Source of the DNA: Rhodobacter sp.
GTDB taxonomy: Bacteria; Pseudomonadota; Alphaproteobacteria; Rhodobacterales; Rhodobacteraceae
Direction of reading: 5' to 3'
Assembly (NCBI GenBank): GCA_027487395.1
Contig: JAIYDR010000384.1
Coordinates: forward strand, 9,732 to 73,731
Length of the DNA stretch: 64,000 nucleotides
Shown one piece after another: positions 1 through 64,000 of the stretch; position 1 is the first letter of the stretch; each line of letters starts with the position of its first letter. The translations under genes were made by a program, and so were the position numbers. The notes below the pieces were generated by a model. The model saw only the letters and a list, made by a program, of their open reading frames with translations. It did no database searches and had not been told where the DNA came from.

Positions 1-221
1 CGCTGCCGCCCGACATCTTTCAGCGTCTGGCCAGCAATGTGGCCGACAAACTGGCCCGCGCGGCCGAAGGTGGGGCGCAACCCGCGCTTGTGACCACCGC
101 GCTGCGGCGGCGCTTTTTGCGGACCGTGCTGGCGGCGCGCGGACTATCCGCTCCGGTGCTGGCCTATGAAGAGATCGGTCTGGACGCGCGGCCCGCGATG
201 TTGGGTCAGGTTGCGGCATGA
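1..221 (+). CDS. flhA: FlhA flagellar export gate protein, C-terminal fragment (5' end outside window)
   Basis: Frame 3 is open from base 3. Tail ...PALVTTALRRRFLRTVLAARGLSAPVLAYEEIGLDARPAMLGQVAA resembles the FlhA C-terminus. Stop overlaps the fliR ATG (ATGA at 218-221). Confidence 0.7.
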   Translation, partial: LPPDIFQRLASNVADKLARAAEGGAQPALVTTALRRRFLRTVLAARGLSAPVLAYEEIGLDARPAMLGQVAA

Positions 222-985
222 CCCTGTGGGACGAAAGTCTTGCGCTTGCGGAACTGGCCCGCAGCGGGCTGAACCCGGCGGCGCTGGTGTTCCTGCGCGT
301 CGGCGCGATGATGGCGCTTTTGCCCGCTTTTGGCGAACAGGTGGTGCCCGCGCGGGTGCGGCTGGTGCTGGCCTTGGCCTTTACCGCCGTTGTGTTTCCC
401 GCCGTGGCCCCGCAGACCCCGCCCATCTTGACGCTGACCGCTGCGGGGATCGAGGTGGCCGTGGGTCTTATGTTGGGCATCGGGCTGCGGCTTTTGGTGT
501 TGGCCTTGCAATTTGCGGGGTCCATTGCGGCGCAGTCAGCCTCGCTTTCACAACTGTTTGCCAGCGCAGGGGCGGAACCTCAGCCCGCGGTGTCCACGCT
601 GTTCACCGTTTCGGCGCTGGCCTTAGCGGTGCAAAGTGGGCTGCACGTTCGCGCGGCAGAGGTGATGATCCGGTCCTATGACCTGTTTCCCGTCGGCGAT
701 TGGCCGCAAGCGGCGGCGGCGGCCGACTGGGGCGTGGCGCAGGTGGCGCGGGCGACGGCGCTGGCCTTTACGCTTGCCGCGCCTTTTGTGTTGGCGGCGC
801 TGGTGTGGAATCTGGCCTTGGGGGTGATGAACCGCGCGATGCCGATGCTGCCGGTGTCCTTTCTTGGCGCACCCGCGCTGTCACTGGGGGCCTTGGCGGT
901 GACGGCACTTACGGCAGTGGCGGCGTTGACGCTTTGGCAGGGTGTGCTTGACCGGTTTCTGACCGCGCCGATGGACCTGCCATGA
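218..985 (+). CDS. fliR: Flagellar biosynthetic protein FliR
   Basis: 255-aa polytopic membrane protein between flhA and flhB; 4-nt overlaps on both sides. Confidence 0.85.
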   Translation: MTLWDESLALAELARSGLNPAALVFLRVGAMMALLPAFGEQVVPARVRLVLALAFTAVVFPAVAPQTPPILTLTAAGIEVAVGLMLGIGLRLLVLALQFAGSIAAQSASLSQLFASAGAEPQPAVSTLFTVSALALAVQSGLHVRAAEVMIRSYDLFPVGDWPQAAAAADWGVAQVARATALAFTLAAPFVLAALVWNLALGVMNRAMPMLPVSFLGAPALSLGALAVTALTAVAALTLWQGVLDRFLTAPMDLP

Positions 986-2052
986 CCGAGGACGACACCG
1001 ACCGACCGCATGACCCGACGCAAAAGCGCCTGCAAGACGCACGGAACAAGGGCGATATCCCGCGCGCGCCCGATCTTCTGGCCGCCGCGGCCTATGGTGG
1101 GTTCTTGCTGGCGGTCCTGATGGGGGCCGGACCCCTGTTGCAGGTGGCAGAGGGCGGCGTGGCCCTTCTGTCGCAGGCAGATCAGATGGCTGGGGCCGCG
1201 CTGACAGCGGGACAGCCCTTTGCTGTGGGATTGGCAGGGTCGATGCTTTTGCCGCTTTGGCCGTTTTTCGTCCTGCCGGGTCTGGCGGTGCTGGTGCTGC
1301 TCTTGGGCCTGCGCGGACTTGTGGTCAGCCCCGACAAACTTGCGCCGAAACTGTCGCGGCTCAATCCCATTGCCAATGCCAAGCAGAAATTTGGCCCTGA
1401 AGGTTTGGTCAGTTTCGCCCAATCGCTGGCCAAGGTGGGCCTGGCTGCGGTGGCGCTGGTCTGGTTGGTCCAATCACAGGGCGACCGGCTTTTGGCCACG
1501 ATGGCGCAGGGTCCAGCGGGGGTGATGCTGGAGATGGCGGCGCTGACGCTGCGGTTCCTGATCTTGGTCTTTGGTTTGCAACTGGGGTTGGGACTGTTGG
1601 ACGCGCTGTGGCAATGGCATCGTTTTCGCCAAAGAAACCGGATGTCAGACAATGACTTGCGCGACGAAGCCAAGGAAAGTGAGGGCGATCCGCATCTGCG
1701 CGCCCAGCGCCGTCAACGCGGCCAAGAGATTGCGCTGAACCGGATGCTGGCGGACATGCCGGGGGCGGATGTGGTGATCGTGAACCCAACGCATTACGCT
1801 GTGGCGCTGAAATGGGATCGCGCGGCGGGTGTACCACCGATCTGCATCGCCAAGGGCACGGACGACGTCGCGCTGCGCATCCGGCAAGCGGCAGCGCTAC
1901 ATGGCATCCCGGTGCGACAAGATCCGCCCACCGCCCGCGCCTTGCACGCCAGCGTCAAGATCGGAGAGCCGATCCGCCCCGACCATTACCGCGCCGTCGC
2001 GGCCGCAATCCGCTTTGCCGAAAGCCTGCGTCGAAAGGCCAAAACCCGATGA
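982..2052 (+). CDS. flhB: Flagellar export switch protein FlhB
   Basis: 356 aa; N-terminal TM region; NPTH autocleavage motif (VVIVNPTHYAVALKWD). Confidence 0.9.
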   Translation: MTEDDTDRPHDPTQKRLQDARNKGDIPRAPDLLAAAAYGGFLLAVLMGAGPLLQVAEGGVALLSQADQMAGAALTAGQPFAVGLAGSMLLPLWPFFVLPGLAVLVLLLGLRGLVVSPDKLAPKLSRLNPIANAKQKFGPEGLVSFAQSLAKVGLAAVALVWLVQSQGDRLLATMAQGPAGVMLEMAALTLRFLILVFGLQLGLGLLDALWQWHRFRQRNRMSDNDLRDEAKESEGDPHLRAQRRQRGQEIALNRMLADMPGADVVIVNPTHYAVALKWDRAAGVPPICIAKGTDDVALRIRQAAALHGIPVRQDPPTARALHASVKIGEPIRPDHYRAVAAAIRFAESLRRKAKTR

Positions 2053-2387
2053 GCGATCCCCGCATCGATCCCCGGCAGTTGGCCCGTCTGATGCAACTTT
2101 CAGATGTTCTGCGTGACCGCGATCTGGCGCGGTTGTCAGCGGCCGGCAAGGCGGTTGCGGCCATCGACCGCCATCTCGCAGCACTCGATCAGCCCGCCAC
2201 GGCCCCTGCGGATGTGGCGGCGGCTTTGGCGCAACATCGCCATGACGGCTGGGCCGACGCACGGCGGCGCGTGTTGCAACCCGAACGGGAGCGTCTGGAC
2301 GCGCTGCGCCAATCCGCTGCCGATCAGGCCCGGCTGTCCTTTGGCCGGGCACTGGCCTTGCAGCGGATCAAGGATCAGCTGTCCTGA
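2049..2387 (+). CDS. Hypothetical small coiled-coil protein of the flagellar cluster
   Basis: ATG at 2049 overlaps the flhB stop (ATGA). 112 aa: MSDPRIDPRQLARLMQLSDVLRDRDLARL... No family recognised; the FliJ-like idea is speculative. Confidence 0.45.
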   Translation: MSDPRIDPRQLARLMQLSDVLRDRDLARLSAAGKAVAAIDRHLAALDQPATAPADVAAALAQHRHDGWADARRRVLQPERERLDALRQSAADQARLSFGRALALQRIKDQLS

Positions 2388-2884
2388 CGGACGATGTCGG
2401 TGATCAGCACATCCCGTGCGGTTGCGCCCAATACGGTGCGGGCCGATTCCAGCAAGGCGCGGCGCAGCAGGATCATGTTGCTGCCATCGGTGAAAGACCC
2501 GCGAAACCCGCCTGCATTGGCGTGATCAAACAGCACTTGCAGGAAACTGTCGCGCAGTTTGGGTTCACGGGCATAGACATCCTCGGCCCCACCGGGTGGA
2601 ATTTCGATGGACAAAGACAGAATCACCATCGACACGACGCGCCCACCTTCCAGCACGGGCACGACGAATTGGTTGTTCATCCTGGCATATTCGGGCGGCG
2701 TTTCGCTGTCTGGCGCTGCGGGTTCAGCCAGTGCATCCGTCGCTTCGGCCGCCGTTTCTTCTGCCGTTTCAGCAGCGTCCGCGGCGGCCTGGATAGGCGG
2801 GTCTGGGCGCAGGGCAAAGCCCGCCCCAACCCCGGCGCCCAAACCGATCAGCGGCAAAATCAGCGGAAAGAGACGCGCGATCAT
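2375..2884 (-). CDS. fliL: Flagellar basal-body-associated protein FliL
   Basis: 169 aa; single N-terminal TM; ...MNNQFVVPVLEGGRVVSMVILSLSIE... is typical of FliL; last gene of the minus-strand rod/ring operon. Confidence 0.75.
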   Translation of the reverse strand: MIARLFPLILPLIGLGAGVGAGFALRPDPPIQAAADAAETAEETAAEATDALAEPAAPDSETPPEYARMNNQFVVPVLEGGRVVSMVILSLSIEIPPGGAEDVYAREPKLRDSFLQVLFDHANAGGFRGSFTDGSNMILLRRALLESARTVLGATARDVLITDIVRQDS

Positions 2885-3606
2885 CAGAACGGCAACACGA
2901 TATCGGCCAATTCCTGGCCATAGCGCGGGGATTGCACATCGCTGACCAGCCCGCGCCCGCCGTAGGAAATCCGCGCGCCAGCGATCTTGTCATAGGTGAT
3001 CTCATTCTGGCGCGAGATATCCACGGGCCGCACATAACCGCTGAGCAAGAGTTCACGCAATTCGCGGTTCACCCGCACCTCTTGCTGGCCCTCGATTCTC
3101 AGGACGCCATTGGCCAATTCTTCAACCACCGTCGCGGCGATCTTCAACTCGAGCTGTTCGTTGCGGGACACGCTGCCCTCTCCTTGATAGCTGGATTGGC
3201 TGTCGGTCTGCACGGCATTGGCCAGACTGGCCCCGGCGGGCAGGTCGGTATCGGCGCGTTGCGGGATGCCCATCATCTGCGGGATGCCCAAGCGTTCGCT
3301 GCCATCGCGGCTGCGTTCGGTGCTGTTGCTGATTTGGGCGCTGTCGTCGATTTCGATCAACACAGTCAGGATATCGCCCCGCCGCGCGGCGCGCCTGTCA
3401 CCAAAGAGCGCGCCACGTTCGGCAGACCACAGCGATGCCCGCGCCCCCGGCCCGGTCTGATCCGCCACTTCGGGAAAGCGAGCAGAATAGACGGCGGCAT
3501 GTTGCAGCGTACCTTCCATCGGTGAAAACTCTGGCGCGCGACCAAAATGGTCAATCCGGCCACAACCGACCAAGGCCAGCCCTGCCAGCACCAAAAGCCC
3601 CCTCAT
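2884..3606 (-). CDS. flgH: Flagellar L-ring lipoprotein FlgH
   Basis: True start is Met153 of the 392-aa ORF (CAT at 3604-3606). Lipobox LALVGC; 240 aa; the upstream Arg-rich extension is non-coding-like and overlaps flgA. Confidence 0.85.
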   Translation of the reverse strand: MRGLLVLAGLALVGCGRIDHFGRAPEFSPMEGTLQHAAVYSARFPEVADQTGPGARASLWSAERGALFGDRRAARRGDILTVLIEIDDSAQISNSTERSRDGSERLGIPQMMGIPQRADTDLPAGASLANAVQTDSQSSYQGEGSVSRNEQLELKIAATVVEELANGVLRIEGQQEVRVNRELRELLLSGYVRPVDISRQNEITYDKIAGARISYGGRGLVSDVQSPRYGQELADIVLPF

Positions 3607-4013
3607 GGTGCCACCTGCACAGAGCCGTCGGGCAGAACCACCCCCTGCACCGTCCCGCGCGAAGACAGGTTCATCACCCGCACCGCTTGACCGACGGCCC
3701 CGGCGTCCAAAGCGCGGCCATCGGCAGCGATCGTCATCCCGCCAAGGGCATAGTGCAGCTTTATCAACTGGTTGCGCACTACAACTTCGGGTGCAGTCAG
3801 ATCGTCCACCCGCAAGGGGCGGCCTGCCTGCACGGCGACGCGCAACGCTTGCCCCAAAACCTGATCTGGCGCGGTGGCGGCACCCGGAATGTCGGCGGCG
3901 ACCGTGGTGATATCGGCCAGGCCCACCGTCGCGCGGGCGGGCAGGCTGCGCGTCAGGATCACCGCATCGGCCAGCGCGGGCGCGGGCAACAGCATCAGAG
4001 CCAGCCAGCGCAT
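3603..4013 (-). CDS. flgA: Flagellar P-ring assembly chaperone FlgA
   Basis: 136 aa; signal peptide MRWLALMLLPAPALA; SAF-like C-terminal region; sits between flgG and flgH. Confidence 0.75.
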   Translation of the reverse strand: MRWLALMLLPAPALADAVILTRSLPARATVGLADITTVAADIPGAATAPDQVLGQALRVAVQAGRPLRVDDLTAPEVVVRNQLIKLHYALGGMTIAADGRALDAGAVGQAVRVMNLSSRGTVQGVVLPDGSVQVAP

Positions 4014-4798
4014 CAGCGCACCTGCGCCATCGCCGACAGCATCTGGTCGGCGGCCGTGACAACCTTGGCGTTCAGCTCATACCCGCGCTGGGCCTTGATC
4101 AACTCGGTCACCTCGCGCACCGGATCGACGCTGCTTTCCTCAAGATACCCCTGCCGCAGGGTGCCCAAGCCATCTTGCCCCGGCGCACCGGACAGCGGCG
4201 CGCCCGAGGCCGCGCTTTCCAGATAGAGGTTGGACCCCATTGCCTGCAGACCCTTTTCATTGGTGAAGCCGACGAGGTTCAACTGTCCCAAAACCTCTGG
4301 CTCGACCTGGCCGTCGAAATAGGCCCACACCTCCCCTTCCGGATTGATCGACAGGCTGCGCGCGTCGGACGGGATGGTGATGCCGGGGGCGACGGCAAAG
4401 CCTTCAGAGGTGACGATCTGCCCATCCGCCGCGCGTTTCAGCCCGCCATCGCGGGTATAGGCGGACCCACCAGACGGAAGCCGCACTTCAAGATAGCCAC
4501 GCCCTTCGATGGCAAGATCGAGATCGCCGCCGGTTTGCGCCAAAGACCCTTGCGCCAGCACCACCGACACTGCCGCGGCCCGCACCCCCATGCCGATCTG
4601 CACACCGGTGGGCAGCATCGTGCCATCGGTCGCGGTGATCGTGCCGGGGCTGGCGATCTGACGGTATTGCAGATCGGCAAAATCGGCGCGACGGGCGTTG
4701 TAGGCCGTGGTCGACATATTGGCGAGGTTGTTGGAGATGACATCGACGCGCATCTGTTGCGCGGCCATGCCGGTGGCGGCGATTTGCAGGGCGTTCAT
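4013..4798 (-). CDS. flgG: Flagellar distal rod protein FlgG
   Basis: 261 aa; N-terminal ...ISNNLANMSTTAY...; C-terminal ...LIKAQRGYELNAKVV... rod-protein motifs. Confidence 0.9.
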   Translation of the reverse strand: MNALQIAATGMAAQQMRVDVISNNLANMSTTAYNARRADFADLQYRQIASPGTITATDGTMLPTGVQIGMGVRAAAVSVVLAQGSLAQTGGDLDLAIEGRGYLEVRLPSGGSAYTRDGGLKRAADGQIVTSEGFAVAPGITIPSDARSLSINPEGEVWAYFDGQVEPEVLGQLNLVGFTNEKGLQAMGSNLYLESAASGAPLSGAPGQDGLGTLRQGYLEESSVDPVREVTELIKAQRGYELNAKVVTAADQMLSAMAQVR

Positions 4799-5511
4799 AC
4801 GTGTCTCCCCAAGGTTTCGATGACACGCAGCGCGCGGTCATCCTCGCGTTGCAGAAAGGATTGCCCGGCCTCATAGGCGCGCTGCACTTCGATCATGCGG
4901 GCGATTTCGGTAATGGGATTGACGTTGCTTTCCTCGATCATGCCTTGCATCACCGTGGCTGCGGGGGCCGGGAGAACGGCATCAACGGAGAACAGCGTTC
5001 CCGCTTGCTGGCGCAGCGACAAGGGATCGTCGGGCTGAAAAAGACCGATCCGACCCACTGTTTGCCCATCGGCAGAGATGGTGCCATCCGGCCCGATCCG
5101 AACCTGCGAAACACCGCCCGGAATGACCACGGGCGCACCGCCCGCATCCAGCACGGAATAACCGTCGGGCGTCGTCAGCGTGCCTTCGGCGGATGGCGTG
5201 AAACTGCCCGCCCGCGTCAGGCGCGGACCGTCGGGGGTGGCGACTTGAAAGAACCCTTCCCCCATGATCGCAAGGTCAAAAGTGCCACCTGTGGCTGACA
5301 AGGCCCCTTGCGTCATGTCCAGCAAACGCGCCTTGGCCAGCGCCATCGACACAGAGGGCGCGGTGCCCGCCTGCGCCACATGTTCTGCAAAAACAATGCC
5401 TTCGCGCCGAAATCCCGCGGTAGAGACGTTGGCGATGTTATGGGCGACAAGCTCCATCTCGCGCATCAGGCCGGATTGGCGGGTCAGGGTGACATAGGCG
5501 GTGGTGTCCAT
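4795..5511 (-). CDS. flgF: Flagellar proximal rod protein FlgF
   Basis: Start at Met77 of the 314-aa ORF (MDTTAYVTLTRQSGL...NIANVSTAGFR); 238 aa; 1-nt junction with the fliQ stop. Confidence 0.85.
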   Translation of the reverse strand: MDTTAYVTLTRQSGLMREMELVAHNIANVSTAGFRREGIVFAEHVAQAGTAPSVSMALAKARLLDMTQGALSATGGTFDLAIMGEGFFQVATPDGPRLTRAGSFTPSAEGTLTTPDGYSVLDAGGAPVVIPGGVSQVRIGPDGTISADGQTVGRIGLFQPDDPLSLRQQAGTLFSVDAVLPAPAATVMQGMIEESNVNPITEIARMIEVQRAYEAGQSFLQREDDRALRVIETLGRHV

Positions 5512-5783
5512 CAACGCGCCCCTGCGATCACCGGAATGATCCGGCCGGTGAAGAAATCGACAAGGGTGGCGGTCATGAAGCTCATGCTCACCCAAAACAC
5601 CGCCAGCATGGCGCCAACCTTGGGCACAAAGGTCAGCGTGCTTTCCTGTACCGATGTCAGCGCCTGCAACAAACCGATGGCCAGACCCGCCGCCAGCGCC
5701 ACCGTCAGCATCGGGGCAGAGATGCGAACGGCGATCCACAGCGCCTCGCGCAGCGAGTCGAATATCAGCGCCTCACCCATCAT
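5511..5783 (-). CDS. fliQ: Flagellar export apparatus protein FliQ
   Basis: 90 aa; two-TM protein; ...LLQALTSVQESTLTFVPK... motif. Confidence 0.85.
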   Translation of the reverse strand: MMGEALIFDSLREALWIAVRISAPMLTVALAAGLAIGLLQALTSVQESTLTFVPKVGAMLAVFWVSMSFMTATLVDFFTGRIIPVIAGAR

Positions 5784-6076
5784 ATCGGCATCCTCAGAAT
5801 CTCCTGATACGCCTCAACCACCCGGTCGCGCAGGGTGGCGACGGTTTCAACGGCCATCTGGCTGGAGGCCAATGCCTCAACCAGCGCATGGGGATCGGCG
5901 TGGCCGGTCAGGGCGGCGCGGGCGGTTTGCTCGCCTTTGGTTAGGGTGGCGGTCACACTTTGGGCAAGGGCTGCGAAATCCGGCGTGCCGTCATCCGGCG
6001 CGGTGATGCGGCGGGCGGCGTCATAGGCGCGACTGGCAAGGCCGGAGATGTGGGGCGAAAGGTCCATTCTGGTCAC
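5780..6076 (-). CDS. fliE: Flagellar hook-basal body complex protein FliE
   Basis: 98 aa; C-terminus ...LRDRVVEAYQEILRMPI is typical of FliE. Confidence 0.75.
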   Translation of the reverse strand: MTRMDLSPHISGLASRAYDAARRITAPDDGTPDFAALAQSVTATLTKGEQTARAALTGHADPHALVEALASSQMAVETVATLRDRVVEAYQEILRMPI

Positions 6077-6450
6077 CTGCGAATAAGGTCAAAGAGTTGC
6101 GAGGTCATCTGTCGCGCCTGATCAAACAGGCTGAGATTGGCCGCATAGCTGCGCGCGGCTTCGCGCGCGTCCGCCGTTTCCAAAGTCAGATCGACGTTGG
6201 ACCCGTCACGATAGCCTTCGGCATCGGCCAAGGGATGGCCGGGGTCGTGCAGTCGCGTGACGGGTGTGGGGTCCAATTGCACGGCGGGGATCCTGACCCC
6301 GCCATCCGGCATCGTGGAAAACACCGCGATCTTGCGGTGGTAACCGGGTGTGTCGGCATTGGCGACGTTTTCGGCCACATGCCGCAGCCGCTGCGCCTGC
6401 GCTTGCAGACCCGAGGCCGAGGCGGACAAAGCACCGGGAAGGTCCATCAT
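6073..6450 (-). CDS. flgC: Flagellar rod protein FlgC
   Basis: 125 aa; ...ENVANADTPGYHRK... Confidence 0.85.
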   Translation of the reverse strand: MMDLPGALSASASGLQAQAQRLRHVAENVANADTPGYHRKIAVFSTMPDGGVRIPAVQLDPTPVTRLHDPGHPLADAEGYRDGSNVDLTLETADAREAARSYAANLSLFDQARQMTSQLFDLIRR

Positions 6451-6833
6451 TGCCCACCCCGCCCCAGTGCAGCGCGCAGGATGCCCGAGGTGTTGCGGTA
6501 CACCGCCAGTGCCATGTCATGCACCTGCCTCACCTCAGACGCGCGGATCATCTCTGTCTCAAGAGAGACGGCGTTGCCGTTGGGATCAGCCCAGCCGCCT
6601 GCATCCACAGGGCGGGCTTCGGCGGCAGGGGGCGCCCCGCCGATATGCCCCGGCCGCGTTTCCCGCAGCGTGGTTCCCGCGCTGTCATAGACATCGGCAA
6701 AGGCCGGCAGGTCGCGCGCCCGGTATCCCGGCGTGTCAGCATGGGCCACATTCTGCGCCACAAGCGACAAGCGCGCACCCGCATGGGCCGCAAGGGATTG
6801 CGCCATGCGTGTCAGTTCAAGTTTTTCGAACAT
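6447..6833 (-). CDS. flgB: Flagellar rod protein FlgB
   Basis: 128 aa; ...QNVAHADTPGYRARDL...; first gene of the minus-strand operon. Confidence 0.85.
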   Translation of the reverse strand: MFEKLELTRMAQSLAAHAGARLSLVAQNVAHADTPGYRARDLPAFADVYDSAGTTLRETRPGHIGGAPPAAEARPVDAGGWADPNGNAVSLETEMIRASEVRQVHDMALAVYRNTSGILRAALGRGGQ

Positions 6834-6911
6834 CGGGTTTCTCCCTGATCCGGCTTCACCAGTGCTTAAGCCCGATTCGCTAAGGAAGGGTTGAAACGGA
6901 AAGGGATTGTG

Positions 6912-8210
6912 ATGGCCGAGTTCGACAGGCTTTTGGCGCGGCTGGCGCAGGTGCAGCCCATCCGGCGCACGGGGACAGTGACGGCGATTTCCGCTGGCAC
7001 GGTGACAGTGGCCGGTCTGCCGGGCGCGGCGTTGGGGGATCGTATCCGCCTGTCACCCGCGCTGGAGGGAGAGGTGATGGCCCTGCATCCGGGGGCTGCG
7101 GTGGTCATGCCCGATTCGATGCCGGATGGTCTGGGCACAGGCGCGACGGTGGACCTGATCGGTCCCGCGCGGATTGCCCCGGATACCGGGTGGATCGGGC
7201 GGGTGGTCGATCCCTTCGGCAACGCCTTGGACGGGCGGGCACTGCTGCCGGGCCCCTTGCCGCGTGCGCTACGGGCGGCCCCGCCGCCACCTGCCACCCG
7301 CCGCAGGTTGGGGGCACGGTTGGAAACCGGAACGGCAGTGTTTGACACGCTGTTGCCCTTGGTTCGCGGCCAGCGGATCGGGCTTTTTGCAGGCTCCGGT
7401 GTGGGAAAATCCTCGCTGCTGGCGCGGTTGGCGCGGGGGGTGCAGGCCGATGTGGTGGTGATCGCGCTGATCGGCGAACGGGGGCGCGAGGTGAAAGACT
7501 TTACCGACGATGTCCTTGGCCCCGAGGGGATGGCGCGCAGCGTGGTGGTGGCGGCAACGTCTGACCAGCCCCCCGTGGTGCGCCGCCGCTGCGCCTGGGC
7601 CGCGATGGCGGTGGCCGAGCATTTCCGCGACATGGGCCTGCATGTGCTGTTTCTGGCCGACAGCGTCACCCGCTTTGCCGAAGCCCACCGCGAGGTGGCC
7701 TTGGCGGGCGGAGAGGTCGCCGCCCTGCGCGGTCATCCCCCATCCGTCGCGCATGCGATCATGGCTTTGGCCGAACGCGCGGGGCCGGGGGCCGCTGGGG
7801 CGGGGGACATCACGGCCGTGTTTTCCGTGCTGGTCGCGGGGTCGGATATGGATGAACCCGTGGCCGATATCCTGCGCGGGGTGCTGGATGGCCATGTGGT
7901 GATGGACCGTCGCATTGCCGAACGCGGGCGCTATCCGGCGATTGACCTGTTGAAGTCGGTTTCGCGCAGCCTGCCCGGCGCGGCCACGGACGCCGAAAAC
8001 GCGCTGATCGGTCAGACGCGCCGGGTTTTGGCAGTCTGGGACCGGGCAGAGTTGATGGTGCAGGCCGGGCTTTATGCACGCGGTTCGGATCCGGCGGTGG
8101 ATGAGGCGATCCGTCTTTTCCCGCGCCTCGATGCCTTTCTGGCCGAAACCGCGCCCGAAGGCGGGATTGCTGCCAGTTTTTCACGCCTGTCGCGGCTGTT
8201 GCAGAGCTAA
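6912..8210 (+). CDS. fliI: Flagellum-specific ATPase FliI
   Basis: Walker A GSGVGKSSLL. ATG at 6912 is preceded by AAGGGA; the ORF track's start at 6891 is the alternative. Confidence 0.9.
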   Translation: MAEFDRLLARLAQVQPIRRTGTVTAISAGTVTVAGLPGAALGDRIRLSPALEGEVMALHPGAAVVMPDSMPDGLGTGATVDLIGPARIAPDTGWIGRVVDPFGNALDGRALLPGPLPRALRAAPPPPATRRRLGARLETGTAVFDTLLPLVRGQRIGLFAGSGVGKSSLLARLARGVQADVVVIALIGERGREVKDFTDDVLGPEGMARSVVVAATSDQPPVVRRRCAWAAMAVAEHFRDMGLHVLFLADSVTRFAEAHREVALAGGEVAALRGHPPSVAHAIMALAERAGPGAAGAGDITAVFSVLVAGSDMDEPVADILRGVLDGHVVMDRRIAERGRYPAIDLLKSVSRSLPGAATDAENALIGQTRRVLAVWDRAELMVQAGLYARGSDPAVDEAIRLFPRLDAFLAETAPEGGIAASFSRLSRLLQS

Positions 8211-9004
8211 AGGCGACGGAAAACGCCCGATTGCAGCAAAGTCAGCGCCGGGGAACTGGCCTGCGCGTTTTCCAACGATGACACGCTCAGGAATCGGCGG
8301 ATCAAGGATTCGCGCTTGGCCGGATCGGTGAATTGGGCCAGCGTTTCATTGCCAAAGACCGCCCCCGTCCGCGACTGGAACATGGTCAACTGACGGTCAA
8401 GGTCCAGCGTGGCGATCCGTGCGGGCAGGCCGAGCGCGGTCTGCATTACAGACCGCAGCGGCGGGTTGCCCATCAGGGTGAACCACTTGGTCTTCTCGGA
8501 TCCCGACTTTCCCGCCAAGGCCGCCAATTCGCGCTGGGCATTCATCGCCAAGCGCAGGGAATTGTCCTGCGCCCCAACGGCAGATTCAAACCGCCGCGCG
8601 TGCCACTGGGTCAGGATGGTATCGGCAAAGGCCGAATCCTTGCTGCGCGGGGTCTTGAAATCCCCAAAGCCAAAGGCTGCGGACATCTGGGCATAGCGCT
8701 TGTCCGACAGTTTCACGGCCAAAGCGCCGGGGGTCAGCGTCCCGCCCTCAAGCACCTTACGGATGAAGAAGCGGCTGTTCAGATCGGCTTCCAACCCGAA
8801 CGCCTCAAGCGTGACTTTCAGCAGACGACGGTCGTTCACCAAAGCCTCGGCGCTGTCGATCTTGCCGATACGGTCACGGAAATAAGCGGCATCGCGCTGC
8901 AATTCTGGCTGGGCGGCCAGCACCGCGGTCTGGCTGGCACGCGTGCGTTGCAACATCGTCCAGCCGGAGATGCCGCCGCCTGATAGGACAGGCGCAAAGC
9001 TCAT
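8207..9004 (-). CDS. DUF1217-like flagellar cluster protein
   Basis: 265 aa. Recognised from memory as the DUF1217 family common next to flbT/flaF in alphaproteobacteria; 4-nt convergent overlap with fliI. Confidence 0.55.
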   Translation of the reverse strand: MSFAPVLSGGGISGWTMLQRTRASQTAVLAAQPELQRDAAYFRDRIGKIDSAEALVNDRRLLKVTLEAFGLEADLNSRFFIRKVLEGGTLTPGALAVKLSDKRYAQMSAAFGFGDFKTPRSKDSAFADTILTQWHARRFESAVGAQDNSLRLAMNAQRELAALAGKSGSEKTKWFTLMGNPPLRSVMQTALGLPARIATLDLDRQLTMFQSRTGAVFGNETLAQFTDPAKRESLIRRFLSVSSLENAQASSPALTLLQSGVFRRL

Positions 9005-9405
9005 GCCCGTCGCGCGGCCAGAAGCCGTTCCTCCCGCGGCAAAAGACAGCGCAGGGATTTCATCACGACGTAATGCTGATCCTCAAGCACGGCACGCCCA
9101 GCGGCGGCCAGCAAGCTGCGGCTGTCCGGATCGGTCAGGATTTGCGACAACTGCTCGATCCCGCGCAAAAGTTGCATCCGCGTGTCGGCAGGATTGGCAT
9201 CGCCCGACAGCACCAGTTGCGCCAGATAACAGACGCGCCGAACCGGGGTGGTCACCTCTTCGGGGTGGATGGCGTCGCGCAGGCGCAAGATATGCGCGTT
9301 CGGCGTCATCACATTGATCTTGGACCGTTTATCGCCGTTTTCGATCACGGCGCCATTGATCAGCACCCGTTCATGCGGGCCCAGCTTCAGCACAAGCCCG
9401 GTCAT
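9001..9405 (-). CDS. flbT: Flagellin synthesis repressor FlbT
   Basis: 134 aa; MTGLVLKLGPHERVLINGAVIENGDKR... N-terminus is typical of FlbT. Confidence 0.8.
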   Translation of the reverse strand: MTGLVLKLGPHERVLINGAVIENGDKRSKINVMTPNAHILRLRDAIHPEEVTTPVRRVCYLAQLVLSGDANPADTRMQLLRGIEQLSQILTDPDSRSLLAAAGRAVLEDQHYVVMKSLRCLLPREERLLAARRA

Positions 9406-9791
9406 GTCGTTGCCCCTTCGCCGCGCAAGCCGCGCATGATGGCGGTGTTGATGTCCACCAGCACCTCAACCCCGGCGGTGCCGTCCAGCACGGCGCGGCT
9501 GTGCTGCGCGGTGAATTCATACAGCCAGAACAGCCGCGCTCGCAAAAGCGCCGGGAGTTGGTTGCCATCACCCGCCACATCGACGGCGAGGGTGGACCAC
9601 AGCGACAGGTTGTCGTTCAGCGCGCGGACAAAGCCGGGATGGTCGGTATCGCGTTGCGCGGCGGCAGCCGTCAAACGACCGGTGATCCGGGCCAGCAGAT
9701 CGTATTCCACAGCGCGCGGGGTGCGTGCCGGGGCTTCGGGACGCGCATAGGCGCGGGTCGCCGACAAGGCGGGATGGGTGTGCGCGTTCAT
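9402..9791 (-). CDS. flaF: Flagellin synthesis regulator FlaF
   Basis: 129 aa; ...REVEYDLLARITGRL...NLSLWSTLAVDV... pattern is FlaF-like; overlaps flbT by 4 nt. Confidence 0.8.
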   Translation of the reverse strand: MNAHTHPALSATRAYARPEAPARTPRAVEYDLLARITGRLTAAAAQRDTDHPGFVRALNDNLSLWSTLAVDVAGDGNQLPALLRARLFWLYEFTAQHSRAVLDGTAGVEVLVDINTAIMRGLRGEGATT

Positions 9792-9859
9792 GGTTCAGGA
9801 TGCCCTTGGGATATGGCGGCGGGGGCCGGGTCGTCCGCCCCCCGCCGGATCGGCATGGC

Positions 9860-11068
9860 TTAGCCGCGGAACAGCGACAGCAGGTTCTGCGGGGCCTGAT
9901 TGGCGATGGACAGGGCCTGCGTGGACAGCTGTTGCTGCACCTGCAAGGCCTGCAACCGGGCCGAGGTTTCTTCCATATCCGCATCGACAAGCGTGCCGAT
10001 GCCTGCCTTCAGCGAATCCGACAGGTCAGAGATGAACTTCGACTGGGTGTCGATCCGCCCCTGCGCCGAACCGAAAGACGCCGCCGCCCCGATCGAGGTT
10101 TGCAGCAACGCTTCGATATTGCCCAGCGCGGCTTGCGCACCGCCAGCGGTGGAGACATCAATCGCCGACAGGGCCCCCAGACCCCCCGCGCCCGCATTGG
10201 TGAATTGGGCGCTGGCGGTCAGGTCCTTGGTGCCGTTGTTGGTAAAGGCGATCTGGCCGGGTGTGGCGCTGTCATAATCCAGCTCCAGCCCCGCGATACC
10301 CAAGGCTTCAACCGCCTGTTTCAAACCGACGGCCACGATGTCGGACGGTGTGGCTGCGGCAACATCGGCGTCGGTCACGGTGTAACTGGCCACCTTGCCG
10401 CCGATGGTGATCGACACTTTGTCGCCCGACGCAAAGGCATCGGTGCTGTCGTCGATGACGATGTTGCCCGTGCCCCCCGCCTTATCCAAGGCAAAGCCCG
10501 CCGTGTCATTGTCGGTAGAGGCCCCATCGGACCCAGCCAGCACGCCCTTGCCCGTATAGGCCCCGATCGACAAGTCTTGCGCATTGACGGTGATCGAGGA
10601 CGCCGACACCCCACTCGACGACCGGTCCAGCGAGGCCAGAATATCGACCGAGGTATTGGTGCCGTTCACCAGGTTCTTGCCGTTGAACTGCGCCGCACCC
10701 ACAACCGACGCAATCTGGTCGCGCAGCGCGGTGATGTCGGTCTGGATCTTGCCGCGATCCACGTTGGATTCCTGTGCGGCAACGATCTTGCCCTTCATCT
10801 GCGTCAGCAGGCTGGTCACCGTTTCCGAGGCCTGACGCGCCACGGCGATGGTCGACGACCCGAGGGCGAGGCTGTCGGAAATGCCCTTGAACCCTTTCAC
10901 ATCGGACTCCATCACTTTCGAGATGGACCAGACTGCGGCATTGTCCTTGGCGGTTGCCACCGATTTGCCGGTCGAGATTTCCGACTGGGTCTTGGTCATG
11001 CTGGCGTTGAGGGTCTTCATCGTTTGCAGCGCGACCATGGCGCTGTTGTTGGTCAGAATGGACGACAT
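9860..11068 (-). CDS. fliC: Flagellin
   Basis: MSSILTNNSAMVALQTMK... N-terminus and ...QAPQNLLSLFRG C-terminus. AGGAG lies 7 nt upstream of the ATG at 11068; the track's GTG at 11074 is 2 codons upstream. Confidence 0.9.
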   Translation of the reverse strand: MSSILTNNSAMVALQTMKTLNASMTKTQSEISTGKSVATAKDNAAVWSISKVMESDVKGFKGISDSLALGSSTIAVARQASETVTSLLTQMKGKIVAAQESNVDRGKIQTDITALRDQIASVVGAAQFNGKNLVNGTNTSVDILASLDRSSSGVSASSITVNAQDLSIGAYTGKGVLAGSDGASTDNDTAGFALDKAGGTGNIVIDDSTDAFASGDKVSITIGGKVASYTVTDADVAAATPSDIVAVGLKQAVEALGIAGLELDYDSATPGQIAFTNNGTKDLTASAQFTNAGAGGLGALSAIDVSTAGGAQAALGNIEALLQTSIGAAASFGSAQGRIDTQSKFISDLSDSLKAGIGTLVDADMEETSARLQALQVQQQLSTQALSIANQAPQNLLSLFRG

Positions 11069-11289
11069 GTCCACGCTCCTGTTTCTGGACCGGGCTTTGC
11101 CGGGCCGAGGGGGCCGCCAAGGCGGCTGTGCGGATTTCCTCCGTGCGGGGGCAGTGCCCGTCGCGCCAATCCCATCACCGGGTTGCAGAGATAGATAAGC
11201 GCGGCGACCCCTAACGTTTCGCTAATCGCGGCGGTGTGTTTGCGGCTGGATGTGTCGGATTTTCCGCAAATGTCCCGGCATCTTTCCGG

Positions 11290-11610
11290 TCACACCCGGC
11301 GGGTGGGCGGTGCTGCGGGGACCAGCGGCGCGCGCGCGCCGGTGTTGTCATAGGTGCCCAGGCTGGCGCGTCCCGTCGCTTCGTCGATGCGGCGGCGGGC
11401 GGCGCGAAAGCCGTTGCGCGCGGCGTCGACGCAGGCCGCCGTCTGGTGTGCCTGCACGCGCAGACGGCGCATCCGGGCGGCATCGCTGCGGCTGAGGCCA
11501 AGCATCAACCCCTCGATCCGTTCGGCAAGGGTGGGCAGATTGGCATAATCGCCCGTGATCAGGCGCGCGCGCAGGTCATCCATGGCCGTTTGCAAGGGAT
11601 CATGCGGCAT
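11290..11610 (-). CDS. Hypothetical flagellar-cluster protein
   Basis: 106 aa from Met21 of the 126-aa ORF (MPHDPLQTAMDDLRARLITGDY...). Overlaps the upstream flgJ-like stop. No family recognised. Confidence 0.4.
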   Translation of the reverse strand: MPHDPLQTAMDDLRARLITGDYANLPTLAERIEGLMLGLSRSDAARMRRLRVQAHQTAACVDAARNGFRAARRRIDEATGRASLGTYDNTGARAPLVPAAPPTRRV

Positions 11611-11896
11611 GGGTGCCCCCCGAGTCCTGACCCGGGTCTTTGGCAGCCCCATCGCGCGCGACCAAGGCACGAAACAGCGCCTCAGACAGGCCGATACCCC
11701 CCGCTTTCACCATCGATTCGGCCTGTGCCTCCCGCAAGAAGGATGCAAATTGCGCCGCCCCCGCACCGCCGCCCATCCCTTCAGCCGCGCGGTCAAGCCC
11801 GGCATGGGCCAGCATCTGCGACAGGAACACGGACTCCAACCTTTTGGCTTTATTCTGTAAATCCTGTGCGCGGGGGAGGATCGGCTGAGTATGCAT
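11600..11896 (-). CDS. Rod-binding protein (FlgJ N-terminal domain-like)
   Basis: 98 aa; ...RLESVFLSQMLAHAG... rod-binding motif. GGAG lies 6 nt upstream of the ATG at 11896. The rest of the 262-aa ORF is an unlikely extension. Confidence 0.6.
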   Translation of the reverse strand: MHTQPILPRAQDLQNKAKRLESVFLSQMLAHAGLDRAAEGMGGGAGAAQFASFLREAQAESMVKAGGIGLSEALFRALVARDGAAKDPGQDSGGTHAA

Positions 11897-12001
11897 CGTG
11901 GTCTCCATTCTGGAAAGCGAAAGGGCCTTGAGTCGAGTTTTCCGGATGATGACGGCACGGCGGTAAACAATCGGTAATCGGTTTGCCGCAAGACTCGAGC
12001 A

Positions 12002-13663
12002 ATGCTTGGCAGTTACCGGTGGATCATGGTCTCGTCTTTTGCGCTTTCTTCTCTGCCCGTGGTCCGGCCTCCCAGCACAGGAGCACGGGAGTATTCGATT
12101 GGGGATGGCGATTTCGCCGCTGTTGTTTTCGGGATGGAACAGGGGGCGACGCCCGCTAAGACCAAGGAAAAAGCCTTGATGCCCAACGGAACTGAACTGG
12201 ACAGTCCGGCATTCGCAGAGCCGCAGAATGCCGGGGTGGAGGGTGGTGATCTCGCCCCAAAGCTGCCCGTCGAAGACAGGTCTGATCAGGTGGTGGCTGC
12301 GACGGCGGGACTTGTTCCACAACCCGTGTGGTTTCTGGCAGAGCCTGGCTCTCCTCACCCTGTCGTTCAGACGCAAACGGACAAGCATCAGCTTTGGTCG
12401 ACCGCGCCTGCAGTGCCGACGTCACTTGCCCCTGCTTCGAGCGACCTGACCGAAGCAAAGACCCTGATTGCGGCATCGTCTGTACGCCTTGGGGCGGCAA
12501 AACCGGGTGAAAACGGTCGTGCAGAACCTTGGGCATCGGCGAGGATGACGGAAGTGGACTCCGAACCGTTTGGCGTTGCAGCGGCACCCTTGGAACCGAA
12601 ACCCGCGCCGCCTGTCGCGTTTGGACCTGCGCCTGTTTCGCGGCAGGCCACTGACCCCCTCACCACGGCGCTTATGTCCGGCGGGCCTTCGGATAGTGCA
12701 TCCCCTACCCCGCCGCAGACCGCGCCAGTTTCGGCGCTTCCGGCGCGACCAAACGCAGCAGAAACGGCGGGGCGGGCTGACTTCCCGGCAGTGGCATCGC
12801 CGCAGATCGCGCCCTACCCCCCACCGATGCGCGAAGGCGCAGCCGTTATGGCCGCGGTGCCCTTTGTATCCCAGCAGGTTGAATCGCCCGTAATCCAAGC
12901 CCCGCCCTGGACTGGGCCGATGACGGCCACCCGTTTGATGCCAAGCGAAAGCCCGCAGCCAGCGGGTCTTGTGGCGGCACCTGTGGCAGCGGGCGTGCCA
13001 AACTCAATCAGCCATTTGGGCGTGGCGCGGGACAAGGCCCTGGACACCAGCGAGACGCCCACCGAGACCTCTCGACCACCAGAGGCAACCTTGGCCACGA
13101 CTCCGCTGGGTCTAGGGGCAGAGGCTCTGCGCCCCCTTGCCGCCAACAGTGCGGCACTGGATCGCCCTGTCTTGCCTGACAGCAGCGCGGAAACCCGGGC
13201 GATCCTGCGCCAGCTTGTCCCCACCCTGCCCGATCAGGAAGGCGTCTTAGAAATCGCACTTTTTCCCAAAGGCTTGGGTCAGGTGCGTCTGGACATTCAG
13301 CGCGGGCCGATGGGCGCACGGATCATTGTTTCCGCTGACCGCCCCGAAACGATCGACCTGATCCGCCGCCACGCTGCCGATCTGGTCGCTGAATTTCGCA
13401 CGGCGGGCATGGCCAATCCGGTGGTCAGCTTTGCCCCTGTCGATGCCAGCCCTACCATACCGCCCGCACAAAGGCTGGATGCGACGGGTCTTCTGACCGG
13501 AGGCGGCAGTTTTGGCGGATCATCGCAGCATACGGGTGGATCGCCGCAAAGCCAACCTCCCCCACGGCCAGACACCCCGCCTGCTGCCAACCTGCCCAAC
13601 CCTACCCCGCCCCCCTTTCGCAGCGATGTCGTCCCAAGTGGCGGCCTGATCCTGCGCCTTTGA
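12002..13663 (+). CDS. fliK: Flagellar hook-length control protein FliK (Pro/Ala-rich)
   Basis: C-terminal Flg_hook-like block LEIALFPKGLGQVRLDIQRGPMGARIIVSADRPETIDLIRRHAADLVAEF. Start is uncertain: ATG at 12002, 12134 or 12179. Confidence 0.7.
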   Translation: MLGSYRWIMVSSFALSSLPVVRPPSTGAREYSIGDGDFAAVVFGMEQGATPAKTKEKALMPNGTELDSPAFAEPQNAGVEGGDLAPKLPVEDRSDQVVAATAGLVPQPVWFLAEPGSPHPVVQTQTDKHQLWSTAPAVPTSLAPASSDLTEAKTLIAASSVRLGAAKPGENGRAEPWASARMTEVDSEPFGVAAAPLEPKPAPPVAFGPAPVSRQATDPLTTALMSGGPSDSASPTPPQTAPVSALPARPNAAETAGRADFPAVASPQIAPYPPPMREGAAVMAAVPFVSQQVESPVIQAPPWTGPMTATRLMPSESPQPAGLVAAPVAAGVPNSISHLGVARDKALDTSETPTETSRPPEATLATTPLGLGAEALRPLAANSAALDRPVLPDSSAETRAILRQLVPTLPDQEGVLEIALFPKGLGQVRLDIQRGPMGARIIVSADRPETIDLIRRHAADLVAEFRTAGMANPVVSFAPVDASPTIPPAQRLDATGLLTGGGSFGGSSQHTGGSPQSQPPPRPDTPPAANLPNPTPPPFRSDVVPSGGLILRL

Positions 13664-13673
13664 TGGAGTCACC

Positions 13674-14318
13674 ATGACCGCGATCACCTCTCTTGGAACC
13701 AGCCCTCAGACGCCGAAAACTTCGGGGGCCATCACCTCGGATTTCACGACATTTCTGAAGATGCTGACGACGCAGATGCAGAATCAGGACCCGCTGAACC
13801 CGATTGATTCCACCGATTACGCGACGCAACTGGCCACTTTTTCCGGGGTGGAACAGCAGGTCAGGACCAATACGCTGCTTGCCGATCTCGGACAGCAATT
13901 CGGCTTGTTGGGCATGGCGCAATTGGCCGGTTGGGTCGGGCAAGAGGCGCGCTCTGCCGGGCCAGTCTGGATGGGCGGCACGCCGGTTTCGCTGCAGCTG
14001 GAGCCTGCAAAGGGGGCCACCCGGGCGATGCTGGTGGCGCGGGATGCGGCCGGGAATGTCGCCACGCGCGAAGAGGTGCCAGTAACGGCGGGCGCTTATC
14101 AATGGCTGGGCGGCAATATGGCCGGCGATCCCTTGCCCACCGGTCAGTATCGGCTAACCGTGGAAAGCTGGAACGGCGACAAGCAACTGGCGACCAACCC
14201 GGTGCAAACTTATGCCCGCATCACTGAGGCGCGAAATGGTCCCGATGGCGTGACCCTGTTGCTTGAGGGTGGGATCAGCGTCAAAGCGACCGAGGTGACC
14301 GCCCTGCGCGCGGGGTGA
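13674..14318 (+). CDS. flgD: Flagellar hook capping protein FlgD
   Basis: 214 aa; ...DFTTFLKMLTTQMQNQDPLNPIDSTDY... signature. Confidence 0.9.
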   Translation: MTAITSLGTSPQTPKTSGAITSDFTTFLKMLTTQMQNQDPLNPIDSTDYATQLATFSGVEQQVRTNTLLADLGQQFGLLGMAQLAGWVGQEARSAGPVWMGGTPVSLQLEPAKGATRAMLVARDAAGNVATREEVPVTAGAYQWLGGNMAGDPLPTGQYRLTVESWNGDKQLATNPVQTYARITEARNGPDGVTLLLEGGISVKATEVTALRAG

Positions 14319-14361
14319 CAGGTGGTCTTTGCCTGCCAAGACGGTCTAGTGTCGCGCCGCC

Positions 14362-15177
14362 ATGACCCTGATCGACGCTTTAGCCCCCGACACGCTTCGC
14401 GACCTGCAAGGGCAGGATGCCGCTTGGATCATTGAACCGCTTTCGCCACTTTCCGGCGGGCGGGCGAACCATGTCTGGCGGGTGGGCAATCGCGTGCTGA
14501 AACGCACTCGCCCCGATGCCGCGACACCGCTGTTCCCCAACGATCCATTGGCAGAGGCACAGGCGCTGCGTCTGTTCGCACCCGAAGGGCTGGCCCCAGA
14601 GTTGCGGGCAATCTCGGGAGAGTGGCTGCTCATTGACCACCTCCCCGGCGCGATCTGGGGCCAAAGCCCGAATCAAGACCCCGCCCCAGTGGCGCGGGCC
14701 TTGGGTCGGCTGCATCGGCTGACGCTGCGCGACGGGTTCCGCCCCTTGCCCAATGGCACGGCCGCGCTGCGGCGGGATGCGGTGCGGGTGGCGGGCGGGC
14801 AGCCGACGCCGCCCCTGCCCGATGTGCCAGACCTGCCGCCCGTTCGCCCCTGTGCGGTTCACGCCGATGCCGTGCCGGGCAATATCATCGTCGCGCCCAA
14901 AGGGGTGATGCTGATCGATTGGCAATGCCCCGGCCTTGGCGATCCGGCCGAGGATTTGGCAACGTTCCTGTCGCCCGCGATGCAGTGGCTTTACACGGGT
15001 CGTACTCTGAGCCCGGATCAGCGCGAGCGGTTCCTAAACGCTTATCCAGACCATGCGACCGTGGCCAGATTCCAAGCGTTAGAGCCGCTTTACGCATGGC
15101 GCATGACCGCCCATTGCACCTATCGCGCCGCACAAGGCGATCCAGATTACGCCCAAGCGTTACAGCAGATGGCCTAA
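14362..15177 (+). CDS. Aminoglycoside/choline-kinase-like phosphotransferase family protein
   Basis: Catalytic-loop-like HADAVPGNIIV, followed by LIDWQ. 18-nt tail-to-tail overlap with ubiB. Confidence 0.6.
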   Translation: MTLIDALAPDTLRDLQGQDAAWIIEPLSPLSGGRANHVWRVGNRVLKRTRPDAATPLFPNDPLAEAQALRLFAPEGLAPELRAISGEWLLIDHLPGAIWGQSPNQDPAPVARALGRLHRLTLRDGFRPLPNGTAALRRDAVRVAGGQPTPPLPDVPDLPPVRPCAVHADAVPGNIIVAPKGVMLIDWQCPGLGDPAEDLATFLSPAMQWLYTGRTLSPDQRERFLNAYPDHATVARFQALEPLYAWRMTAHCTYRAAQGDPDYAQALQQMA

Positions 15178-16689
15178 TCCCACGCCAGCCGCAAAGATCA
15201 CAAAGGCAGCGGGGATCAGATACCAGCGGCTGCGACGGCGCGGCGGGGCCAAAGGTCGCGAGGGTTCGGCCTGCGCGATCAAGGCACTTTCCACCAGACG
15301 CGGCAGCTTGGGGCCAAACCGGCTCAGCACACGCGCGGTCTGCACCAGATCGCGCAACAGCGCCTTTGGTCCGATGTTACCGGCGATGTAGCGTTCCACC
15401 ACCGGGCGGGCGACTTGCCAGATATTGATCTGCGGGTCCAAACCGCGCGCCACGCCTTCGACAACCACCATCGTGCGTTGCAGCAGGATCAGTTCTGTCC
15501 GGGTCTGCATCCCGAAGCGTTCGGTGACCTCAAAAAGATAGGACAACAGCTTGGCCATCGAAATGCGGTTGGCGTCCATGCCGAAAATCGGCTCTCCCAC
15601 CGCACGCAAGGCACGGGCGAATTCGTCAATGTCACGGTCGGGCGGAACATAGCCCGCCTCAAAATGCACTTCGGCGACGCGGCGATAATCCTTGCGGATG
15701 AAGCCCATCAGAATCTCGGCATAAACGCGGCGGGTGTATTCGTCGATCCGGCCCATGATGCCGAAATCATAGGCGATGATCGCGCCATCCGCGCCGACCT
15801 TGAGGTTGCCTTGGTGCATGTCTGCGTGGAAATAGCCGTCGCGCAGCGCGTGGTTCAGGAACAGTTGCAGCACCCGCGCGCCCAGCACCCGCCGATCATG
15901 CCCCGCCGCGTCAATGGCGGCGTTTTCGTTCATGCCCAGACCTTCGACCCAATCCAGCGTCATCACCGTCTTGCCCGACAGGGTCCAGACCGGCTGCGGC
16001 ACGCGAAAGCCTTCGTCATCCTTGGTATTGGCGGAAAACTCGGCCGCGGCCGAGGATTCCAGCCGCAAATCCAACTCCCCCATCACCACGCCTTCGAAAT
16101 GCGCGATGACATCCATCGGGCGCAGGCGGCGGGCCGAGGGGGCGAAAATCTCAACCGTGCGGGCGATCAGGTAAAACGCATCGATATCCTTGCGAAAGGC
16201 GCGTTCGATACCGGGGCGCAGCACCTTGACCGCCACTTCTTTGCCGGTTTCCGCAATGCGGGCGCGGTGTACCTGCGCGATGGAGGCGGCGGCAACGGGT
16301 TCGGAGAATTCGGAAAACACCTGATCGACGGGCAGTTCCAACTCTGCCGCGATCATCTGTTTCGCCACATCGGTGGAAAACGGCGGCAGTTGGTCTTGCA
16401 GGTATTTCAACTGCTCTGACAGCTTTTCGCCCACCATGTCGGGGCGGGTCGAAAGAATTTGACCGAATTTGATATAGGCCGGGCCAAGCGCGGTCAGCGC
16501 GCGGGTGGCGGGCGGCAGGTTCGGATCGCCCTTCAACCCCAGCCATTTGAACGGCCAGCCAAGGGCATGGGCCACGATCCGCAGGCTTTTGGGCGCGCGA
16601 AAGGCGTCCAGCACCACCTCCATCGCGCCGGTGCGTTCCAGCGTGGCGCCGGTGCGGATCAGCCGCCAGATGTTGTGCGGTCCGCGCAT
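15160..16689 (-). CDS. ubiB: Ubiquinone biosynthesis regulatory kinase-like protein UbiB
   Basis: 509 aa; ABC1/UbiB kinase-like core (AAASIAQVH..., HADMHQGN); C-terminal TM; adjacent to ubiE. Confidence 0.9.
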   Translation of the reverse strand: MRGPHNIWRLIRTGATLERTGAMEVVLDAFRAPKSLRIVAHALGWPFKWLGLKGDPNLPPATRALTALGPAYIKFGQILSTRPDMVGEKLSEQLKYLQDQLPPFSTDVAKQMIAAELELPVDQVFSEFSEPVAAASIAQVHRARIAETGKEVAVKVLRPGIERAFRKDIDAFYLIARTVEIFAPSARRLRPMDVIAHFEGVVMGELDLRLESSAAAEFSANTKDDEGFRVPQPVWTLSGKTVMTLDWVEGLGMNENAAIDAAGHDRRVLGARVLQLFLNHALRDGYFHADMHQGNLKVGADGAIIAYDFGIMGRIDEYTRRVYAEILMGFIRKDYRRVAEVHFEAGYVPPDRDIDEFARALRAVGEPIFGMDANRISMAKLLSYLFEVTERFGMQTRTELILLQRTMVVVEGVARGLDPQINIWQVARPVVERYIAGNIGPKALLRDLVQTARVLSRFGPKLPRLVESALIAQAEPSRPLAPPRRRSRWYLIPAAFVIFAAGVGLGHLL

Positions 16690-17441
16690 CAGATCTTCCA
16701 GCCAGAGTGCAGGGCGGCCACCCCCATCGTCAGATTGCGGTATTTCACCTGATCAAAGCCCGCCTGCCGGATCATCGCGGCGAATCTGTCCTGATCGGGG
16801 AATTTGCGGATCGATTCGACCAGGTATTGATAGCTGTCACGGTCATTGGCCACGATCTGCCCCATCACCGGGATGACGTTGAAGGAATACAGATCATAGG
16901 CCTTTTGCAGCAAGGCATTGGGGATCTGCGAAAACTCCAGCACCATCAACCGCCCGCCGGGGCGCAGCACACGATAGGCCTCACGCAGTGCATCGGGAAT
17001 GCGGGTGACGTTCCGAATGCCGAAGCTGATTGTATAGATATCAAAGGAATTGTCGGCAAAAGGCAGCGCCATTGCGTCGCCCACCACCCAATCCAGACGG
17101 TCGGCCTGATGTTCCGCTTCGGCGCGTTTGCGGCCTTCGATCAACATCGATTCGGTCATGTCGCAGACCACGGCATTCGACCCCGGCGCGCGTTTCAGAA
17201 AGCGAAACGCCACATCCCCGGTGCCGCCCGCCACATCCAACAGGCGTTGACCGGCGCGCGGAGCCAGCCAATCCATCATGGCGTCTTTCCACAAGCGGTG
17301 CACCCCGCCCGACATCAGGTCATTCATGATGTCATAGCGACTGGCGACGCGGGTAAAGACGCCATGCACCATCCCGGCCTTGTCGCCCTCTGGCACGGTC
17401 TGAAAGCCGAAATGGGTGGTGTTGTCCTGATCTTCGGTCAT
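16689..17441 (-). CDS. ubiE: Demethylmenaquinone/ubiquinone methyltransferase UbiE
   Basis: Start at Met32 of the ORF ([16 protein letters not shown]...); SAM motif [10 protein letters not shown]; 250 aa. Confidence 0.9.
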
Positions 17442-17542
17442 TGTCTCTTGCCGTTCCTGACGCTTGCCACTCCTTATAGGGCCGAAGTCCGGCGCTGCAA
17501 TGCGCCGCCTTGTCCCGCCCCATCTTGTCGCCAAAGGTCGCC

Positions 17543-18394
17543 ATGCCCGAACTGCCCGAGGTTGAAACCGTCCGCCGTGGTCTTTTGCCGGTGATGGAAG
17601 GGCAGATGATCACGCAAGCGCTGGTCAATCGCCCCGATCTGCGCTGGCCCTTTCCGCCACGCATGGCCGAACGGCTGACCGGCGCGCAGGTGACAGCGCT
17701 GCGGCGGCGGTCGAAATATATCCTTGCGGACCTTTCCACCGCCGAGACCCTGCTGATCCATCTGGGCATGTCGGGGCGAATGCTGATCTCTGGCGCGATT
17801 GTCGGGGAATTTCATCATCCCCACCCCGCGCCGGAAAAGCATGACCATGTGATCTTGGATATGGAGGGCGGGGCGCGCGTGACCTTCAACGATGCCCGCC
17901 GCTTTGGCGCGATGGACCTTTTGGACACGGCGTCGGCGGATCATCACCCGCTGCTGGCAGACATCGGGCCGGAACCACTGGGGAACGGGTTTTCCGAAAG
18001 CTATCTGGTGGCGCGCCTGGCGGGGAAGAACACGCCGATCAAATCGGCGCTTCTGGATCAGCATCTGGTCGCGGGCTTGGGCAATATCTACGTTTGCGAG
18101 ACGCTGTATCGTGCCCACCTTCACCCCGCGCGCAAGGCGGGTGATCTGACCCGCGCGCAGGTGGCGTCCTTGGTGCCGATCATCCGCGCCGTCTTGACCG
18201 AGGCGATTGAGGCTGGCGGGTCATCCTTGCGTGACTACAGGCAGGCGGATGGCGAGCTTGGGTATTTCCAGCACAGCTTTCAGGTCTATGGCCGCGAGGG
18301 CGAACCCTGCGCTACAGCGGGCTGCGGGTCGATCATCGAACGCATGGTGCAATCGGGGCGGTCGTCGTTTTTCTGCCCGACCTGCCAGCGCTGA
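17543..18394 (+). CDS. mutM: Formamidopyrimidine-DNA glycosylase
   Basis: [15 protein letters not shown]-terminus; C-terminal zinc finger CxxC...CPTCQ; 283 aa. Confidence 0.9.
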
Positions 18395-18479
18395 GGCTGC
18401 GGCGCTATGCCAAGCGGCTTGATACCGGGCGGGTTGCTGTTAGGACTTGGTGCCAAATGCCAAGCAAGCGGAGCCGGTC

Positions 18480-19256
18480 ATGGCCTATGAGACGCTGATC
18501 GTCGAGATCGAGGATACCACCGCCCTGATCCGGTTGAACCGGCCCGATGCGCTGAACGCCCTGAACACCAAGCTGATGCAGGAATTGTCGGCGGCGTTGA
18601 CGGCGGCTGATGGCAATCAAAAGGTGCGCTGTATTGTGCTGACCGGATCGGAGAAGGCCTTTGCCGCCGGGGCCGATGTGCGCGAGATGGCCGACAAGAC
18701 CTATGCCGAGGTGTTTTTTGACGATCTGTTTGGCCCGGAGGCCGAGGCGATCACCCGCGTCCGTAAGCCGATTATTGCCGCTGTGGCGGGCTATTGCCTT
18801 GGGGGCGGGTGCGAACTGGCGATGATGTGCGATTTCATCATCGCCGCCGATACCGCGAAATTCGGCCAGCCAGAGATCAATTTGGGCATCTGCGCCGGAA
18901 TGGGCGGCACACAGCGACTGACCCGCGCGGTCGGCAAGGCCAAGGCGATGGACATGAACCTGACCGGCCGTTTCATGGATGCCGCCGAGGCAGAGCGTTG
19001 CGGTCTGGTCAGCCGCATTTTTCCCGCCGCGGACTTGCTGCCTGAGACGCTGAAAATCGCGGGCAAGATCGCCGAAAAATCCGCACTCGCGGTGCGGGCG
19101 GTGAAAGAATCGGTCAACCGCGCGCAGGAAACCACCCTGCGCGAAGGGCTGCTGTTTGAACGCCGGATGTTCCACGCCAGCTTCGCGACCGAGGATCAGA
19201 AAGAGGGCATGGCCGCCTTTGTCGAAAAGCGCGCGCCGCATTTCCGCGACCGCTGA
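18480..19256 (+). CDS. Enoyl-CoA hydratase (crotonase family)
   Basis: [28 protein letters not shown]...; 258 aa; crotonase fold motifs ([11 protein letters not shown]). Confidence 0.85.
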
Positions 19257-19425
19257 AGGCGGCGTTCTGTTTTCCCTGTTCCCTTTCCCCAGCATTTGCA
19301 CTAAGGGCTGCCGTCACATGCGCGTGGGCCCGCTTAGGCAAGAATCGAGTCCGTCCTTTCGGGGGCGGCGTCTTGGGGTCTTTGTGCAATTGAAACGCAA
19401 CGAAGACCCAAGAAAGACCTGACCG

Positions 19426-19701
19426 ATGGCGAATTCTGAACAGTCCAAAAAACGCGCCCGCCAGTCCGAGACGCGCTATGCCGTGAACAAGGCGCGCCGT
19501 TCGCGCGTCCGCACCTATCTGCGCAAGGTTGAAGAAGCGCTTGCCTCTGGCGATGCGGCTGCTGCCGAAGCAGCGCTGAAAAACGCCCAGCCAGAACTGA
19601 TGCGCGGCGTGTCCAAGGGCATCATGCACAAGAACACCGCCTCGCGGAAAGTGTCTCGCCTTGCCTCGCGCGTGAAGACGCTGGCTGGCACCAAAGTCTG
19701 A
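19426..19701 (+). CDS. rpsT: 30S ribosomal protein S20
   Basis: 91 aa; [30 protein letters not shown]... Confidence 0.95.
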
Positions 19702-19723
19702 TCTAAACATTTGTATTGATTAA

Positions 19724-19755
19724 CAAAGGGCGTGGCCGCGCGGCTGCGCCCTTTG
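19724..19755 (+). terminator. Hairpin downstream of rpsT (putative terminator)
   Basis: CAAAGGGCG ... CGCCCTTTG, a 9-bp stem 23 nt after the rpsT stop. Only a short T tract follows (TTTGT). Confidence 0.45.
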
Positions 19756-20237
19756 TCATGTCTGCCAAGCCAATACAGACCACTGTTGCAAGTCGACACA
19801 GGGTACTGGGATTCGGGTAGGCGAAGGTATGTCAAGCGCGAAGATTGGTTGCGGTCGTCGCCTTCCGAGCGCTAGCGTCTTAGGGCGATTCACGACGTCT
19901 TGGGGGACATGACATAGGCCCGACGGGTTGGGACTGACTGGCGAAATGCTGCCAAGCCTTTGTATAGTCAGACCTTTTCCATTTTGGCTTAGACGAACTG
20001 TGCCATTTGCAAACTGCAGAGCACGGAACAGCCATTGATGTAACGAGCCGAATGGCCCGCGCTTTGGCTGATGTCTGGAATGGACTGGATCATCCCGCCC
20101 CGGCATGACGTGCCGGACGGGAAGACCGGTCTTTTCCGTCCGGGACGCCGCGACCCGCGGGGGTGGTGTGAGCGGTCGAAAAACAGCAGATGTCGCGGGC
20201 AGGGTGGCCCGCAAGGCATCCACGGACGGGTAAAGAA
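19756..20237. promoter_or_regulatory. dnaA upstream region (dnaA promoter; possible oriC-associated DNA)
   Basis: About 480 bp with no credible ORF, visibly lower GC than the flanks, and AT-rich patches. Near-consensus DnaA box TGATCCAGT (minus orientation, 20084-20092) and a weak box GCATCCACG (20216-20224). 11-12 bp inverted repeat at 20113-20143. Confidence 0.3.
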
Positions 20238-21635
20238 ATGACGAATGACACTTGGGGATCGGTCCGTGAGGATTTGGTCAAACGCGTGGGACGCAATAAC
20301 TATGTCACATGGATCGAACCCCTGAAACTTGCGGGACTGGTCGACGGCGTTGCCCGATTCGAGGTTCCGACGTCCTTTTTCGGGGATTGGGTGTCGCGCA
20401 ATTTTGCCGACCATCTGCGTGCGCATATGAATGCCGCCGGAATGGGTGTGGAACGTGTTGAATTCGCCGTCATCCGTCCCGGTGCTGCACCGGCCACCCC
20501 TGCGGATGCCCCTGCCCCCCGTCGCTCCGCCCCGGCCAACCGCGCCACCCCGGTCCCGGCCCCGGCGCGAGCCCGAGCGCAGGACGCCGATGAGGTGCCC
20601 AGCGCCCCGCTGGATGCGCGCTTTACCTTTGATAACTTCGTGGTGGGTAAGCCGAACGAGCTGGCCCATGCCGCCGCGCGCCGGGTGGCCGAAGGCGGAC
20701 CCGTCACCTTTAACCCGCTGTTCCTTTATGGCGGGGTGGGTTTGGGCAAGACCCACCTGATGCACGCCATCGCGCATGACTTGCAAAGCCGCCAAACGGG
20801 GCTGCGCGTGCTGTATCTTTCGGCGGAACAGTTCATGTATCGCTTCGTGCAGGCGCTGCGCGAACGTCAGATCATGGATTTCAAGGAACTCTTCCGGTCC
20901 GTTGATGTGCTGATGGTCGATGATGTACAGTTCATCGCGGGCAAAGACAGCACGCAGGAAGAATTCTTCCACACCTTCAACGCACTGGTTGACCAGAACA
21001 AGCAGATTGTCATCTCGGCTGACCGCGCGCCGGGTGAGATCAAGGACCTTGAGGACCGCATCAAATCCCGCCTGCAATGCGGGTTGGTTGTGGACCTGCA
21101 CCCGACCGATTACGAATTGCGCTTGGGCATCCTGCAAACCAAGGCAGAGCATTATCGGGGCCAATACAAGGGCCTGCAGATTTCTGATGGCGTGCTGGAG
21201 TTTCTGGCCCATCGCATCACCACCAATGTCCGTGTGCTTGAGGGCGCTTTGACCCGTCTGTTCGCATTTGCAAGCCTTGTTGGCCGTGAGATCACGCTGG
21301 AACTGGCGCAGGATTGCCTTGCCGATATCTTGCGCGCTTCGGATCGCAAGCTGACAATCGAAGAAATTCAGCGCAAGGTGGCCGAGCATTACAACATCCG
21401 CCTGTCCGATATGATCGGCCCCAAGCGCCTGCGCACCATCGCGCGGCCGCGACAGATCGCCATGTATCTGGCCAAGCAATTGACGCCCCGGTCCTTGCCA
21501 GAAATCGGGCGCCGTTTTGGCGGGCGGGATCACACCACCATCATGCACGGTGTGCGGAAGGTCGAAGAGTTGATGACGATGGACAGCCAACTGTCCGACG
21601 ACATCCAGCTTTTGCGCCGCCTTTTGCAAGGCTGA
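20238..21635 (+). CDS. dnaA: Chromosomal replication initiator DnaA
   Basis: Start MTNDTWGSVRE... (Met17 of the ORF); Walker A GGVGLGKTHL; C-terminal DNA-binding domain ...IGRRFGGRDHTTIMHG... Confidence 0.95.
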   Translation: MTNDTWGSVREDLVKRVGRNNYVTWIEPLKLAGLVDGVARFEVPTSFFGDWVSRNFADHLRAHMNAAGMGVERVEFAVIRPGAAPATPADAPAPRRSAPANRATPVPAPARARAQDADEVPSAPLDARFTFDNFVVGKPNELAHAAARRVAEGGPVTFNPLFLYGGVGLGKTHLMHAIAHDLQSRQTGLRVLYLSAEQFMYRFVQALRERQIMDFKELFRSVDVLMVDDVQFIAGKDSTQEEFFHTFNALVDQNKQIVISADRAPGEIKDLEDRIKSRLQCGLVVDLHPTDYELRLGILQTKAEHYRGQYKGLQISDGVLEFLAHRITTNVRVLEGALTRLFAFASLVGREITLELAQDCLADILRASDRKLTIEEIQRKVAEHYNIRLSDMIGPKRLRTIARPRQIAMYLAKQLTPRSLPEIGRRFGGRDHTTIMHGVRKVEELMTMDSQLSDDIQLLRRLLQG

Positions 21636-21910
21636 GCCAATGCGCTTCGGTGTGTTTGCCAGTGCCGTGCTAAGTGCCAGCCCTGCCTTTGGCAGCGTGG
21701 GCGCAGCCAGCGACGCAGCGGACATCACCAAGGGCTGCGATTGACGCGGTCTCTGCGGGGGTCTTGTGGCATTTGTCCCGCGCTTTGCGCACAGATGCGC
21801 CAAATCCCTTGTGAACGCCAATAAACCCGCTAATTTCAGCCTCCCCGGCCCCCGGGTTGGCCCAAGGGTCAGTGCAGAGGGGCGGGGCAAGAACGGATGG
21901 GGATGGTAGG

Positions 21911-23029
21911 ATGAAACTCTCGATCGAACGCGGCACGCTCTTGAAGGCGCTGGCTCAGGCGCAATCCGTTGTAGAACGCCGTAACACCATTCCGATCCTC
22001 GCCAATGTGCTGATCGAGGCTGAGGGCGCGCAGGTCAGTTTCCGCGCCACCGATCTGGACATCGAAGTGCTGGATCGCGCCCCCGCCATGGTGGAACGCC
22101 CCGGCGCGACCACGGTTTCGGCGGTGATGCTGCATGAGATCGTGCGCAAACTGCCCGATGGCGCGCTGGTGAACCTGACGGAGGATGGTTCGAATGGTCG
22201 TCTGACCATCACGGCGGGACGCTCTACCTTCAGCCTTGCCACCTTGCCGCGCGAAGATTTCCCGGTGATGGCGACGTCGGAATACACCACCAATTTCAGC
22301 GCCAAGGCCCCCGACCTGCGCCGCCTGTTTGACAAGGCGAAATTCGCCATATCGACCGAAGAGACCCGTTATTACCTGAACGGCGTCTATATGCATGTCG
22401 CCACCGGTGAGTCAGGCCCCGTGCTGCGCTGCGTGGCCACCGATGGCCACCGTCTGGCGCGCATCGACATGCCCCTGCCCGACAGCGCGCAGGGGATGGC
22501 GGGCGTGATCGTGCCGCGCAAGACGGTGGGCGAATTGCGCAAGCTCTTGGACGATGATGACGCGACCATCGCGGTTTCGGTGTCGGAAACCAAGGTGCGC
22601 TTTGCAACGCCTGCAATCACGCTGACCTCAAAGGTCATCGACGGCACCTTCCCCGATTACACCCGTGTGATTCCCACCGGCAACACCCGCCGGCTTGAGG
22701 TGGATGCGTCGGAGTTCGCCAAGGCGGTGGACCGTGTCGCCACGGTGTCATCGGAACGCTCGCGCGCGGTGAAGCTGTCTTTGGATGAGGATCGCTTGAT
22801 CCTGTCCGTCAACGCCCCCGACAGCGGTGCCGCCGAGGAAGAACTCGCTGTCGCCTATGGCGATGAACGGCTGGAGATTGGCTTTAACGCCAAATACCTG
22901 TTGGAAATCGCGTCCCAAGTGGACCGCGAGAACGCCGTATTCTTGTTCAACTCGTCGGGCGATCCCACGCTGATGCGCGAAGGCAATGACATGAGCGCGG
23001 TCTATGTCGTGATGCCGATGCGCGTCTGA
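21911..23029 (+). CDS. dnaN: DNA polymerase III beta sliding clamp
   Basis: MKLSIERGTLLKALAQAQSVVERRNTIPIL...; 372 aa; C-terminus ...VYVVMPMRV. Confidence 0.95.
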   Translation: MKLSIERGTLLKALAQAQSVVERRNTIPILANVLIEAEGAQVSFRATDLDIEVLDRAPAMVERPGATTVSAVMLHEIVRKLPDGALVNLTEDGSNGRLTITAGRSTFSLATLPREDFPVMATSEYTTNFSAKAPDLRRLFDKAKFAISTEETRYYLNGVYMHVATGESGPVLRCVATDGHRLARIDMPLPDSAQGMAGVIVPRKTVGELRKLLDDDDATIAVSVSETKVRFATPAITLTSKVIDGTFPDYTRVIPTGNTRRLEVDASEFAKAVDRVATVSSERSRAVKLSLDEDRLILSVNAPDSGAAEEELAVAYGDERLEIGFNAKYLLEIASQVDRENAVFLFNSSGDPTLMREGNDMSAVYVVMPMRV

Positions 23030-23045
23030 CAGGGCAGGGGGGCAT

Positions 23046-23471
23046 TTGCCGGTTCAATTCCATCCAAAGCAGGGCAGTGTGGTGCTCGTGCGTTTCGATG
23101 GAGCATTCAAAGAGCCGGAGATGGTCAAGCCTCGGCCCTGCGTGGTCACTTCTTAAGCGATGAAGTCGCGACCCGGTCTGTGTACGGTCGTTCCGCTGAG
23201 TACGACTACCCCTTCACCCGTGATGCCTAATCATTGCGCGTTGGAACTTTCCCTGACGCTTCCCGAGCGTTGGAATGCCCCCTCATGTTGGGTCAAGGGC
23301 GATATGGTCTATGCGGTTGGCCTTCATCGGGTTGATCTGTTTCGGCTGGGAAAAGGTGCAGACGGACGACGCGTTTATCAAACGGAAACGCTTCCCTTGT
23401 CTGATTTGAAGCGCATACAGGCCTGCGTCCTTGAAGGACTGGGACTGCCGGGCTTGACGAAACATCTTTGA
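23046..23471 (+). pseudogene. PemK/MazF-fold (YifN-like) toxin-family gene interrupted by an in-frame TAA
   Basis: From TTG at 23046 the frame reads LPVQFHPKQGSVVLVRFDGAFKEPEMVKPRPCVVTS, then TAA (23154-23156). It continues in the same frame as AMKSRPGLCTVVPLSTTTP... into the 103-aa ORF (23160-23471). Collinear with PemK-like proteins as I remember them. Confidence 0.6.
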
Positions 23472-23576
23472 GAGAGCATCTAGGCACCGTGGCGGCTCTG
23501 GGCGACCATCCGTTTCAAGACCCTTCGGGGCCATCGGGCCCGCCAGCGACAGCAAGCTGTGGCCCGATGATCGTAA

Positions 23577-23608
23577 GCCCTGCGCCACGGGCGCGGGGCT
23601 TTCTTGTT
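23577..23608 (+). terminator. Rho-independent terminator before recF
   Basis: GCCCTGCGCC-ACG-GGCGCGGGGC, a 10-bp stem with one G-U pair, followed by TTTCTTGTTT. Confidence 0.6.
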
Positions 23609-23638
23609 TAGACTGGAGTCTTTGGCTAAGCCGATCAC

Positions 23639-24742
23639 ATGACGCTTGGCATTTCCACCCTCACCCTGTCCCATTTCCGCAGCCATCGCGCGGTGCGGAT
23701 GGAGTTTGACGGGCGGCCTGTGGCGATTCACGGGCCAAATGGCGCTGGCAAGACCAATATCTTAGAGGCGGTGTCGCTGCTTTCGCCCGGTCGCGGCCTC
23801 AGGCGGGCGGGGGCCGAGGAATTGGCACGGCGGCCCGAGGCCTTGGGCTGGAAAATCCGGGCCGAGGTGCTCGGTCTGGACGCCCCGCATGAAGTAGAGA
23901 CGGGGGCCGAAGGGGCGGCGGCCCGCACCGTGCGGATCGACGGCAAGCCCGCGCCGCAACTGGCCTTGGCGCGCCTGTTGCGGGTGCTGTGGCTGGTGCC
24001 CGCGATGGACCGGTTGTGGATCGAAGCGGCCGAGGGGCGGCGGCGCTTTCTGGACCGTCTGACGCTGAGTTTCGCCCCCGACCATGCCGAAGCAGTCTTG
24101 GCCTATGAAAAGGCGATGCGCGACCGCAACCGATTGTTGAAGGATCAGGTGAGCGATCCGCATTGGTACACAGCCCTTGAATCGCAGATGGCCGAAAGCG
24201 GGGCGATGATCACCGCCAACCGACAGGCAGCGCTGTCGCGACTGGCAGAGGCGCAAGAGGGGGCCGAGACGGCCTTTCCACGCGCCGACCTGTCGCTGAC
24301 CGGGCCAGAGGGCGAAGCGATGCCGGAATTGCCCGATGACCTTGCCACCGCGCTGTCCCGAGGGCGACGGCGCGACATGGCGGCGGGGCGCACACTGACG
24401 GGCCCGCATCGCGCCGATCTGGCGGCGGTCTTTGCGGCCAAGGGCGTGGCGGCGGACCAATGTTCGACGGGAGAGCAGAAGGCGCTGCTGATCAGCCTGA
24501 TCTTGGCCAATGCCCGCGCTTTGGCCGCCGATCTGGGCGCCGCGCCGATCCTCTTGTTGGATGAGGTGGCGGCGCATCTGGATCAATCCCGCCGTGCCGC
24601 GCTGTATGATGAGATTTGCGCCTTGGGCGCGCAGGCAATGATGACAGGAACCGAGCCGGGGTTGTTTGACAGTCTGGGCCAACGGGCGCAAACACTTTGC
24701 GTCGCCGATGTGGGCGGCGTTTCAACGGTGGTGATGGAATGA
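23639..24742 (+). CDS. recF: DNA replication and repair protein RecF
   Basis: Walker A GPNGAGKTNILEA; SMC-like signature ...CSTGEQKALLISL...; Walker B LLLDEV. Confidence 0.95.
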   Translation: MTLGISTLTLSHFRSHRAVRMEFDGRPVAIHGPNGAGKTNILEAVSLLSPGRGLRRAGAEELARRPEALGWKIRAEVLGLDAPHEVETGAEGAAARTVRIDGKPAPQLALARLLRVLWLVPAMDRLWIEAAEGRRRFLDRLTLSFAPDHAEAVLAYEKAMRDRNRLLKDQVSDPHWYTALESQMAESGAMITANRQAALSRLAEAQEGAETAFPRADLSLTGPEGEAMPELPDDLATALSRGRRRDMAAGRTLTGPHRADLAAVFAAKGVAADQCSTGEQKALLISLILANARALAADLGAAPILLLDEVAAHLDQSRRAALYDEICALGAQAMMTGTEPGLFDSLGQRAQTLCVADVGGVSTVVME

Positions 24743-25173
24743 CCCCTCAGCGTGTGACCTTGATTACCCTTGGCGCGTCCGACCTTTCTGCGGCACGGGC
24801 CTTTTACGCCCGACTTGGCTGGATTGAGCATGGCGAAAGCCAACCGGGCTGCGCCTTTTTTCAGATGCACGGGCAGGCGCTGGCGCTGTACGGACGCGAT
24901 GCCCTTGCCGCGGATCAGGGCCGCGCTGGCGCGATCTTGGCAACCGGGGCGGTGACCTTGGGGCAGAACTTCGCGACAGAGGCCGAGGTGGACGCCGCCT
25001 TTGCCGCCGCGCTCTCCGCCGGTGCCACTGCGCTGAAGGCCCCGGAAAAGGTGTTCTGGGGCGGCTATTCCGGCTATTGGGCCGACTTGGACGGGCATGT
25101 CTGGGAGGTGGCGATGAATCCGTTCTGGCCGCTGAACGCCGACGGCTCCCTGACACTGCCGGGCGCTGAATGA
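24739..25173 (+). CDS. VOC/glyoxalase-family protein
   Basis: 144 aa from an ATG overlapping the recF stop (ATGA). ...YARLGW... and ...GGYSGYWADLDGHVWEVAMNP... are typical of the glyoxalase/bleomycin-resistance fold. Confidence 0.7.
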   Translation: MTPQRVTLITLGASDLSAARAFYARLGWIEHGESQPGCAFFQMHGQALALYGRDALAADQGRAGAILATGAVTLGQNFATEAEVDAAFAAALSAGATALKAPEKVFWGGYSGYWADLDGHVWEVAMNPFWPLNADGSLTLPGAE

Positions 25174-25790
25174 CGGTTTCGATCACCGAACTGCTGCTTT
25201 ACGCAGGTGGCATGGCCGCGCTTTGGGCGGTGCCCGGTCCGGTCTGGGTGGCCTTGACCGCGCGGGCGCTGACGGGGGGCTTTGCGGCGGCCTGGCCACT
25301 GGCGGTGGGGGTGGCTTTAGGTGATCTCTTCTGGCCGCTTGCCGCGATCCTTGGGCTGACGTGGATTGAAAGCGTTTACGGCGATTTCCTTCTGGTCCTG
25401 CGCTACGTTGCGGCGCTGGTCTTTCTGGCGATGGGCGTGATGCTGATCCGCAAGCCGGTGACCACGCTGAACGCTGATAACCGCCTGACCAAGCCCGGGC
25501 TTTGGGCCGGGTTTTCGGTCGGGGTGGCGGCGGTGATCGGCAATCCCAAGGCGATCCTGTTTTACATGGGCGCGCTGCCGGGGTTCTTTGATCTGGCCCA
25601 TGTCAACGCCGCCGATACCGTTGCGATCATCCTGATTTCGGCCGTTGTCCCGATGGCGGGCAATCTGGCGCTCGCCCTCATGTTGGACCGGGCACGACGG
25701 CTTTTGTCCAGCCCAGCAGCGCTGCGGCGGATGAACCTGGGCTCAGGGGTTTTGCTGATCCTTGTCGGGCTGGTGATTCCCTTCGTCTGA
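25170..25790 (+). CDS. LysE/RhtB-family amino acid exporter
   Basis: 206 aa; six hydrophobic segments; N-terminal ...VPGPVWV... motif; ATGA overlap with the upstream gene. Confidence 0.8.
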   Translation: MTVSITELLLYAGGMAALWAVPGPVWVALTARALTGGFAAAWPLAVGVALGDLFWPLAAILGLTWIESVYGDFLLVLRYVAALVFLAMGVMLIRKPVTTLNADNRLTKPGLWAGFSVGVAAVIGNPKAILFYMGALPGFFDLAHVNAADTVAIILISAVVPMAGNLALALMLDRARRLLSSPAALRRMNLGSGVLLILVGLVIPFV

Positions 25791-25822
25791 CGCAATATAT
25801 TGTGGTGGACCCGTGACAATCC

Positions 25823-25851
25823 CCGCGAGGGAAAGTATAAATCGCGGGCAA
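25823..25851 (+). promoter_or_regulatory. Putative gyrB promoter (GTGACA-N17-TATAAA)
   Basis: The -35-like hexamer (25823-25828) and -10-like hexamer (25846-25851) lie about 20 nt upstream of the gyrB ATG. The -10 sits in the loop of the 7-bp inverted repeat CCCGCGA/TCGCGGG (25832-25858). Confidence 0.35.
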
Positions 25852-25855
25852 TTGA

Positions 25856-28321
<2,466 letters not shown>

Positions 28322-28345
28322 CGCGGCAAGTCCTGTCTGATATAC

Positions 28346-28376
28346 GGCCTGCCCCCGTGGCGGGCCGTTTCCTTTT
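28346..28376 (+). terminator. Rho-independent terminator after gyrB
   Basis: GGCCTGCC-CCCGT-GGCGGGCC, an 8-bp stem with one G-U pair, followed by GTTTCCTTTT. Confidence 0.55.
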
Positions 28377-28421
28377 GCGCCACCCGCGCTAGACTGCGCC
28401 ACAGGGGAATGGGGGAAGATC

Positions 28422-29561
28422 ATGATCGACATGCCGCAGGACGGGCTTTTCGTCGGGCGCATCTGGCGGGCGGGCATTGGCCCTTGCCTTGTCACGCTGC
28501 GCGACGGGATGGTGGTGGACATCACCAGCACCGCCGCCCCCACCATGCGCGACCTGCTGGAGATGGACGACATCCCCGCCTTCGTCACCGCGCAAGGTGG
28601 CACAACGGTCATGCCGCTGTCCGACCTTATGGCAGCGAGTATTGAGGCATCGGGCAATCAGACGCGCCTGCTGGCCCCCTGCGATCTGCAAGCGGTCAAG
28701 GCCTGTGGCGTGACCTTTGCCCGGTCCATGATCGAACGTGTGATCGAAGAACGCGCCGGCGGCGATCCGACGCGTGCCGATGCCATCCGCGCGCGGGTGC
28801 TATCGGTGATCGGCGACAGCCTGCGCAATCTGGTTCCCGGATCAGACCAGGCGGCCGAGGTAAAGCGCCTGTTGCAGGCCGAAAACCTGTGGTCGGCCTA
28901 TCTTGAGGTCGGTATCGGCCCGGACGCCGAGGTGTTTACCAAATGCCCGCCGATGGCGGCCGTGGGTTGGGGTGCGACCGTGGGCCTGCATCCCATCAGC
29001 ACCTGGAACAACCCCGAACCCGAAGTTGTGCTCGCCGTCGCCAGCACGGGGCGCATCGTCGGTGTCAGCCTTGGCAATGACGTCAACCTGCGCGACGTTG
29101 AGGGGCGGTCTGCCCTGCTCTTGGGCAAGGCCAAGGACAACAATGCCAGCGCCGCCATTGGCCCCTTCATCCGCCTGTTTGATGGCACGTTCGGGATGGG
29201 TCACGTCCGGCAGTTGGAACTGACCATGACGGTGGCGGGAACCGACGGTTTTGCCCTGACAGGCCGCTCATCCATGGCGGAAATCAGCCGCGATCCGGCG
29301 GACCTTGCCGCCCAGACCTGCGGGCGGCATCACCAGTATCCGGATGGATTCATGCTGTATTGTGGCACCATGTTTGCGCCGGTGCAGGACAGGGACGCAC
29401 AGGGTCAGGGCTTTACCCACCATATCGGCGATGTGGTCCGCATTGGCACCCCGGCGCTGGGCACCTTGGAAAACACCGTCCGCCTGGCCACCCAAGCGCC
29501 GGAATGGACCTTTGGCACCGCCGCCTTGATGCGCAACCTGTCGGGGCGCGGCCTGCTTTAA
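28422..29561 (+). CDS. Fumarylacetoacetate hydrolase (FAH) family protein
   Basis: 379 aa. Overall resemblance to long FAH-family hydratase/hydrolases, assigned from memory; no decisive motif checked. Confidence 0.5.
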   Translation: MIDMPQDGLFVGRIWRAGIGPCLVTLRDGMVVDITSTAAPTMRDLLEMDDIPAFVTAQGGTTVMPLSDLMAASIEASGNQTRLLAPCDLQAVKACGVTFARSMIERVIEERAGGDPTRADAIRARVLSVIGDSLRNLVPGSDQAAEVKRLLQAENLWSAYLEVGIGPDAEVFTKCPPMAAVGWGATVGLHPISTWNNPEPEVVLAVASTGRIVGVSLGNDVNLRDVEGRSALLLGKAKDNNASAAIGPFIRLFDGTFGMGHVRQLELTMTVAGTDGFALTGRSSMAEISRDPADLAAQTCGRHHQYPDGFMLYCGTMFAPVQDRDAQGQGFTHHIGDVVRIGTPALGTLENTVRLATQAPEWTFGTAALMRNLSGRGLL

Positions 29562-30175
29562 CCGCCCAGGCCGACCATGCCATTCACCCAAGACTCGCCG
29601 GTGCGGCTGTCCTTGCCTTTGGTTTGAACGCCCACCTCAAGGTCGGGGAAATAGACCCAACGCCCGGACCATGTGACCGGGCCGGAATAGAAGTTTCCGT
29701 TGACCCCTATCGCACGATAGCGGCACCCGTTGAGCGTGACGGTCTTTTCCGGGTCAAAGCTGTAGGCGACGGTGAAGGACCACGTTTTCTTCACCCCACC
29801 AAAATTGCCGCTGGCCACACCGGTTGTGGCGAAATTGCCGCCCGCCACCGGAACCGGACCGCTTTGGTCATAGACGGTCTCGATCTCCCACTGCGCGGCG
29901 GGAAAGGGCGTGCTGTTCGTTTCCGGATCGACCGACAGGTTTTGCTGTTCAAGGCGCGGATAGACACCGTAAAGCGTCCTCTGCCACCGCAACGGCTCAC
30001 CCTCTGGGTCACGGTATTCGGCCTGAACGCCCGCTTCACTGCGCGACAATCGCCATTCGTCGCCAGCCTTCAGGAAAACGGTCACCTCAGTCTCGGAAAA
30101 GTCGTCCTTGGTCAGGCAGTCGGCAAAGGCCGGTTGCGCCAGACACAGGGCAAAAGCCGCAAATCGCAAAAACAT
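29558..30175 (-). CDS. Secreted hypothetical protein
   Basis: 205 aa; signal peptide MFLRFAAFALCLAQPAFA-DC; no family recognised; 4-nt convergent overlap with the FAH gene. Confidence 0.5.
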   Translation of the reverse strand: MFLRFAAFALCLAQPAFADCLTKDDFSETEVTVFLKAGDEWRLSRSEAGVQAEYRDPEGEPLRWQRTLYGVYPRLEQQNLSVDPETNSTPFPAAQWEIETVYDQSGPVPVAGGNFATTGVASGNFGGVKKTWSFTVAYSFDPEKTVTLNGCRYRAIGVNGNFYSGPVTWSGRWVYFPDLEVGVQTKGKDSRTGESWVNGMVGLGG

Positions 30176-30210
30176 AAAATCACCGAACGAGTCAATTTGT
30201 CTAACAAAGG

Positions 30211-30287
30211 TGGTGACCCCGGCGTGATTCGAACACGCGGCCTACGGTTTAGGAAACCGCCGCTCTATCCTGCTGAGCTACGGAGCC
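30211..30287 (-). tRNA. tRNA-Arg (anticodon CCT)
   Basis: The reverse complement GGCTCCGTAGCTCAGCAGGATAGAGCGGCGGTTTCCTAAACCGTAGGCCGCGTGTTCGAATCACGCCGGGGTCACCA folds as a cloverleaf. Anticodon loop TTCCTAA; T-loop GTTCGAATC; encoded CCA. Confidence 0.9.
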
Positions 30288-30346
30288 ACTACGCTCTTCA
30301 TGCCGTGAAAACTCTGCCGATTCAACGTCTGCCGATTGTCAGGCTG

Positions 30347-30391
30347 ACAAAAAAGAAAAGGGGGAGTGAATTTTTGGCCCACCACTCCCCC
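30347..30391 (-). terminator. Orphan Rho-independent terminator (minus strand)
   Basis: On the minus strand: GGGGGAGTG-(14-nt loop)-CACTCCCCC followed by TTTTCTTTTTTG. It lies upstream of the tRNA and has no protein gene feeding into it. Confidence 0.6.
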
Positions 30392-30548
30392 TCCGGTCCG
30401 TCGCGTCTGGGTTGAGAGCTTGCAGGACGCGCAGGATATCGCCAGCACGATGGCTGTTAGCGGTAACATAGGCGATTCCTGCCCCTTGGACAAGGGCCTC
30501 TATTGGCGCTAACAGTGGCTGTGATGAAATTCACGCAGGACCCTTTCC

Positions 30549-31583
30549 TTGACCAAGTCCCCCGTCATTGACCCCCGCCGCACCCTGACCCTGCGCGATG
30601 TGTCGGAAGCGTCGGGTGTCAGCGAAATGACGGTCAGCCGGGTGTTGCGCAACCGGGGCGATGTATCGGATGCAACGCGTGAGCGGGTTTTGGAAGCGGC
30701 GCGCACCTTGGGCTATGTCCCCAACAAGATCGCCGGGGCCTTGGCGTCGCAGCGGGTCAATCTGGTGGGCGTGGTGATCCCGTCACTCTCCAACATGGTC
30801 TTCCCCGAGGTTATGACGGGAATTTCCGAAACGCTCGAAGACACTGGCCTGCAACCCGTGGTGGGGGTCACGCATTATTCGCCCGAACGCGAAGAGTCGG
30901 TGATCTATGAGATGCTGTCTTGGCGGCCGTCAGGGATGATCGTCGCAGGGCTGGAGCACACTGACGCCGCCCGTGCGATGCTGGCGCAGGCCGGGATTCC
31001 GATTGTCGAGGTGATGGATATCGACGGCGCGGCGGTCGACAGCGCCGTGGGCATCTCGCACTATCGTGCCGGACGCCAGATGGCTGACGCGATCTTGGCC
31101 GCGGGCTATCGCCGGATCGCGTTCCTTGGCACGATGATGCCCAACGACCACCGCGCGCGCAAACGTCTGCAAGGCTTTGAAGAGGTGCTGTCGCGCACCG
31201 GTCTGGCGCTGGCGGATCGTGAGTTTTACTCGGGCGGTTCTGCCCTGCTGAAGGGGCGCGAGATGACGGCAGCGGTTTTGAACCGCAGCCCGGATGTGGA
31301 TTTCCTGTATTATTCCAACGATATGATCGGCGCAGGCGGGTTGTTGCACTGCTTGGATCGGGGTATCGACGTTCCGGGCAAAGTAGGCTTGGCGGGCTTT
31401 AACGGCGTCGAACTTTTGGACGGCCTGCCGCGCAAACTGGCTACGATGGATGCCTGCCGTCTGGAAATCGGTCGCCGCGCGGCAGAAATCATCGCCGCGA
31501 AACACCCCGATGGCATCATCGGCGGTGAGGTGATCGAACTTTTCCCCACCCTCCAACCCGGCGACACCATCCGCCGGGGCTGA
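30549..31583 (+). CDS. LacI-family transcriptional regulator
   Basis: TTG start; HTH LRDVSEASGVSEMTVSRVLRN; periplasmic-binding-fold C-terminal domain. Confidence 0.85.
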   Translation: MTKSPVIDPRRTLTLRDVSEASGVSEMTVSRVLRNRGDVSDATRERVLEAARTLGYVPNKIAGALASQRVNLVGVVIPSLSNMVFPEVMTGISETLEDTGLQPVVGVTHYSPEREESVIYEMLSWRPSGMIVAGLEHTDAARAMLAQAGIPIVEVMDIDGAAVDSAVGISHYRAGRQMADAILAAGYRRIAFLGTMMPNDHRARKRLQGFEEVLSRTGLALADREFYSGGSALLKGREMTAAVLNRSPDVDFLYYSNDMIGAGGLLHCLDRGIDVPGKVGLAGFNGVELLDGLPRKLATMDACRLEIGRRAAEIIAAKHPDGIIGGEVIELFPTLQPGDTIRRG

Positions 31584-31584
31584 G

Positions 31585-33291
31585 TCAAGGCGCGGGCGCT
31601 TGCAGCGAGGCAGGCGGTTGACCCAAACCGCCGCCCAATCCGCTGGGCTGGCCCAGACCACCGCCTAATCCGCCCAAAGGTTGCAGCGCAGGCATTTCCA
31701 TCTTGATGGTGGTGGGATCAACCGGGGCATCTTTGTAATGCATGACCATCTGCGGGAAGGCGATCACCAGACCGACCATCACCACCTGAATCACCACAAA
31801 AGGCACAGCCCCCCAATAGATTTCACCCGTGGTGACGCCGTCGGTTTTCCTGCCCGTCACCTTGTCGAGATAGGGCGCTTTTGGTGCCACTGACCGCAGA
31901 TAGAACAGCGCAAAGCCAAAGGGCGGGTGCATGAAACTGGTCTGCATGTTCACGCCAAGGATGATGCCCAGCCAGATCAGATCGATCCCCAACACCTCGG
32001 CCGCCGGCACCAGAAGCGGGACGATGATGAAGGCCAGTTCAAAGAAATCGAGGAAGAAGGCCAGCAGGAATACAAGGATCGAGATAAAGATCAGGAAACC
32101 CGTCTCGCCCCCCGGCAGGCTGGTCAACAGATGCTCAACCCAGACATGGCCGTTCACGCCATAGAAGGTCAGCGAAAACACCCGCGCGCCCAACAGGATG
32201 AACATCACGAAGGCCGACAGGCGCGTTGTCGATGTCAGCGCCTGCGAGATGACGCTCATGGTCAGCCGCCCCTTCATCGCGGCAAGGATCAGCGCGCCGA
32301 CGGCCCCCATCGCGCCACCCTCAGTCGGGGTGGCGATGCCAAGGAAAATCGTCCCCAGAACAAGAAAGATCAGCGCCAAGGGCGGGATAAGCACGATGAT
32401 CACCTGCTGCGCCAGCCGCGACATCAGGTTTGTTTTCAACGTCCTGTCCAGAACGGCGGCGATGTAGATCACCACCACCCCCACCGTTGCGCCCAAGATA
32501 TCCGCATTCGCCCCTTGCGAGGCATAGAGCAACCGGTGCGCCACCAGTGTCGTCGCCACACAGACCAGCAAGGCCACGGCAAGTGAGGTAACGCCATGCC
32601 CCAAAGTCCGCGCCTCCAACGGCAAGGCGGGCATCGCATTGGGCCGCAGGATCGACATGGTGAAGATGTAGGCGCAATAAAGTCCCGTGAGAACGAGACC
32701 GGGGATCAGCGCGGCAGTGTACATGTCTCCCACCGAGCGGCCCAACTGATCGGCCAGCACGATCAGAACCAAGGACGGCGGGATGATCTGCGCAAGGGTG
32801 CCGCTGGCCGCAATGACGCCCGAAGCGATGCGGCGATCATACCCATAGCGCAGCATGATCGGCAGGCTGATCAGGCCCATGGCGATCACGCTTGCCGCCA
32901 CCACGCCCGTGGTCGCCGCCAAAAGCGCGCCGACAAAGATCACCGCATAGGCAAGACCACCCCGGATCGGTCCGAACAACTGGCCAATCGTGTCGAGCAA
33001 ATCCTCTGCCATTCCGGACCGTTCCAGCACGATCCCCATAAAGGTGAAGAAGGGGATGGCAAGTAACGTCTCATTCGACAACACCCCCCAGAACCGATTG
33101 GGCAGGGTGTTCAACAGCGGCCAATCCAGCGTGATGTTGCCACCTGACAGGGGGGCAAGTTCAACGCCGATGAAAAAGAACAACAGCCCATTCGCCGCCA
33201 GTGCAAAGGCCACCGGATAACCCAGCAACAAAAACACCACGAGGCTGGCAAACATGATCGGCGCCATGTTGATGGCAATGAATTCCATCAT
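31585..33291 (-). CDS. TRAP transporter large permease (DctM-type) with a Gly-Leu-Gly-Gln-Pro repeat tail
   Basis: 568 aa polytopic protein; DctM-like throughout. C-terminal tail ...LQPLGGLGGGLGQPSGLGGGLGQPPASLQAPAP. Confidence 0.85.
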   Translation of the reverse strand: MMEFIAINMAPIMFASLVVFLLLGYPVAFALAANGLLFFFIGVELAPLSGGNITLDWPLLNTLPNRFWGVLSNETLLAIPFFTFMGIVLERSGMAEDLLDTIGQLFGPIRGGLAYAVIFVGALLAATTGVVAASVIAMGLISLPIMLRYGYDRRIASGVIAASGTLAQIIPPSLVLIVLADQLGRSVGDMYTAALIPGLVLTGLYCAYIFTMSILRPNAMPALPLEARTLGHGVTSLAVALLVCVATTLVAHRLLYASQGANADILGATVGVVVIYIAAVLDRTLKTNLMSRLAQQVIIVLIPPLALIFLVLGTIFLGIATPTEGGAMGAVGALILAAMKGRLTMSVISQALTSTTRLSAFVMFILLGARVFSLTFYGVNGHVWVEHLLTSLPGGETGFLIFISILVFLLAFFLDFFELAFIIVPLLVPAAEVLGIDLIWLGIILGVNMQTSFMHPPFGFALFYLRSVAPKAPYLDKVTGRKTDGVTTGEIYWGAVPFVVIQVVMVGLVIAFPQMVMHYKDAPVDPTTIKMEMPALQPLGGLGGGLGQPSGLGGGLGQPPASLQAPAP

Positions 33292-33872
33292 TTGGCGATC
33301 TCCTTGACCAGCGCTTCGCCTTCCTTTTCCGCCGCCTCATGCGCCGAAAGGAACGGGTTGGGGTCAGGGATCACCCCGCGCATCACCGCGATTTTCTTGA
33401 TGATTTCGGACAGACCTTGCAGCGCCAGCAAAACGAAACCCACCAGAAGCAGTGCCTTGGCGGGCCAGATCACCAAACCGCCAGAGTTGGTCGACACCTC
33501 ACCATTGGCAAAGGACTGCGCCACATAGGGCACCAGATACCAAAGCATCAGCAGGCTAAAGGGCATCAGGAACACCAGATGGCCAAACAGGTCGATCCAG
33601 TGCTGCACCCGACGCGAGAACAAGCCGTAAACGATGTCGATGCGGATGTGTTCGTTCTGCCTCAGTGTATAGGCCGCAGCCAGCAGAAAGGCCGCGCCAA
33701 AAAGATACCACTGCAACTCTAGCCAGGCATTGGAGGACACGGAAAACACCTTGCGCACGACGGCATTCCCGGCGCTGACCAAAACCGCAATCAAGATCAG
33801 CCACGCCACCGCGCGCCCGATGACCTCGGTACAGCGGTCGATCAGACCGGACAGCGACAGCAATCCTCGCAT
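33288..33872 (-). CDS. TRAP transporter small permease (DctQ-type)
   Basis: 194 aa from Met21 (MRGLLSLSGLIDR...). GGGGGGAAT lies immediately upstream of the ATG. Four TM segments; 4-nt overlap with dctM. Confidence 0.75.
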   Translation of the reverse strand: MRGLLSLSGLIDRCTEVIGRAVAWLILIAVLVSAGNAVVRKVFSVSSNAWLELQWYLFGAAFLLAAAYTLRQNEHIRIDIVYGLFSRRVQHWIDLFGHLVFLMPFSLLMLWYLVPYVAQSFANGEVSTNSGGLVIWPAKALLLVGFVLLALQGLSEIIKKIAVMRGVIPDPNPFLSAHEAAEKEGEALVKEIAK

Positions 33873-34111
33873 ATTCCCCCCGGTGCGTCTTTGCAGAGAC
33901 GGTTGATCCGCCGATGCCTTTTCACTCGGCAAAGGCTACGGCCCATCCGCCTTTCGCGTCAATCAAAAGGCGGGAAGCTGCAACGCAAAGTTGCGACACG
34001 GCAGCGCATATCGGGCCGCGACGGATCGTCCCGCGGGCCCTTCGCGCGCAACGAAGGGTTGCTTCGCCGGATCAAGGGTTTATCCTGAAACCATCCCCAA
34101 AGGACATTGCC

Positions 34112-36022
34112 ATGACCGTTTCGCACAGCCCTGCCGCGCCGCAAGCTGTCCCCGACCTTGGCCTTTGGTTGACCGCGCTGACGCTGGCGGGTCTGGCCGT
34201 CGCGGCGGTGGATCACCTCTTGATGCCGCTGCCCTATGCGTTGGGTCAGGCGGGTCTGGTGCTGGCCTTTCTGGCCGGGGGCGTGCCCTGTGCCATCTCG
34301 GCCCTGCGGGAATTGTGGCGCGACCATGTGCTGGACATTGACCTGTTGATGGTTGTCGCCGCCTGTGCTGCCGCTTGGGTGGGGGCGGCGCTTGAGGGTG
34401 CGGTGCTTTTGGGTCTGTTCAGCCTGTCCTCTACGCTGGAAGAGCGCGCCCTCGGCCGCGCCCGTCGCGCGGTTGAGGCTTTGATGGCCCTGCGCCCTGA
34501 CAGTACCCTGCGCCGCAATGCGGACGGCACGGTGTCAGAAGTTCCGGTTGATCGCCTGATGCCCGGCGACATGGTGATCCTGCGCCCCGGCGCGCGGGTA
34601 CCGGTTGATGGCCGTCTGGCCGAAGGTTCGGGGGCACTGGACGAATCCACCATCACCGGAGAATCCGTGCCGGTAAGGAAATCCCCCGGCGCGGCGCTGC
34701 ATGAGGCGACGGTGAACCTGCACGCGGTTTTGGTGATGCAGGTGACAAAGACTGTTGGCGAAAGCACCGTCGCGCGCATGATCGCGCTGGTAACTGAGGC
34801 GCAGGCGATGAAGGCCCCGTCCGAGCGGTTCTCGGACTGGTTCGGACAGCGTTACACGGTGGCGGTGCTGCTGGGGTCGATCATTGCCTTTGTCGTGCTG
34901 TTGCAACTGGGGTGGTCGCAGGAAGATGCGATGTATCGCGCAGCGACCTTGCTGGTCGCGGCCAGTCCTTGTGCTGTGGTGATCTCTGTCCCTGCCGCCA
35001 TCCTGTCGGCCTTGTCGGCAGCAGCGCGGGGTGGCGTGCTGTTCAAGGGCGGTGCCGCGCTGGAACGGTTGGCAGCGGTCCGCATCTTCGCCTTTGACAA
35101 GACCGGCACCCTGACCAATGGCCGGGCCGAGGTCACGCGCGTCGTGACACCGGGGGATGAGGCCGCGTTCCTGTCCCTGCTTGGCGGGCTAGAGGCGCAT
35201 TCCGAACACCACATCGCCACCGCCATCGCGGCGGAACTGTCGCGGCGCGGCTTGACCGCCCTGCCTGTGGCAGATGTGGCGACAATCCCAAGCGAAGGCA
35301 TCACGGGCGAGGACACCCAAGGCCATGTCTGGGCAGGCAATCCGCGAATGGCAGCGCGGATGGGGGCGGATTTGTCGGACCCGCTTTATGCTGGAGTGCA
35401 GGATGGGGCGGAAACCGTGATCTGGTTGGGCCGGGGCGCGCAGATCCTGGGCGCGGTCACCGTCGCCGATCAACCGCGCGAAACCTCGCGCGCAGGGATC
35501 GCGGCGCTGCGTCAAGGTGGCGTCGCGCAGGTGGTGATGATGACCGGGGACCGCCGCGCCGTGGCGGAACGCATCGGCGCGGCACTGGGTCTTTCCCCGC
35601 AGGACATCCATGCCGATATGCTGCCCGAAGACAAGGTGCGCCTGTTGGACCGTTTGGCCAGTCAGGCCCCGGTGGCCTATGTCGGCGACGGGGTGAACGA
35701 TGCCGCCGCACTGGCGCGGGCGGATGTCGGCATTGCGATGGGTGCTGCGGGCAGTGAGGTCGCTTTGCAAGCGGCAGAGGTGGCGCTCTTGTCCGACAAC
35801 ATGTCCCGCCTTGCCGCTGCACAGCGCCTGTCGCGGCGCACCGCCGTGATCATCCGGCAAAACCTGATCTTTGCGCTTGGTGCGATGGTGGTCTTGGTGA
35901 CCGGCGGGCTGTTTTTTGAACTGCCCTTGCCGCTGGCCGTCTTGGGGCATGAGGGCGGGACGGTCCTGGTCGTTCTGAACGGTCTCCGCCTGTTGGTCGA
36001 TCCGATCCGCCACCCTACTTAG
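34112..36022 (+). CDS. Heavy-metal P-type ATPase, P1B-4-like (no N-terminal metal-binding domain)
   Basis: 636 aa from Met67. Motifs: TGES, SPC (LLVAASPCAVV), DKTGTLT, GDGVNDAAAL, and HEGGT-X5-NG in the last TM. Confidence 0.85.
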   Translation: MTVSHSPAAPQAVPDLGLWLTALTLAGLAVAAVDHLLMPLPYALGQAGLVLAFLAGGVPCAISALRELWRDHVLDIDLLMVVAACAAAWVGAALEGAVLLGLFSLSSTLEERALGRARRAVEALMALRPDSTLRRNADGTVSEVPVDRLMPGDMVILRPGARVPVDGRLAEGSGALDESTITGESVPVRKSPGAALHEATVNLHAVLVMQVTKTVGESTVARMIALVTEAQAMKAPSERFSDWFGQRYTVAVLLGSIIAFVVLLQLGWSQEDAMYRAATLLVAASPCAVVISVPAAILSALSAAARGGVLFKGGAALERLAAVRIFAFDKTGTLTNGRAEVTRVVTPGDEAAFLSLLGGLEAHSEHHIATAIAAELSRRGLTALPVADVATIPSEGITGEDTQGHVWAGNPRMAARMGADLSDPLYAGVQDGAETVIWLGRGAQILGAVTVADQPRETSRAGIAALRQGGVAQVVMMTGDRRAVAERIGAALGLSPQDIHADMLPEDKVRLLDRLASQAPVAYVGDGVNDAAALARADVGIAMGAAGSEVALQAAEVALLSDNMSRLAAAQRLSRRTAVIIRQNLIFALGAMVVLVTGGLFFELPLPLAVLGHEGGTVLVVLNGLRLLVDPIRHPT

Positions 36023-36078
36023 CCAAGTCCGCTTGACCACCCGCGCTGCGCGCTTTCACAGTGGCGCGGGGGGTGTGC

Positions 36079-37425
36079 ATGGACTTTTCTGATCAGATCA
36101 TGACGGGCGAAAAAGCGGTGGCCGAAGGCCGCGCCGATGCCGCGATAGCGGTGGCCGAAGCGCTTTATGCGGCGGGCTGCACCGAGGTGTCGGTCTTCAC
36201 CTTCCACGCCCGTGCTCTGGACCTTTTGACCCGTCCGCTGGCTGCGCTGGCCGTGTTGGGGGACGGTCTGGCCACACATCCCCAATCCGGCCGTTTGCGG
36301 GTCGAACGCGGCAAAATCCTTCTCCGCCAAGGCGAAGCAACACAGGCCGAAGCGGCGTTTGACGATGCCCTGACCGTTGATCCCCGGCAGATGGAGGCGG
36401 TAAAGGGCATCCTCTTGGTGCGCCCCATGCCCTTGGACGATCCCCGTCTTGCGCTGGTGACAGCCGCCGCCGCCGAGACGGACCGCCCTGCAAGCAAACG
36501 TGCGAAGGCCTTCTATATCCTTGGGCAAATCTGGCTCGAGGCGGGTTTGCCCGATCAGGCCATGGACCATTACCACCGCGCCAATGCGTTGATGGCGGCT
36601 GGCCATGATCCCGCCGCGCTGGAATACCGCTTTGCCAGCGGGGCTTTTGACATAACCCGCGCCGTGCTGGCCGATCATGCTCGCCGCGTGGCACTGACCC
36701 CGCGTTGCCCTGCCGTTCTGATTGCGGGCTTGCCCCGGTCCGGAAAAACGCTAGCCGAGAAGCTGTTGAACCGCAGTGGCGGGGTGCATGCGGGTGGGGA
36801 ACTTGCCCTGCTGAGCCGTTATTCGCGTGAGTTGGATTGGTCGCAGGGTGGCGTGGCAGTGGTGGCGGGGTTGTCCGGGTTGACGCAATCCCCCCTCGCC
36901 CGTCGCTATACGGCGACGGCAGAGGGGCGGCGCTTTGTCACCGACACTTCGCCGCCCACGTTGTTTCGATTGGGGGTGATGGCGGCGCTGCACCCGGATG
37001 TGCCCATCGTGCTGTGCCACCGTGATCCGCTGGACCTTGCGGCCGCGATGTATGTCAAGCAATTCCGGCGCGGCAATCTCTTCACCACGCGGTTGGACAC
37101 CCTTGGACGGGCCATCGCGCGCGCCGAGCGGATGATGGCGCATTGGCTGGAGGTGCTGCCCAACCCCGTGCTGCATCTGGCCTATGAAGAGACCGCCCGC
37201 CGCCCCGACGCCACCGCAGGCCGTCTGGCTGCGCTGGTCGGTCTGCCGCCGCCACCGCCGGCCAAAGCACCCGCCCCCAAGCGTCTGCATCCCGCCCGCG
37301 CCAGCGATGGGCCCCCCGGCCCTGCGCTGATCGGTTTTGCCCGGCCTTTGGCCCGACATTTTGGCTTGGCCATGGCCGCTTATCACGCCGAACGAGAGCG
37401 TCTTTCGCGTACACGCCCACGCTGA
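36079..37425 (+). CDS. TPR-repeat protein with C-terminal sulfotransferase domain
   Basis: N-terminal Ala/Leu-rich TPR-like repeats. PAPS-binding-like GLPRSGKTL and RDPLDLAAAMY motifs. ATG at 36079 is preceded by GGGGGG; the GTG at 36061 is the alternative start. Confidence 0.6.
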   Translation: MDFSDQIMTGEKAVAEGRADAAIAVAEALYAAGCTEVSVFTFHARALDLLTRPLAALAVLGDGLATHPQSGRLRVERGKILLRQGEATQAEAAFDDALTVDPRQMEAVKGILLVRPMPLDDPRLALVTAAAAETDRPASKRAKAFYILGQIWLEAGLPDQAMDHYHRANALMAAGHDPAALEYRFASGAFDITRAVLADHARRVALTPRCPAVLIAGLPRSGKTLAEKLLNRSGGVHAGGELALLSRYSRELDWSQGGVAVVAGLSGLTQSPLARRYTATAEGRRFVTDTSPPTLFRLGVMAALHPDVPIVLCHRDPLDLAAAMYVKQFRRGNLFTTRLDTLGRAIARAERMMAHWLEVLPNPVLHLAYEETARRPDATAGRLAALVGLPPPPPAKAPAPKRLHPARASDGPPGPALIGFARPLARHFGLAMAAYHAERERLSRTRPR

Positions 37426-37513
37426 TTCGCTGCAAGGTTGTGCGATTTGCGTAACTTTGCCTATAAATCTGGGCAAAACACCTCGGCTTCCGGTGCAAAT
37501 GGTCAGGTTTGTC

Positions 37514-37559
37514 TTGACGGATCGAAACGAGCGTCTATGTGCTGAATGAACGTTCATTC
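37514..37559 (+). promoter_or_regulatory. Promoter (TTGACG-N16-TATGTG) plus 16-bp perfect palindrome, putative TetR operator
   Basis: -35 at 37514-37519, -10 at 37536-37541. The palindrome GAATGAACGTTCATTC (37544-37559) overlaps the first ATG of the TetR ORF. Confidence 0.5.
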
Positions 37560-38205
37560 TCGCACCTCCCCTTGTCCCGGATCCTTCATGACCGCGCCTG
37601 CCGCACTTTCCCATGCTTCTGACACCCGCAGTGTCGAAATCCTTGACCGCGTGCGCCTTGCGTTTGCGGAAAAGGGGTTTGACGGCGCATCGATGCAGGA
37701 CCTTGCCCGCGCGGCGGGGATGAGTGTCGGCAACTTCTACCGCTATTTCCCCAGCAAAGCCGCTATTGTCGAAGGTTTGATCCACCGCGATTTGGCGGAG
37801 ATCGAAGCCACCTTTGCCGCTGTGATGGGCTCGCCCGATCCACTGGCCGCGCTGCGGGCCATCCTTGCGGAACGGGTGAACGAAGATTGCGCGGCCGATG
37901 GGCAAATCTGGGCCGAAATCACCGCTGCGGCGCTGCGGAAACCCGAAATCGGGGCCGTCGCGCAAAAGATGGAAGATGAAATCGCGGGCTATATGATGGC
38001 CGTCTTTGCCCGCATCACCGGCCTGACTGTGGCCGAGGCCCATAGCCGCTTTCGCGCGCAGGCGACCTTGATCGTCATGTTGGTCAAGGCCGCCGCGATG
38101 CAACCCGCCCAAGAACCAGAGACGCGCGGTAATCTGTCCGCGCTTATCCTTCGTACAATAGACCGAACGCTTGGCGAAGTCGTCGCAAGCGCCCTGAAAG
38201 GCTGA
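37546..38205 (+). CDS. TetR/AcrR-family transcriptional regulator
   Basis: HTH ...FAEKGFDGASMQDLARAAGMSVGNFYRYFPSK... The start may instead be ATG at 37588, because 37546 lies inside the operator palindrome. Confidence 0.85.
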   Translation: MNVHSRTSPCPGSFMTAPAALSHASDTRSVEILDRVRLAFAEKGFDGASMQDLARAAGMSVGNFYRYFPSKAAIVEGLIHRDLAEIEATFAAVMGSPDPLAALRAILAERVNEDCAADGQIWAEITAAALRKPEIGAVAQKMEDEIAGYMMAVFARITGLTVAEAHSRFRAQATLIVMLVKAAAMQPAQEPETRGNLSALILRTIDRTLGEVVASALKG

Positions 38206-38214
38206 ACACACATC

Positions 38215-39402
38215 ATGCGTTTTCCTCTGTTTGCTCCCGCGCTGTTCGCGGCCTTCGCCTTTCCGGTCTTGCCGGTTCATGCCGAAGGCGCGACCGAAGC
38301 CGCTGTACCGGCGGTGACGGAAACCTTGCCTGCGATTTCGGTCTCAACGGTTGAAACGCGGCTGCTGCGAGACCGTGTCATCGCCTCTGGTCTGGTCTCG
38401 CCGGTGGAGCGTATCCTTGTCGCCCCCTTGATCGAAGGCCAACCCATCGAGTCGCTTGAGGCGGATGTGGGCGATTTCGTGAAAGCCGGTCAAGTTCTGG
38501 CCCGTCTGTCGCGCACCACGCTGGAATTGCAGAAAACCCAAGTTGCGGCGTCGCGCGCCTCGGCACGGGCGACAATCGCCCAGATCGAAGCGCAACTGAT
38601 CGAAGCCCGCTCCAGCGCGGATGAGGCTGCACGCGTCTCAACCCGCACCGCCGCGCTGCAAAAGCAGGGCAGCGCGTCGAAGGCAGCCTCTGATACGGCC
38701 AATGCCAATGCCATCGCCGCCTCTGCCCGTGTGACCGCCGCGACGCAGACGCTGGAAGCCGCCCGCGCGCAATTGGAATTGGCCGAAGCGCAGATGGCCA
38801 ACATTGATCTGCAAGTCGAGCGCGCCGATGTGAAAGCCCCGGTGGCCGGAGAGATCATCGCGCGGAACGCGGTCATCGGTGCTGTCGCCACGGCCCAAGG
38901 TGAACCGATGTTTCAGATGATCAAGGATGGCGCGCTAGAGTTGACGGTCGAATTGGCCGAGGTTGACCTGCCTCGCCTTGCCGCAGGTCAGACCGTAAGC
39001 ATGCGCTCGGTCGGGTTGACAGAGCCTCTGACCGGCGCCGTTCGGTTGGTGGAACCTACCATCGACACCGCCACCCGCCTTGGCCGCGCCCGGATCAGCA
39101 TTGATGGCGACGATGCCGTGCGGTCTGGCATGTTCATGGATGCCGAGATCCTGATTGCCGAACGCGATGCGCTGGCGGTTCCTGTCACCGCCATTGGCAG
39201 ATCTGCCGAAGGCAGCACAGTGATGAAGGTCTCGGATGGCGTGGTCAGCCGTGTTTCGGTCAAGACCGGCATCCGCGATGGCGGCTGGATTGAGGTGCTG
39301 GAGGGCATCAGCCCCGGCGACACCATCGTTGCAAAGGCGGGGGCCTTTGTCCGTGACGGCGACCGGATCAACCCGGTCCCCTTTGAACCCGCCGTGAACT
39401 GA
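38215..39402 (+). CDS. RND efflux periplasmic adaptor (membrane fusion protein)
   Basis: 395 aa; signal peptide; long Ala-rich coiled-coil hairpin; beta-barrel C-terminus. Confidence 0.85.
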   Translation: MRFPLFAPALFAAFAFPVLPVHAEGATEAAVPAVTETLPAISVSTVETRLLRDRVIASGLVSPVERILVAPLIEGQPIESLEADVGDFVKAGQVLARLSRTTLELQKTQVAASRASARATIAQIEAQLIEARSSADEAARVSTRTAALQKQGSASKAASDTANANAIAASARVTAATQTLEAARAQLELAEAQMANIDLQVERADVKAPVAGEIIARNAVIGAVATAQGEPMFQMIKDGALELTVELAEVDLPRLAAGQTVSMRSVGLTEPLTGAVRLVEPTIDTATRLGRARISIDGDDAVRSGMFMDAEILIAERDALAVPVTAIGRSAEGSTVMKVSDGVVSRVSVKTGIRDGGWIEVLEGISPGDTIVAKAGAFVRDGDRINPVPFEPAVN

Positions 39403-39413
39403 GGGGCAGCGCC

Positions 39414-42400
39414 ATGAACTTTTCCGCCTGGTCAATCCGAAACCCCGTAGCACCCCTTCTGACGTTCTTCTTGTTGATGATTGTCGGCTGGAACAGCTTT
39501 AACTCGCTGCCCATTACACGATTCCCAAACATCGATGTGCCTTTGGTCGCTGTGACCGTGGCGCAATCCGGGGCCGCGCCTGCGGAGATGGAAACGCAAA
39601 TCACCAAGGAAATCGAAGATGCCGTTGCGGGCATCACGGGGGTGAAGAACGTTATCTCCACGGTCAATGACGGCGTTTCAACAACCGCTGTGGAATTCCG
39701 CATGGAAATCCCCACGGAAAAGGCCGTGCAAGACACCAAAGACGCCATAGATCGCATTCGGGGCAATTTGCCGGGGTCGATTGAGGCGCCCGTGGTCAGC
39801 CGGATCGACGTTGAAGGTCAGGCAATCATGACCTTTGCCGTGGCAAACCAGAACCAGACCATCGAAGAGCTTTCCTGGTTCGTCGACAATACCGTGACTC
39901 GCGCGTTGCAGGGGCGTCCTGGCGTGGGCCGGGTGGATCGTTATGGCGGGGCCGAACGCGAAATTCGGGTGGAGTTGGATCCGGTCAAACTGGACAGCTA
40001 CGGAATCACCGCCAGCGCGGTGAACCAGCAGTTGCGCTCCACCAACGCCAACCTCGGCTCTGGCCGGTCAGAAATCGGCGATGGCGAACAGGCGATCCGC
40101 ACGCTGGGTGACGCAGCCACGGTGGAACGTCTGGCCGCGACCACCATCGCCTTGCCCTCGGGCCGGCATGTGCGCCTGTCCGATCTGGGCGAGGTGGTGG
40201 ATACCTACGAAGAACTGCGCTCTTTCGTGCGGTTGGACGGCAACCCGGTGGTGACCTTTGCCGTGTTCCGCGCCAAGGGCGCATCCGAAGTGTCGGTCGC
40301 CGAAACCGTCAACACCGTGCTGGATGGCTTGCGCACCGAGCATCCCGACACGACCATCACCATTGTTGATGAAACCGTGTTCTACACCTATGGCAACTAC
40401 GAATCCGCGCTGCACACGCTGATCGAAGGGTCGATTCTTGCCATCCTTGTGGTGCTGGCCTTCCTGCGGAACTGGCGTGCGACGCTGATTGCCGCTGTCG
40501 CCCTGCCCCTGTCGGCGGTGCCCACCTTCTTTGTCATGGACCTCTTGGGTTTTTCGCTGAACCTCGTCAGCTTCCTTGCCATCACGCTGGCCACCGGCAT
40601 CCTTGTCGATGACGCGATCGTTGAGATTGAAAACATAGCCAGACACATCAGGATGGGGAAAACTCCCTATCGCGCGGCGATTGAGGCCGCGGATGAAATC
40701 GGTCTGGCCGTTATCGCCACCACCTTCACCATCGTCGCGGTTTTCGTGCCTGTGTCGTTCATGGCCGGGATACCAGGGCAATATTTCCGGCAGTTTGGCC
40801 TGACTGTCGCCATTTCGGTGCTGTTCTCGCTTTTGGTCGCGCGTCTGATCACACCGATGATGGCCGCCTATCTGATGCGGTCCAAGGATGCCGACGAACA
40901 ACATGCCGAAGACGGCTTCATCATGCGCGGCTATCTGAAAATCGTCGCCATCTCGACCTCGGGCCGTTTCCTGCGTTTCATCCCGGCGCGCTATGTGACT
41001 TTGGTTCTGGCCTTTGTCGTCTTGGCTGTGTCGATGCACTTCATGCTCAAGGTCCCGGGCAGCTTCCTGCCACCCGAAGACGTCAGCCGCATCTCTGCCT
41101 CGGTCGAATTGCCGCCGGGAACCACCCTGGCAGAAACCGAAGTGGCGACGGATCTCATCCATGAGACGATCAAGGATATCCCGGGCATTGACCGCATCAT
41201 GGTCGTTGGCGGCACCTCGCCCACCGGCGATCTCGACGTCCGTCGCGCGTCCGTGGTGGTGGTTCTGGATCGTTTGGACCATTCGCTGCTGTTGAAGCTG
41301 TCAGATATCGTCAACAAGGTGCCCGTGCTGGGCGACCTGATTCCCGATATAGAAAACAAAGGCCGTCTGATCCCGCAAAACATCATCGAAGCGCAGATTT
41401 TCGACCGGCTCCAGAAACTTCCCGATATGCGGGCGTTCAAACTGAATGACCGCGGTGAACGGGACCTGTCCTATTCAATCCTCGCCGACAATGAGGCGGA
41501 TTTGAACGCGGCTGTGGCGCTTTTGGAGGCTGCTTTGGTCAAGGTGCCGGAACTGGCCAACGTGGCGTCAGAGGGTGCCTTGCCGCGCCCGGAAATCCAG
41601 ATCAGCCCAAGGGTGGCCGAGGCTGCGCGTCTGGGCATCACCACAGCGCAGATCGCCGAAACCGTGCGTGTTGCCACCATCGGAGATTTCGATGCGGCCT
41701 TGGCGAAACTTTCCATCGACAATCGCCTGATCCCGATCCGCGTGCGCCTGAATGATGCCAGCCGCGAAGACCTGTCGCGAATCGCGGCGCTTAAGGTGAT
41801 GACAGCCACGGGCGCTTCGGTGCCGCTGTCCGCTGTGGCGGACATTCGCATCGGCGAAGGCCCATCGGTGGTGGAACGCCTGAACCGCGAACGCCGCGCC
41901 AGCATCGGCGCGAACTTGCCCGTGGGCGTGGCGCTTGGGACGGCATCCGCCGCCTTTGACAAGGTGGTGGCCGAAACCCCATTGCCCGGCACCGCGCGCG
42001 TGGAACAATCCGGCGATGCCGAAGTTCAGGCCGAACTCTTCAGCAGCTTTGGCAATGCCATGATCCTTGGTCTGCTTTTGGTGCTGACCGTGCTGATTCT
42101 GCTCTTCAAGTCGGTGATCCAGCCCTTCACCATCCTGTTTTCGTTGCCGCTGGCCATCGGTGGCGTGGCGGCGGCGCTGATCTTGACCAATTCGGCGCTG
42201 TCCATGCCGGTGCTGATCGGGATTTTGATGCTGATGGGGATCGTGACCAAGAACGCTATCCTGCTGATCGATTTCGCCATCGAAATGCGCAATCGCGGCA
42301 TGGACCGCTTCATGGCGGTGATCGAGGCCGGGCACAAGCGCGCACGTCCCATCGTCATGACCTCGATCGCCATGTCGGCGGGGATGCTGCCCTCAGCGCT

Positions 42401-42695
42401 GGGTGTGGGTGAAGGCGGGTCGTTCCGCGCGCCGATGGCCACGGCGGTGATCGGCGGGATCATCGTCTCGACCGTGCTGTCACTGGTGGTGGTCCCGGCC
42501 TTCTTTTTGATCATGGATGACCTGTCGCGCCTGATGTCATTCTTGTTCAGCAAGATCATCGGCCCGAAAGAGGAAGAACCCGAGGCGCCCCCGGCGCATG
42601 TTCTGGCCGAACGAATCGCAGCGCTTGAGGCTGCGCAGGACAGCCGAGCGCCTATCGCTCTGGCCAAAATCGCCCCTTTGCAGGCGGCGGAATAG
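39414..42695 (+). CDS. RND efflux permease (AcrB/HAE family)
   Basis: 1093 aa; MNFSAWSIRNPV... N-terminus; 12-TM duplicated architecture with two large periplasmic loops. Confidence 0.95.
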   Translation: MNFSAWSIRNPVAPLLTFFLLMIVGWNSFNSLPITRFPNIDVPLVAVTVAQSGAAPAEMETQITKEIEDAVAGITGVKNVISTVNDGVSTTAVEFRMEIPTEKAVQDTKDAIDRIRGNLPGSIEAPVVSRIDVEGQAIMTFAVANQNQTIEELSWFVDNTVTRALQGRPGVGRVDRYGGAEREIRVELDPVKLDSYGITASAVNQQLRSTNANLGSGRSEIGDGEQAIRTLGDAATVERLAATTIALPSGRHVRLSDLGEVVDTYEELRSFVRLDGNPVVTFAVFRAKGASEVSVAETVNTVLDGLRTEHPDTTITIVDETVFYTYGNYESALHTLIEGSILAILVVLAFLRNWRATLIAAVALPLSAVPTFFVMDLLGFSLNLVSFLAITLATGILVDDAIVEIENIARHIRMGKTPYRAAIEAADEIGLAVIATTFTIVAVFVPVSFMAGIPGQYFRQFGLTVAISVLFSLLVARLITPMMAAYLMRSKDADEQHAEDGFIMRGYLKIVAISTSGRFLRFIPARYVTLVLAFVVLAVSMHFMLKVPGSFLPPEDVSRISASVELPPGTTLAETEVATDLIHETIKDIPGIDRIMVVGGTSPTGDLDVRRASVVVVLDRLDHSLLLKLSDIVNKVPVLGDLIPDIENKGRLIPQNIIEAQIFDRLQKLPDMRAFKLNDRGERDLSYSILADNEADLNAAVALLEAALVKVPELANVASEGALPRPEIQISPRVAEAARLGITTAQIAETVRVATIGDFDAALAKLSIDNRLIPIRVRLNDASREDLSRIAALKVMTATGASVPLSAVADIRIGEGPSVVERLNRERRASIGANLPVGVALGTASAAFDKVVAETPLPGTARVEQSGDAEVQAELFSSFGNAMILGLLLVLTVLILLFKSVIQPFTILFSLPLAIGGVAAALILTNSALSMPVLIGILMLMGIVTKNAILLIDFAIEMRNRGMDRFMAVIEAGHKRARPIVMTSIAMSAGMLPSALGVGEGGSFRAPMATAVIGGIIVSTVLSLVVVPAFFLIMDDLSRLMSFLFSKIIGPKEEEPEAPPAHVLAERIAALEAAQDSRAPIALAKIAPLQAAE

Positions 42696-42696
42696 G

Positions 42697-43116
42697 TCAG
42701 ACCAACTTTAGCAGCAAGGCCAAAAGCTGCGCCCGTTCGGGCGCGGTCAACGGGACGAGCGTTTCGGCACTGACCTTCAGCGCCGTCGCCACCCCTTCGG
42801 CAAACAACGCCGCCCCCGCCCCGGTCAGGGAAACGGTAAGGCGGCGTTTGTCATTGGGATCGGCGGCGGTTTCCACCAAACCCTGCCGTGCCAGCCGGTC
42901 CACAACGCCCTTGATCGTGGCGGCATCCATCGCCGTCATCCGTCCCAGATGATTCTGCGATAGCGGCCCCAGTTCGGACAGGCGCGCCAGCACCGCCCAT
43001 TGCACCGAGGTCACCTGCGGCAGACGTTCGGTGAAGATCGCAAGATGCCGCTGGGTCACGCGCCGCAGCACATAACCGATCTGGTCGTCCAGCACATATT
43101 CCGGGCGCTCTGTCAT
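42697..43116 (-). CDS. MarR-family transcriptional regulator
   Basis: 139 aa from MTERPEYVLDDQIGYVLRR...; winged HTH ...QWAVLARLSELGPLSQNHLGRMTAMDAATIKGVVDRL...; divergent from the hydroxylase cluster. Confidence 0.85.
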   Translation of the reverse strand: MTERPEYVLDDQIGYVLRRVTQRHLAIFTERLPQVTSVQWAVLARLSELGPLSQNHLGRMTAMDAATIKGVVDRLARQGLVETAADPNDKRRLTVSLTGAGAALFAEGVATALKVSAETLVPLTAPERAQLLALLLKLV

Positions 43117-43214
43117 GGCTTGAAATAGACCGCGACCGATTGCCGCGCAAGAATGTTGACAGATGCTCCGCCTGTCCGCAATCTCATGTGCATACAAACG
43201 ATATGGGTCGCCCA

Positions 43215-44033
43215 ATGCTGTTTGCCCGCCCCGACACCCTGACACAGGCGATTGCGCTTCGGGCGCAGGGGATGCGGGTTTTGTCGGGTGGGACAGACCT
43301 CTATCCCGGAGCATCGGCAGAACTTTCGGGCGATGTCCTGGACCTGACCGCCATCCCCGCCCTGCGCGATATGACCCAAGGTCCGGATGGCTTGCGAATC
43401 GGGGCGTGCACGACTTGGAGCGATTTGGTGGAGGCAGATTTGCCCCCCGCCTTGACCGCCCTGCAACAGGCGGCGCTTCAGGTCGGGGGGCGGCAAGTGC
43501 AAAACGCCGGGACCATCGGCGGCAACCTCTGCAACGCCTCTCCGGCCGCAGATGGCGTGCCGCCGCTTCTGGTGCTGGATGCGGTGGTGGAATTGACAGG
43601 ACCGACCGGTGCACGGTCCCTGCCGCTGGATCAGTTTATCATCGGCCCCCGCCGCACGGCACTGGCGCAGGGCGAAATCCTGACTGCCATCACGCTGCCG
43701 CACAGCGCCCTGACCGGACGATCCGCCTTTGTCAAACTGGGCGCGCGGGCGCATCTGGTGATCTCAATCGCCATGGTCGCGGTGCGGATTTCGCTGGAAA
43801 AGGGTCACATTTCCCACTGCGCGCTGGCGGTTGGCTCTTGCGGTCCCGTCGCCTGCCGCCTGCCAAGGCTAGAGGCCGCGATCCTTGGTCTGACGCTGTC
43901 TCAGGCGCTGGAACAGATCACCCCTACGGCGCTCGATGCCCTGTCACCCATCGACGATATTCGCGCCACTGCCGCCTATCGGAGGGAAGCCGCCGCCGAA
44001 CTCCTCCGCCGCGCAGTGACGGAGGCCGCATGA
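43215..44033 (+). CDS. Molybdenum hydroxylase FAD-binding subunit (CoxM/XdhB-like)
   Basis: MLFARPDTLTQAIALRAQG...LSGGTDLYP...; 272 aa. A perfect TTGACA lies at 43156-43161 upstream. The alternative ATG is at 43203. Confidence 0.8.
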   Translation: MLFARPDTLTQAIALRAQGMRVLSGGTDLYPGASAELSGDVLDLTAIPALRDMTQGPDGLRIGACTTWSDLVEADLPPALTALQQAALQVGGRQVQNAGTIGGNLCNASPAADGVPPLLVLDAVVELTGPTGARSLPLDQFIIGPRRTALAQGEILTAITLPHSALTGRSAFVKLGARAHLVISIAMVAVRISLEKGHISHCALAVGSCGPVACRLPRLEAAILGLTLSQALEQITPTALDALSPIDDIRATAAYRREAAAELLRRAVTEAA

Positions 44034-46699
44034 TCACCTTCACCCTCAACGGCCAACCCGTCACCACCGACAGCGCCCCAACCCGCCGCCTGTCCGAGGT
44101 GCTGCGTGAGGATTTGGGGCTGAAAGGCACCAAAGTTGGCTGCGACGCGGGCGATTGCGGCTCTTGCACCGTGCTGGTGGATGGCCGCGCGCTGTGCGCT
44201 TGCTTGACCCCCGCCGCACGGATTGCGGGCGCGCATGTCGAAACGGTGGAGCGCGAGACCCCCGAACTCACCCGCCTGCGCACTGCCTTTCTGCGCCACG
44301 GCGCGGCGCAATGCGGCATCTGCACGCCGGGAATGCTGATGGCCGCCGTTGATCTGTTGCGCCGCAATCCCACACCCAGCGAAGCTGAAGCATCCGAGGC
44401 CTTGGGCGGCGTGCTCTGCCGTTGCACCGGTTATCGCAAGATCATCGCCGCCGTTTGTGACACGACCGATAGCGCCGCGATCACCACCGGCGGCGTTGGC
44501 ACGGCGCTTCAACGGATTGACGGCGCGGCCAAAGTGGCGGGCGATCTTTTCGGGGCCGATGTGGTGCCTGACGGAGCTTTGACGCTGAAAGCGATCCGCT
44601 CTCCCCACCATCACGCGGCCTTCACCTTCGGCGATCTGACCGCCTATGCCCAACGTCCCGGCGTGGCGGGCGTCTTTACCGCCGCCGATATCCCCGGCCT
44701 GAATCGCTTTGGCGTCATCCCGCCTTTCGCCGACCAACCCGCCATCGCCCCCAGCCCCGCGCGGTTTCGCGGTGAATGCGTGGCCTTGGTGGCGTTTGAG
44801 CCGGGGGTGACCCCTGATCTGTCCGACTTTCCGATCCACTGGCAAGAACGCCCCGCCCAGATGATCCCGGCCGAGGCCGAGACCTCATCCCATCTGATCC
44901 ACGACAACCGCCCCGGCAACCGTCTGACCGAAGGCCGCGTGGTCAAGGGCGATGCTGCCGCCGCCCTCGCCACCTCTGCCCATATCGTCGAAGGCGAGAT
45001 CACCACTGCCTTCGTCGAACACGCCTATATCGAACCTGAGGCTGGATCCGCGTGGATGGAGGGCGATGTCCTCAACATCCGCGCCTGCACCCAAGCCCCC
45101 GTCATGGACCGCGATGACACCGCCACCATCCTGGCCCTGCCCCATGACCGCGTCCGCATCCGGCCCAGCGCTGTGGGTGGCGGTTTCGGGTCAAAGCTGG
45201 ATGTCAGCCTGCAACCGCTGCTCGGGCTTGTGGCGCTGAAAACCGGACGGCCCGTGCGGATGACCTACACACGGCAAGAAAGCATGGCCTCCACCACCAA
45301 ACGCCACCCGGCCGAGATTCGGGGCCGCATCGGCTGCGACGCCACAGGCCGGATCACCGCCGTCGCCTTCGAAGGCCGCTTCGACACTGGCGCCTATGCC
45401 TCTTGGGGCCCCACCGTGGCAAACCGCGTCCCGGTCCATGCCTCTGGCCCCTACCTGACACCGCATGTCCACGCCCGCGCCCGCGCGATCCACACCAACG
45501 GCCCCGTCTCGGGGGCCTTCCGGGGCTTCGGCGTGCCACAGGCCGCCATTTGGCAAGAAACCCTCTTTGACCAACTCGCCGACAAAGCCGGGATCGACCG
45601 GCTGGAGTTCCGCATCCTCAATGCCCTGACCGATGGCGATCTGTCCGCCACCGGCCAAGTGATGCAGGCCACCGGCATCCGCGAATGTCTTGAAGCGCTC
45701 CGCCCCCATTGGTACCGCGCCTTGGCCGAGGCACAGGGCAAACCCGGACGCGGCGTCGGCCTTGCCTCATGCTGGTATGGCTGCGGCAACACGTCTTTGC
45801 CCAACCCTTCCACCATCCGCATTGGCATCACACCCAGTGGCCAGATCGTCCTGCACCAAGGCGCCACCGACATCGGCCAGGGATCGAACACCGTCATCCC
45901 CCAGATCGCCGCGCAAGCCTTGGGTCTGCCCGTCGAACTGTTCCACCTGATCGGCCCGGATACCTTCCTGACCCCGGATGCCGGCAAAACCTCGGCCAGC
46001 CGACAAACCTATGTCTCCGGCCGCGCCGCCCATGACACTGCCCGCGCGCTGCGGTCACAGATATTGCGGCTGGCCAATGCCTCGGACGCCGCCACCTTGT
46101 CACTGGCCAATGGCACCTTAACCGTCACCGAAGGCACCACCCGCCGCGACATCGCTCTCGCGTCCCAGCCCATCGGCGAAGATGGCTATGTCCTGCTCGC
46201 CGAAGAAACCTATGACCCGCCCACCGCGCCTTTGGATGCCAATGGCCAAGGCAAACCCTACGCCGTCTACGGCTATGGTGCGCAACTGGTCGAACTCCAT
46301 GTTGACCGCGCCCTCGGCACCGTCAAACTGCTGAAGATCACCGCCGCTCATGATGTGGGTCGCGCCATCAACCCCCAACTCGCCGAAGGCCAGATCGAAG
46401 GCGGCATCGCCCAAGGCATCGGCCTTGCCTTGATGGAGGAATACCTCCCCGGCCGGACCGAAAACCTGCACGACTACCTGATCCCTACCACAGGCGACGT
46501 CCCGCCCATCCAGTCAATCCTTTTGGAAATCCCCGATCCCGAAGGCCCCTTCGGCGCAAAGGGCTTGGGCGAACATGTCCTGATCCCCACCGCCCCCGCC
46601 ATCCTCAACGCCATCCGCCACGCCACCGGGGCCAAGATCACCCGCCTGCCCGCCCTGCCCCACCGCATCCGCGCCGCGATCCTAGGGGCAAAGCCATGA
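44030..46699 (+). CDS. Fused [2Fe-2S] plus molybdopterin-binding subunit of a xanthine dehydrogenase/aldehyde oxidase-family hydroxylase
   Basis: ATGA overlap with the FAD subunit. CDAGDCGSCTV and CGICTPGM cluster motifs are followed by about 730 aa of Mo-cofactor domain. 889 aa. Confidence 0.85.
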   Translation: MITFTLNGQPVTTDSAPTRRLSEVLREDLGLKGTKVGCDAGDCGSCTVLVDGRALCACLTPAARIAGAHVETVERETPELTRLRTAFLRHGAAQCGICTPGMLMAAVDLLRRNPTPSEAEASEALGGVLCRCTGYRKIIAAVCDTTDSAAITTGGVGTALQRIDGAAKVAGDLFGADVVPDGALTLKAIRSPHHHAAFTFGDLTAYAQRPGVAGVFTAADIPGLNRFGVIPPFADQPAIAPSPARFRGECVALVAFEPGVTPDLSDFPIHWQERPAQMIPAEAETSSHLIHDNRPGNRLTEGRVVKGDAAAALATSAHIVEGEITTAFVEHAYIEPEAGSAWMEGDVLNIRACTQAPVMDRDDTATILALPHDRVRIRPSAVGGGFGSKLDVSLQPLLGLVALKTGRPVRMTYTRQESMASTTKRHPAEIRGRIGCDATGRITAVAFEGRFDTGAYASWGPTVANRVPVHASGPYLTPHVHARARAIHTNGPVSGAFRGFGVPQAAIWQETLFDQLADKAGIDRLEFRILNALTDGDLSATGQVMQATGIRECLEALRPHWYRALAEAQGKPGRGVGLASCWYGCGNTSLPNPSTIRIGITPSGQIVLHQGATDIGQGSNTVIPQIAAQALGLPVELFHLIGPDTFLTPDAGKTSASRQTYVSGRAAHDTARALRSQILRLANASDAATLSLANGTLTVTEGTTRRDIALASQPIGEDGYVLLAEETYDPPTAPLDANGQGKPYAVYGYGAQLVELHVDRALGTVKLLKITAAHDVGRAINPQLAEGQIEGGIAQGIGLALMEEYLPGRTENLHDYLIPTTGDVPPIQSILLEIPDPEGPFGAKGLGEHVLIPTAPAILNAIRHATGAKITRLPALPHRIRAAILGAKP

Positions 46700-46829
46700 C
46701 CCCGCATTCATTGTCCTCAGATATCCTTGGGCGGTCTGGAGGGCAGACAGCCCTCCGGGGCCAGACACAGAGACGGACAGATCAAGGCGGCAACCATCCC
46801 CCTATCCCCTTAGGGGTGAGGTGGCATCG

Positions 46830-48263
46830 ATGACCGCACAAGAGAAAATCCGCTGCGATGCCTGCCCGGTGATGTGTTACATCGCCCCCGGCCAGACCGG
46901 GGCTTGCGACCGTTATGCCAATGACGCAGGGCGGATTGTGCGCACCGATCCGGTGCTGATGCTGAGCCATGCGCTGCGAGGCAGCGAAAAGATCATCCCC
47001 TTTGCCGCCGCCGAATGGCAGGATGGCCTTGTGCCGGTGGACACCGTGGTGACTGGCATCGGGTCCGGCACGACCTATCCCGATTACAAGCCCGCACCCT
47101 TTATCGTGTCCTCGCAGATCGACGGCGCGGAGTTGGTCACCGTGGTGACCGAGGCGATCTTTTCCTATTGCGGCGTCAAGGTGAAGATCGACACCGACCG
47201 TCACCTTGGCCCCGAAGGCGCCGTGATCCGCGTCGATGGCGAGCCCGTTGGCCATGTCACCACCGCCGAATATGGCAGTCAGATGCTCTCGCTTGGCGGC
47301 GTGCATCACCTGACCGGAGGCAGCAAGGGCGAAGGTCGCATCACCTGCGCCGCGATGCTGGCGCTGTGCAATCGTGACGCCGTGACGCTGACCATCGACG
47401 GCGGCTCAACCGTCACCGTGCAGGCTGGCCAGCCGCCCATCGTGGACGGCACCCCGGAACGGCGCATGCGCGTCGGCTGCGGCTCGGCGACCATTGGCAT
47501 GTTCGCCAGCCAATGGCAGGGCTTGGTCGATGAGGTGGTGGTTGTCGATGACCACATCACCGGCGTCGTCAGCGAACATCAGGCAGGAAAGGTGATCGGC
47601 TGGCCCGCGACAGGCATCCGCATCAAGGGCCACCGCTCTACCCCTGGCCGCTACTTCCGCGTGTCTGATCCCGGCTTGGGATGGGGCGGCACGAAGCTGA
47701 TAGACCCGTTGGACATCCTCGGCCCGTGGAACGCGGCCAAAGGCGCGCGGCCCGGATTGCGGCTGTTGATGGTGTCAACGACGGGCGAGGAATACGGCTA
47801 CTACATCCTCGATGCGTCTCTAATCCCGCAAAAGCACCCGTTGCCGCCGGAACTGGAACCCTCCGTCAAATTGATTGATGAAAACTGCGAACCCTCGCTT
47901 TGCACCGTCCTGTTCATGGGCGGCGCGGGGGGCAGTCTGAGGGCGGGGGTGACGAAAAATCCGGTACGGCTAACTCGGTCCGTGCAGGCGCGTGAGACTC
48001 GGCTGACCTGCGGCGGGGCCGAATGCTATGTCTGGCCCGGGGGTGGGATCACCTTCATGGTCGATGTGCTGGACCTGCCGCCCGGCAGTTTTGGCTATGT
48101 CCCCACACCCGCGCTGGTGGCCCCGTTGGAGTTCACCCTGCCACGGGCTTCCTATCTGCGCTTGGGCGGGCATGATGAGGCGATCCGCTCCCTCCCCGAC
48201 ATCCTGCAAAACGGCGGCGAATACCCCACCGCAGCGAAACTCCATCCAAGGGGGCAGGGATGA
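46830..48263 (+). CDS. 6-hydroxynicotinate reductase-like Fe-S protein
   Basis: N-terminal Cys motif CDACPVMCYIAPGQTGACDRY. Family recalled from database annotations, not verified. GTG at 46821 is the alternative start. Confidence 0.5.
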   Translation: MTAQEKIRCDACPVMCYIAPGQTGACDRYANDAGRIVRTDPVLMLSHALRGSEKIIPFAAAEWQDGLVPVDTVVTGIGSGTTYPDYKPAPFIVSSQIDGAELVTVVTEAIFSYCGVKVKIDTDRHLGPEGAVIRVDGEPVGHVTTAEYGSQMLSLGGVHHLTGGSKGEGRITCAAMLALCNRDAVTLTIDGGSTVTVQAGQPPIVDGTPERRMRVGCGSATIGMFASQWQGLVDEVVVVDDHITGVVSEHQAGKVIGWPATGIRIKGHRSTPGRYFRVSDPGLGWGGTKLIDPLDILGPWNAAKGARPGLRLLMVSTTGEEYGYYILDASLIPQKHPLPPELEPSVKLIDENCEPSLCTVLFMGGAGGSLRAGVTKNPVRLTRSVQARETRLTCGGAECYVWPGGGITFMVDVLDLPPGSFGYVPTPALVAPLEFTLPRASYLRLGGHDEAIRSLPDILQNGGEYPTAAKLHPRGQG

Positions 48264-49084
48264 GCGCGCAAGTCACATGGCTTCCGGGGGGACGATTGCA
48301 CCTCCATCACGGGCCGATTGATGTGATCCTGCAAGGTTGGGGCGACGCGCGGTCGCTACAAGCGGGCTATGCGGCGGCGGTGACCAGATTCGACACCATT
48401 CTAGAGGAATTGGTGTCTGAACTGCCTGCGCTGCGATCCCCGGATGCCGCAGTGACCGGACCCACCGCACGGTTGATGGCCGCTGCCGTAATCCCTTTCC
48501 GCCCCACCTTCATCACGCCCATGGCCGCTGTCGCCGGGGCCGTCGCCGACACCATCCTGCGCGCCTTTGTCCGCCCCGGCATCACCCGCGCTTTTGCCAA
48601 CAACGGCGGCGACATCGCACTGCATCTGGACCCCGGCGAACACCTGACCTGCGCCATCGCGGGGGCAGCCGGAAGCGTCACGATCCACGCCGCCGATAGG
48701 GTGCGCGGCATCGCCACCTCGGGTTGGCGGGGGCGCAGTTGGTCTTTGGGTATCGCGGATTCAGTGACGATCCTTGGCAAAACCGCAGCCGAGGCCGATG
48801 CCGCAGCGACCATCGTCGCCAATGCGGTGGACCTGCCGGGCCATCCCGCCATCACCCGCCGCCCCGCTTTTGACCTACAAGCCGACAGTGACCTTGGCCC
48901 CCGCCTTGTCACCACCAATGTCGCCCCCCTGACCGCAACCGAGGCGCAAACCGCCGTAGATCGCGGTGCAGCCACAGGGCAAGCGGCGCTGGCGCGCGGA
49001 CTGATCGACGGCGCGTTGATTTTCCTGCACCCTGCAGTGCGAACCCTTGGCACCCTGCGCTTGAAGGAGCCTGAACTTGCCTGA
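48260..49084 (+). CDS. UPF0280-family protein
   Basis: 274 aa; ...LHLHHGPIDVILQGWG... pattern recalled for UPF0280; ATGA overlap with the upstream gene. Confidence 0.5.
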   Translation: MSAQVTWLPGGRLHLHHGPIDVILQGWGDARSLQAGYAAAVTRFDTILEELVSELPALRSPDAAVTGPTARLMAAAVIPFRPTFITPMAAVAGAVADTILRAFVRPGITRAFANNGGDIALHLDPGEHLTCAIAGAAGSVTIHAADRVRGIATSGWRGRSWSLGIADSVTILGKTAAEADAAATIVANAVDLPGHPAITRRPAFDLQADSDLGPRLVTTNVAPLTATEAQTAVDRGAATGQAALARGLIDGALIFLHPAVRTLGTLRLKEPELA

Positions 49085-49658
49085 CTTCCCCCTCCGCCGC
49101 ATCACCACACAGATCGAGGAGATCCACCACGAAGGGGGGCCCCTCGCCAATCCGCCCGCCCTGCGCGGCGCGATCATCGCCGTGGTGGGCAACCCCTTCG
49201 CCGGACGCTACGAGCCGGATTTACAGCCCGCGATGGAGGCCTTGAAACCCCTCGCCCTCCTGTTGACCGACCGTCTGGTCGCCGCTTTGGGCGGGCGCGA
49301 CGGCATTGATGCCTATGGCAAAGGCGCCATCGTGGGTGAAAGCGGCGAGTCCGAACATGGCGCGCTGTGGCATGTCGCGGGCGGTTACGGGATGCGCGAC
49401 CGCTTGGGCGAGTGTCGGGCCATCGTGCCCTCCGCCATGAAACTGGGCGGCATCGGGTCCACGCTGGATGTCCCCTTGGGGCACCTGAACGCCGCCTATG
49501 TGCGCTCGCGTTTTGACGTGATCACCGTGCGGATGGAGGATGCGCCGAAAGCGCATGAGATGGCGTTGGTCTTGGCCATGGCGCGCGGCGGACGGGTCCA
49601 CAGCCGCATGGGCGGACTAGAGGTCTGGCAGGTGAAGGGCGAGGACGGGCTAAGATGA
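49077..49658 (+). CDS. Amino-acid-synthesis family protein (AA_synth, PF06684/DUF1185-like)
   Basis: TTG start overlapping the upstream stop. ...YGKGAIVGESGESEHGALWH... and ...AAYVRSRFD... match my memory of PF06684. Confidence 0.55.
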   Translation: MPDFPLRRITTQIEEIHHEGGPLANPPALRGAIIAVVGNPFAGRYEPDLQPAMEALKPLALLLTDRLVAALGGRDGIDAYGKGAIVGESGESEHGALWHVAGGYGMRDRLGECRAIVPSAMKLGGIGSTLDVPLGHLNAAYVRSRFDVITVRMEDAPKAHEMALVLAMARGGRVHSRMGGLEVWQVKGEDGLR

Positions 49659-51055
49659 CACAACCGCACCGCCCGAATTCCGTGCAAGGAGTTTGCCAAG
49701 GGTTTTCCAAAATCCTTGGGGCGGTGCCTGTGGTTGTTTTCCTGCCCTCTGTGGCCTTTGCCTGTGCGCTGCCGCCGTCCATCATCCTGACCCTTCCGAC
49801 GGGGTGGTATATGACCGGGGCGGCGCTGACTGTCCTGCTCACGGCGCTTTTCGGGGCGGCGGCGGATCGGTTGCCGGACCCGAACCCACGGCTTTTGTGG
49901 CAGCGAAACGTGATCTTGCCGGAAACGCTGACGTCTTATGTCGCGTTCCTGTGCTTTCTGGGCCTGCTGGCAGTCGGTTGGCTGGGCGCGCGTGATCCGA
50001 TGCACAATCTGATGACGCTGGTGTTCTGGACCGGGGTTTGGATCGCGCTCCCTCTTGGGTCGATGCTTTTGGGCAATCTGTGGCGACCGTTGAACCCTTG
50101 GACCGGGCCAGTGCGAATTGCACGCACGCTGCTGAACCGAACCGGCGGCATCGGGCTGAAACGCCTTGGCCATCTGCCCGCCGTGCTGGGCTATGGCGGC
50201 TTTGTCTGGTTCCAGATCATCTCAATGTCGCCGGATGATCCCTTTGTGCTGGCCACCGCCGCCGCCGCCTATTGGCTGGTGATCTTTGTCCTTGCCGTGT
50301 TGGAAGGCGAAGATTGGCTGCAACAGGGCGAGTTTCTGACCGTCCTCATGGGCTGGCTGTCGCGCGTGTCGCCGCTTTGGCTGGACATCGCGGGGCCGAA
50401 AGCGCGGCTGATGCTGGGCTGGCCGGGGGCGCAGGTGCTGCGGATGCAAGCCTTGACCCGCAGTGAAATCGCACTGGTGACGATGGCCTTGGCGGCGCTG
50501 ACCTTTGACGGGCTGGCGGAAACCTTCTGGTGGCAGGGGCTGATCGGGGAAAACCCGCTGGAGCCCACTGGGCGATCTGGCGTGATGTGGGATAACTCGC
50601 TTGGGTTGATTGTCGCTTGGGCGCTGACGGCGGGAACGATCCTTGGTGCGATCCGGCTGGGGCAATGGTTCGGCGGGCGCTTTGCCACGGGGCCGATCAT
50701 GCTGTCCTTTCTGGCCATCGCCGCCGGATACCATGCCGCGCATAATCTGGTGACCCTGCTGACCGCCGGGCAATACACCCTTGCCGCGCTGAATGATCCT
50801 TTGTTCCGCGGTGATAGCCTGTTGGGACTGTCGGAGTTCTTTGTCTCGTTCGGCTTCCTGACCGATGCCGGGACCATGCCGCTGATCTATGCCGCGCAAT
50901 TCGCGGCGATCCTGCTGGCGCATCTTCTGGCGGTTTACCTCAGCCTGAAGCTGGCCGGACACGCCCCCGCCAGGGCGCATCTGCCCCTTACCTTATTGAT
51001 GGTGGGTTACACAACCTTGGGGTTGTGGCTACTCTCCACCGCGCGAAGTGCCTGA
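49655..51055 (+). CDS. Polytopic membrane protein of unknown function
   Basis: 466 aa; roughly 10-12 hydrophobic segments; ATGA overlap with the upstream gene; no family recognised. Confidence 0.55.
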   Translation: MTQPHRPNSVQGVCQGFSKILGAVPVVVFLPSVAFACALPPSIILTLPTGWYMTGAALTVLLTALFGAAADRLPDPNPRLLWQRNVILPETLTSYVAFLCFLGLLAVGWLGARDPMHNLMTLVFWTGVWIALPLGSMLLGNLWRPLNPWTGPVRIARTLLNRTGGIGLKRLGHLPAVLGYGGFVWFQIISMSPDDPFVLATAAAAYWLVIFVLAVLEGEDWLQQGEFLTVLMGWLSRVSPLWLDIAGPKARLMLGWPGAQVLRMQALTRSEIALVTMALAALTFDGLAETFWWQGLIGENPLEPTGRSGVMWDNSLGLIVAWALTAGTILGAIRLGQWFGGRFATGPIMLSFLAIAAGYHAAHNLVTLLTAGQYTLAALNDPLFRGDSLLGLSEFFVSFGFLTDAGTMPLIYAAQFAAILLAHLLAVYLSLKLAGHAPARAHLPLTLLMVGYTTLGLWLLSTARSA

Positions 51056-51143
51056 AATGATGTAAAGTTTCAGACGCATACCTACAGGTTTCAACCAAGG
51101 GTCCGCAAGAACGACGGACCCGATCACCAGCGGAGAGAAGACC

Positions 51144-52418
51144 ATGAAGAAAGAACTGCTCGTCCCGAGCCGTCGCTCGGTCCTCAAGGGGATGGGGGCC
51201 GGCATCGTGGCCTCGGCCTTCCCCGGTTATACTTGGGCGCAGTCCTCTGCCTCCATCAAATTGGGGTTCCAACTCCATCGCACCGGGATTGGTGCGGCTT
51301 ACGGCCGCTGGTATGAACGCACGGCGCAGGCGGCGTTGAAGGTCGTCAATGATGCAGGCGGCATCAATGGCCGCCCGGTGGAAATCCTGTTCGAGGATGA
51401 CGCCACAGACCCCAAGCGCGGCGCAGAGGTGGTGGAAAAGCTGGCCAATGACGGCTGCGATCTGATCTTCGGGCCGCTGTTTTCGCATGTGGTCATCGGG
51501 TCCGCGCCGCGCGCGGGAGAGTTGAAGATCCCTTACCTTGTCTGTTCCGAAGGCTACCATGTCGCATCGGGCATGCTGAACCGCTGGACTCTGCAACCCG
51601 GCATCACCGATGTGCGGTCGCAAGTGTCGTCGATGGCCCCGTGGGTGGCGGCGAACTTGGGCAAAAAGGTCACGATGGTCTATCCCGACTACGCCTTTGG
51701 CTACGACCACCGCGATTTCTTTACCGAGGCGATCAAGGCCCAAGGCGGCGAGGTCATCGCACAAATCGCCATCCCGCCGACGGAAACCACCTTTACCCGT
51801 TATCTGCCGCAAATCCCGGCCGAGACTGAGGTGCTGTATCACGTCATGGTCGGTCCGGCCGTACTGACCTTTGTCAAAGAACTGGGCGATTTTTACGGCT
51901 CTGGCGCGCGTCCGCAGATTTTCGGCTTTATCGACTCGCTGGAGGCCGTCGATACCGCCTCGCCGGGGTTGGAATTCCTGGAAGGGACGTATTTCTGGGA
52001 GGCGATGAACCGCGTTAAACAGGACGGCCAGTCCGAAGCCGAGACTGCCTATCGCGCCGCCGTGGGCGTGGATGACAATGGCGCGTCTGTGACGGATGCG
52101 GCGGATGTGTCCACCTACAGCCATATGTTCAGCGTCTGGGAAACCCTTCACACGATCAAGGCGGGGATGGAGGCTGCGGGTTATCAATCCACCGCCGACC
52201 GCCAAAAGTTTGTTGAGGCTTTGGAGGCGATGACGACAATGGCTGAGGGGCCGGGCAATCCGCAGGGCGACAAGGTGTTCAACGGCAAGACCCATCAGGT
52301 GTTCGGCCATCAGAACATCAGCCAAGTCACCGGGGGCAAGATGATGCGCGTCCACCGCACCAGCATCGAGGATGGCCAATATCCCGACGCCGTGGATTAC
52401 ACCACGATGTCCTTCTGA
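51144..52418 (+). CDS. ABC transporter substrate-binding protein (LivK/branched-chain amino acid type) with Tat-like signal
   Basis: SRRSVLKGMGAGIVASAFPGYTWA signal; type I periplasmic-binding fold; GGAGAGAAG Shine-Dalgarno sequence. Confidence 0.85.
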   Translation: MKKELLVPSRRSVLKGMGAGIVASAFPGYTWAQSSASIKLGFQLHRTGIGAAYGRWYERTAQAALKVVNDAGGINGRPVEILFEDDATDPKRGAEVVEKLANDGCDLIFGPLFSHVVIGSAPRAGELKIPYLVCSEGYHVASGMLNRWTLQPGITDVRSQVSSMAPWVAANLGKKVTMVYPDYAFGYDHRDFFTEAIKAQGGEVIAQIAIPPTETTFTRYLPQIPAETEVLYHVMVGPAVLTFVKELGDFYGSGARPQIFGFIDSLEAVDTASPGLEFLEGTYFWEAMNRVKQDGQSEAETAYRAAVGVDDNGASVTDAADVSTYSHMFSVWETLHTIKAGMEAAGYQSTADRQKFVEALEAMTTMAEGPGNPQGDKVFNGKTHQVFGHQNISQVTGGKMMRVHRTSIEDGQYPDAVDYTTMSF

Positions 52419-52426
52419 TCCTAACA

Positions 52427-52455
52427 GGGCGGGGGCAATCCCCCGCCCCTTTTTT
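52427..52455 (+). terminator. Intra-operon Rho-independent terminator/attenuator after the binding-protein gene
   Basis: GGGCGGGGG-CAAT-CCCCCGCCC followed by CTTTTTT, 9 nt after the stop codon. Confidence 0.65.
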
Positions 52456-52468
52456 CGGGGATGCCGCC

Positions 52469-53347
52469 TTGAGTTTCGGACCCTTCCTTTTGCTGGCGGT
52501 GATGGAGAGCCTTGTCACCGCCGCCACACTCGCCTTGACCGCTGTTGGGCTGTCCTTGGTGTTCGGCACCATGCGGGTGGTCAATGTCGCACATGGCGAG
52601 TTTTTCATGCTGGGCGCTGTCTTGGCATGGTTCGTCACCGGCTGGGTGGGCGGACCAGAATGGATCGGCTTTGTTGCCGCCTTGGCACTTGCGCCCTTGG
52701 GTGTGGCCGCCGTCGCCACCTTGGCGGATCGCCTCGTGCTGAAGCGCCTGAGCTATGAGCCAGAGGCGACCATCGTCGCCACCATCGGTCTGCTTTACAT
52801 CCTGCAACAGGCGGCGCTGACGTTTTACGGGCCTGAGGCGCGGCCAGTAGAGCCGCCCTTCAACTTTCGCATCCAATTCCCGTGGTTCGGCTATTCCGGC
52901 TACAAGCTGTTCGTGATCTTTGCCGCCGTTGCGGTGTTGCTTGCGGTCTGGTGGGGCCTGACGCGCAGCAAGGCGGGCCTGGTCATGCGCGCCACGCAAG
53001 TGGACCGCGACACCGCCCGCGCCTTTGGGATCAACGTGGATCGGGTCTATGCTGGGGTTTTCGCGCTTGGCGCCGCGCTGGCGGCGATTGCGGCGGTGCT
53101 GATCGTGCCCATTCAGCAAGCGCATTACCTGATGGGCGGGGAGCCGCTCTTGCTGGCCTTTATCACCGTCATTGTCGGCGGGTTAGGGTCCTTGCGCGGC
53201 ACAGTCATCGCGGCCTTAGTGATCGGGCTGTCGGATGGGCTGATCGCGTTCTTCTACTCGCCCACATTGGCGAAGATTCTGGCAACGCTGCTGGTGGCCT
53301 TGGTGCTGGTGTTCCGCCCGCAGGGGCTGTTTGGGGCGAAAACATGA
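52469..53347 (+). CDS. Branched-chain amino acid ABC permease (LivH-type)
   Basis: TTG start; 292 aa; LivH-like TM pattern. Confidence 0.85.
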   Translation: MSFGPFLLLAVMESLVTAATLALTAVGLSLVFGTMRVVNVAHGEFFMLGAVLAWFVTGWVGGPEWIGFVAALALAPLGVAAVATLADRLVLKRLSYEPEATIVATIGLLYILQQAALTFYGPEARPVEPPFNFRIQFPWFGYSGYKLFVIFAAVAVLLAVWWGLTRSKAGLVMRATQVDRDTARAFGINVDRVYAGVFALGAALAAIAAVLIVPIQQAHYLMGGEPLLLAFITVIVGGLGSLRGTVIAALVIGLSDGLIAFFYSPTLAKILATLLVALVLVFRPQGLFGAKT

Positions 53348-54270
53348 AAGTGTGGGTCGCGCATCTGGCCGTCTTGGCGGTTCTGGGCGTGCTGCTGGCG
53401 GTGCTGCCCGCCTATCACGCCACCAACCTTGCCCGTATCCTAACGCTGGCGGTGTTTGCAACGGGATATAATCTGGCCTTCGGTTACACGGGGCTGTTGT
53501 CGCTGGGCCATGCGCTGTTCTTTGCCGCTGGTGTCTATGGCGCGGCTTTGCCGGTGACCTATTGGGGTCTGTCGCCCCTGCCCGCCATCGGTTTGGGCTG
53601 TTTGGCGGGGGGCGGGCTAGCCGCCTTGGTCGGCCTCCTGGCGCTGCGAACGGCGGGGGTCAGTTTCATGATCGTGACGCTGATGTTTGCGCAGGCGGGG
53701 TATCTGACCCTGCTCTATTTCGGCCAAATCACCGGCGGCGATGAAGGGTTGGTCATGCCCGACGCCACCGCGTTGATCCCCGGCCTGTCCCCCGACACCG
53801 CCCGCGCGGTGATCGCCTTTACGCTGTTTGCTGTGGCCTTGCTGTTATCGCTCGCCGTGATCCGCAGCCGTCTTGGCCGCGTCATGGTGGCGATGCGCGA
53901 GAATGAAGAGCGCAGCCGCATGCTGGGCTATAACCCGTTCACCGTGAAGTTATCCGCACTCGTCCTGTCGGGTTTGTTCGCAGGCGCGGCGGGGGCGGGC
54001 TATGCCTTGCTGTTCGGCTATGCCGGGGCGAGTTTTGCGACCATCCAATACTCCATCCTGCCAATGTTGTGGGTGCTGATGGGCGGGGCAGGGACCACGC
54101 TCGGCCCGCTGCTGGGGACGGCGGCGATGTTCTATCTGGTCGATGGCGCGGCGCGGATCACGACGGCGACGCTGCTCGTCGTGGGGGTGGCGCTGGTCCT
54201 GCTGATCCTGTTTGCACCGAAAGGCATTCTTGGCACGATAAGGGAAAGGGGCGCGCGATGGATTCCGTGA
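53344..54270 (+). CDS. Branched-chain amino acid ABC permease (LivM-type)
   Basis: MKVWVAHLAVLAV... from an ATGA overlap; 308 aa. Confidence 0.85.
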   Translation: MKVWVAHLAVLAVLGVLLAVLPAYHATNLARILTLAVFATGYNLAFGYTGLLSLGHALFFAAGVYGAALPVTYWGLSPLPAIGLGCLAGGGLAALVGLLALRTAGVSFMIVTLMFAQAGYLTLLYFGQITGGDEGLVMPDATALIPGLSPDTARAVIAFTLFAVALLLSLAVIRSRLGRVMVAMRENEERSRMLGYNPFTVKLSALVLSGLFAGAAGAGYALLFGYAGASFATIQYSILPMLWVLMGGAGTTLGPLLGTAAMFYLVDGAARITTATLLVVGVALVLLILFAPKGILGTIRERGARWIP

Positions 54271-54977
54271 TCTTGTCGGCACGCGGCCTGACGCGGCATT
54301 TCGGCGGCTTGCGCGCGGTGGATGGCGTCGATTTCGACCTGTATACGGGGGAAATTCACGCCCTGATCGGCCCCAATGGCGCGGGCAAAACCACCTTTGT
54401 CGGCCTGCTGTCAGGGCGCGTTCCGGTGCAAGCGGGCAGCATCACCTTGGGTGGAGAGGACATTACAGCCTTGCCCGCCCATGCCCGCGTTCGCAAGGGA
54501 ATCGCCTATACGTTCCAGATCACTTCGGTCTACCCGCGCCTGTCGGTCTATGACAACGTGGCCTTGGCCGTCCCACCCGAATCCGGCGAATTGCGCCCCG
54601 CCGTCATGGCCGCGCTGTCGCGGGTGGGGCTGGCGGATCGGGCGGATCAAATCGCCGGGACGCTCTCCTACGGTCATCAGCGGTTGTTAGAGCTTGGCAT
54701 GGGCCTCGCCCTGCGCCCGCGTGTGCTGATCCTGGATGAACCGACCCAAGGGCTGGCCTCGGGAGAGGTCGCAGGCTTTGCCGCGCTGGTGCGGTCATTG
54801 GTGCCAGAAACCACGGTGCTGCTGATCGAGCACAATATGGAGCTGGTCATGGACCTCGCCCAGCGCATCACGGTCTTGAACTTCGGTCAGGTGCTGGCCA
54901 CCGGGACGCCTGCGGAAATCCGCGCCAACACGGCGGTGCAAGCGGCCTATCTGGGGGGCGATGATGCTGCGGCTTGA
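54258..54977 (+). CDS. ABC transporter ATP-binding protein (LivG-type)
   Basis: Walker A GPNGAGKTT; signature LSYGHQRLLE; Walker B LILDEP. Confidence 0.9.
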   Translation: MDSVILSARGLTRHFGGLRAVDGVDFDLYTGEIHALIGPNGAGKTTFVGLLSGRVPVQAGSITLGGEDITALPAHARVRKGIAYTFQITSVYPRLSVYDNVALAVPPESGELRPAVMAALSRVGLADRADQIAGTLSYGHQRLLELGMGLALRPRVLILDEPTQGLASGEVAGFAALVRSLVPETTVLLIEHNMELVMDLAQRITVLNFGQVLATGTPAEIRANTAVQAAYLGGDDAAA

Positions 54978-55659
54978 CGGGGTGGCGGCGGGTTATGGCG
55001 CGGTGCGTGTGCTGGAAGGCGTATCGTTGACCGCAGAACCGGGTCAGATCACCTGCATCATGGGCCGCAACGGGGCGGGGAAATCGACCCTAATCAAGGC
55101 GATTATGGGTCTGGTTCCGCCCACAGCGGGGACAGTCACGCTGGACGGGGTGGCGCTGCACGCCTTACCCGCGCATCTGATCCCCCGCCATGGTGTGGCC
55201 TATGTTCCGCAGGGGCGGCGGCTGTTCGGGCCGCTGACCGTCGCGGAGAACCTGTCCATCGGGCTGATGACGCGCGGTTTCGGGGATGAAACGCGGGAAC
55301 AGGTGCTGACCCTGTTCCCCCGCCTGCGCGAGCGGTTGGATCAAGTGTCGCAGACCCTGTCCGGGGGCGAGCAGCAGATGCTGGCCATCGGGCGGGCCTT
55401 GTGTCTGGAGCCCAAGGTGATCTTGCTGGACGAACCGACCGAAGGCTTGCAGCCATCGATGATCGCGCTGATCCGGGATGTGGTGATGAAACTGAAGGCC
55501 CAAGGCGTGGCGGTGGTCTTGGTGGAACAGCGCCCCGATGCCGTGCTGCGCATGGCCGATCGCGTGGCCTTCATGGCGCAGGGGCGGGTGGCGACGGTGG
55601 TGGCAGCGGCGGAACTTTCGCGGGAATCGTCTCTATTCCAGCAATTTGTGGGGGTCTGA
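54961..55659 (+). CDS. ABC transporter ATP-binding protein (LivF-type)
   Basis: Walker A GRNGAGKST; signature LSGGEQQML; Walker B ILLDEP. Confidence 0.9.
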   Translation: MMLRLDGVAAGYGAVRVLEGVSLTAEPGQITCIMGRNGAGKSTLIKAIMGLVPPTAGTVTLDGVALHALPAHLIPRHGVAYVPQGRRLFGPLTVAENLSIGLMTRGFGDETREQVLTLFPRLRERLDQVSQTLSGGEQQMLAIGRALCLEPKVILLDEPTEGLQPSMIALIRDVVMKLKAQGVAVVLVEQRPDAVLRMADRVAFMAQGRVATVVAAAELSRESSLFQQFVGV

Positions 55660-57678
55660 ATGTCGGGACTGGTCGCCGGGGTGGATGTCGGCGGAACCTT
55701 TACAGATCTGGTGATCCTTGATCCTGCCAGCGGTGCCGTGCGTCTGGCCAAGGTGCCGACCAGCCTGCCCAATCAAGCGCCGGGGGTCTTGGCGGCCTTT
55801 GATGCTGCCGGAGCGGACTTGGCGGGGATTGATCTGATCGTGCATGGCACGACGACCACGACCAATGCCGTGCTGGAACGCGCCCTGTGCAAAACGGGCC
55901 TGATCACCACGGCAGGTTTCCGAGATGTGCTGGAACTGGGGCGCAGGACGCGGCCGCAACCCTATGGCATGACCGGCACCTTTACCCCCGTCATCCCGCG
56001 CGACCTTCGGCTTGAAGTGCCGGAACGCATGGATGCGCAGGGGCGGGTTCTCACCCCTTTGGACGAAGCAGAGTTGCGGGAAACAGTGTCTAAACTGGCG
56101 GAAATGGGGTGTGAAAGCCTCGTGATCCATTTCCTGCACGCCTATGCCAATCCGGCGCATGAACTGCGCGCCTTAGAGATTGCGCGTCAGATCTGGCCCA
56201 CCCCTTACATCACGTGCGGCCATCACCTGCTGTCGGAAAGCCGCGAGTTTGAGCGCGGAGTGACGGCGGCGGTCAATGCCTCGGTCCAGCCCTTGCTGGA
56301 ACGCTATGTGGCGCGGCTGGCAGATGGGCTGCGCGACAAAGGCTATACCCGCGACCTGCTGGTGATGAACGGCAACGGCGGCATGGTCGCGGCGGGCAAG
56401 GTCAGCCGTGAAGCGGTGAAAACCGTGATGAGCGGCCCGGCGTCGGGCGTGATGGCGGCGATTGCGACGGGGCGGCGGGCGGGTTTCCCGAACCTCTTGA
56501 CCTATGACATGGGCGGCATATCGACCGATGTCGCGATGATCCGAAACCACCGCGCGCCGGTATCGAATGAGATCGAGGTGGAATATGCCATGCCGATCCA
56601 TGTGCCGATGGTGGATGTGCGCACCGTCGGCGCGGGTGGCGGGTCCATTGCGCGGGTGGATGCGGGGGGCATGCTGCGGGTGGGGCCAGAGTCGGCAGGG
56701 TCCACACCGGGACCGATCTGCTATGGCCGGGGTGGCACGCGGGTCACGATTTCGGACGCGAACCTGATCCTTGGTCGCCTGCCTGCCGATCGTTTTGGGG
56801 TCGCAGCCGAGGATGCGCGGCAAGCGATGGCGGACCAGATCGCAGCACCCTTGGGTCTGGGGGTAGAGCAGGCGGCAGAGGCGGTGCTCAGGATCGCCAA
56901 CACCCATATGGCAGGCGCAATCCGCATGGTCAGCATCAGCATGGGTGCCGATCCGCGCGATTTCGCGCTGTTTGCCTTTGGCGGGGCGGGGCCGTTGCAT
57001 GCGACCGCCTTGGCGCGCGAATTGGCAGTGCCGCGGGTCCTGATCCCGGCACGTCCGGGAATCACCAATGCCTTGGGCTGTGTGGTGGCCGATCTGCGGC
57101 ATGACTTTGTGCGCACGGTGAACCGGCCCTTGGACGTTGCCGATATGGATCAGGTGCATGGGATTCTGGCGGGGCAAGAGGCCGAAGGCCGTGCGCTGAT
57201 CGCGGCAGAAAAGATCACGCTGGCTGAGGTGCGGGCCGAATTCAGCGCCGATATGCAGTTTGTCGGGCAGACGCATTTGCTGCGGATTGCCTTGCCGCAT
57301 GCGACCCCGTCGCGCGCGGATCTGCAAGCGCTGTTTGAACGGGCCTATCACGACCGTTTCCGCGTTGATCTGCCCAGCATTCGGGCAAACCTTGTGAACC
57401 TGAATTGCTCGGTCATCGGACGTAGGCCGGATATGGACCTGTCGCGCCTGATTGACCCAAGCGAGCGTTTGGCCATCGCCACGCCAAAGGCGCATCGGCA
57501 GGTCTGGTTTGGCGGTTGGATCGATACGCCAGTCTATTGGCGCGACCACCTGCCGCTTGATCCCGGCCTCACCGGCCCCTGCATCATCGAACAGATGGAC
57601 ACGACCATCGTGATTGATCCCGGCTGCACCGTCTCGGGCGACAGTGACGGAAACCTGATCGTAGGGGTGGGCGCATGA
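55660..57678 (+). CDS. Hydantoinase/oxoprolinase family protein, A subunit (HyuA-like)
   Basis: 672 aa; N-terminus GVDVGGTFTDLV; full-length HyuA architecture. Confidence 0.9.
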   Translation: MSGLVAGVDVGGTFTDLVILDPASGAVRLAKVPTSLPNQAPGVLAAFDAAGADLAGIDLIVHGTTTTTNAVLERALCKTGLITTAGFRDVLELGRRTRPQPYGMTGTFTPVIPRDLRLEVPERMDAQGRVLTPLDEAELRETVSKLAEMGCESLVIHFLHAYANPAHELRALEIARQIWPTPYITCGHHLLSESREFERGVTAAVNASVQPLLERYVARLADGLRDKGYTRDLLVMNGNGGMVAAGKVSREAVKTVMSGPASGVMAAIATGRRAGFPNLLTYDMGGISTDVAMIRNHRAPVSNEIEVEYAMPIHVPMVDVRTVGAGGGSIARVDAGGMLRVGPESAGSTPGPICYGRGGTRVTISDANLILGRLPADRFGVAAEDARQAMADQIAAPLGLGVEQAAEAVLRIANTHMAGAIRMVSISMGADPRDFALFAFGGAGPLHATALARELAVPRVLIPARPGITNALGCVVADLRHDFVRTVNRPLDVADMDQVHGILAGQEAEGRALIAAEKITLAEVRAEFSADMQFVGQTHLLRIALPHATPSRADLQALFERAYHDRFRVDLPSIRANLVNLNCSVIGRRPDMDLSRLIDPSERLAIATPKAHRQVWFGGWIDTPVYWRDHLPLDPGLTGPCIIEQMDTTIVIDPGCTVSGDSDGNLIVGVGA

Positions 57679-59357
57679 TTGATCCCGTTACGCTGGCCGT
57701 CATCCAAGCGGGCTTGCAGCAGGTCTGCGATGAGATGGACCTGACCTTCTCGCGCGCGGCCTTTTCTCCGGTGATTGCCGAAGCCGACGACCGCTCCGAC
57801 GGCATCTATTCCGCCCGCGATGGCAGTCTGATCGCCCAAGGCGCGCGCGGTCTGCCGGTCTTTGTCGGGACGATGCAGTTTTCCACGCGGCATATCGTGG
57901 AACGGATCGCCAGCGGGCAGACCCTGCCGCCGGAACCGGGGGATATCTACATCGTCAATGACCCCTACCTTGGGGGCACGCATCTGATGGATGTGCGGTT
58001 CGCCATGCCGTTCTATCGGGAGGGTCAGATTTTCTGCTGGCTGTCCAATACCGGCCATTGGCCCGACACGGGCGGCGCCGTGCCCGGCGGGTTTTCGGCC
58101 AGTGCCATCAGTGCCGAACAAGAGGGGCTGCGTCTGCCCCCCGTAAAGCTGTTCAAGCGCGGGGTGATGGATACGGAGTTGTGGCAGGTGATCTGCTCTA
58201 ACATCCGGGTCTCAGAGCAACGAATTGGCGATGTGAAGGCACAGGCTTCGGCCCTGCTGGTGGGTGCGGATCGGCTGGGGCAGTTGATGGACCGCTACAG
58301 CGACGCTGCGGTGACCGAAGCGATTGCCGAAATGCGGGTTTTGGCCGCGCGGCAGATGCGCGCCAATATCGGGCTGATCCCGGATGGCAGCTACCGGGCA
58401 ACGGCGATTGTGGACAGTGACGGGGTGGTGAATGAACCGCTGACGATTGCCTTGACGGTGACAAAGGGCGAAGCGGGCCTGACCTTTGATTTCGCCGGAA
58501 CCTCGCCGCCTTGCATGGGGCCGATGAACTCGGTCCGGGCGACCACGCTGTCGTCGGTGTACCTCGCGATGCGGCATATCTTCCCTGATGTGCCTATTTC
58601 TGCGGGGGCCTTTGAACCCCTAACCGTGACCGGCATCGAAGGCACCTTCCTTGACGCGCAATACCCCCGGCCCGTGTCGGGCTGCGCGGCAGAGGTGTCA
58701 CAAAGGATTGCTGAGGCGGTTTTTGCCGCCTTGGTGCAGGCGCTGCCGGATAAGGTCACCGCCGCGCCTGCGGGAACGTCGGGGAACTTCGGGCTTGGTG
58801 GGCATGACCCGGAAAAGGGCCGGGATTATGTGATGTATCAAATCTCTGGCGGGGGTTATGGCGGCAATGCGCGCCATGACGGGCTGTCGAATGGCTGTTC
58901 CACCATCGGCATCTCAAAAGCCCCGCCGGTCGAGATCATGGAGCAGACCTTCCCAGTCCTTTACCGCCGATATGCGCTGCACGAAGGATCGGGCGGAGCC
59001 GGGCAGCATCGCGGCGGCTTTGGACTGGATTATGAGATCGAACTTCTGCGCGGGACGGCACGGGCCTCTTTCGTGATGGACCACGGGCGCACAGGGCCGC
59101 AGGGCGCGCAAGGCGGAAGGGACGGCGCAGTCAATCGGGTGGAAATCCTGAAAGGCGATCAGGTCATCATCCCCGATCACCTGTCCAAAGCGCAGGATAT
59201 TGCCCTTTCGCCGGGAGACCGCGTTCGCGTCCGCACGCCCGGTGGTGGCGGCTACGGTGATCCTGTGTCGCGCGATCCCGCGGCAATTGCCGAAGATGTG
59301 CGGCTTGGCCGATACTCGGCTGCGGAAGCGTATCAGTTATGGGGTTATTCCGGGTGA
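57675..59357 (+). CDS. Hydantoinase B/oxoprolinase family protein (HyuB-like)
   Basis: 560 aa; MIDPVTLAVIQAGLQQVCDEM...; ...NDPYLGGTHLMD... motif; ATGA overlap with hyuA. Confidence 0.9.
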   Translation: MIDPVTLAVIQAGLQQVCDEMDLTFSRAAFSPVIAEADDRSDGIYSARDGSLIAQGARGLPVFVGTMQFSTRHIVERIASGQTLPPEPGDIYIVNDPYLGGTHLMDVRFAMPFYREGQIFCWLSNTGHWPDTGGAVPGGFSASAISAEQEGLRLPPVKLFKRGVMDTELWQVICSNIRVSEQRIGDVKAQASALLVGADRLGQLMDRYSDAAVTEAIAEMRVLAARQMRANIGLIPDGSYRATAIVDSDGVVNEPLTIALTVTKGEAGLTFDFAGTSPPCMGPMNSVRATTLSSVYLAMRHIFPDVPISAGAFEPLTVTGIEGTFLDAQYPRPVSGCAAEVSQRIAEAVFAALVQALPDKVTAAPAGTSGNFGLGGHDPEKGRDYVMYQISGGGYGGNARHDGLSNGCSTIGISKAPPVEIMEQTFPVLYRRYALHEGSGGAGQHRGGFGLDYEIELLRGTARASFVMDHGRTGPQGAQGGRDGAVNRVEILKGDQVIIPDHLSKAQDIALSPGDRVRVRTPGGGGYGDPVSRDPAAIAEDVRLGRYSAAEAYQLWGYSG

Positions 59358-60403
59358 AACCTTGGCCTGCCCGCCTTGCCAACCGCTTGTTCGGACGTCG
59401 TAGCGCGACCGTACGGACCGCCCCTGTCACCCAAGCCCCCAGCCTTCGCGCCTTTCGGCCCGACGGCGGGCATTTACTGCCGCTGGCCCCCGACGCGCCA
59501 TTGACGGATGCGCTCTGGATTGACCTGTTTCGCCCGACCGAGGCAGACACGGCAGCCGTCGCCGCCTTGGGGATCGAGGTGCCAACGCTGGAGGATATGG
59601 AAGAGATCGAGATTTCCAACCGCCTGTATCGGCAAGACGGGACGGATTACCTTACCGTGGTGTTGACCGGACATTCGGAAACCGACACGCCGCTGACCGG
59701 GCCGATGACCCTTATTCTTCAGCCGCAGCGCATCGTTACCGTGCGCCACCATGCAAGCCGCCCGTTTGACACCTATCCCACCCGTGCCGACAAGGTCGGT
59801 CCGGGCTGCACAACGGCCAATCAGGTGTTTCTATCGCTGTGTGAAGAGATTATCGGGCGTTTGGCCGATTTGCTGGAATCTGTCGGTCGCAGTCTGGAAC
59901 ATCTGTCGCGCCAAATTCACGATCCCACCGAACGCGGATCACGGCAACAACGGCTGGAGGTCGCGCTGCGCCGCGTTGGGCGCGAGGGCGAAATGCTGGG
60001 CCAAGTCCGCCTTGCCCTTCTGACGATGGGGCGTGCGCTTGGGTTCTACGCGCAGACGGCAGGGGCACGGATCGGAGATGAGGGTCTGGCCGGAGCCGTC
60101 GCCAACCTGAACCGCGATATCACCGCGCTTGAGGTGCACACCGATTTCCTGTCGGCGCGCGTCGGTCTGGTATCGGATGCGACCTTGGGGATGATCAATC
60201 TGACGCAAAACGCGACGGTTCGGATCGTATCGGTGGTGGCAGTGCTGTTTTCACCGCCAACGCTGATCGCGTCGATCTATGGCATGAACTTCGCTCATAT
60301 GCCCGAACTGGCGCAGGGCTGGGGCTACCCGGCAGCGCTGGGGGCGATGGTTGCCTCATCCATCGGGGCCTGGGTCTATTTCCGCTGGAAGAACTGGCTG
60401 TAG
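59339..60403 (+). CDS. corA: CorA-family divalent metal transporter (paralog 1)
   Basis: YGMNF (GMN) motif and two C-terminal TMs. Start is uncertain: ATG at 59339 lies inside hyuB, while GTG at 59354 overlaps the hyuB stop (GTGA). Confidence 0.8.
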   Translation: MGLFRVKPWPARLANRLFGRRSATVRTAPVTQAPSLRAFRPDGGHLLPLAPDAPLTDALWIDLFRPTEADTAAVAALGIEVPTLEDMEEIEISNRLYRQDGTDYLTVVLTGHSETDTPLTGPMTLILQPQRIVTVRHHASRPFDTYPTRADKVGPGCTTANQVFLSLCEEIIGRLADLLESVGRSLEHLSRQIHDPTERGSRQQRLEVALRRVGREGEMLGQVRLALLTMGRALGFYAQTAGARIGDEGLAGAVANLNRDITALEVHTDFLSARVGLVSDATLGMINLTQNATVRIVSVVAVLFSPPTLIASIYGMNFAHMPELAQGWGYPAALGAMVASSIGAWVYFRWKNWL

Positions 60404-60475
60404 CGAAAGCCGCTGAAAGGCTGACAGGCACAGGGATTTGGGCTAACGCAGGCGCGTCAACCTAAGGGGGCCGCC

Positions 60476-61429
60476 ATGCTGAAAGCCTATCGCCATATCA
60501 ACGGTCGCCTGTCCTTGATGGGACCGGAAGATGACCTGTCGCAAGCCGTATGGATCGACCTGTTCGCCCCGCGCGCCGATCAGGTGACGGCGGTCAATGC
60601 GCTGGGGGTCGAGGTTCCGTCCTTGGCAGACATGGAAGAAATCGAGGTGTCGAACCGACTCTACCGCGAGAACGGCACCGATTACATGACAGTCGTGCTG
60701 TCGGGTCATTCCAACACCAATCAACCGATTTCCGGCCCTGTCACCTTTATCCTGCAAGCAACGCGCTTGGTTACCGTGCGCCACCACCGTTCGCGCCCGT
60801 TTGAGACCTATCCCGAGCGCGCGGATAAGGTGGGGCCGGGGTGCGCTGACGCGGATCGCTTGCTGCTCTCACTCTTCGAAGAGATCATCGGTCGCCTTGC
60901 CGACCTTTTGGAAAGCGTCGGACGTGGCCTGGATGAGGTGTCGCGCAGCACTTTTGCCAATGACACGCCAAAGTCAGCCGTCTTGCAGGGCGCTTTGCAA
61001 AAGCTGGGGCGGGAAGGGGATCTGATCGGGATCGTACGCCTTGCGCTGTTGACGATGGAGCGCGCCCTGTCGTTTTTCGGTCTAGGGCTGGATGCTCGCA
61101 ACGCGGCGGGATTGCGTCCGCTGGTCAAATCGTTGTTTCGCGACATTCAAGCCCTTGAAGTGCATTGCGATTTTCTATCCCAACGCGTGGGCCTTGCCTC
61201 TGATGCGACGCTGGGCATGATCAACCTGGCGCAAAACTCTACGGTCAAGATCGTGTCGGTGGTGGCCGTGCTGTTTTCACCGCCGACGCTGATCGCGTCG
61301 ATTTATGGAATGAACTTCAACTACATGCCCGAACTGGCGCAAGGCTGGGGCTATCCGGCAGCTCTTGCGGCGATGGTCACCTCATCGGTCGGGGCTTGGG
61401 CCTTTTTTCGCTGGCGAAACTGGCTTTGA
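60476..61429 (+). CDS. corA: CorA-family divalent metal transporter (paralog 2)
   Basis: 317 aa; YGMNF motif; AAGGGGG Shine-Dalgarno sequence; collinear with paralog 1 over the whole length. Confidence 0.85.
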   Translation: MLKAYRHINGRLSLMGPEDDLSQAVWIDLFAPRADQVTAVNALGVEVPSLADMEEIEVSNRLYRENGTDYMTVVLSGHSNTNQPISGPVTFILQATRLVTVRHHRSRPFETYPERADKVGPGCADADRLLLSLFEEIIGRLADLLESVGRGLDEVSRSTFANDTPKSAVLQGALQKLGREGDLIGIVRLALLTMERALSFFGLGLDARNAAGLRPLVKSLFRDIQALEVHCDFLSQRVGLASDATLGMINLAQNSTVKIVSVVAVLFSPPTLIASIYGMNFNYMPELAQGWGYPAALAAMVTSSVGAWAFFRWRNWL

Positions 61430-61635
61430 CCGGGTCACAATCTATGGTCGTCTGGGCGGGTCTGTTGCTGGATTGACCACAATATATCCGAAAGGTGGGG
61501 CTTTTTTCACTAAACATACATACGGTGCTGGAAATTCTATCGAAAGGCGCGTAAACGTGGTGGCAATAGGGCCACTTGATGGCCGTTCATAACGGCGCCC
61601 GCCAAGGGATGCCATTTCGAGGCGGAGTAGATCAC

Positions 61636-64000
61636 ATGAGTTCGGCGATTGATTTCGCCGTTCGCAACGCCGCGGGCGGCTTGCAGAACGGTGCTGTATC
61701 TGGCGATGGCTTTTCTGAAACCATCGTCGTGAATGCAGGCGACAATATCTCCCTTAACATTTCGCAGGCCAGCGTTGTCGCCTATCGACACAGTGGTGGC
61801 GACTTGGTCATCGAATTGGTGGATGGCCGGGTCATCGTGCTGGATGGCTGGTACGAGCAGCCGATGGGCGCGCAGACGCTGTATTTCTCGACCGATGGCA
61901 ACCTCCAGCAGGTTTATCTGATGGACAGCGGCGATGGTACGCTGTTTGCCAGCTATGCCCCGGTTGACACCATGATGACCGAGAAGTGGAGTCCGCTGGA
62001 CGGTCTGCGCCATGACCAACCCGACATGCTGGCAGGTTATATCAGCGCAGAGGATGAGCCCGCCGGGATGGGCATGTTCCTGCCCGGTCTGGTCGGACTT
62101 GGCGGCGCTGGTGCAGGGGCCGGTCTTGGTGCGGTGGCCGCAGGTGCCGCCGTATTGGGTGGCGCCGCGCTGATCGGTAACGGCGGTGGAAACGGGACAG
62201 AGGCAGGGACAGACGGCACGGGTGGTGGCGGCGGCGCGGGTGGTGGCACGGGCGGCACGGGCGGCGGTGGCGGTGGCACGGGCGGCGGTGGCGGTGGCGG
62301 CACGGGCGGCGGCGGCGGTGGCACGCCCACCCATACCCCGCCGACAGTGAACGGCACCGGCACCAGCAGCACCGTGACAACCAATACGCCGGATCCGCGT
62401 CTTGTGGTGTCGGGAAGCGGCCATCCCGGCGATCGGGTCAACGTGACCATCGGCGGCGAGCAGCAAACCACGACCATCGGGTCAGGCGGCACATGGACGG
62501 TCACCTTTCCGCGCAATGGCCTGCCAGCCGATGGCAATCATACCGCACAGGTCGTGGTGAACCAGACCAATGGCGTCACCACAAACCTGACCGGGCCGAG
62601 CTATGTCATCGACATGACGCCGCCTGCGGTCCTGACCACAGATGGCACGGGATCGGCAGGCGATGTCGAAAACCTTGCCGAATATGCCGATGGCGTCACC
62701 TTGACCGGCACGGGTGAGCCGGGCGCTTCAATCAGGGTTCAGGTCGCAGGCGCGACGCAAACCACCACGGTGGATGCCGGTGGCAACTGGTCGGTCACCT
62801 TTACACAACAGCAGGTCGCAGGAGGTGAGCGGACACATGCCGTCACCGTGACCGCCACCGACACGCATGGCAACACCACCACCATCACCGACACATTGGT
62901 GATGGACACCATTCCCAATCCGCTGACCATCGGCACGGTCGCGGGGGACAATTTCATCAACCGGACAGAAATCACCTCTGCCGTCGCCATCGGCGGCACA
63001 ACGGCGGCGGGGGCCACGGTCACGATCACCATCCAAGGTGTGCCGGGAACCTTTACCGCCACGGCAGATTCCAATGGCGCTTGGTCCTTTACCGCGCCTG
63101 CGGGCACTTTCCCGGCGGGCACCTATGACCGCACCATCACCGCCAGCACGGTGGATGCAGCAGGCAACCCGACGCAGGTGACCAAAACCATCACCATCGA
63201 CACGGAAAACAGCGTCAGCTTCGACAGCGTGACCAACCACACGCAACTGCGCGACGGATTCGTCAACATGGCGGAGTCCCAAGGCACCATCACCTTGACC
63301 GGCAAGGCCGAGGCGGGATCGACCGCCGTCACCGTCGCCTGGACGGGCGGCGCGCAGGTGGCGACAGTGGCCGCAGATGGCAGCTGGACCGTCAGTTTCC
63401 CCGCCGGATCGGCGGGGGCGGTGACGCGGGAGTCAACCTTTACCGTTACCTCGTCTGACCGTGCGGGCAACAGCGCCAGCGCCACCTTGCCGGTCAAGAT
63501 TGACCTTGAAACAAATGTGACGCTGATGCCGCAACCGGTAGGCAGCGACAACGTCCTGTCGGGCACCGAACGCGCAGCAGGGCTGACCCTGACCGGCACG
63601 GCAGAGCCCGGCGCGCAGGTGTTTGTCAGCTTCAACGGCACCACCAAGCAGCCGGTGACGGCGGATGCCAACGGCAGCTGGTCGGTCAATTTTGCCGCGT
63701 CGGAGTTGCCGAGTGGTGAGATTTCATCGGGTGCAGCGGGCCGCACGATCAGCGTCTATTCTGTGGATGCGGCGGGCAACACCTCGGCCACGGTGACCCA
63801 TACGCTGGACGTCGATACCGTGGTGCGCAATTTCGGCTTCCCGGCACCGGACCTGATCGGCGCGGCCAATACCGGCGCCACCGATGCAACCACGCTGAAC
63901 GCGGCTGAACGCGCAGCAGGTCTGCCGGTGCAAGGCACGGTGGAACCGGGGTCGGTTGTGACCATTCAAGTCGGCGGCTGGACCCAGACCATCCCGGCCA
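61636..64000 (+). CDS. Giant repetitive adhesin-like protein with Ig-like repeats (3' end outside window)
   Basis: ATG at 61636 with GGAG 8 nt upstream. Hand translation gives a frame that is open to the window end. About 110-aa N-terminal domain (...GGDLVIELVDGRVIVLDGWY...), a Gly/Ala hydrophobic segment, a poly-Gly/Thr linker, then about 100-aa repeats carrying LTGT(A/G)EPGA...G.WSV.F. Not in the ORF track because no stop occurs. Confidence 0.8.
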   Translation, partial: MSSAIDFAVRNAAGGLQNGAVSGDGFSETIVVNAGDNISLNISQASVVAYRHSGGDLVIELVDGRVIVLDGWYEQPMGAQTLYFSTDGNLQQVYLMDSGDGTLFASYAPVDTMMTEKWSPLDGLRHDQPDMLAGYISAEDEPAGMGMFLPGLVGLGGAGAGAGLGAVAAGAAVLGGAALIGNGGGNGTEAGTDGTGGGGGAGGGTGGTGGGGGGTGGGGGGGTGGGGGGTPTHTPPTVNGTGTSSTVTTNTPDPRLVVSGSGHPGDRVNVTIGGEQQTTTIGSGGTWTVTFPRNGLPADGNHTAQVVVNQTNGVTTNLTGPSYVIDMTPPAVLTTDGTGSAGDVENLAEYADGVTLTGTGEPGASIRVQVAGATQTTTVDAGGNWSVTFTQQQVAGGERTHAVTVTATDTHGNTTTITDTLVMDTIPNPLTIGTVAGDNFINRTEITSAVAIGGTTAAGATVTITIQGVPGTFTATADSNGAWSFTAPAGTFPAGTYDRTITASTVDAAGNPTQVTKTITIDTENSVSFDSVTNHTQLRDGFVNMAESQGTITLTGKAEAGSTAVTVAWTGGAQVATVAADGSWTVSFPAGSAGAVTRESTFTVTSSDRAGNSASATLPVKIDLETNVTLMPQPVGSDNVLSGTERAAGLTLTGTAEPGAQVFVSFNGTTKQPVTADANGSWSVNFAASELPSGEISSGAAGRTISVYSVDAAGNTSATVTHTLDVDTVVRNFGFPAPDLIGAANTGATDATTLNAAERAAGLPVQGTVEPGSVVTIQVGGWTQTIPA
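62254..62295 (+). repeat. Perfect 21-bp tandem duplication within a (GGN)n tract
   Basis: GGCACGGGCGGCGGTGGCGGT occurs at 62254-62274 and again at 62275-62295, flanked by degenerate copies over about 62221-62325. It encodes GTGGGGG units of the adhesin linker. Confidence 0.8.

Follow-up and report, generated by a model that had tools for sequence, protein, structure and literature searches.

A conserved nicotinate-type gene cluster of Rhodobacter sp. in which a HyuA/HyuB-type hydrolase appears to stand in for enamidase

The 64-kb stretch of Rhodobacter sp. DNA analyzed here (the window) carries, at positions 42697-59357, a divergent MarR-family regulator gene followed by 13 tightly packed genes on the plus strand. 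A preliminary description had counted 15 consecutive plus-strand genes; the tight unidirectional array is as described, but 15 is reached only when two CorA-like genes at 59339-61429, past the end of the cluster, are included. The regulator gene lies on the minus strand (42697-43116; Pfam MarR_2 and MarR). On the plus strand, the FAD subunit of a xanthine-dehydrogenase-family molybdenum hydroxylase (CoxM/XdhB-like, 43215-44033) and a subunit in which [2Fe-2S] and molybdopterin-binding domains are fused (44030-46699) are followed by a protein of the 6-hydroxynicotinate reductase (Hnr) family (46830-48263), a UPF0280/ApbE-superfamily protein (48260-49084), an AA_synth (PF06684/DUF1185) protein (49077-49658) and a polytopic membrane protein of an unnamed family with approximately nine hydrophobic segments (49655-51055). 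The genes for a periplasmic LivK-type substrate-binding protein (51144-52418) and a four-gene ABC transporter (52469-55659) come next, and the cluster ends with the HyuA-type (55660-57678) and HyuB-type (57675-59357) subunits of an ATP-dependent cyclic-amide hydrolase. All of these family assignments, made earlier from the sequence, were confirmed by Pfam and NCBIfam profile searches and, for the Hnr-family protein, by the names of its homologues. ATGA overlaps occur at four gene junctions, and the remaining junctions comprise -8, -13, -14, 0 and +2 nt and gaps of 50, 88 and 130 nt, the last of which becomes 121 nt if GTG at 46821 is the start of the Hnr-like gene. The region is probably a MarR-controlled operon, or a pair of operons, whose genes are transcribed together, and the view that they form one conserved functional unit was borne out by gene-neighbourhood co-occurrence across relatives.

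A MarR gene adjoins the cluster in 59 related loci, and a Pleomorphomonas homologue with 54% identity bears the depositor's name nicR. The MarR protein of the window reached no NCBIfam equivalog cutoff and is likely the repressor of the cluster. Alignment of the spacer between the MarR and FAD genes with those of 18 relatives revealed a conserved block at 43147-43199 on the plus strand, consisting of GCAAG (43147-43151), a -35 element GTTGACAG (43155-43162), a -10-like CAATCT (43179-43184) after a 17-nt spacer and a palindrome-like ATGTGCATACAAAC (43186-43199). The layout kept in the family is GCAAG-N4-GTTGACAG, 17 nt, CAATCT and a palindrome with the consensus GTTTGCATACAAAC. The perfect TTGACA -35 hexamer noted previously is present at 43156-43161 within this conserved layout, but the bare hexamer is statistically unremarkable, with 17 copies in the window when both strands are counted, and a consensus promoter scan did not call the site because the -10 is weak. 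Because the layout is kept in 18 relatives, the predicted promoter upstream of the FAD gene is supported by conservation and not by the hexamer alone, and the palindrome is likely to be the MarR operator.

The FAD subunit (FAD_binding_5, 140 bits; CO_deh_flav_C, 67 bits) has a start at 43215 that is consistent with its relatives, and its top NCBIfam match, XdhB (168 bits), falls short of the cutoff of 310. The fused subunit (Fer2, Fer2_2, Ald_Xan_dh_C and MoCoBD_1/2) met no NCBIfam equivalog cutoff, and the top single NCBIfam match of the hydroxylase, 'selenium-dependent xanthine dehydrogenase', scored 540 bits against a cutoff of 830. Among PDB entries, the top single chain gave 360 bits with the fused subunit, and the best summed match was to the nicotinate dehydrogenase of Eubacterium barkeri (3HRD chains L, M and S; 238 + 219 + 110 bits). 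Other Hnr clusters have a hydroxylase of a two-gene type, which the depositor named nicA/nicB. The fused subunit is presumed to be the nicotinate 6-hydroxylase.

No Pfam or NCBIfam model matched the Hnr-like ORF, and no PDB relative was found by sequence search or by fold search. It has more than 8000 homologues, many of them named 6-hydroxynicotinate reductase (NCBI, JGI and UniRef), and a CX2CX3CX9C motif whose cysteines (C9, C12, C16 and C26) are invariant family-wide, which upholds its earlier placement in this family. In end-to-end alignments the ORF is 33-46% identical to anaerobe-type members; these carry Fer4 domains, whereas the proteobacterial form is without the N-terminal 2x[4Fe-4S] domain. 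A ferredoxin-NADP reductase gene, adjacent in many relatives, was not found in the 64-kb window. The UPF0280 protein scored 341 bits with NF003322, above the cutoff of 290; its homologues have a precomputed Pfam assignment to PF27030 (AbpE_bact) and are called 'ApbE superfamily ... UPF0280' by JGI. Its gene adjoins Hnr in 77 of the 87 loci, and in three of the five anaerobe-type loci, and the protein may serve Hnr as a maturation factor or as a transferase that attaches flavin to it. AA_synth (PF06684, 216 bits), whose PDB matches 3BYQ and 2QTP are uncharacterised proteins, occurs in 74/87 loci and in all five anaerobe-type loci, and pairs with HyuAB or enamidase-like genes in loci without Hnr. 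The trio of Hnr, UPF0280 and AA_synth is kept from Alphaproteobacteria to the anaerobe-type loci, and we infer a role for AA_synth in the Hnr step.

The membrane protein has no Pfam or NCBIfam match, and its gene abuts that of the binding protein in every arrangement seen. The binding protein matches Peripla_BP_6 (175 bits) and has a twin-arginine leader, SRRSVLK, with a weak match to Pfam TAT_signal (E = 0.009). The transporter consists of the permeases LivH (52469-53347) and LivM (53350-54270), each with BPD_transp_2, and the ATPases LivG (54258-54977) and LivF (54964-55659), each with ABC_tran; BCA_ABC_TP_C was also detected, and none of the closest NCBIfam models (UrtB-E and LivHMGF) reached its cutoff.

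HyuA (Hydant_A_N, Hydantoinase_A and Hydant_A_C) has the caprolactamase CapA as its top NCBIfam match (478 bits; cutoff 1000), and HyuB matches Hydantoinase_B at 516 bits and CapB at 303 bits (cutoff 1000). Against PDB entries, HyuA scored 424 bits with N-methylhydantoinase 7HK5, 386 with caprolactamase 6YRA_A, 282 with acetophenone carboxylase and 219 with acetone carboxylase, and the values for HyuB were 255 with 6YRA_B, 215 with 7HK5 and at most 120 with the carboxylases. Judged by these scores, HyuAB is closest, among characterised enzymes, to hydrolases of lactams and hydantoins and not to carboxylases. Enzymes of this class hydrolyze six-membered delta-valerolactam with ATP (PMC11033972; PMC8453981). 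Since neither the hydroxylase nor HyuAB meets an NCBIfam equivalog cutoff, their substrate assignments rest on context.

A core of molybdenum hydroxylase, Hnr, two conserved unknown proteins that correspond to UPF0280 and AA_synth, and an ABC transporter has already been described as a nicotinate cluster in Azorhizobium caulinodans ORS571, Bradyrhizobium japonicum USDA110, Rhodopseudomonas palustris HaA2 and strain SG-6C, whose Hnr homologue is 42% identical to that of E. barkeri; in Azorhizobium, Bradyrhizobium and Rhodopseudomonas the cluster covers the first three steps of nicotinate breakdown (PMC3511419, which cites Alhapel 2006 and Kitts 1989/1992). The route through 1,4,5,6-tetrahydro-6-oxonicotinate (THON) is known in E. 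barkeri and A. caulinodans, and the ring opener of E. barkeri is enamidase (PMC9304392), whereas the window has HyuAB instead. In aerobic Azorhizobium the THON route has been known since 1989-1992, according to work cited in PMC3511419 and PMC9304392. The preliminary description had regarded a hydroxylate-reduce route in an aerobic alphaproteobacterium as a hybrid for which no characterised example of the gene set was known; this does not hold for the core, which is already published. We found no description of the enamidase-to-HyuAB substitution in the literature, and only this substitution seems undescribed.

We consider it fairly probable that the cluster is a nicotinate operon under MarR control and that its HyuAB hydrolyzes the THON lactam with ATP, the substrate and all catalytic activities being predicted. 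Import of the substrate would fall to the LivK-type ABC transporter and the conserved membrane protein that partners it, nicotinate would be converted to 6-hydroxynicotinate by the two-subunit molybdenum enzyme, and 6-hydroxynicotinate to THON by the Hnr-family protein with UPF0280 and AA_synth. The six-membered lactam would then be opened by the dedicated HyuA/HyuB pair at the cost of ATP, in place of enamidase, to give 2-(aminomethylene)glutarate and subsequently 2-formylglutarate and ammonium, and the later steps (decarboxylation, oxidation to glutarate and formation of glutaryl-CoA) would be encoded elsewhere in the genome. The locus would thus represent a widely conserved niacin-breakdown cluster whose usual ring opener is swapped for an ATP-driven, two-subunit lactam hydrolase.

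The idea that HyuAB may take over ring opening had been raised from the lack of an enamidase-type amidohydrolase, and indeed none was found in the 64-kb window, the part of this genome covered here, or in the 80 closest genome loci. Among 26 Hnr-bearing PLSDB plasmids, enamidase was beside Hnr in 16 and HyuB of the same subfamily (set at at least 70% identity) in 10, and no plasmid had both or neither; two sampled plasmid enamidases matched 2VUN with E = 1e-106 and 2e-111. The clusters of Sagittula (HyuAB) and Sulfitobacter (enamidase) have 13 orthologous genes in common (46-73% identity) and differ solely in the ring opener. In the reverse test from HyuB, cluster genes were present in 31 of the 33 metagenome loci that had at least 9 kb upstream of HyuB. 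These comparisons strongly support HyuAB standing in for enamidase, with its activity predicted.

The same cluster could instead process nicotinate through THON with the ring opened by an unlinked enamidase or other hydrolase. HyuAB would then have a different cyclic amide as its substrate, such as 5-oxoproline, a side product or a lactam taken up by the cell, or would work with AA_synth later in the pathway. Unlinked ring openers do exist, because in 13 of 51 genome loci with complete flanks both enzymes are missing within 10 kb; in another 12 loci the transporter borders the end of the retrieved sequence, and HyuAB is only presumed to lie just outside. The HyuB subfamily is not strictly tied to Hnr either, since HyuB with 70-73% identity occurs on seven plasmids without Hnr on the replicon (Sinorhizobium medicae and Rhizobium rhododendri), and AA_synth and MarR accompany HyuAB on both of those inspected. 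HyuAB is also far below the CapA and CapB equivalog cutoffs. We nevertheless judge an unlinked opener unlikely, given the perfect either/or pattern on the plasmids, the Sagittula/Sulfitobacter pair, the 80 enamidase-free loci and the result of the reverse test.

It is similarly doubtful that the substrate is another N-heterocycle, for example a different pyridine carboxylate or a hydroxypyridine, in which case HyuAB and enamidase would serve different substrates and not be two solutions to one step. This would fit a hydroxylase under every equivalog threshold, a binding protein of the generic LivK/Urt-like type, and an Hnr activity demonstrated for the distant E. barkeri enzyme only. However, the window's hydroxylase and Hnr resemble their counterparts in the enamidase-type cluster of Sulfitobacter (57% and 65% identity) as closely as those in the HyuAB-type cluster of Sagittula (58% and 67%), and both nicotinate and 6-hydroxynicotinate support growth of Bradyrhizobiaceae strain SG-6C, a carrier of this cluster type (PMC3511419). 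The nicA/nicB annotations and the summed PDB match also favor nicotinate.

Chance neighbours or a mosaic of unrelated operons (a molybdenum enzyme, an amino-acid transporter and a hydantoinase) without a common pathway, to which the variable order of the transporter and HyuAB genes relative to the core among genomes and a strong hairpin with a T-run 3′ of the binding-protein gene might point, is effectively refuted by the co-conservation of the gene set, which recurs in several arrangements in Rhodobacterales, Hyphomicrobiales and other lineages, and is opposed by the overlap of stop and start codons at most junctions. This hairpin, from the scan for terminator-like sites (52427-52448, plus strand), has nine GC pairs followed by CTTTTTTC and lies directly downstream of the binding-protein gene. 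Shuffled sequence yields at least as many terminator-like sites in total as the region does, and the hairpin only suggests a possible internal attenuator or mRNA-stabilizing element.

The layout of the cluster was defined by ORF listing, start-codon inspection and family scans. A MarR gene on the minus strand (42697-43116) is divergent from 13 plus-strand genes located between 43215 and 59357. In order, these encode a CoxM/XdhB-like FAD subunit (43215-44033), a fused 2Fe-2S/molybdopterin subunit (44030-46699), a 6-hydroxynicotinate reductase homologue (Hnr, 46830-48263, 477 aa, which matches no Pfam or NCBIfam model), UPF0280 (NF003322, 341 bits versus a cutoff of 290), AA_synth (PF06684, 216 bits versus a Pfam gathering score of 27), a polytopic membrane protein (49655-51055, 466 aa, approximately nine hydrophobic segments, no family match), a Peripla_BP_6 binding protein with the twin-arginine leader SRRSVLK, the two permeases and two ATPases of an ABC transporter, and, as the last two genes, HyuA and HyuB. 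ATGA overlaps are present at four junctions; at the others, the genes overlap slightly or are separated by 0-130 nt. The ORF and family scans confirmed the cluster and the family calls of the preliminary description, except for its count of 15 genes, which is reached only when two CorA paralogues at 59339-61429, past the end of HyuB, are included. These CorA-like Mg/Co transporter genes (59339-60403 and 60476-61429) are arranged in tandem, and the first overlaps the HyuB stop codon by 19 nt. Because CorA was found 3′ of HyuB in only two of 80 metagenome loci (L112 and L129), the CorA genes are probably not part of the pathway.

Elsewhere, the window carries flagellar genes (fliR/flhB-, fliI-, flagellin- and flgD-like, at roughly 218-14318), dnaA, dnaN, recF and gyrB (20190-28321), ubiE/ubiB, fpg, a TRAP transporter, a P-type ATPase and an HlyD/AcrB efflux pair. 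The presence of dnaA, dnaN, recF and gyrB indicates that the window spans the chromosomal replication-origin region, and therefore that the cluster is chromosomal, about 23 kb from dnaA. The nearest relatives are Tabrizicola-, Pseudotabrizicola- and Rhodobacter-like Paracoccaceae.

Clusters of this type are known in Azorhizobium caulinodans ORS571 (AZC_2790-2804), Bradyrhizobium japonicum USDA110 (blr3818-3830), Rhodopseudomonas palustris HaA2 and Bradyrhizobiaceae strain SG-6C, for which nicotinate and 6-hydroxynicotinate support growth (PMC3511419), and that report cites Alhapel 2006 and Kitts 1989/1992 for a pathway via 6-hydroxynicotinate and 1,4,5,6-tetrahydro-6-oxonicotinate (THON). The THON route is described in Eubacterium barkeri and A. 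caulinodans, and in E. barkeri a bifunctional enamidase opens the ring (PMC9304392). The preliminary description had proposed an unknown hybrid route in an aerobic alphaproteobacterium. In view of these reports, the first two steps and the gene core are those of an established system; rather than an unknown pathway, the cluster represents the nicotinate/THON family already known from Proteobacteria. What stands of the proposal is the likely use of HyuA and HyuB (HyuAB) in place of the enamidase, which is undescribed in the literature searched. The four reported clusters and the window have in common a hydroxylase beside Hnr and an ABC transporter, but the third-step gene of the former was reported by BLAST with the E. 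barkeri cluster, implying an enamidase (PMC3511419), whereas the window has HyuA and HyuB instead. These four loci are known to us by report, and the enamidase-type clusters inspected directly were those of Sulfitobacter, Rhizobium etli, R. gallicum and a Comamonadaceae plasmid.

The E. barkeri cluster (Alhapel et al. 2006) consists of NdhFSLM, Hnr and enamidase (2VUN), followed by the 2-methyleneglutarate branch. The window shares with it the first two chemical steps and the enzyme families, and differs in that the FeS and Mo subunits are fused and in that neither the enamidase nor the downstream fermentation genes are present. The nic cluster of Pseudomonas putida KT2440 (NicAB, NicR; Jimenez et al. 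2008) resembles the window in MarR-type regulation and in a first step yielding 6-hydroxynicotinate. That route, however, continues oxidatively via 2,5-dihydroxypyridine, without Hnr, enamidase or HyuAB, and unlike NicAB, the window hydroxylase is of the FAD-containing XDH type.

Several observations bear on the substrate of the hydroxylase. It carries FAD, 2x[2Fe-2S] and MoCo domains in the Pfam scan, and reaches no NCBIfam equivalog cutoff. The three chains of E. barkeri nicotinate dehydrogenase (3HRD), which the Mo subunit matches well, gave a summed score of 567 bits versus 360 bits for the best single PDB chain. The hydroxylase of some other Hnr clusters is annotated nicA/nicB by the depositors, and hydroxylase genes adjoin Hnr in 79 of 87 loci; this is a rough count, as the all-versus-all ORF clustering of the loci was noisy owing to spurious antisense ORFs in GC-rich DNA. 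We consider it highly probable that the cluster serves nicotinate.

The assignment of the ORF at 46830-48263 to the 6-hydroxynicotinate reductase family, which had been made from the sequence, was borne out by database searches. More than 8000 homologues were listed, many of them labelled 6-hydroxynicotinate reductase by NCBI, JGI and UniRef, and an exhaustive search gave 1238 cluster representatives at E ≤ 0.001. Full-length distant members (33-46% identity) align end to end with the window ORF, and a CX2CX3CX9C motif (C9, C12, C16, C26), presumed to be an Fe-S site, is invariant across the aligned members. No named E. barkeri entry was found by look-up of ten distant representatives, nor by a profile search with 15 distant members, which returned only anaerobe-type proteins from metagenomes. 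The tie to the purified enzyme is indirect, via the Bradyrhizobiaceae orthologue from the same kind of cluster, which is 42% identical to E. barkeri Hnr (PMC3511419). The ferredoxin domain (2x[4Fe-4S]) at the N-terminus of the anaerobe-type homologues is missing from the window Hnr, as it is from all the proteobacterial members, and Fer4 Pfam matches were present in 120 of the 120 anaerobe-type members listed. A ferredoxin-NADP reductase gene lies beside Hnr in many relatives (including comparison loci L002, L003, L005 and L006 and several Mesorhizobium loci), and is absent from the Tabrizicola-type arrangement and, like genes of a glutarate pathway, from the whole 64-kb window; no further pathway genes were found near the cluster.

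The fold of Hnr appears to be structurally uncharacterised. The Hnr profile found no relative among PDB sequences, and when the fairly confident AlphaFold model (m0867b64ab827; pLDDT 79, pTM 0.77) was compared with the PDB by Foldseek, no match was obtained (best E = 0.013, query-normalised TM-score ≤ 0.12). The only faint hints, from Pfam (E = 0.0012) and from Foldseek (1WOS, probability 0.47), pointed to the GcvT C-terminal barrel. Structure thus offered no pointer to what Hnr does.

The absence of an enamidase-type amidohydrolase, noted from the sequence alone, was confirmed by tblastn of the 64-kb window, which gave no hit with either of two enamidase queries (E ≤ 1e-10, ≥ 50% query coverage), both of which match PDB 2VUN over the full length (E = 1e-106 and 2e-111). 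When species-representative genomes were scanned, at least 597 matching stretches were found, and none of the 80 closest loci (the best 80 of at least 597) had an enamidase within 10 kb of Hnr. Full flanks were available for 51 loci, among which HyuAB was present in 26, the transporter lay at the -8 to -10 kb edge in 12, and neither ring opener was found in 13. The downstream ORFs of three loci with neither were unrelated genes. The reverse test was performed with 80 metagenome loci retrieved with the window HyuB, all at ≥ 75% identity, of which 33 extended at least 9 kb upstream. Hnr, UPF0280 or AA_synth was present in 24 of the 33, the hydroxylase in two more, and the membrane-protein/binding-protein pair in five more; only two carried none of the cluster markers. 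In all, 31 of the 33 HyuB loci carry cluster genes. Seen from HyuB, the metagenome loci also revealed a second arrangement, in which HyuAB is divergent from the genes for the membrane protein, the binding protein and LivHMGF, and these lead on to MarR and FAD-Mo-Hnr. With this arrangement, HyuAB would presumably lie a short way past the retrieved DNA in the 12 loci with the transporter at the edge.

The cleanest test came from plasmids, where the enamidase and the candidate ring opener HyuAB were mutually exclusive beside Hnr. Among the 26 PLSDB records with Hnr, 16 have an enamidase, 65-100% identical to that of Sulfitobacter, within a few kb of Hnr, and ten have a HyuB 70-83% identical to the window HyuB beside it; no plasmid carries both or neither. 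Rhizobiaceae and Roseobacteraceae each include plasmids of both types, so that the swap does not simply follow clades. Between the clusters of Sagittula stellata and Sulfitobacter pontiacus, 13 genes are orthologous, with identities of 46-73% (hydroxylase, ferredoxin-NADP reductase, Hnr, UPF0280, two copies of AA_synth, a Rieske oxygenase, transporter and MarR), and the sole difference between them is HyuAB versus enamidase. The HyuB subfamily is not exclusively tied to Hnr, as seven plasmids carry a 70-73% identical HyuB without Hnr on the replicon; both of those inspected, pSMED01 of Sinorhizobium medicae and a plasmid of Rhizobium rhododendri, encode HyuA, HyuB, AA_synth and MarR, without Hnr or UPF0280.

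In all five anaerobe-type Hnr loci examined, from Thermodesulfobacteriota and similar metagenome bins (L088, L089, L172, L173 and L174), the gene order is Aldedh, Fer2, FAD, Mo, Amidohydro_1, Hnr with Fer4 domains, an ApbE-like gene (three of the five) and AA_synth. As each carries an enamidase-like Amidohydro_1, the enamidase looks like the ancestral partner of Hnr. The Aldedh gene suggests that the ring-opening aldehyde may be oxidised in these organisms, as in an Azorhizobium-type downstream route, and not reduced to 2-(hydroxymethyl)glutarate as in E. barkeri. Kitts and co-workers reportedly traced the Azorhizobium route in 1992 on via decarboxylation to glutarate and glutaryl-CoA.

HyuA and HyuB contain Hydantoinase_A (plus its N and C domains) and Hydantoinase_B, respectively, and their best NCBIfam models are CapA (478 bits) and CapB (303 bits), with neither reaching the equivalog cutoff of 1000. 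Among PDB entries, HyuA and HyuB scored 424 and 215 bits with N-methylhydantoinase (7HK5), 386 and 255 bits with caprolactamase (6YRA), 282 and 120 bits with acetophenone carboxylase (5L9W), and 219 and 70 bits with acetone carboxylase (5M45/5SVB). By both the NCBIfam and PDB scores, HyuAB is nearer to the hydrolase members, and a carboxylase role ranks low because these score much higher. HyuAB matches CapAB of Pseudomonas jessenii (6YRA, PMC8453981), OplAB of P. putida (PMC11033972) and 7HK5 in its two-subunit architecture and its Pfam domains. It falls far below the CapA/CapB cutoffs and forms its own subfamily, as plasmid matches to HyuB drop from 70-83% identity within the subfamily to a single one at 57% and then to ≤ 43%. 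Its proposed substrate would differ from those of the ATP-dependent lactamases in being an enamide-type lactam with a carboxylate. The reaction that we propose, in which HyuAB would hydrolyse THON, a six-membered enamide lactam, with ATP, has precedent, since delta-valerolactam, itself a six-membered ring, is among the chemically stable lactams that enzymes of the HyuA/HyuB class hydrolyse with ATP (OplAB, PMC11033972; PMC8453981).

From this comparison of genes and neighbourhoods, HyuAB is a likely THON ring opener, and the cluster would represent a widespread variant in which a dedicated, ATP-dependent HyuAB lactamase takes the place of the enamidase. In the literature searched, the coverage of which was incomplete, no report described such a variant, linked HyuAB to nicotinate catabolism or mentioned ATP-dependent ring opening there. 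We lean slightly toward the complete reading, which combines a large alphaproteobacterial lineage that swapped the metal-dependent enamidase for a dedicated ATP-consuming HyuAB, a new ATP-dependent THON hydrolase activity, non-orthologous displacement, a single functional module of Hnr, UPF0280 and AA_synth, an Hnr fold without a solved relative, and action of AA_synth at or just after ring opening. The lineage with the proposed swap would take in many members of the Paracoccaceae and Roseobacteraceae, together with some of the Rhizobiaceae, Methylobacterium and Mesorhizobium.

As vitamins and exudates, niacin and its pyridine carboxylate relatives are common in water, in soil and around roots, and the cluster type is found in at least about 600 species-representative genomes. 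If HyuAB opens THON, a poorly understood enzyme class, which is of interest for mild lactam hydrolysis (caprolactamase, valerolactam hydrolysis), gains a defined physiological substrate, and a single catabolic step would prove to have two solutions, a metal amidohydrolase and an ATP-driven enzyme. Thousands of labels (hydantoinase, oxoprolinase, acetophenone carboxylase, "amino acid synthesis", branched-chain amino-acid transporter) would then be corrected. The analysis also draws attention to Hnr, for whose family no fold has been solved, and provides testable roles for the membrane protein, UPF0280 and AA_synth, three functionally uncharacterised families.

Homologues of UPF0280 are labelled PF27030 (AbpE_bact) in precomputed Pfam annotation and named "ApbE superfamily" by JGI, and the ApbE link rests on these labels and names and on a weak PDB match to 2O34. 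According to Alhapel et al., Hnr is said to contain covalently bound flavin and Fe-S clusters, and similar clusters were reportedly noted in several Proteobacteria. The ApbE labels together with this flavin suggest, with low confidence, that UPF0280 could be a flavin transferase or maturation factor for Hnr; confidence is low because no convincing ApbE-type target motif was found in Hnr. AA_synth (DUF1185) occurs with HyuA, HyuB and MarR, without Hnr or UPF0280, in S. medicae pSMED01 (L090, ~11950-17024) and R. rhododendri (L091, ~10969-17428), and on an Agrobacterium vitis plasmid (L175, 8399-10194), it overlaps an enamidase-like amidohydrolase by 4 nt, the pair adjoining an FAD monooxygenase and an ABC transporter. 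As AA_synth pairs with the ring-opening enzyme where Hnr is absent, it may take part in ring opening or in handling the product, for example the enamine or 2-formylglutarate, rather than with Hnr. In each of three cluster arrangements, the gene for the membrane protein (49655-51055) or its homologue immediately adjoins that for the LivK-type binding protein, so that the membrane protein behaves as though it were a further component or partner, so far undescribed, of the ABC transporter.

In the marine roseobacter clusters, a Rieske-type oxygenase alpha subunit immediately precedes the transporter genes (19529-20599 in Sagittula locus L005 and 20058-21125 in Sulfitobacter locus L006; 71% identical), and is absent from the window. 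We speculate that it might be an N-demethylase feeding an N-methylated pyridine, such as trigonelline, into the pathway.

The TTGACA at 43156-43161 had been regarded as a perfect -35 element. The hexamer is present there, and a consensus promoter scan called no promoter at this site. As a lone hexamer it has no distinction, since the window contains 17 copies. The candidate was revived by the alignment of 18 relatives, in which the hexamer is conserved and the MarR-FAD spacer contains a strictly conserved block consisting of GCAAG-N4-GTTGACAG, 17 nt, CAATCT and the palindrome GTTTGCATACAAAC, the window version of which is ATGTGCATACAAAC (43186-43199). This is good comparative evidence for a genuine promoter with an overlapping operator between MarR and FAD, to which the divergent MarR would presumably bind.

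No known RNA element was found by Rfam in 42000-62000. A hairpin at 52427-52448, with a perfect 9-bp GC stem followed by the T-run CTTTTTTC, is located 9 nt past the stop codon of the binding-protein gene, ahead of the permease genes. Attenuation or stabilisation of the predicted transcript is a possible role; the hairpin may also set the ratio of binding protein to the other transporter components, or divide the cluster into two transcripts. The 130-nt spacer between the hydroxylase gene and Hnr (46700-46829) contains a stem-loop, GGAGGGC-AGACA-GCCCTCC, at 46738-46756; because the corresponding genes of Fuscovulum ytuae (L001) overlap by 4 nt, this spacer is a local insertion.

Follow-up and report, generated by a model that had tools for sequence, protein, structure and literature searches.

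A conserved reductase unit and an uptake transporter gene meet in a probable nicotinate operon of Rhodobacter sp.

The window (the whole 64,000-nt stretch of Rhodobacter sp. contig JAIYDR010000384.1 that was analysed) contained four overlapping genes for a 6-hydroxynicotinate reductase (Hnr)-like protein, a UPF0280 protein, an AA_synth protein and an orphan membrane protein. These genes probably form the middle of a single 13-gene, ~16-kb nicotinate operon (43140-59357) with a divergent MarR regulator, and the operon would encode reductive breakdown of nicotinate (vitamin B3) of the Eubacterium barkeri / Azorhizobium type; this likelihood is a joint one, for the operon reading as a whole. Hnr, UPF0280 and AA_synth are a widely conserved unit, comprised of a reductase and two helpers; the membrane protein goes with the uptake transporter next to it. 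An earlier, sequence-only reading had treated all four genes as one core; the membrane protein tracks the ABC transporter and not the reductase. What was observed is the order of the genes, their overlaps, their homologies and the conservation of their linkage (features in Table 1).

Table 1. Features of the putative nicotinate operon and its surroundings (positions in the window).
Feature	Position	Strand	Evidence or remark
MarR-family regulator, divergent from operon	42697..43119	-	Pfam MarR/MarR_2
FAD subunit, molybdenum hydroxylase (putative nicotinate hydroxylase)	43140..44033	+	Pfam FAD_binding_5, CO_deh_flav_C
Fused [2Fe-2S] / molybdopterin-binding hydroxylase subunit (FeS/Mo)	44030..46699	+	Pfam Fer2, Fer2_2, Ald_Xan_dh_C, MoCoBD_1, MoCoBD_2
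Hnr-like Fe-S reductase (6-hydroxynicotinate reductase family), 477 aa	46830..48263	+	NCBI and JGI names
Hnr/UPF0280 junction	48260-48263	+	GGGATGAGC: UPF0280 ATG over Hnr TGA
UPF0280 / COG2122, remote cytoplasmic ApbE homologue, 274 aa	48260..49084	+	NF003322
UPF0280/AA_synth junction	49077-49084	+	TTGCCTGA: AA_synth TTG start and UPF0280 TGA stop
AA_synth (PF06684, ex-DUF1185)	49077..49658	+	Pfam E 3.5e-64
AA_synth/membrane-gene junction	49655-49658	+	AGATGAC
Orphan membrane protein, 466 aa, ~10 transmembrane helices, signal peptide	49655..51055	+	First transporter-module gene
Periplasmic binding protein, branched-chain-amino-acid-type (HAAT) ABC importer	51144..52418	+	Pfam Peripla_BP_6 E 5e-51
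Terminator-like hairpin 3' of binding-protein gene	52427..52448	+	Nine G-C pairs, then T-run
ABC importer permeases	52469-53347, 53344-54270	+	Pfam BPD_transp_2 for second
ABC importer ATPases	54258-54977, 54961-55659	+	
Hydantoinase A, B pair (55660-57678; 57675-59357)	55660..59357	+	Pfam Hydantoinase_A, Hydantoinase_B

Homology and gene context suggest a substrate, roles for three uncharacterised proteins and a lactamase step. The ABC importer would bring nicotinate into the cell, with the orphan membrane protein as an importer accessory, and the FAD/FeS/Mo hydroxylase would convert nicotinate to 6-hydroxynicotinate. The Hnr-like protein would then reduce this to 1,4,5,6-tetrahydro-6-oxonicotinate (THON), and hydantoinase A/B (HydA/B) would use ATP to open the THON lactam ring, giving ammonia and 2-formylglutarate. 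The THON/enamidase chemistry of the pathway is summarised in PMC9304392.

The survey of linkage covered 80 genomes of Alphaproteobacteria and, further afield, 47 metagenome loci. The block conserved among them ran from the molybdenum hydroxylase (FAD subunit and FeS/Mo subunit) through Hnr and UPF0280 to AA_synth. An XDH-type hydroxylase adjoined the Hnr family in 62 of 67 long alphaproteobacterial loci; the FeS/Mo subunit gene was directly 5' of Hnr in 62 loci, and 44 related loci contained a MarR homologue, mostly in the same position. Distant lineages whose Hnr carries an N-terminal 2x[4Fe-4S] ferredoxin domain had the order Mo-subunit, amidohydrolase, Hnr, UPF0280, AA_synth, FAD, FeS. Among 25 distant Hnr loci with enough downstream sequence, both UPF0280 and AA_synth were found in 15, AA_synth alone in five, UPF0280 alone in one and neither in four, and UPF0280 was absent beside Hnr in some lineages. 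Co-occurrence of the four families in other genomes was thereby upheld for Hnr, UPF0280 and AA_synth, which stay together across deep divergence, and not for the membrane gene, which is separate.

The four open reading frames and the ATGA or TTG...TGA overlaps described by the sequence-only reading were present as described. The TTG start of AA_synth has a perfect AAGGAG 8 nt upstream (49063-49068), and 61 of 66 loci had a UPF0280-AA_synth overlap of precisely 8 nt. Spacing between Hnr and UPF0280 (75 loci) was -4 in 27, -1 in 16 and +1 to +9 in 17, and of the 21 loci in which the membrane gene follows AA_synth, 15 had a spacing of -4 or -1 between the two. Because the overlaps are kept in relatives, they are not an artefact of misassigned start codons, an objection raised beforehand. 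A terminator-like site was searched for between the four genes and none was found. Further upstream, 35 of 73 relatives had a 4-nt overlap between the FeS/Mo gene and Hnr, and the window has a 130-nt spacer at this junction.

Proposed family memberships were confirmed by Pfam and NCBIfam for AA_synth and UPF0280, and by NCBI and JGI naming for Hnr, which matched no Pfam or NCBIfam model. ATG 46830 is the more likely Hnr start over GTG 46821, since homologues are 476-480 aa long and GAGGTGG lies 6 nt 5' of the ATG. Four Hnr cysteines (C9, C12, C16, C26) were invariant and C217 nearly so. The window Hnr is without the ferredoxin domain of the distant branch, the branch that we take to hold the characterised enzyme. 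An AF2 model of Hnr (pLDDT 84.6) had no match among PDB folds.

The same linkage would suit a heteromeric reductase with UPF0280 and AA_synth as stoichiometric structural subunits: start/stop overlaps were kept across at least 60 loci, the Hnr-UPF0280-AA_synth order survives deep divergence, and AA_synth proteins assemble as hexamers whose interface has a large, conserved cavity (PMC2954203). We consider such an assembly unlikely, as the Hnr of several lineages has one partner or none and the AA_synth relatives TgnF and HcdD serve unrelated enzymes in other pathways. The E. barkeri Hnr, moreover, was reportedly purified by Alhapel and colleagues (in 2006) as one kind of polypeptide. We infer that UPF0280 and AA_synth are instead Hnr-dedicated partners and not general enzymes.

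UPF0280 scored 341 bits against NF003322 (cut-off 290) and just 52-67 bits against the other three PRK04334 models. The suggestion that it is distantly ApbE-like was borne out by profile-profile alignment of 27 UPF0280 and eight ApbE sequences (hhalign probability 93.9%, E 1.5e-7), which aligned a homologous core of 117 columns. Pfam ApbE matched UPF0280 weakly (E 0.01), and the close homologues all carried PF27030 and the JGI name 'ApbE superfamily ... UPF0280'. GGD-like, TSG and ADxxxT positions were kept; among them are Ser and Asp, two of the three positions in the triad proposed for ApbE (PMC12052999). Unlike ApbE / Ftp FAD:protein FMN transferases, UPF0280 is 274 aa long rather than about 340, has no lipoprotein signal and has an unaligned N-terminal half, and it has no counterpart of the ApbE segment SH[IV]IDPxTGxP, which carries the general-base His. 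The flavinylation motif D-x-x-[S/T]-G-A-[S/T] was looked for in the Hnr proteins, the presumed client, and was found in none. Tight gene linkage and the kept Ser and Asp are consistent with the earlier proposal of covalent flavin maturation in Hnr by UPF0280, which is possible; since UPF0280 is without the His segment and Hnr without the motif, such maturation would have to be non-canonical. Our best guess is that UPF0280 is a cytoplasmic ApbE-derived factor loading or maturing the Hnr cofactor by a non-canonical mechanism.

Also speaking against flavin maturation, the only genetics for the COG2122 family concern homocysteine synthesis, and its homology is said to stop short of the ApbE flavin-binding region (PMC5764234). 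A sulfur/persulfide relay or Fe-S maturation factor for Hnr would follow the COG2122 role proposed in DUF39-dependent homocysteine synthesis: COG2122 is needed for this synthesis in Desulfovibrio, involvement in persulfide modification has been suggested for methanogens (PMC5764234), and Hnr has its invariant four-Cys motif and C217. This role is very unlikely for the Hnr-linked UPF0280 subfamily, which has no conserved cysteine (the sole Cys of the window protein, position 131, is outside the conserved columns) and whose kept residues are those of the ApbE-like nucleotide/metal site, TSG and ADxxxT. The COG2122 of the DUF39 / NIL-ferredoxin pathway (Desulfovibrio, methanogens; 2o34) is of the UPF0280 superfamily, the UPF0280 profile matching PDB 2o34 at E 5e-11, and its partner enzyme likewise uses ferredoxin-type clusters in a reductive step (PMC5764234). 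It differs in NCBIfam subfamily and in partner enzyme, and no DUF39 was detectable here.

AA_synth matched PDB entries 3byq (E 1.9e-48) and 2qtp (E 1.2e-42), and its conserved polar residues included E91, E93, H94, H99, K82, K122 and D131. Two members of its family (DUF1185 / AA_synth), TgnF (trigonelline, Acinetobacter baylyi) and HcdD (7-hydroxycoumarin), likewise come from operons that break down a pyridine carboxylate or an unsaturated lactone, where they sit beside a ring-reducing or ring-opening step; TgnF is likened to the window protein by family membership. TgnF stimulates the oxidation of succinate semialdehyde during N-methylnicotinate breakdown, and HcdD had no demonstrable effect (PMC7913881). 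By this analogy, AA_synth is at best guess a helper acting on an unstable ring-opened 2-formyl/2-aminomethylene dicarboxylate or on the aldehyde formed from it; the window operon has no aldehyde dehydrogenase. AA_synth co-occurred with enamidase in distant loci, so it is no simple replacement of an enamidase activity. The source of the TgnF analogy is a single sentence of a secondary paper (PMC7913881).

Enamidase was searched for in the window and within 10 kb in the 80 closest loci and, one weak match aside (L050, E 4e-5, 93 aa), was found in none. Because no enamidase is present, HydA/B are a candidate ATP-dependent lactam hydrolase pair replacing it in ring opening, presumably with THON as substrate. 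HydA/B are contiguous with the window operon, and at least 30 loci had HydA linked to the conserved block. Enamidase and HydA/B were both absent within 10 kb in many of the 80 loci. As in caprolactamase / 5-oxoprolinase / hydantoinase A-B enzymes, the HydA and HydB Pfam domains were matched at full length, and the best NCBIfam matches were caprolactamase alpha (478 bits) and beta (303 bits). These scores are far under the equivalog cut-off of 1000, which suggests a substrate other than that of caprolactamase.

Nicotinate was assigned by annotation transfer at ~40% identity to a characterised enzyme family. A PncA nicotinamidase above the NCBIfam cut-off lay divergently beside the hydroxylase in 17 relatives, and distant Hnr relatives were paired with an amidohydrolase whose size we take to equal that of enamidase. 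Both argue against an operon that breaks down some other N-heterocyclic carboxylate or lactam, as does the occurrence of related clusters in organisms growing on nicotinate via 6-hydroxynicotinate (PMC3511419). Such an operon is rather improbable, even with no subunit reaching an NCBIfam equivalog cut-off, enamidase missing, and varied lactams serving as substrates of the HydA/B family. For the putative nicotinate hydroxylase, the true start of the FAD subunit is likely ATG 43203 or 43215; its homologues are ~275 aa long.

The window cluster is a variant of a cluster type already known. The E. barkeri nicotinate fermentation cluster reportedly encodes nicotinate dehydrogenase, Hnr and enamidase (work of Alhapel and colleagues from 2006). 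Common to both are a molybdenum hydroxylase followed by an Hnr-family reductase with the conserved four-Cys motif, and the amidohydrolase beside Hnr in distant metagenomic relatives also resembles the E. barkeri arrangement. The window differs in its Hnr without the N-terminal 2x[4Fe-4S] domain, in having HydA/B instead of enamidase and in missing the later fermentation genes. A proteobacterial nicotinate cluster was described from Azorhizobium caulinodans, Bradyrhizobium japonicum and Rhodopseudomonas palustris (PMC3511419, Fig. 4), and two proteins left unnamed there are very probably UPF0280 and AA_synth. The earlier view that these families have no clear biochemistry in aerobes misses this cluster and the Azorhizobium nicotinate pathway. 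The published cluster is said to carry the first three pathway steps, enamidase among them, whereas the window and its 80 closest loci are without enamidase within 10 kb and often have HydA/B; a membrane protein is not mentioned there.

The membrane protein matched nothing in Pfam, NCBIfam or PDB, in agreement with its description as a protein without a recognisable family, and a fold search gave no match. Its gene was directly 5' of the binding-protein gene in all 39 loci showing both, wherever the transporter sits, and was never found without the binding-protein gene. In three loci (L016, L025, L026) the membrane gene and transporter were both missing and AA_synth abutted HydA directly. Since the membrane protein tracks the ABC transporter, the role first proposed for it, anchoring the reductase complex or coupling it to the quinone pool, is without genomic support. 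Such a role is very improbable: in 18 loci the homologue lay 5' of the regulator and hydroxylase, where it adjoined the gene for the binding protein and was a long way from Hnr and AA_synth, and its family is far smaller than the Hnr family (861 versus >8000 matches), which adds to the adjacency in 39 of 39 loci and the joint absence in three. Pointing the other way are the ATGA overlap with AA_synth in the window, the invariant H360, H363 and H423 in transmembrane helices 8 and 9, which could bind metal or haem, and the nicotinate hydroxylase of Azorhizobium, which is membrane-bound. For the importer, to which the membrane protein is assigned, two permeases (BPD_transp_2) and two ATPases (ABC_tran) were called in L001 in the same order as in the window, and the first permease and second ATPase of the window matched L001 by tblastn.

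The three gene overlaps described in the sequence-only reading were confirmed in the sequence: ATGA at 48260-48263, TTG...TGA at 49077-49084 and ATGA at 49655-49658. An AAGGAG motif (49063-49068) precedes the TTG start of AA_synth. The gene for Hnr, a member of the 6-hydroxynicotinate reductase family, most likely starts at ATG 46830, because homologues are 476-480 aa long and GAGGTGG lies just 5' of this ATG. A sequence scan found no terminator-like site within the four-gene block and no sigma-70-like promoter, and Rfam returned zero matches across 42000-60500.

Gene layout around the Hnr locus (positions in the window)
Feature	Position	Strand	Remark
MarR regulator	42697-43119	-	
XDH-type hydroxylase, FAD subunit	43140-44033	+	
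XDH-type hydroxylase, fused FeS/Mo subunit	44030-46699	+	
Hnr, UPF0280, AA_synth and 466-aa membrane protein	46830-51055	+	ORFs 46821/46830-48263, 48260-49084, 49077-49658, 49655-51055
HAAT-type ABC importer, binding protein	51144-52418	+	
ABC importer, two permeases	52469-53347, 53344-54270	+	
ABC importer, two ATPases	54258-54977, 54961-55659	+	
Hydantoinase A, B (HydA/B)	55660-57678, 57675-59357	+	directly after the ATPases, zero gap
Two tandem CorA-family Mg/Co transporter paralogues	59339-60403, 60476-61429		directly 3' of the operon; end of the cluster

When one genome per species was scanned by pattern, at least 592 stretches encoding an Hnr relative were found. Eighty alphaproteobacterial loci with 10-kb flanks were retained and compared by tblastn and ORF clustering. 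In these loci a rigid block was seen, running from the FAD subunit through the FeS/Mo subunit, Hnr and UPF0280 to AA_synth. The 8-nt overlap between UPF0280 and AA_synth was retained in 61 of 66 loci, and most loci had an Hnr-UPF0280 junction of -4, -1 or a few bases. The FeS/Mo and Hnr genes overlapped by 4 nt in about half of the relatives (35 of 73 loci), whereas in the window they are separated by a 130-nt spacer (46700-46829). This spacer carries a GGAGGGC...GCCCTCC hairpin; its fold was no more stable than that of shuffled sequence (z -1.2) and was without an Rfam match.

The membrane-protein gene followed AA_synth in the Tabrizicola/Gemmobacter clade. In roseobacters, SAR116 and other lineages its homologue (33-46% identical) was located 5' of the regulator and hydroxylase. 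In all loci showing both genes (39/39), the membrane gene stood 59-216 nt 5' of the binding-protein gene on the same strand, and among the loci examined there were zero cases of a membrane gene without a binding-protein gene. Three loci (L016, L025 and L026) contained neither the membrane gene nor the transporter, and the gap between AA_synth and hydantoinase A was -1 to +21 nt. At another locus (L070) there was partial room of about 1.2 kb 5' of the binding-protein gene, within which a membrane-gene homologue was not detected. Because the membrane gene always adjoins the binding-protein gene and is absent jointly with the transporter, it is the first gene of the transporter module. This module is inserted between AA_synth and hydA in the window's lineage, and the ATGA overlap between AA_synth and the membrane gene is therefore a local arrangement. 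The earlier proposal of a four-gene unit, with the membrane protein as anchor or quinone coupler of the reductase, accordingly loses its fourth member, which tracks the transporter. Directly 3' of the binding-protein gene and 5' of the permeases, a strong terminator-like hairpin (GGGCGGGGG-CAAT-CCCCCGCCC with a T-run) was seen at 52427-52448; its probable role is to fix how much binding protein is made relative to permease.

The membrane protein had no family match in Pfam (at E up to 10), in NCBIfam or among PDB sequences. Its 861 returned homologues, compared with more than 8000 each for Hnr and UPF0280, were all named "hypothetical". Hydropathy and charge distribution point to a cleaved signal peptide and about 10 helices. 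The residue following the A-x-A site was Cys in the window's clade and His in roseobacters. Invariant positions were H360, H363, H423 and the motif ETFxWxxxxGxNPLExxGRS. The predicted model was of moderate confidence (pLDDT 69), and its best Foldseek match in the PDB had an E of 0.023 and a TM-score <0.2. Structure prediction with Foldseek, advised as a check in the earlier reading, was run for this protein and for Hnr; neither model had a PDB match at E <= 0.001.

The Hnr model was confident (pLDDT 84.6, pTM 0.82). It bore only a faint likeness to the C-terminal barrel of GcvT (3gir, probability 0.25), in agreement with a weak Pfam GCV_T_C match. Hnr has a confident predicted fold without a solved relative. 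Pfam and NCBIfam contained no Hnr model. The protein was named 6-hydroxynicotinate reductase by NCBI and JGI and was 79-100% identical to proteins so named; the best named match (94% identity) was from "Rhodobacteraceae bacterium PARR1". The window comes from a member of the Paracoccaceae (Rhodobacterales) related closely to Tabrizicola / Pseudotabrizicola. The motif C9-x2-C12-x3-C16-x9-C26 was invariant in 17 diverse Hnr members and C217 nearly so, and no histidine was invariant. The conserved C217, Y148 and T436 are candidate covalent-flavin attachment residues, as judged from the alignment.

Among the 1.8 billion cluster representatives searched, 264 matched Hnr at E <= 1e-30, a modest family. 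The majority of distant full-length members were about 510 aa long and had a 2x[4Fe-4S] ferredoxin domain at the N-terminus. Along its whole length the window Hnr shared 30-46% identity with representatives that have this domain. The domain was missing in the window Hnr and in the cluster representatives P0241, P0250 and P0251. The Hnr of E. barkeri reportedly contains two [4Fe-4S] clusters. Forty-seven metagenome loci of the ferredoxin-domain type were compared, and the typical gene order was: Mo subunit, amidohydrolase (383-397 aa), Hnr, UPF0280, AA_synth, FAD subunit and FeS subunit. Among 25 distant loci with sufficient 3' sequence, 15 contained both partners, five only AA_synth, one only UPF0280, and four neither. 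By these counts the Hnr-UPF0280-AA_synth trio is old and widespread, yet not obligatory. Tandem duplicated Hnr paralogues adjoined a molybdenum hydroxylase in two loci (L132:5512-8674 and L134), with UPF0280 and AA_synth absent nearby.

In two cluster representatives (P0247 and P0249; about 970-980 aa) the Hnr core is joined to a GltD-like NAD(P)H module (Fer4_20 + Pyr_redox_2). These fusions look genuine and suggest that in some lineages Hnr is driven by NAD(P)H, with electrons derived from pyridine nucleotides. Apparent Hnr::UPF0280 fusions were also retrieved (P0280, P0361 and P0390); P0280 resembles a frameshifted gene call on a metagenome fragment, the other two were treated alike, and none of the three was used as evidence. 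A ferredoxin-NADP reductase-like gene (FAD_binding_6 + NAD_binding_1) was found in or beside the cluster at L052:12889-13758 and in six other loci. In L052 it lies just 3' of AA_synth, whereas in the checked loci (e.g., L058) it neighbours hydantoinase A; its product is a possible electron donor for an Hnr without a ferredoxin domain. In 13 close relatives a 677-aa OYE/FadH-type Fe-S flavoenzyme was encoded 5' of MarR (L001:3824-5929). This flavoenzyme, missing at the window's site, could be a further pathway reductase or electron donor. The corresponding window region (37546-42695) contained a TetR regulator, an RND adaptor and an RND pump.

Nicotinate is the probable substrate of the pathway. 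A Bradyrhizobiaceae strain able to grow on nicotinate by way of 6-hydroxynicotinate has an Hnr homologue 42% identical to E. barkeri Hnr, and the cluster that holds this gene is common to Azorhizobium, Bradyrhizobium and Rhodopseudomonas (PMC3511419). In the published route 6-hydroxynicotinate is reduced to 1,4,5,6-tetrahydro-6-oxonicotinate (THON), after which a bifunctional enamidase performs ring opening and frees ammonia to give 2-formylglutarate (PMC9304392). No enamidase-like gene was present within 10 kb in the window or the 80 nearest loci. Hnr was linked to the hydroxylase in near loci, whereas enamidase linkage occurred only in distant loci. Linkage of HydA/B with the block was seen in at least 30 loci, and many loci contained neither enamidase nor HydA/B. 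Because the enamidase is absent and HydA/B is linked to the block, HydA/B is a candidate for the ATP-dependent lactamase that would open THON in the window's pathway. Both Pfam domains of HydA/B were full-length, and the best NCBIfam matches were caprolactamase subunits, at 478 and 303 bits against a cut-off of 1000. A PncA nicotinamidase/pyrazinamidase, above the NCBIfam cut-off, was encoded divergently beside the hydroxylase FAD gene in 17 Hyphomicrobiales loci (e.g., L040:1246-1956 and L059:5367-6113) and was absent from the window.

Compared with the nicotinate cluster of the literature, the window has an Hnr without the ferredoxin domain, a hydantoinase A/B pair instead of the enamidase, and importer genes led by an orphan membrane protein. 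A description of these features (ferredoxin-less Hnr, HydA/B for enamidase, membrane-protein-led importer) was not found in the literature searched. Overall, the observation of the sequence-only reading holds and its interpretation is supported in part. The locus is a variant, specific to its lineage, of a cluster that the literature already contains, and is therefore an incremental finding rather than a new system.

AA_synth had a full-length Pfam match (215.9 bits, profile 1-175 of 175, E 3.5e-64) and PDB matches to 3byq (E 1.9e-48) and 2qtp (E 1.2e-42). Trigonelline breakdown passes through an intermediate of the 2-formyl- or aminomethylene-succinate type, which is analogous to 2-formylglutarate; in the Azorhizobium nicotinate route the ring-opened product is next decarboxylated. 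From this analogy it is weakly suggested that AA_synth may act on the unstable ring-opened intermediate. The AA_synth homologue TgnF is reported to stimulate succinate-semialdehyde oxidation in the catabolism of trigonelline (N-methylnicotinate), and a second homologue, HcdD, to be induced together with the reductase of the 7-hydroxycoumarin lactone ring (PMC7913881). AA_synth/DUF1185 proteins solved by the JCSG form hexamers with a large dimer-interface cavity and a conserved histidine cluster (PMC2954203). Six residues conserved in 77 near and distant sequences (E91, E93, H94, H99, R173 and R177) match by position E90, E92, H93, H98, R172 and R176 of that study. Two other ideas for AA_synth were considered. 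A tautomerase-like N-terminal proline was rejected for lack of conservation, the window protein starting MPDF and the two crystallised homologues MSLY and MTKI. A role as simple substitute for the deaminase half of the enamidase was weakened by co-occurrence of AA_synth with the amidohydrolase in distant loci.

UPF0280 passed NCBIfam NF003322 (341.2 bits against a cut-off of 290), PF27030 was present in 120/120 UPF0280 homologues among the matches listed, and JGI names such homologues "ApbE superfamily uncharacterized protein (UPF0280 family)". Its profile matched PDB 2o34 (E 5e-11) and zero ApbE chains, so an ApbE alignment was built for hhalign from eight annotated ApbE proteins (E. coli and seven plasmid genes). 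The distant ApbE relation put forward in the sequence-only reading held up: hhalign gave 93.9% probability (E 1.5e-7) over 117 columns, covering the C-terminal core only. The Pfam ApbE match was below cut-off (E 0.01). Aligned motifs (UPF0280/ApbE) were: MAAVAGAVAD / AKGY region; NNGGD / GG(D/x); GIATSG / ATSG; and ADAAAT / ADxxxT. Unlike ApbE, UPF0280 has no signal peptide, and its N-terminal half was unaligned.

Few catalytic residues are conserved in ApbE (V. cholerae S241, H257 and D285), and its client motif is D-x-x-[S/T]-G-A-[S/T] (2025 review, PMC12052999). UPF0280 retains, aligned and conserved, the Ser (TSG) and Asp (ADAAAT) of the Asp-Ser-His triad. The segment with the ApbE His, SH(I/V)IDPxTGxP, fell in an alignment gap, and UPF0280 had zero conserved His there. 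The client motif was absent from the nine operon proteins checked, the six window reading frames and 17 diverse Hnr. In Desulfovibrio, COG2122 is required for DUF39-dependent homocysteine synthesis, and its homology to ApbE stops short of the ApbE flavin-binding region (Price et al., PMC5764234). Because no cysteine is conserved in the Hnr-linked UPF0280 subfamily, a persulfide carrier is disfavoured, and a persulfide relay was set aside as the leading idea. A literature search for UPF0280 by that name found no paper. In our reading, UPF0280 is a dedicated partner of Hnr that would handle a nucleotide or cofactor. It seems unlikely that UPF0280 is specifically an ApbE-derived cytoplasmic enzyme that installs a covalent flavin or other nucleotide-derived cofactor on Hnr without a His base or client motif. 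If true, such installation would explain the need of the DUF39 homocysteine enzyme for COG2122, and UPF0280 would represent a second, unrecognised class of protein-cofactor transferase serving ferredoxin-dependent reductases, with AA_synth as a second dedicated helper.

UPF0280/COG2122 and AA_synth/DUF1185 are, to our knowledge, large families whose biochemistry is still lacking despite crystal structures from about 2007-2010. The UPF0280 date is presumably that of PDB 2o34. The AA_synth structures are those of PMC2954203. In the present setting both families are tied to a single defined enzyme, Hnr, in alphaproteobacteria that are aerobic and genetically tractable, and this setting could help explain what COG2122 does in anaerobic methionine synthesis. 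The remaining interest lies in three proteins without known function and in the unsolved Hnr fold.

Additional features were seen in the flanks. TRAP transporter genes (DctM and DctQ) lie on the minus strand at 31585-33932, and the AT skew is unusually high (0.28) over 32-34 kb. A GC-rich imperfect tandem repeat of ambiguous coding status (period 18-30, three to five copies) occurs at 62214-62325.
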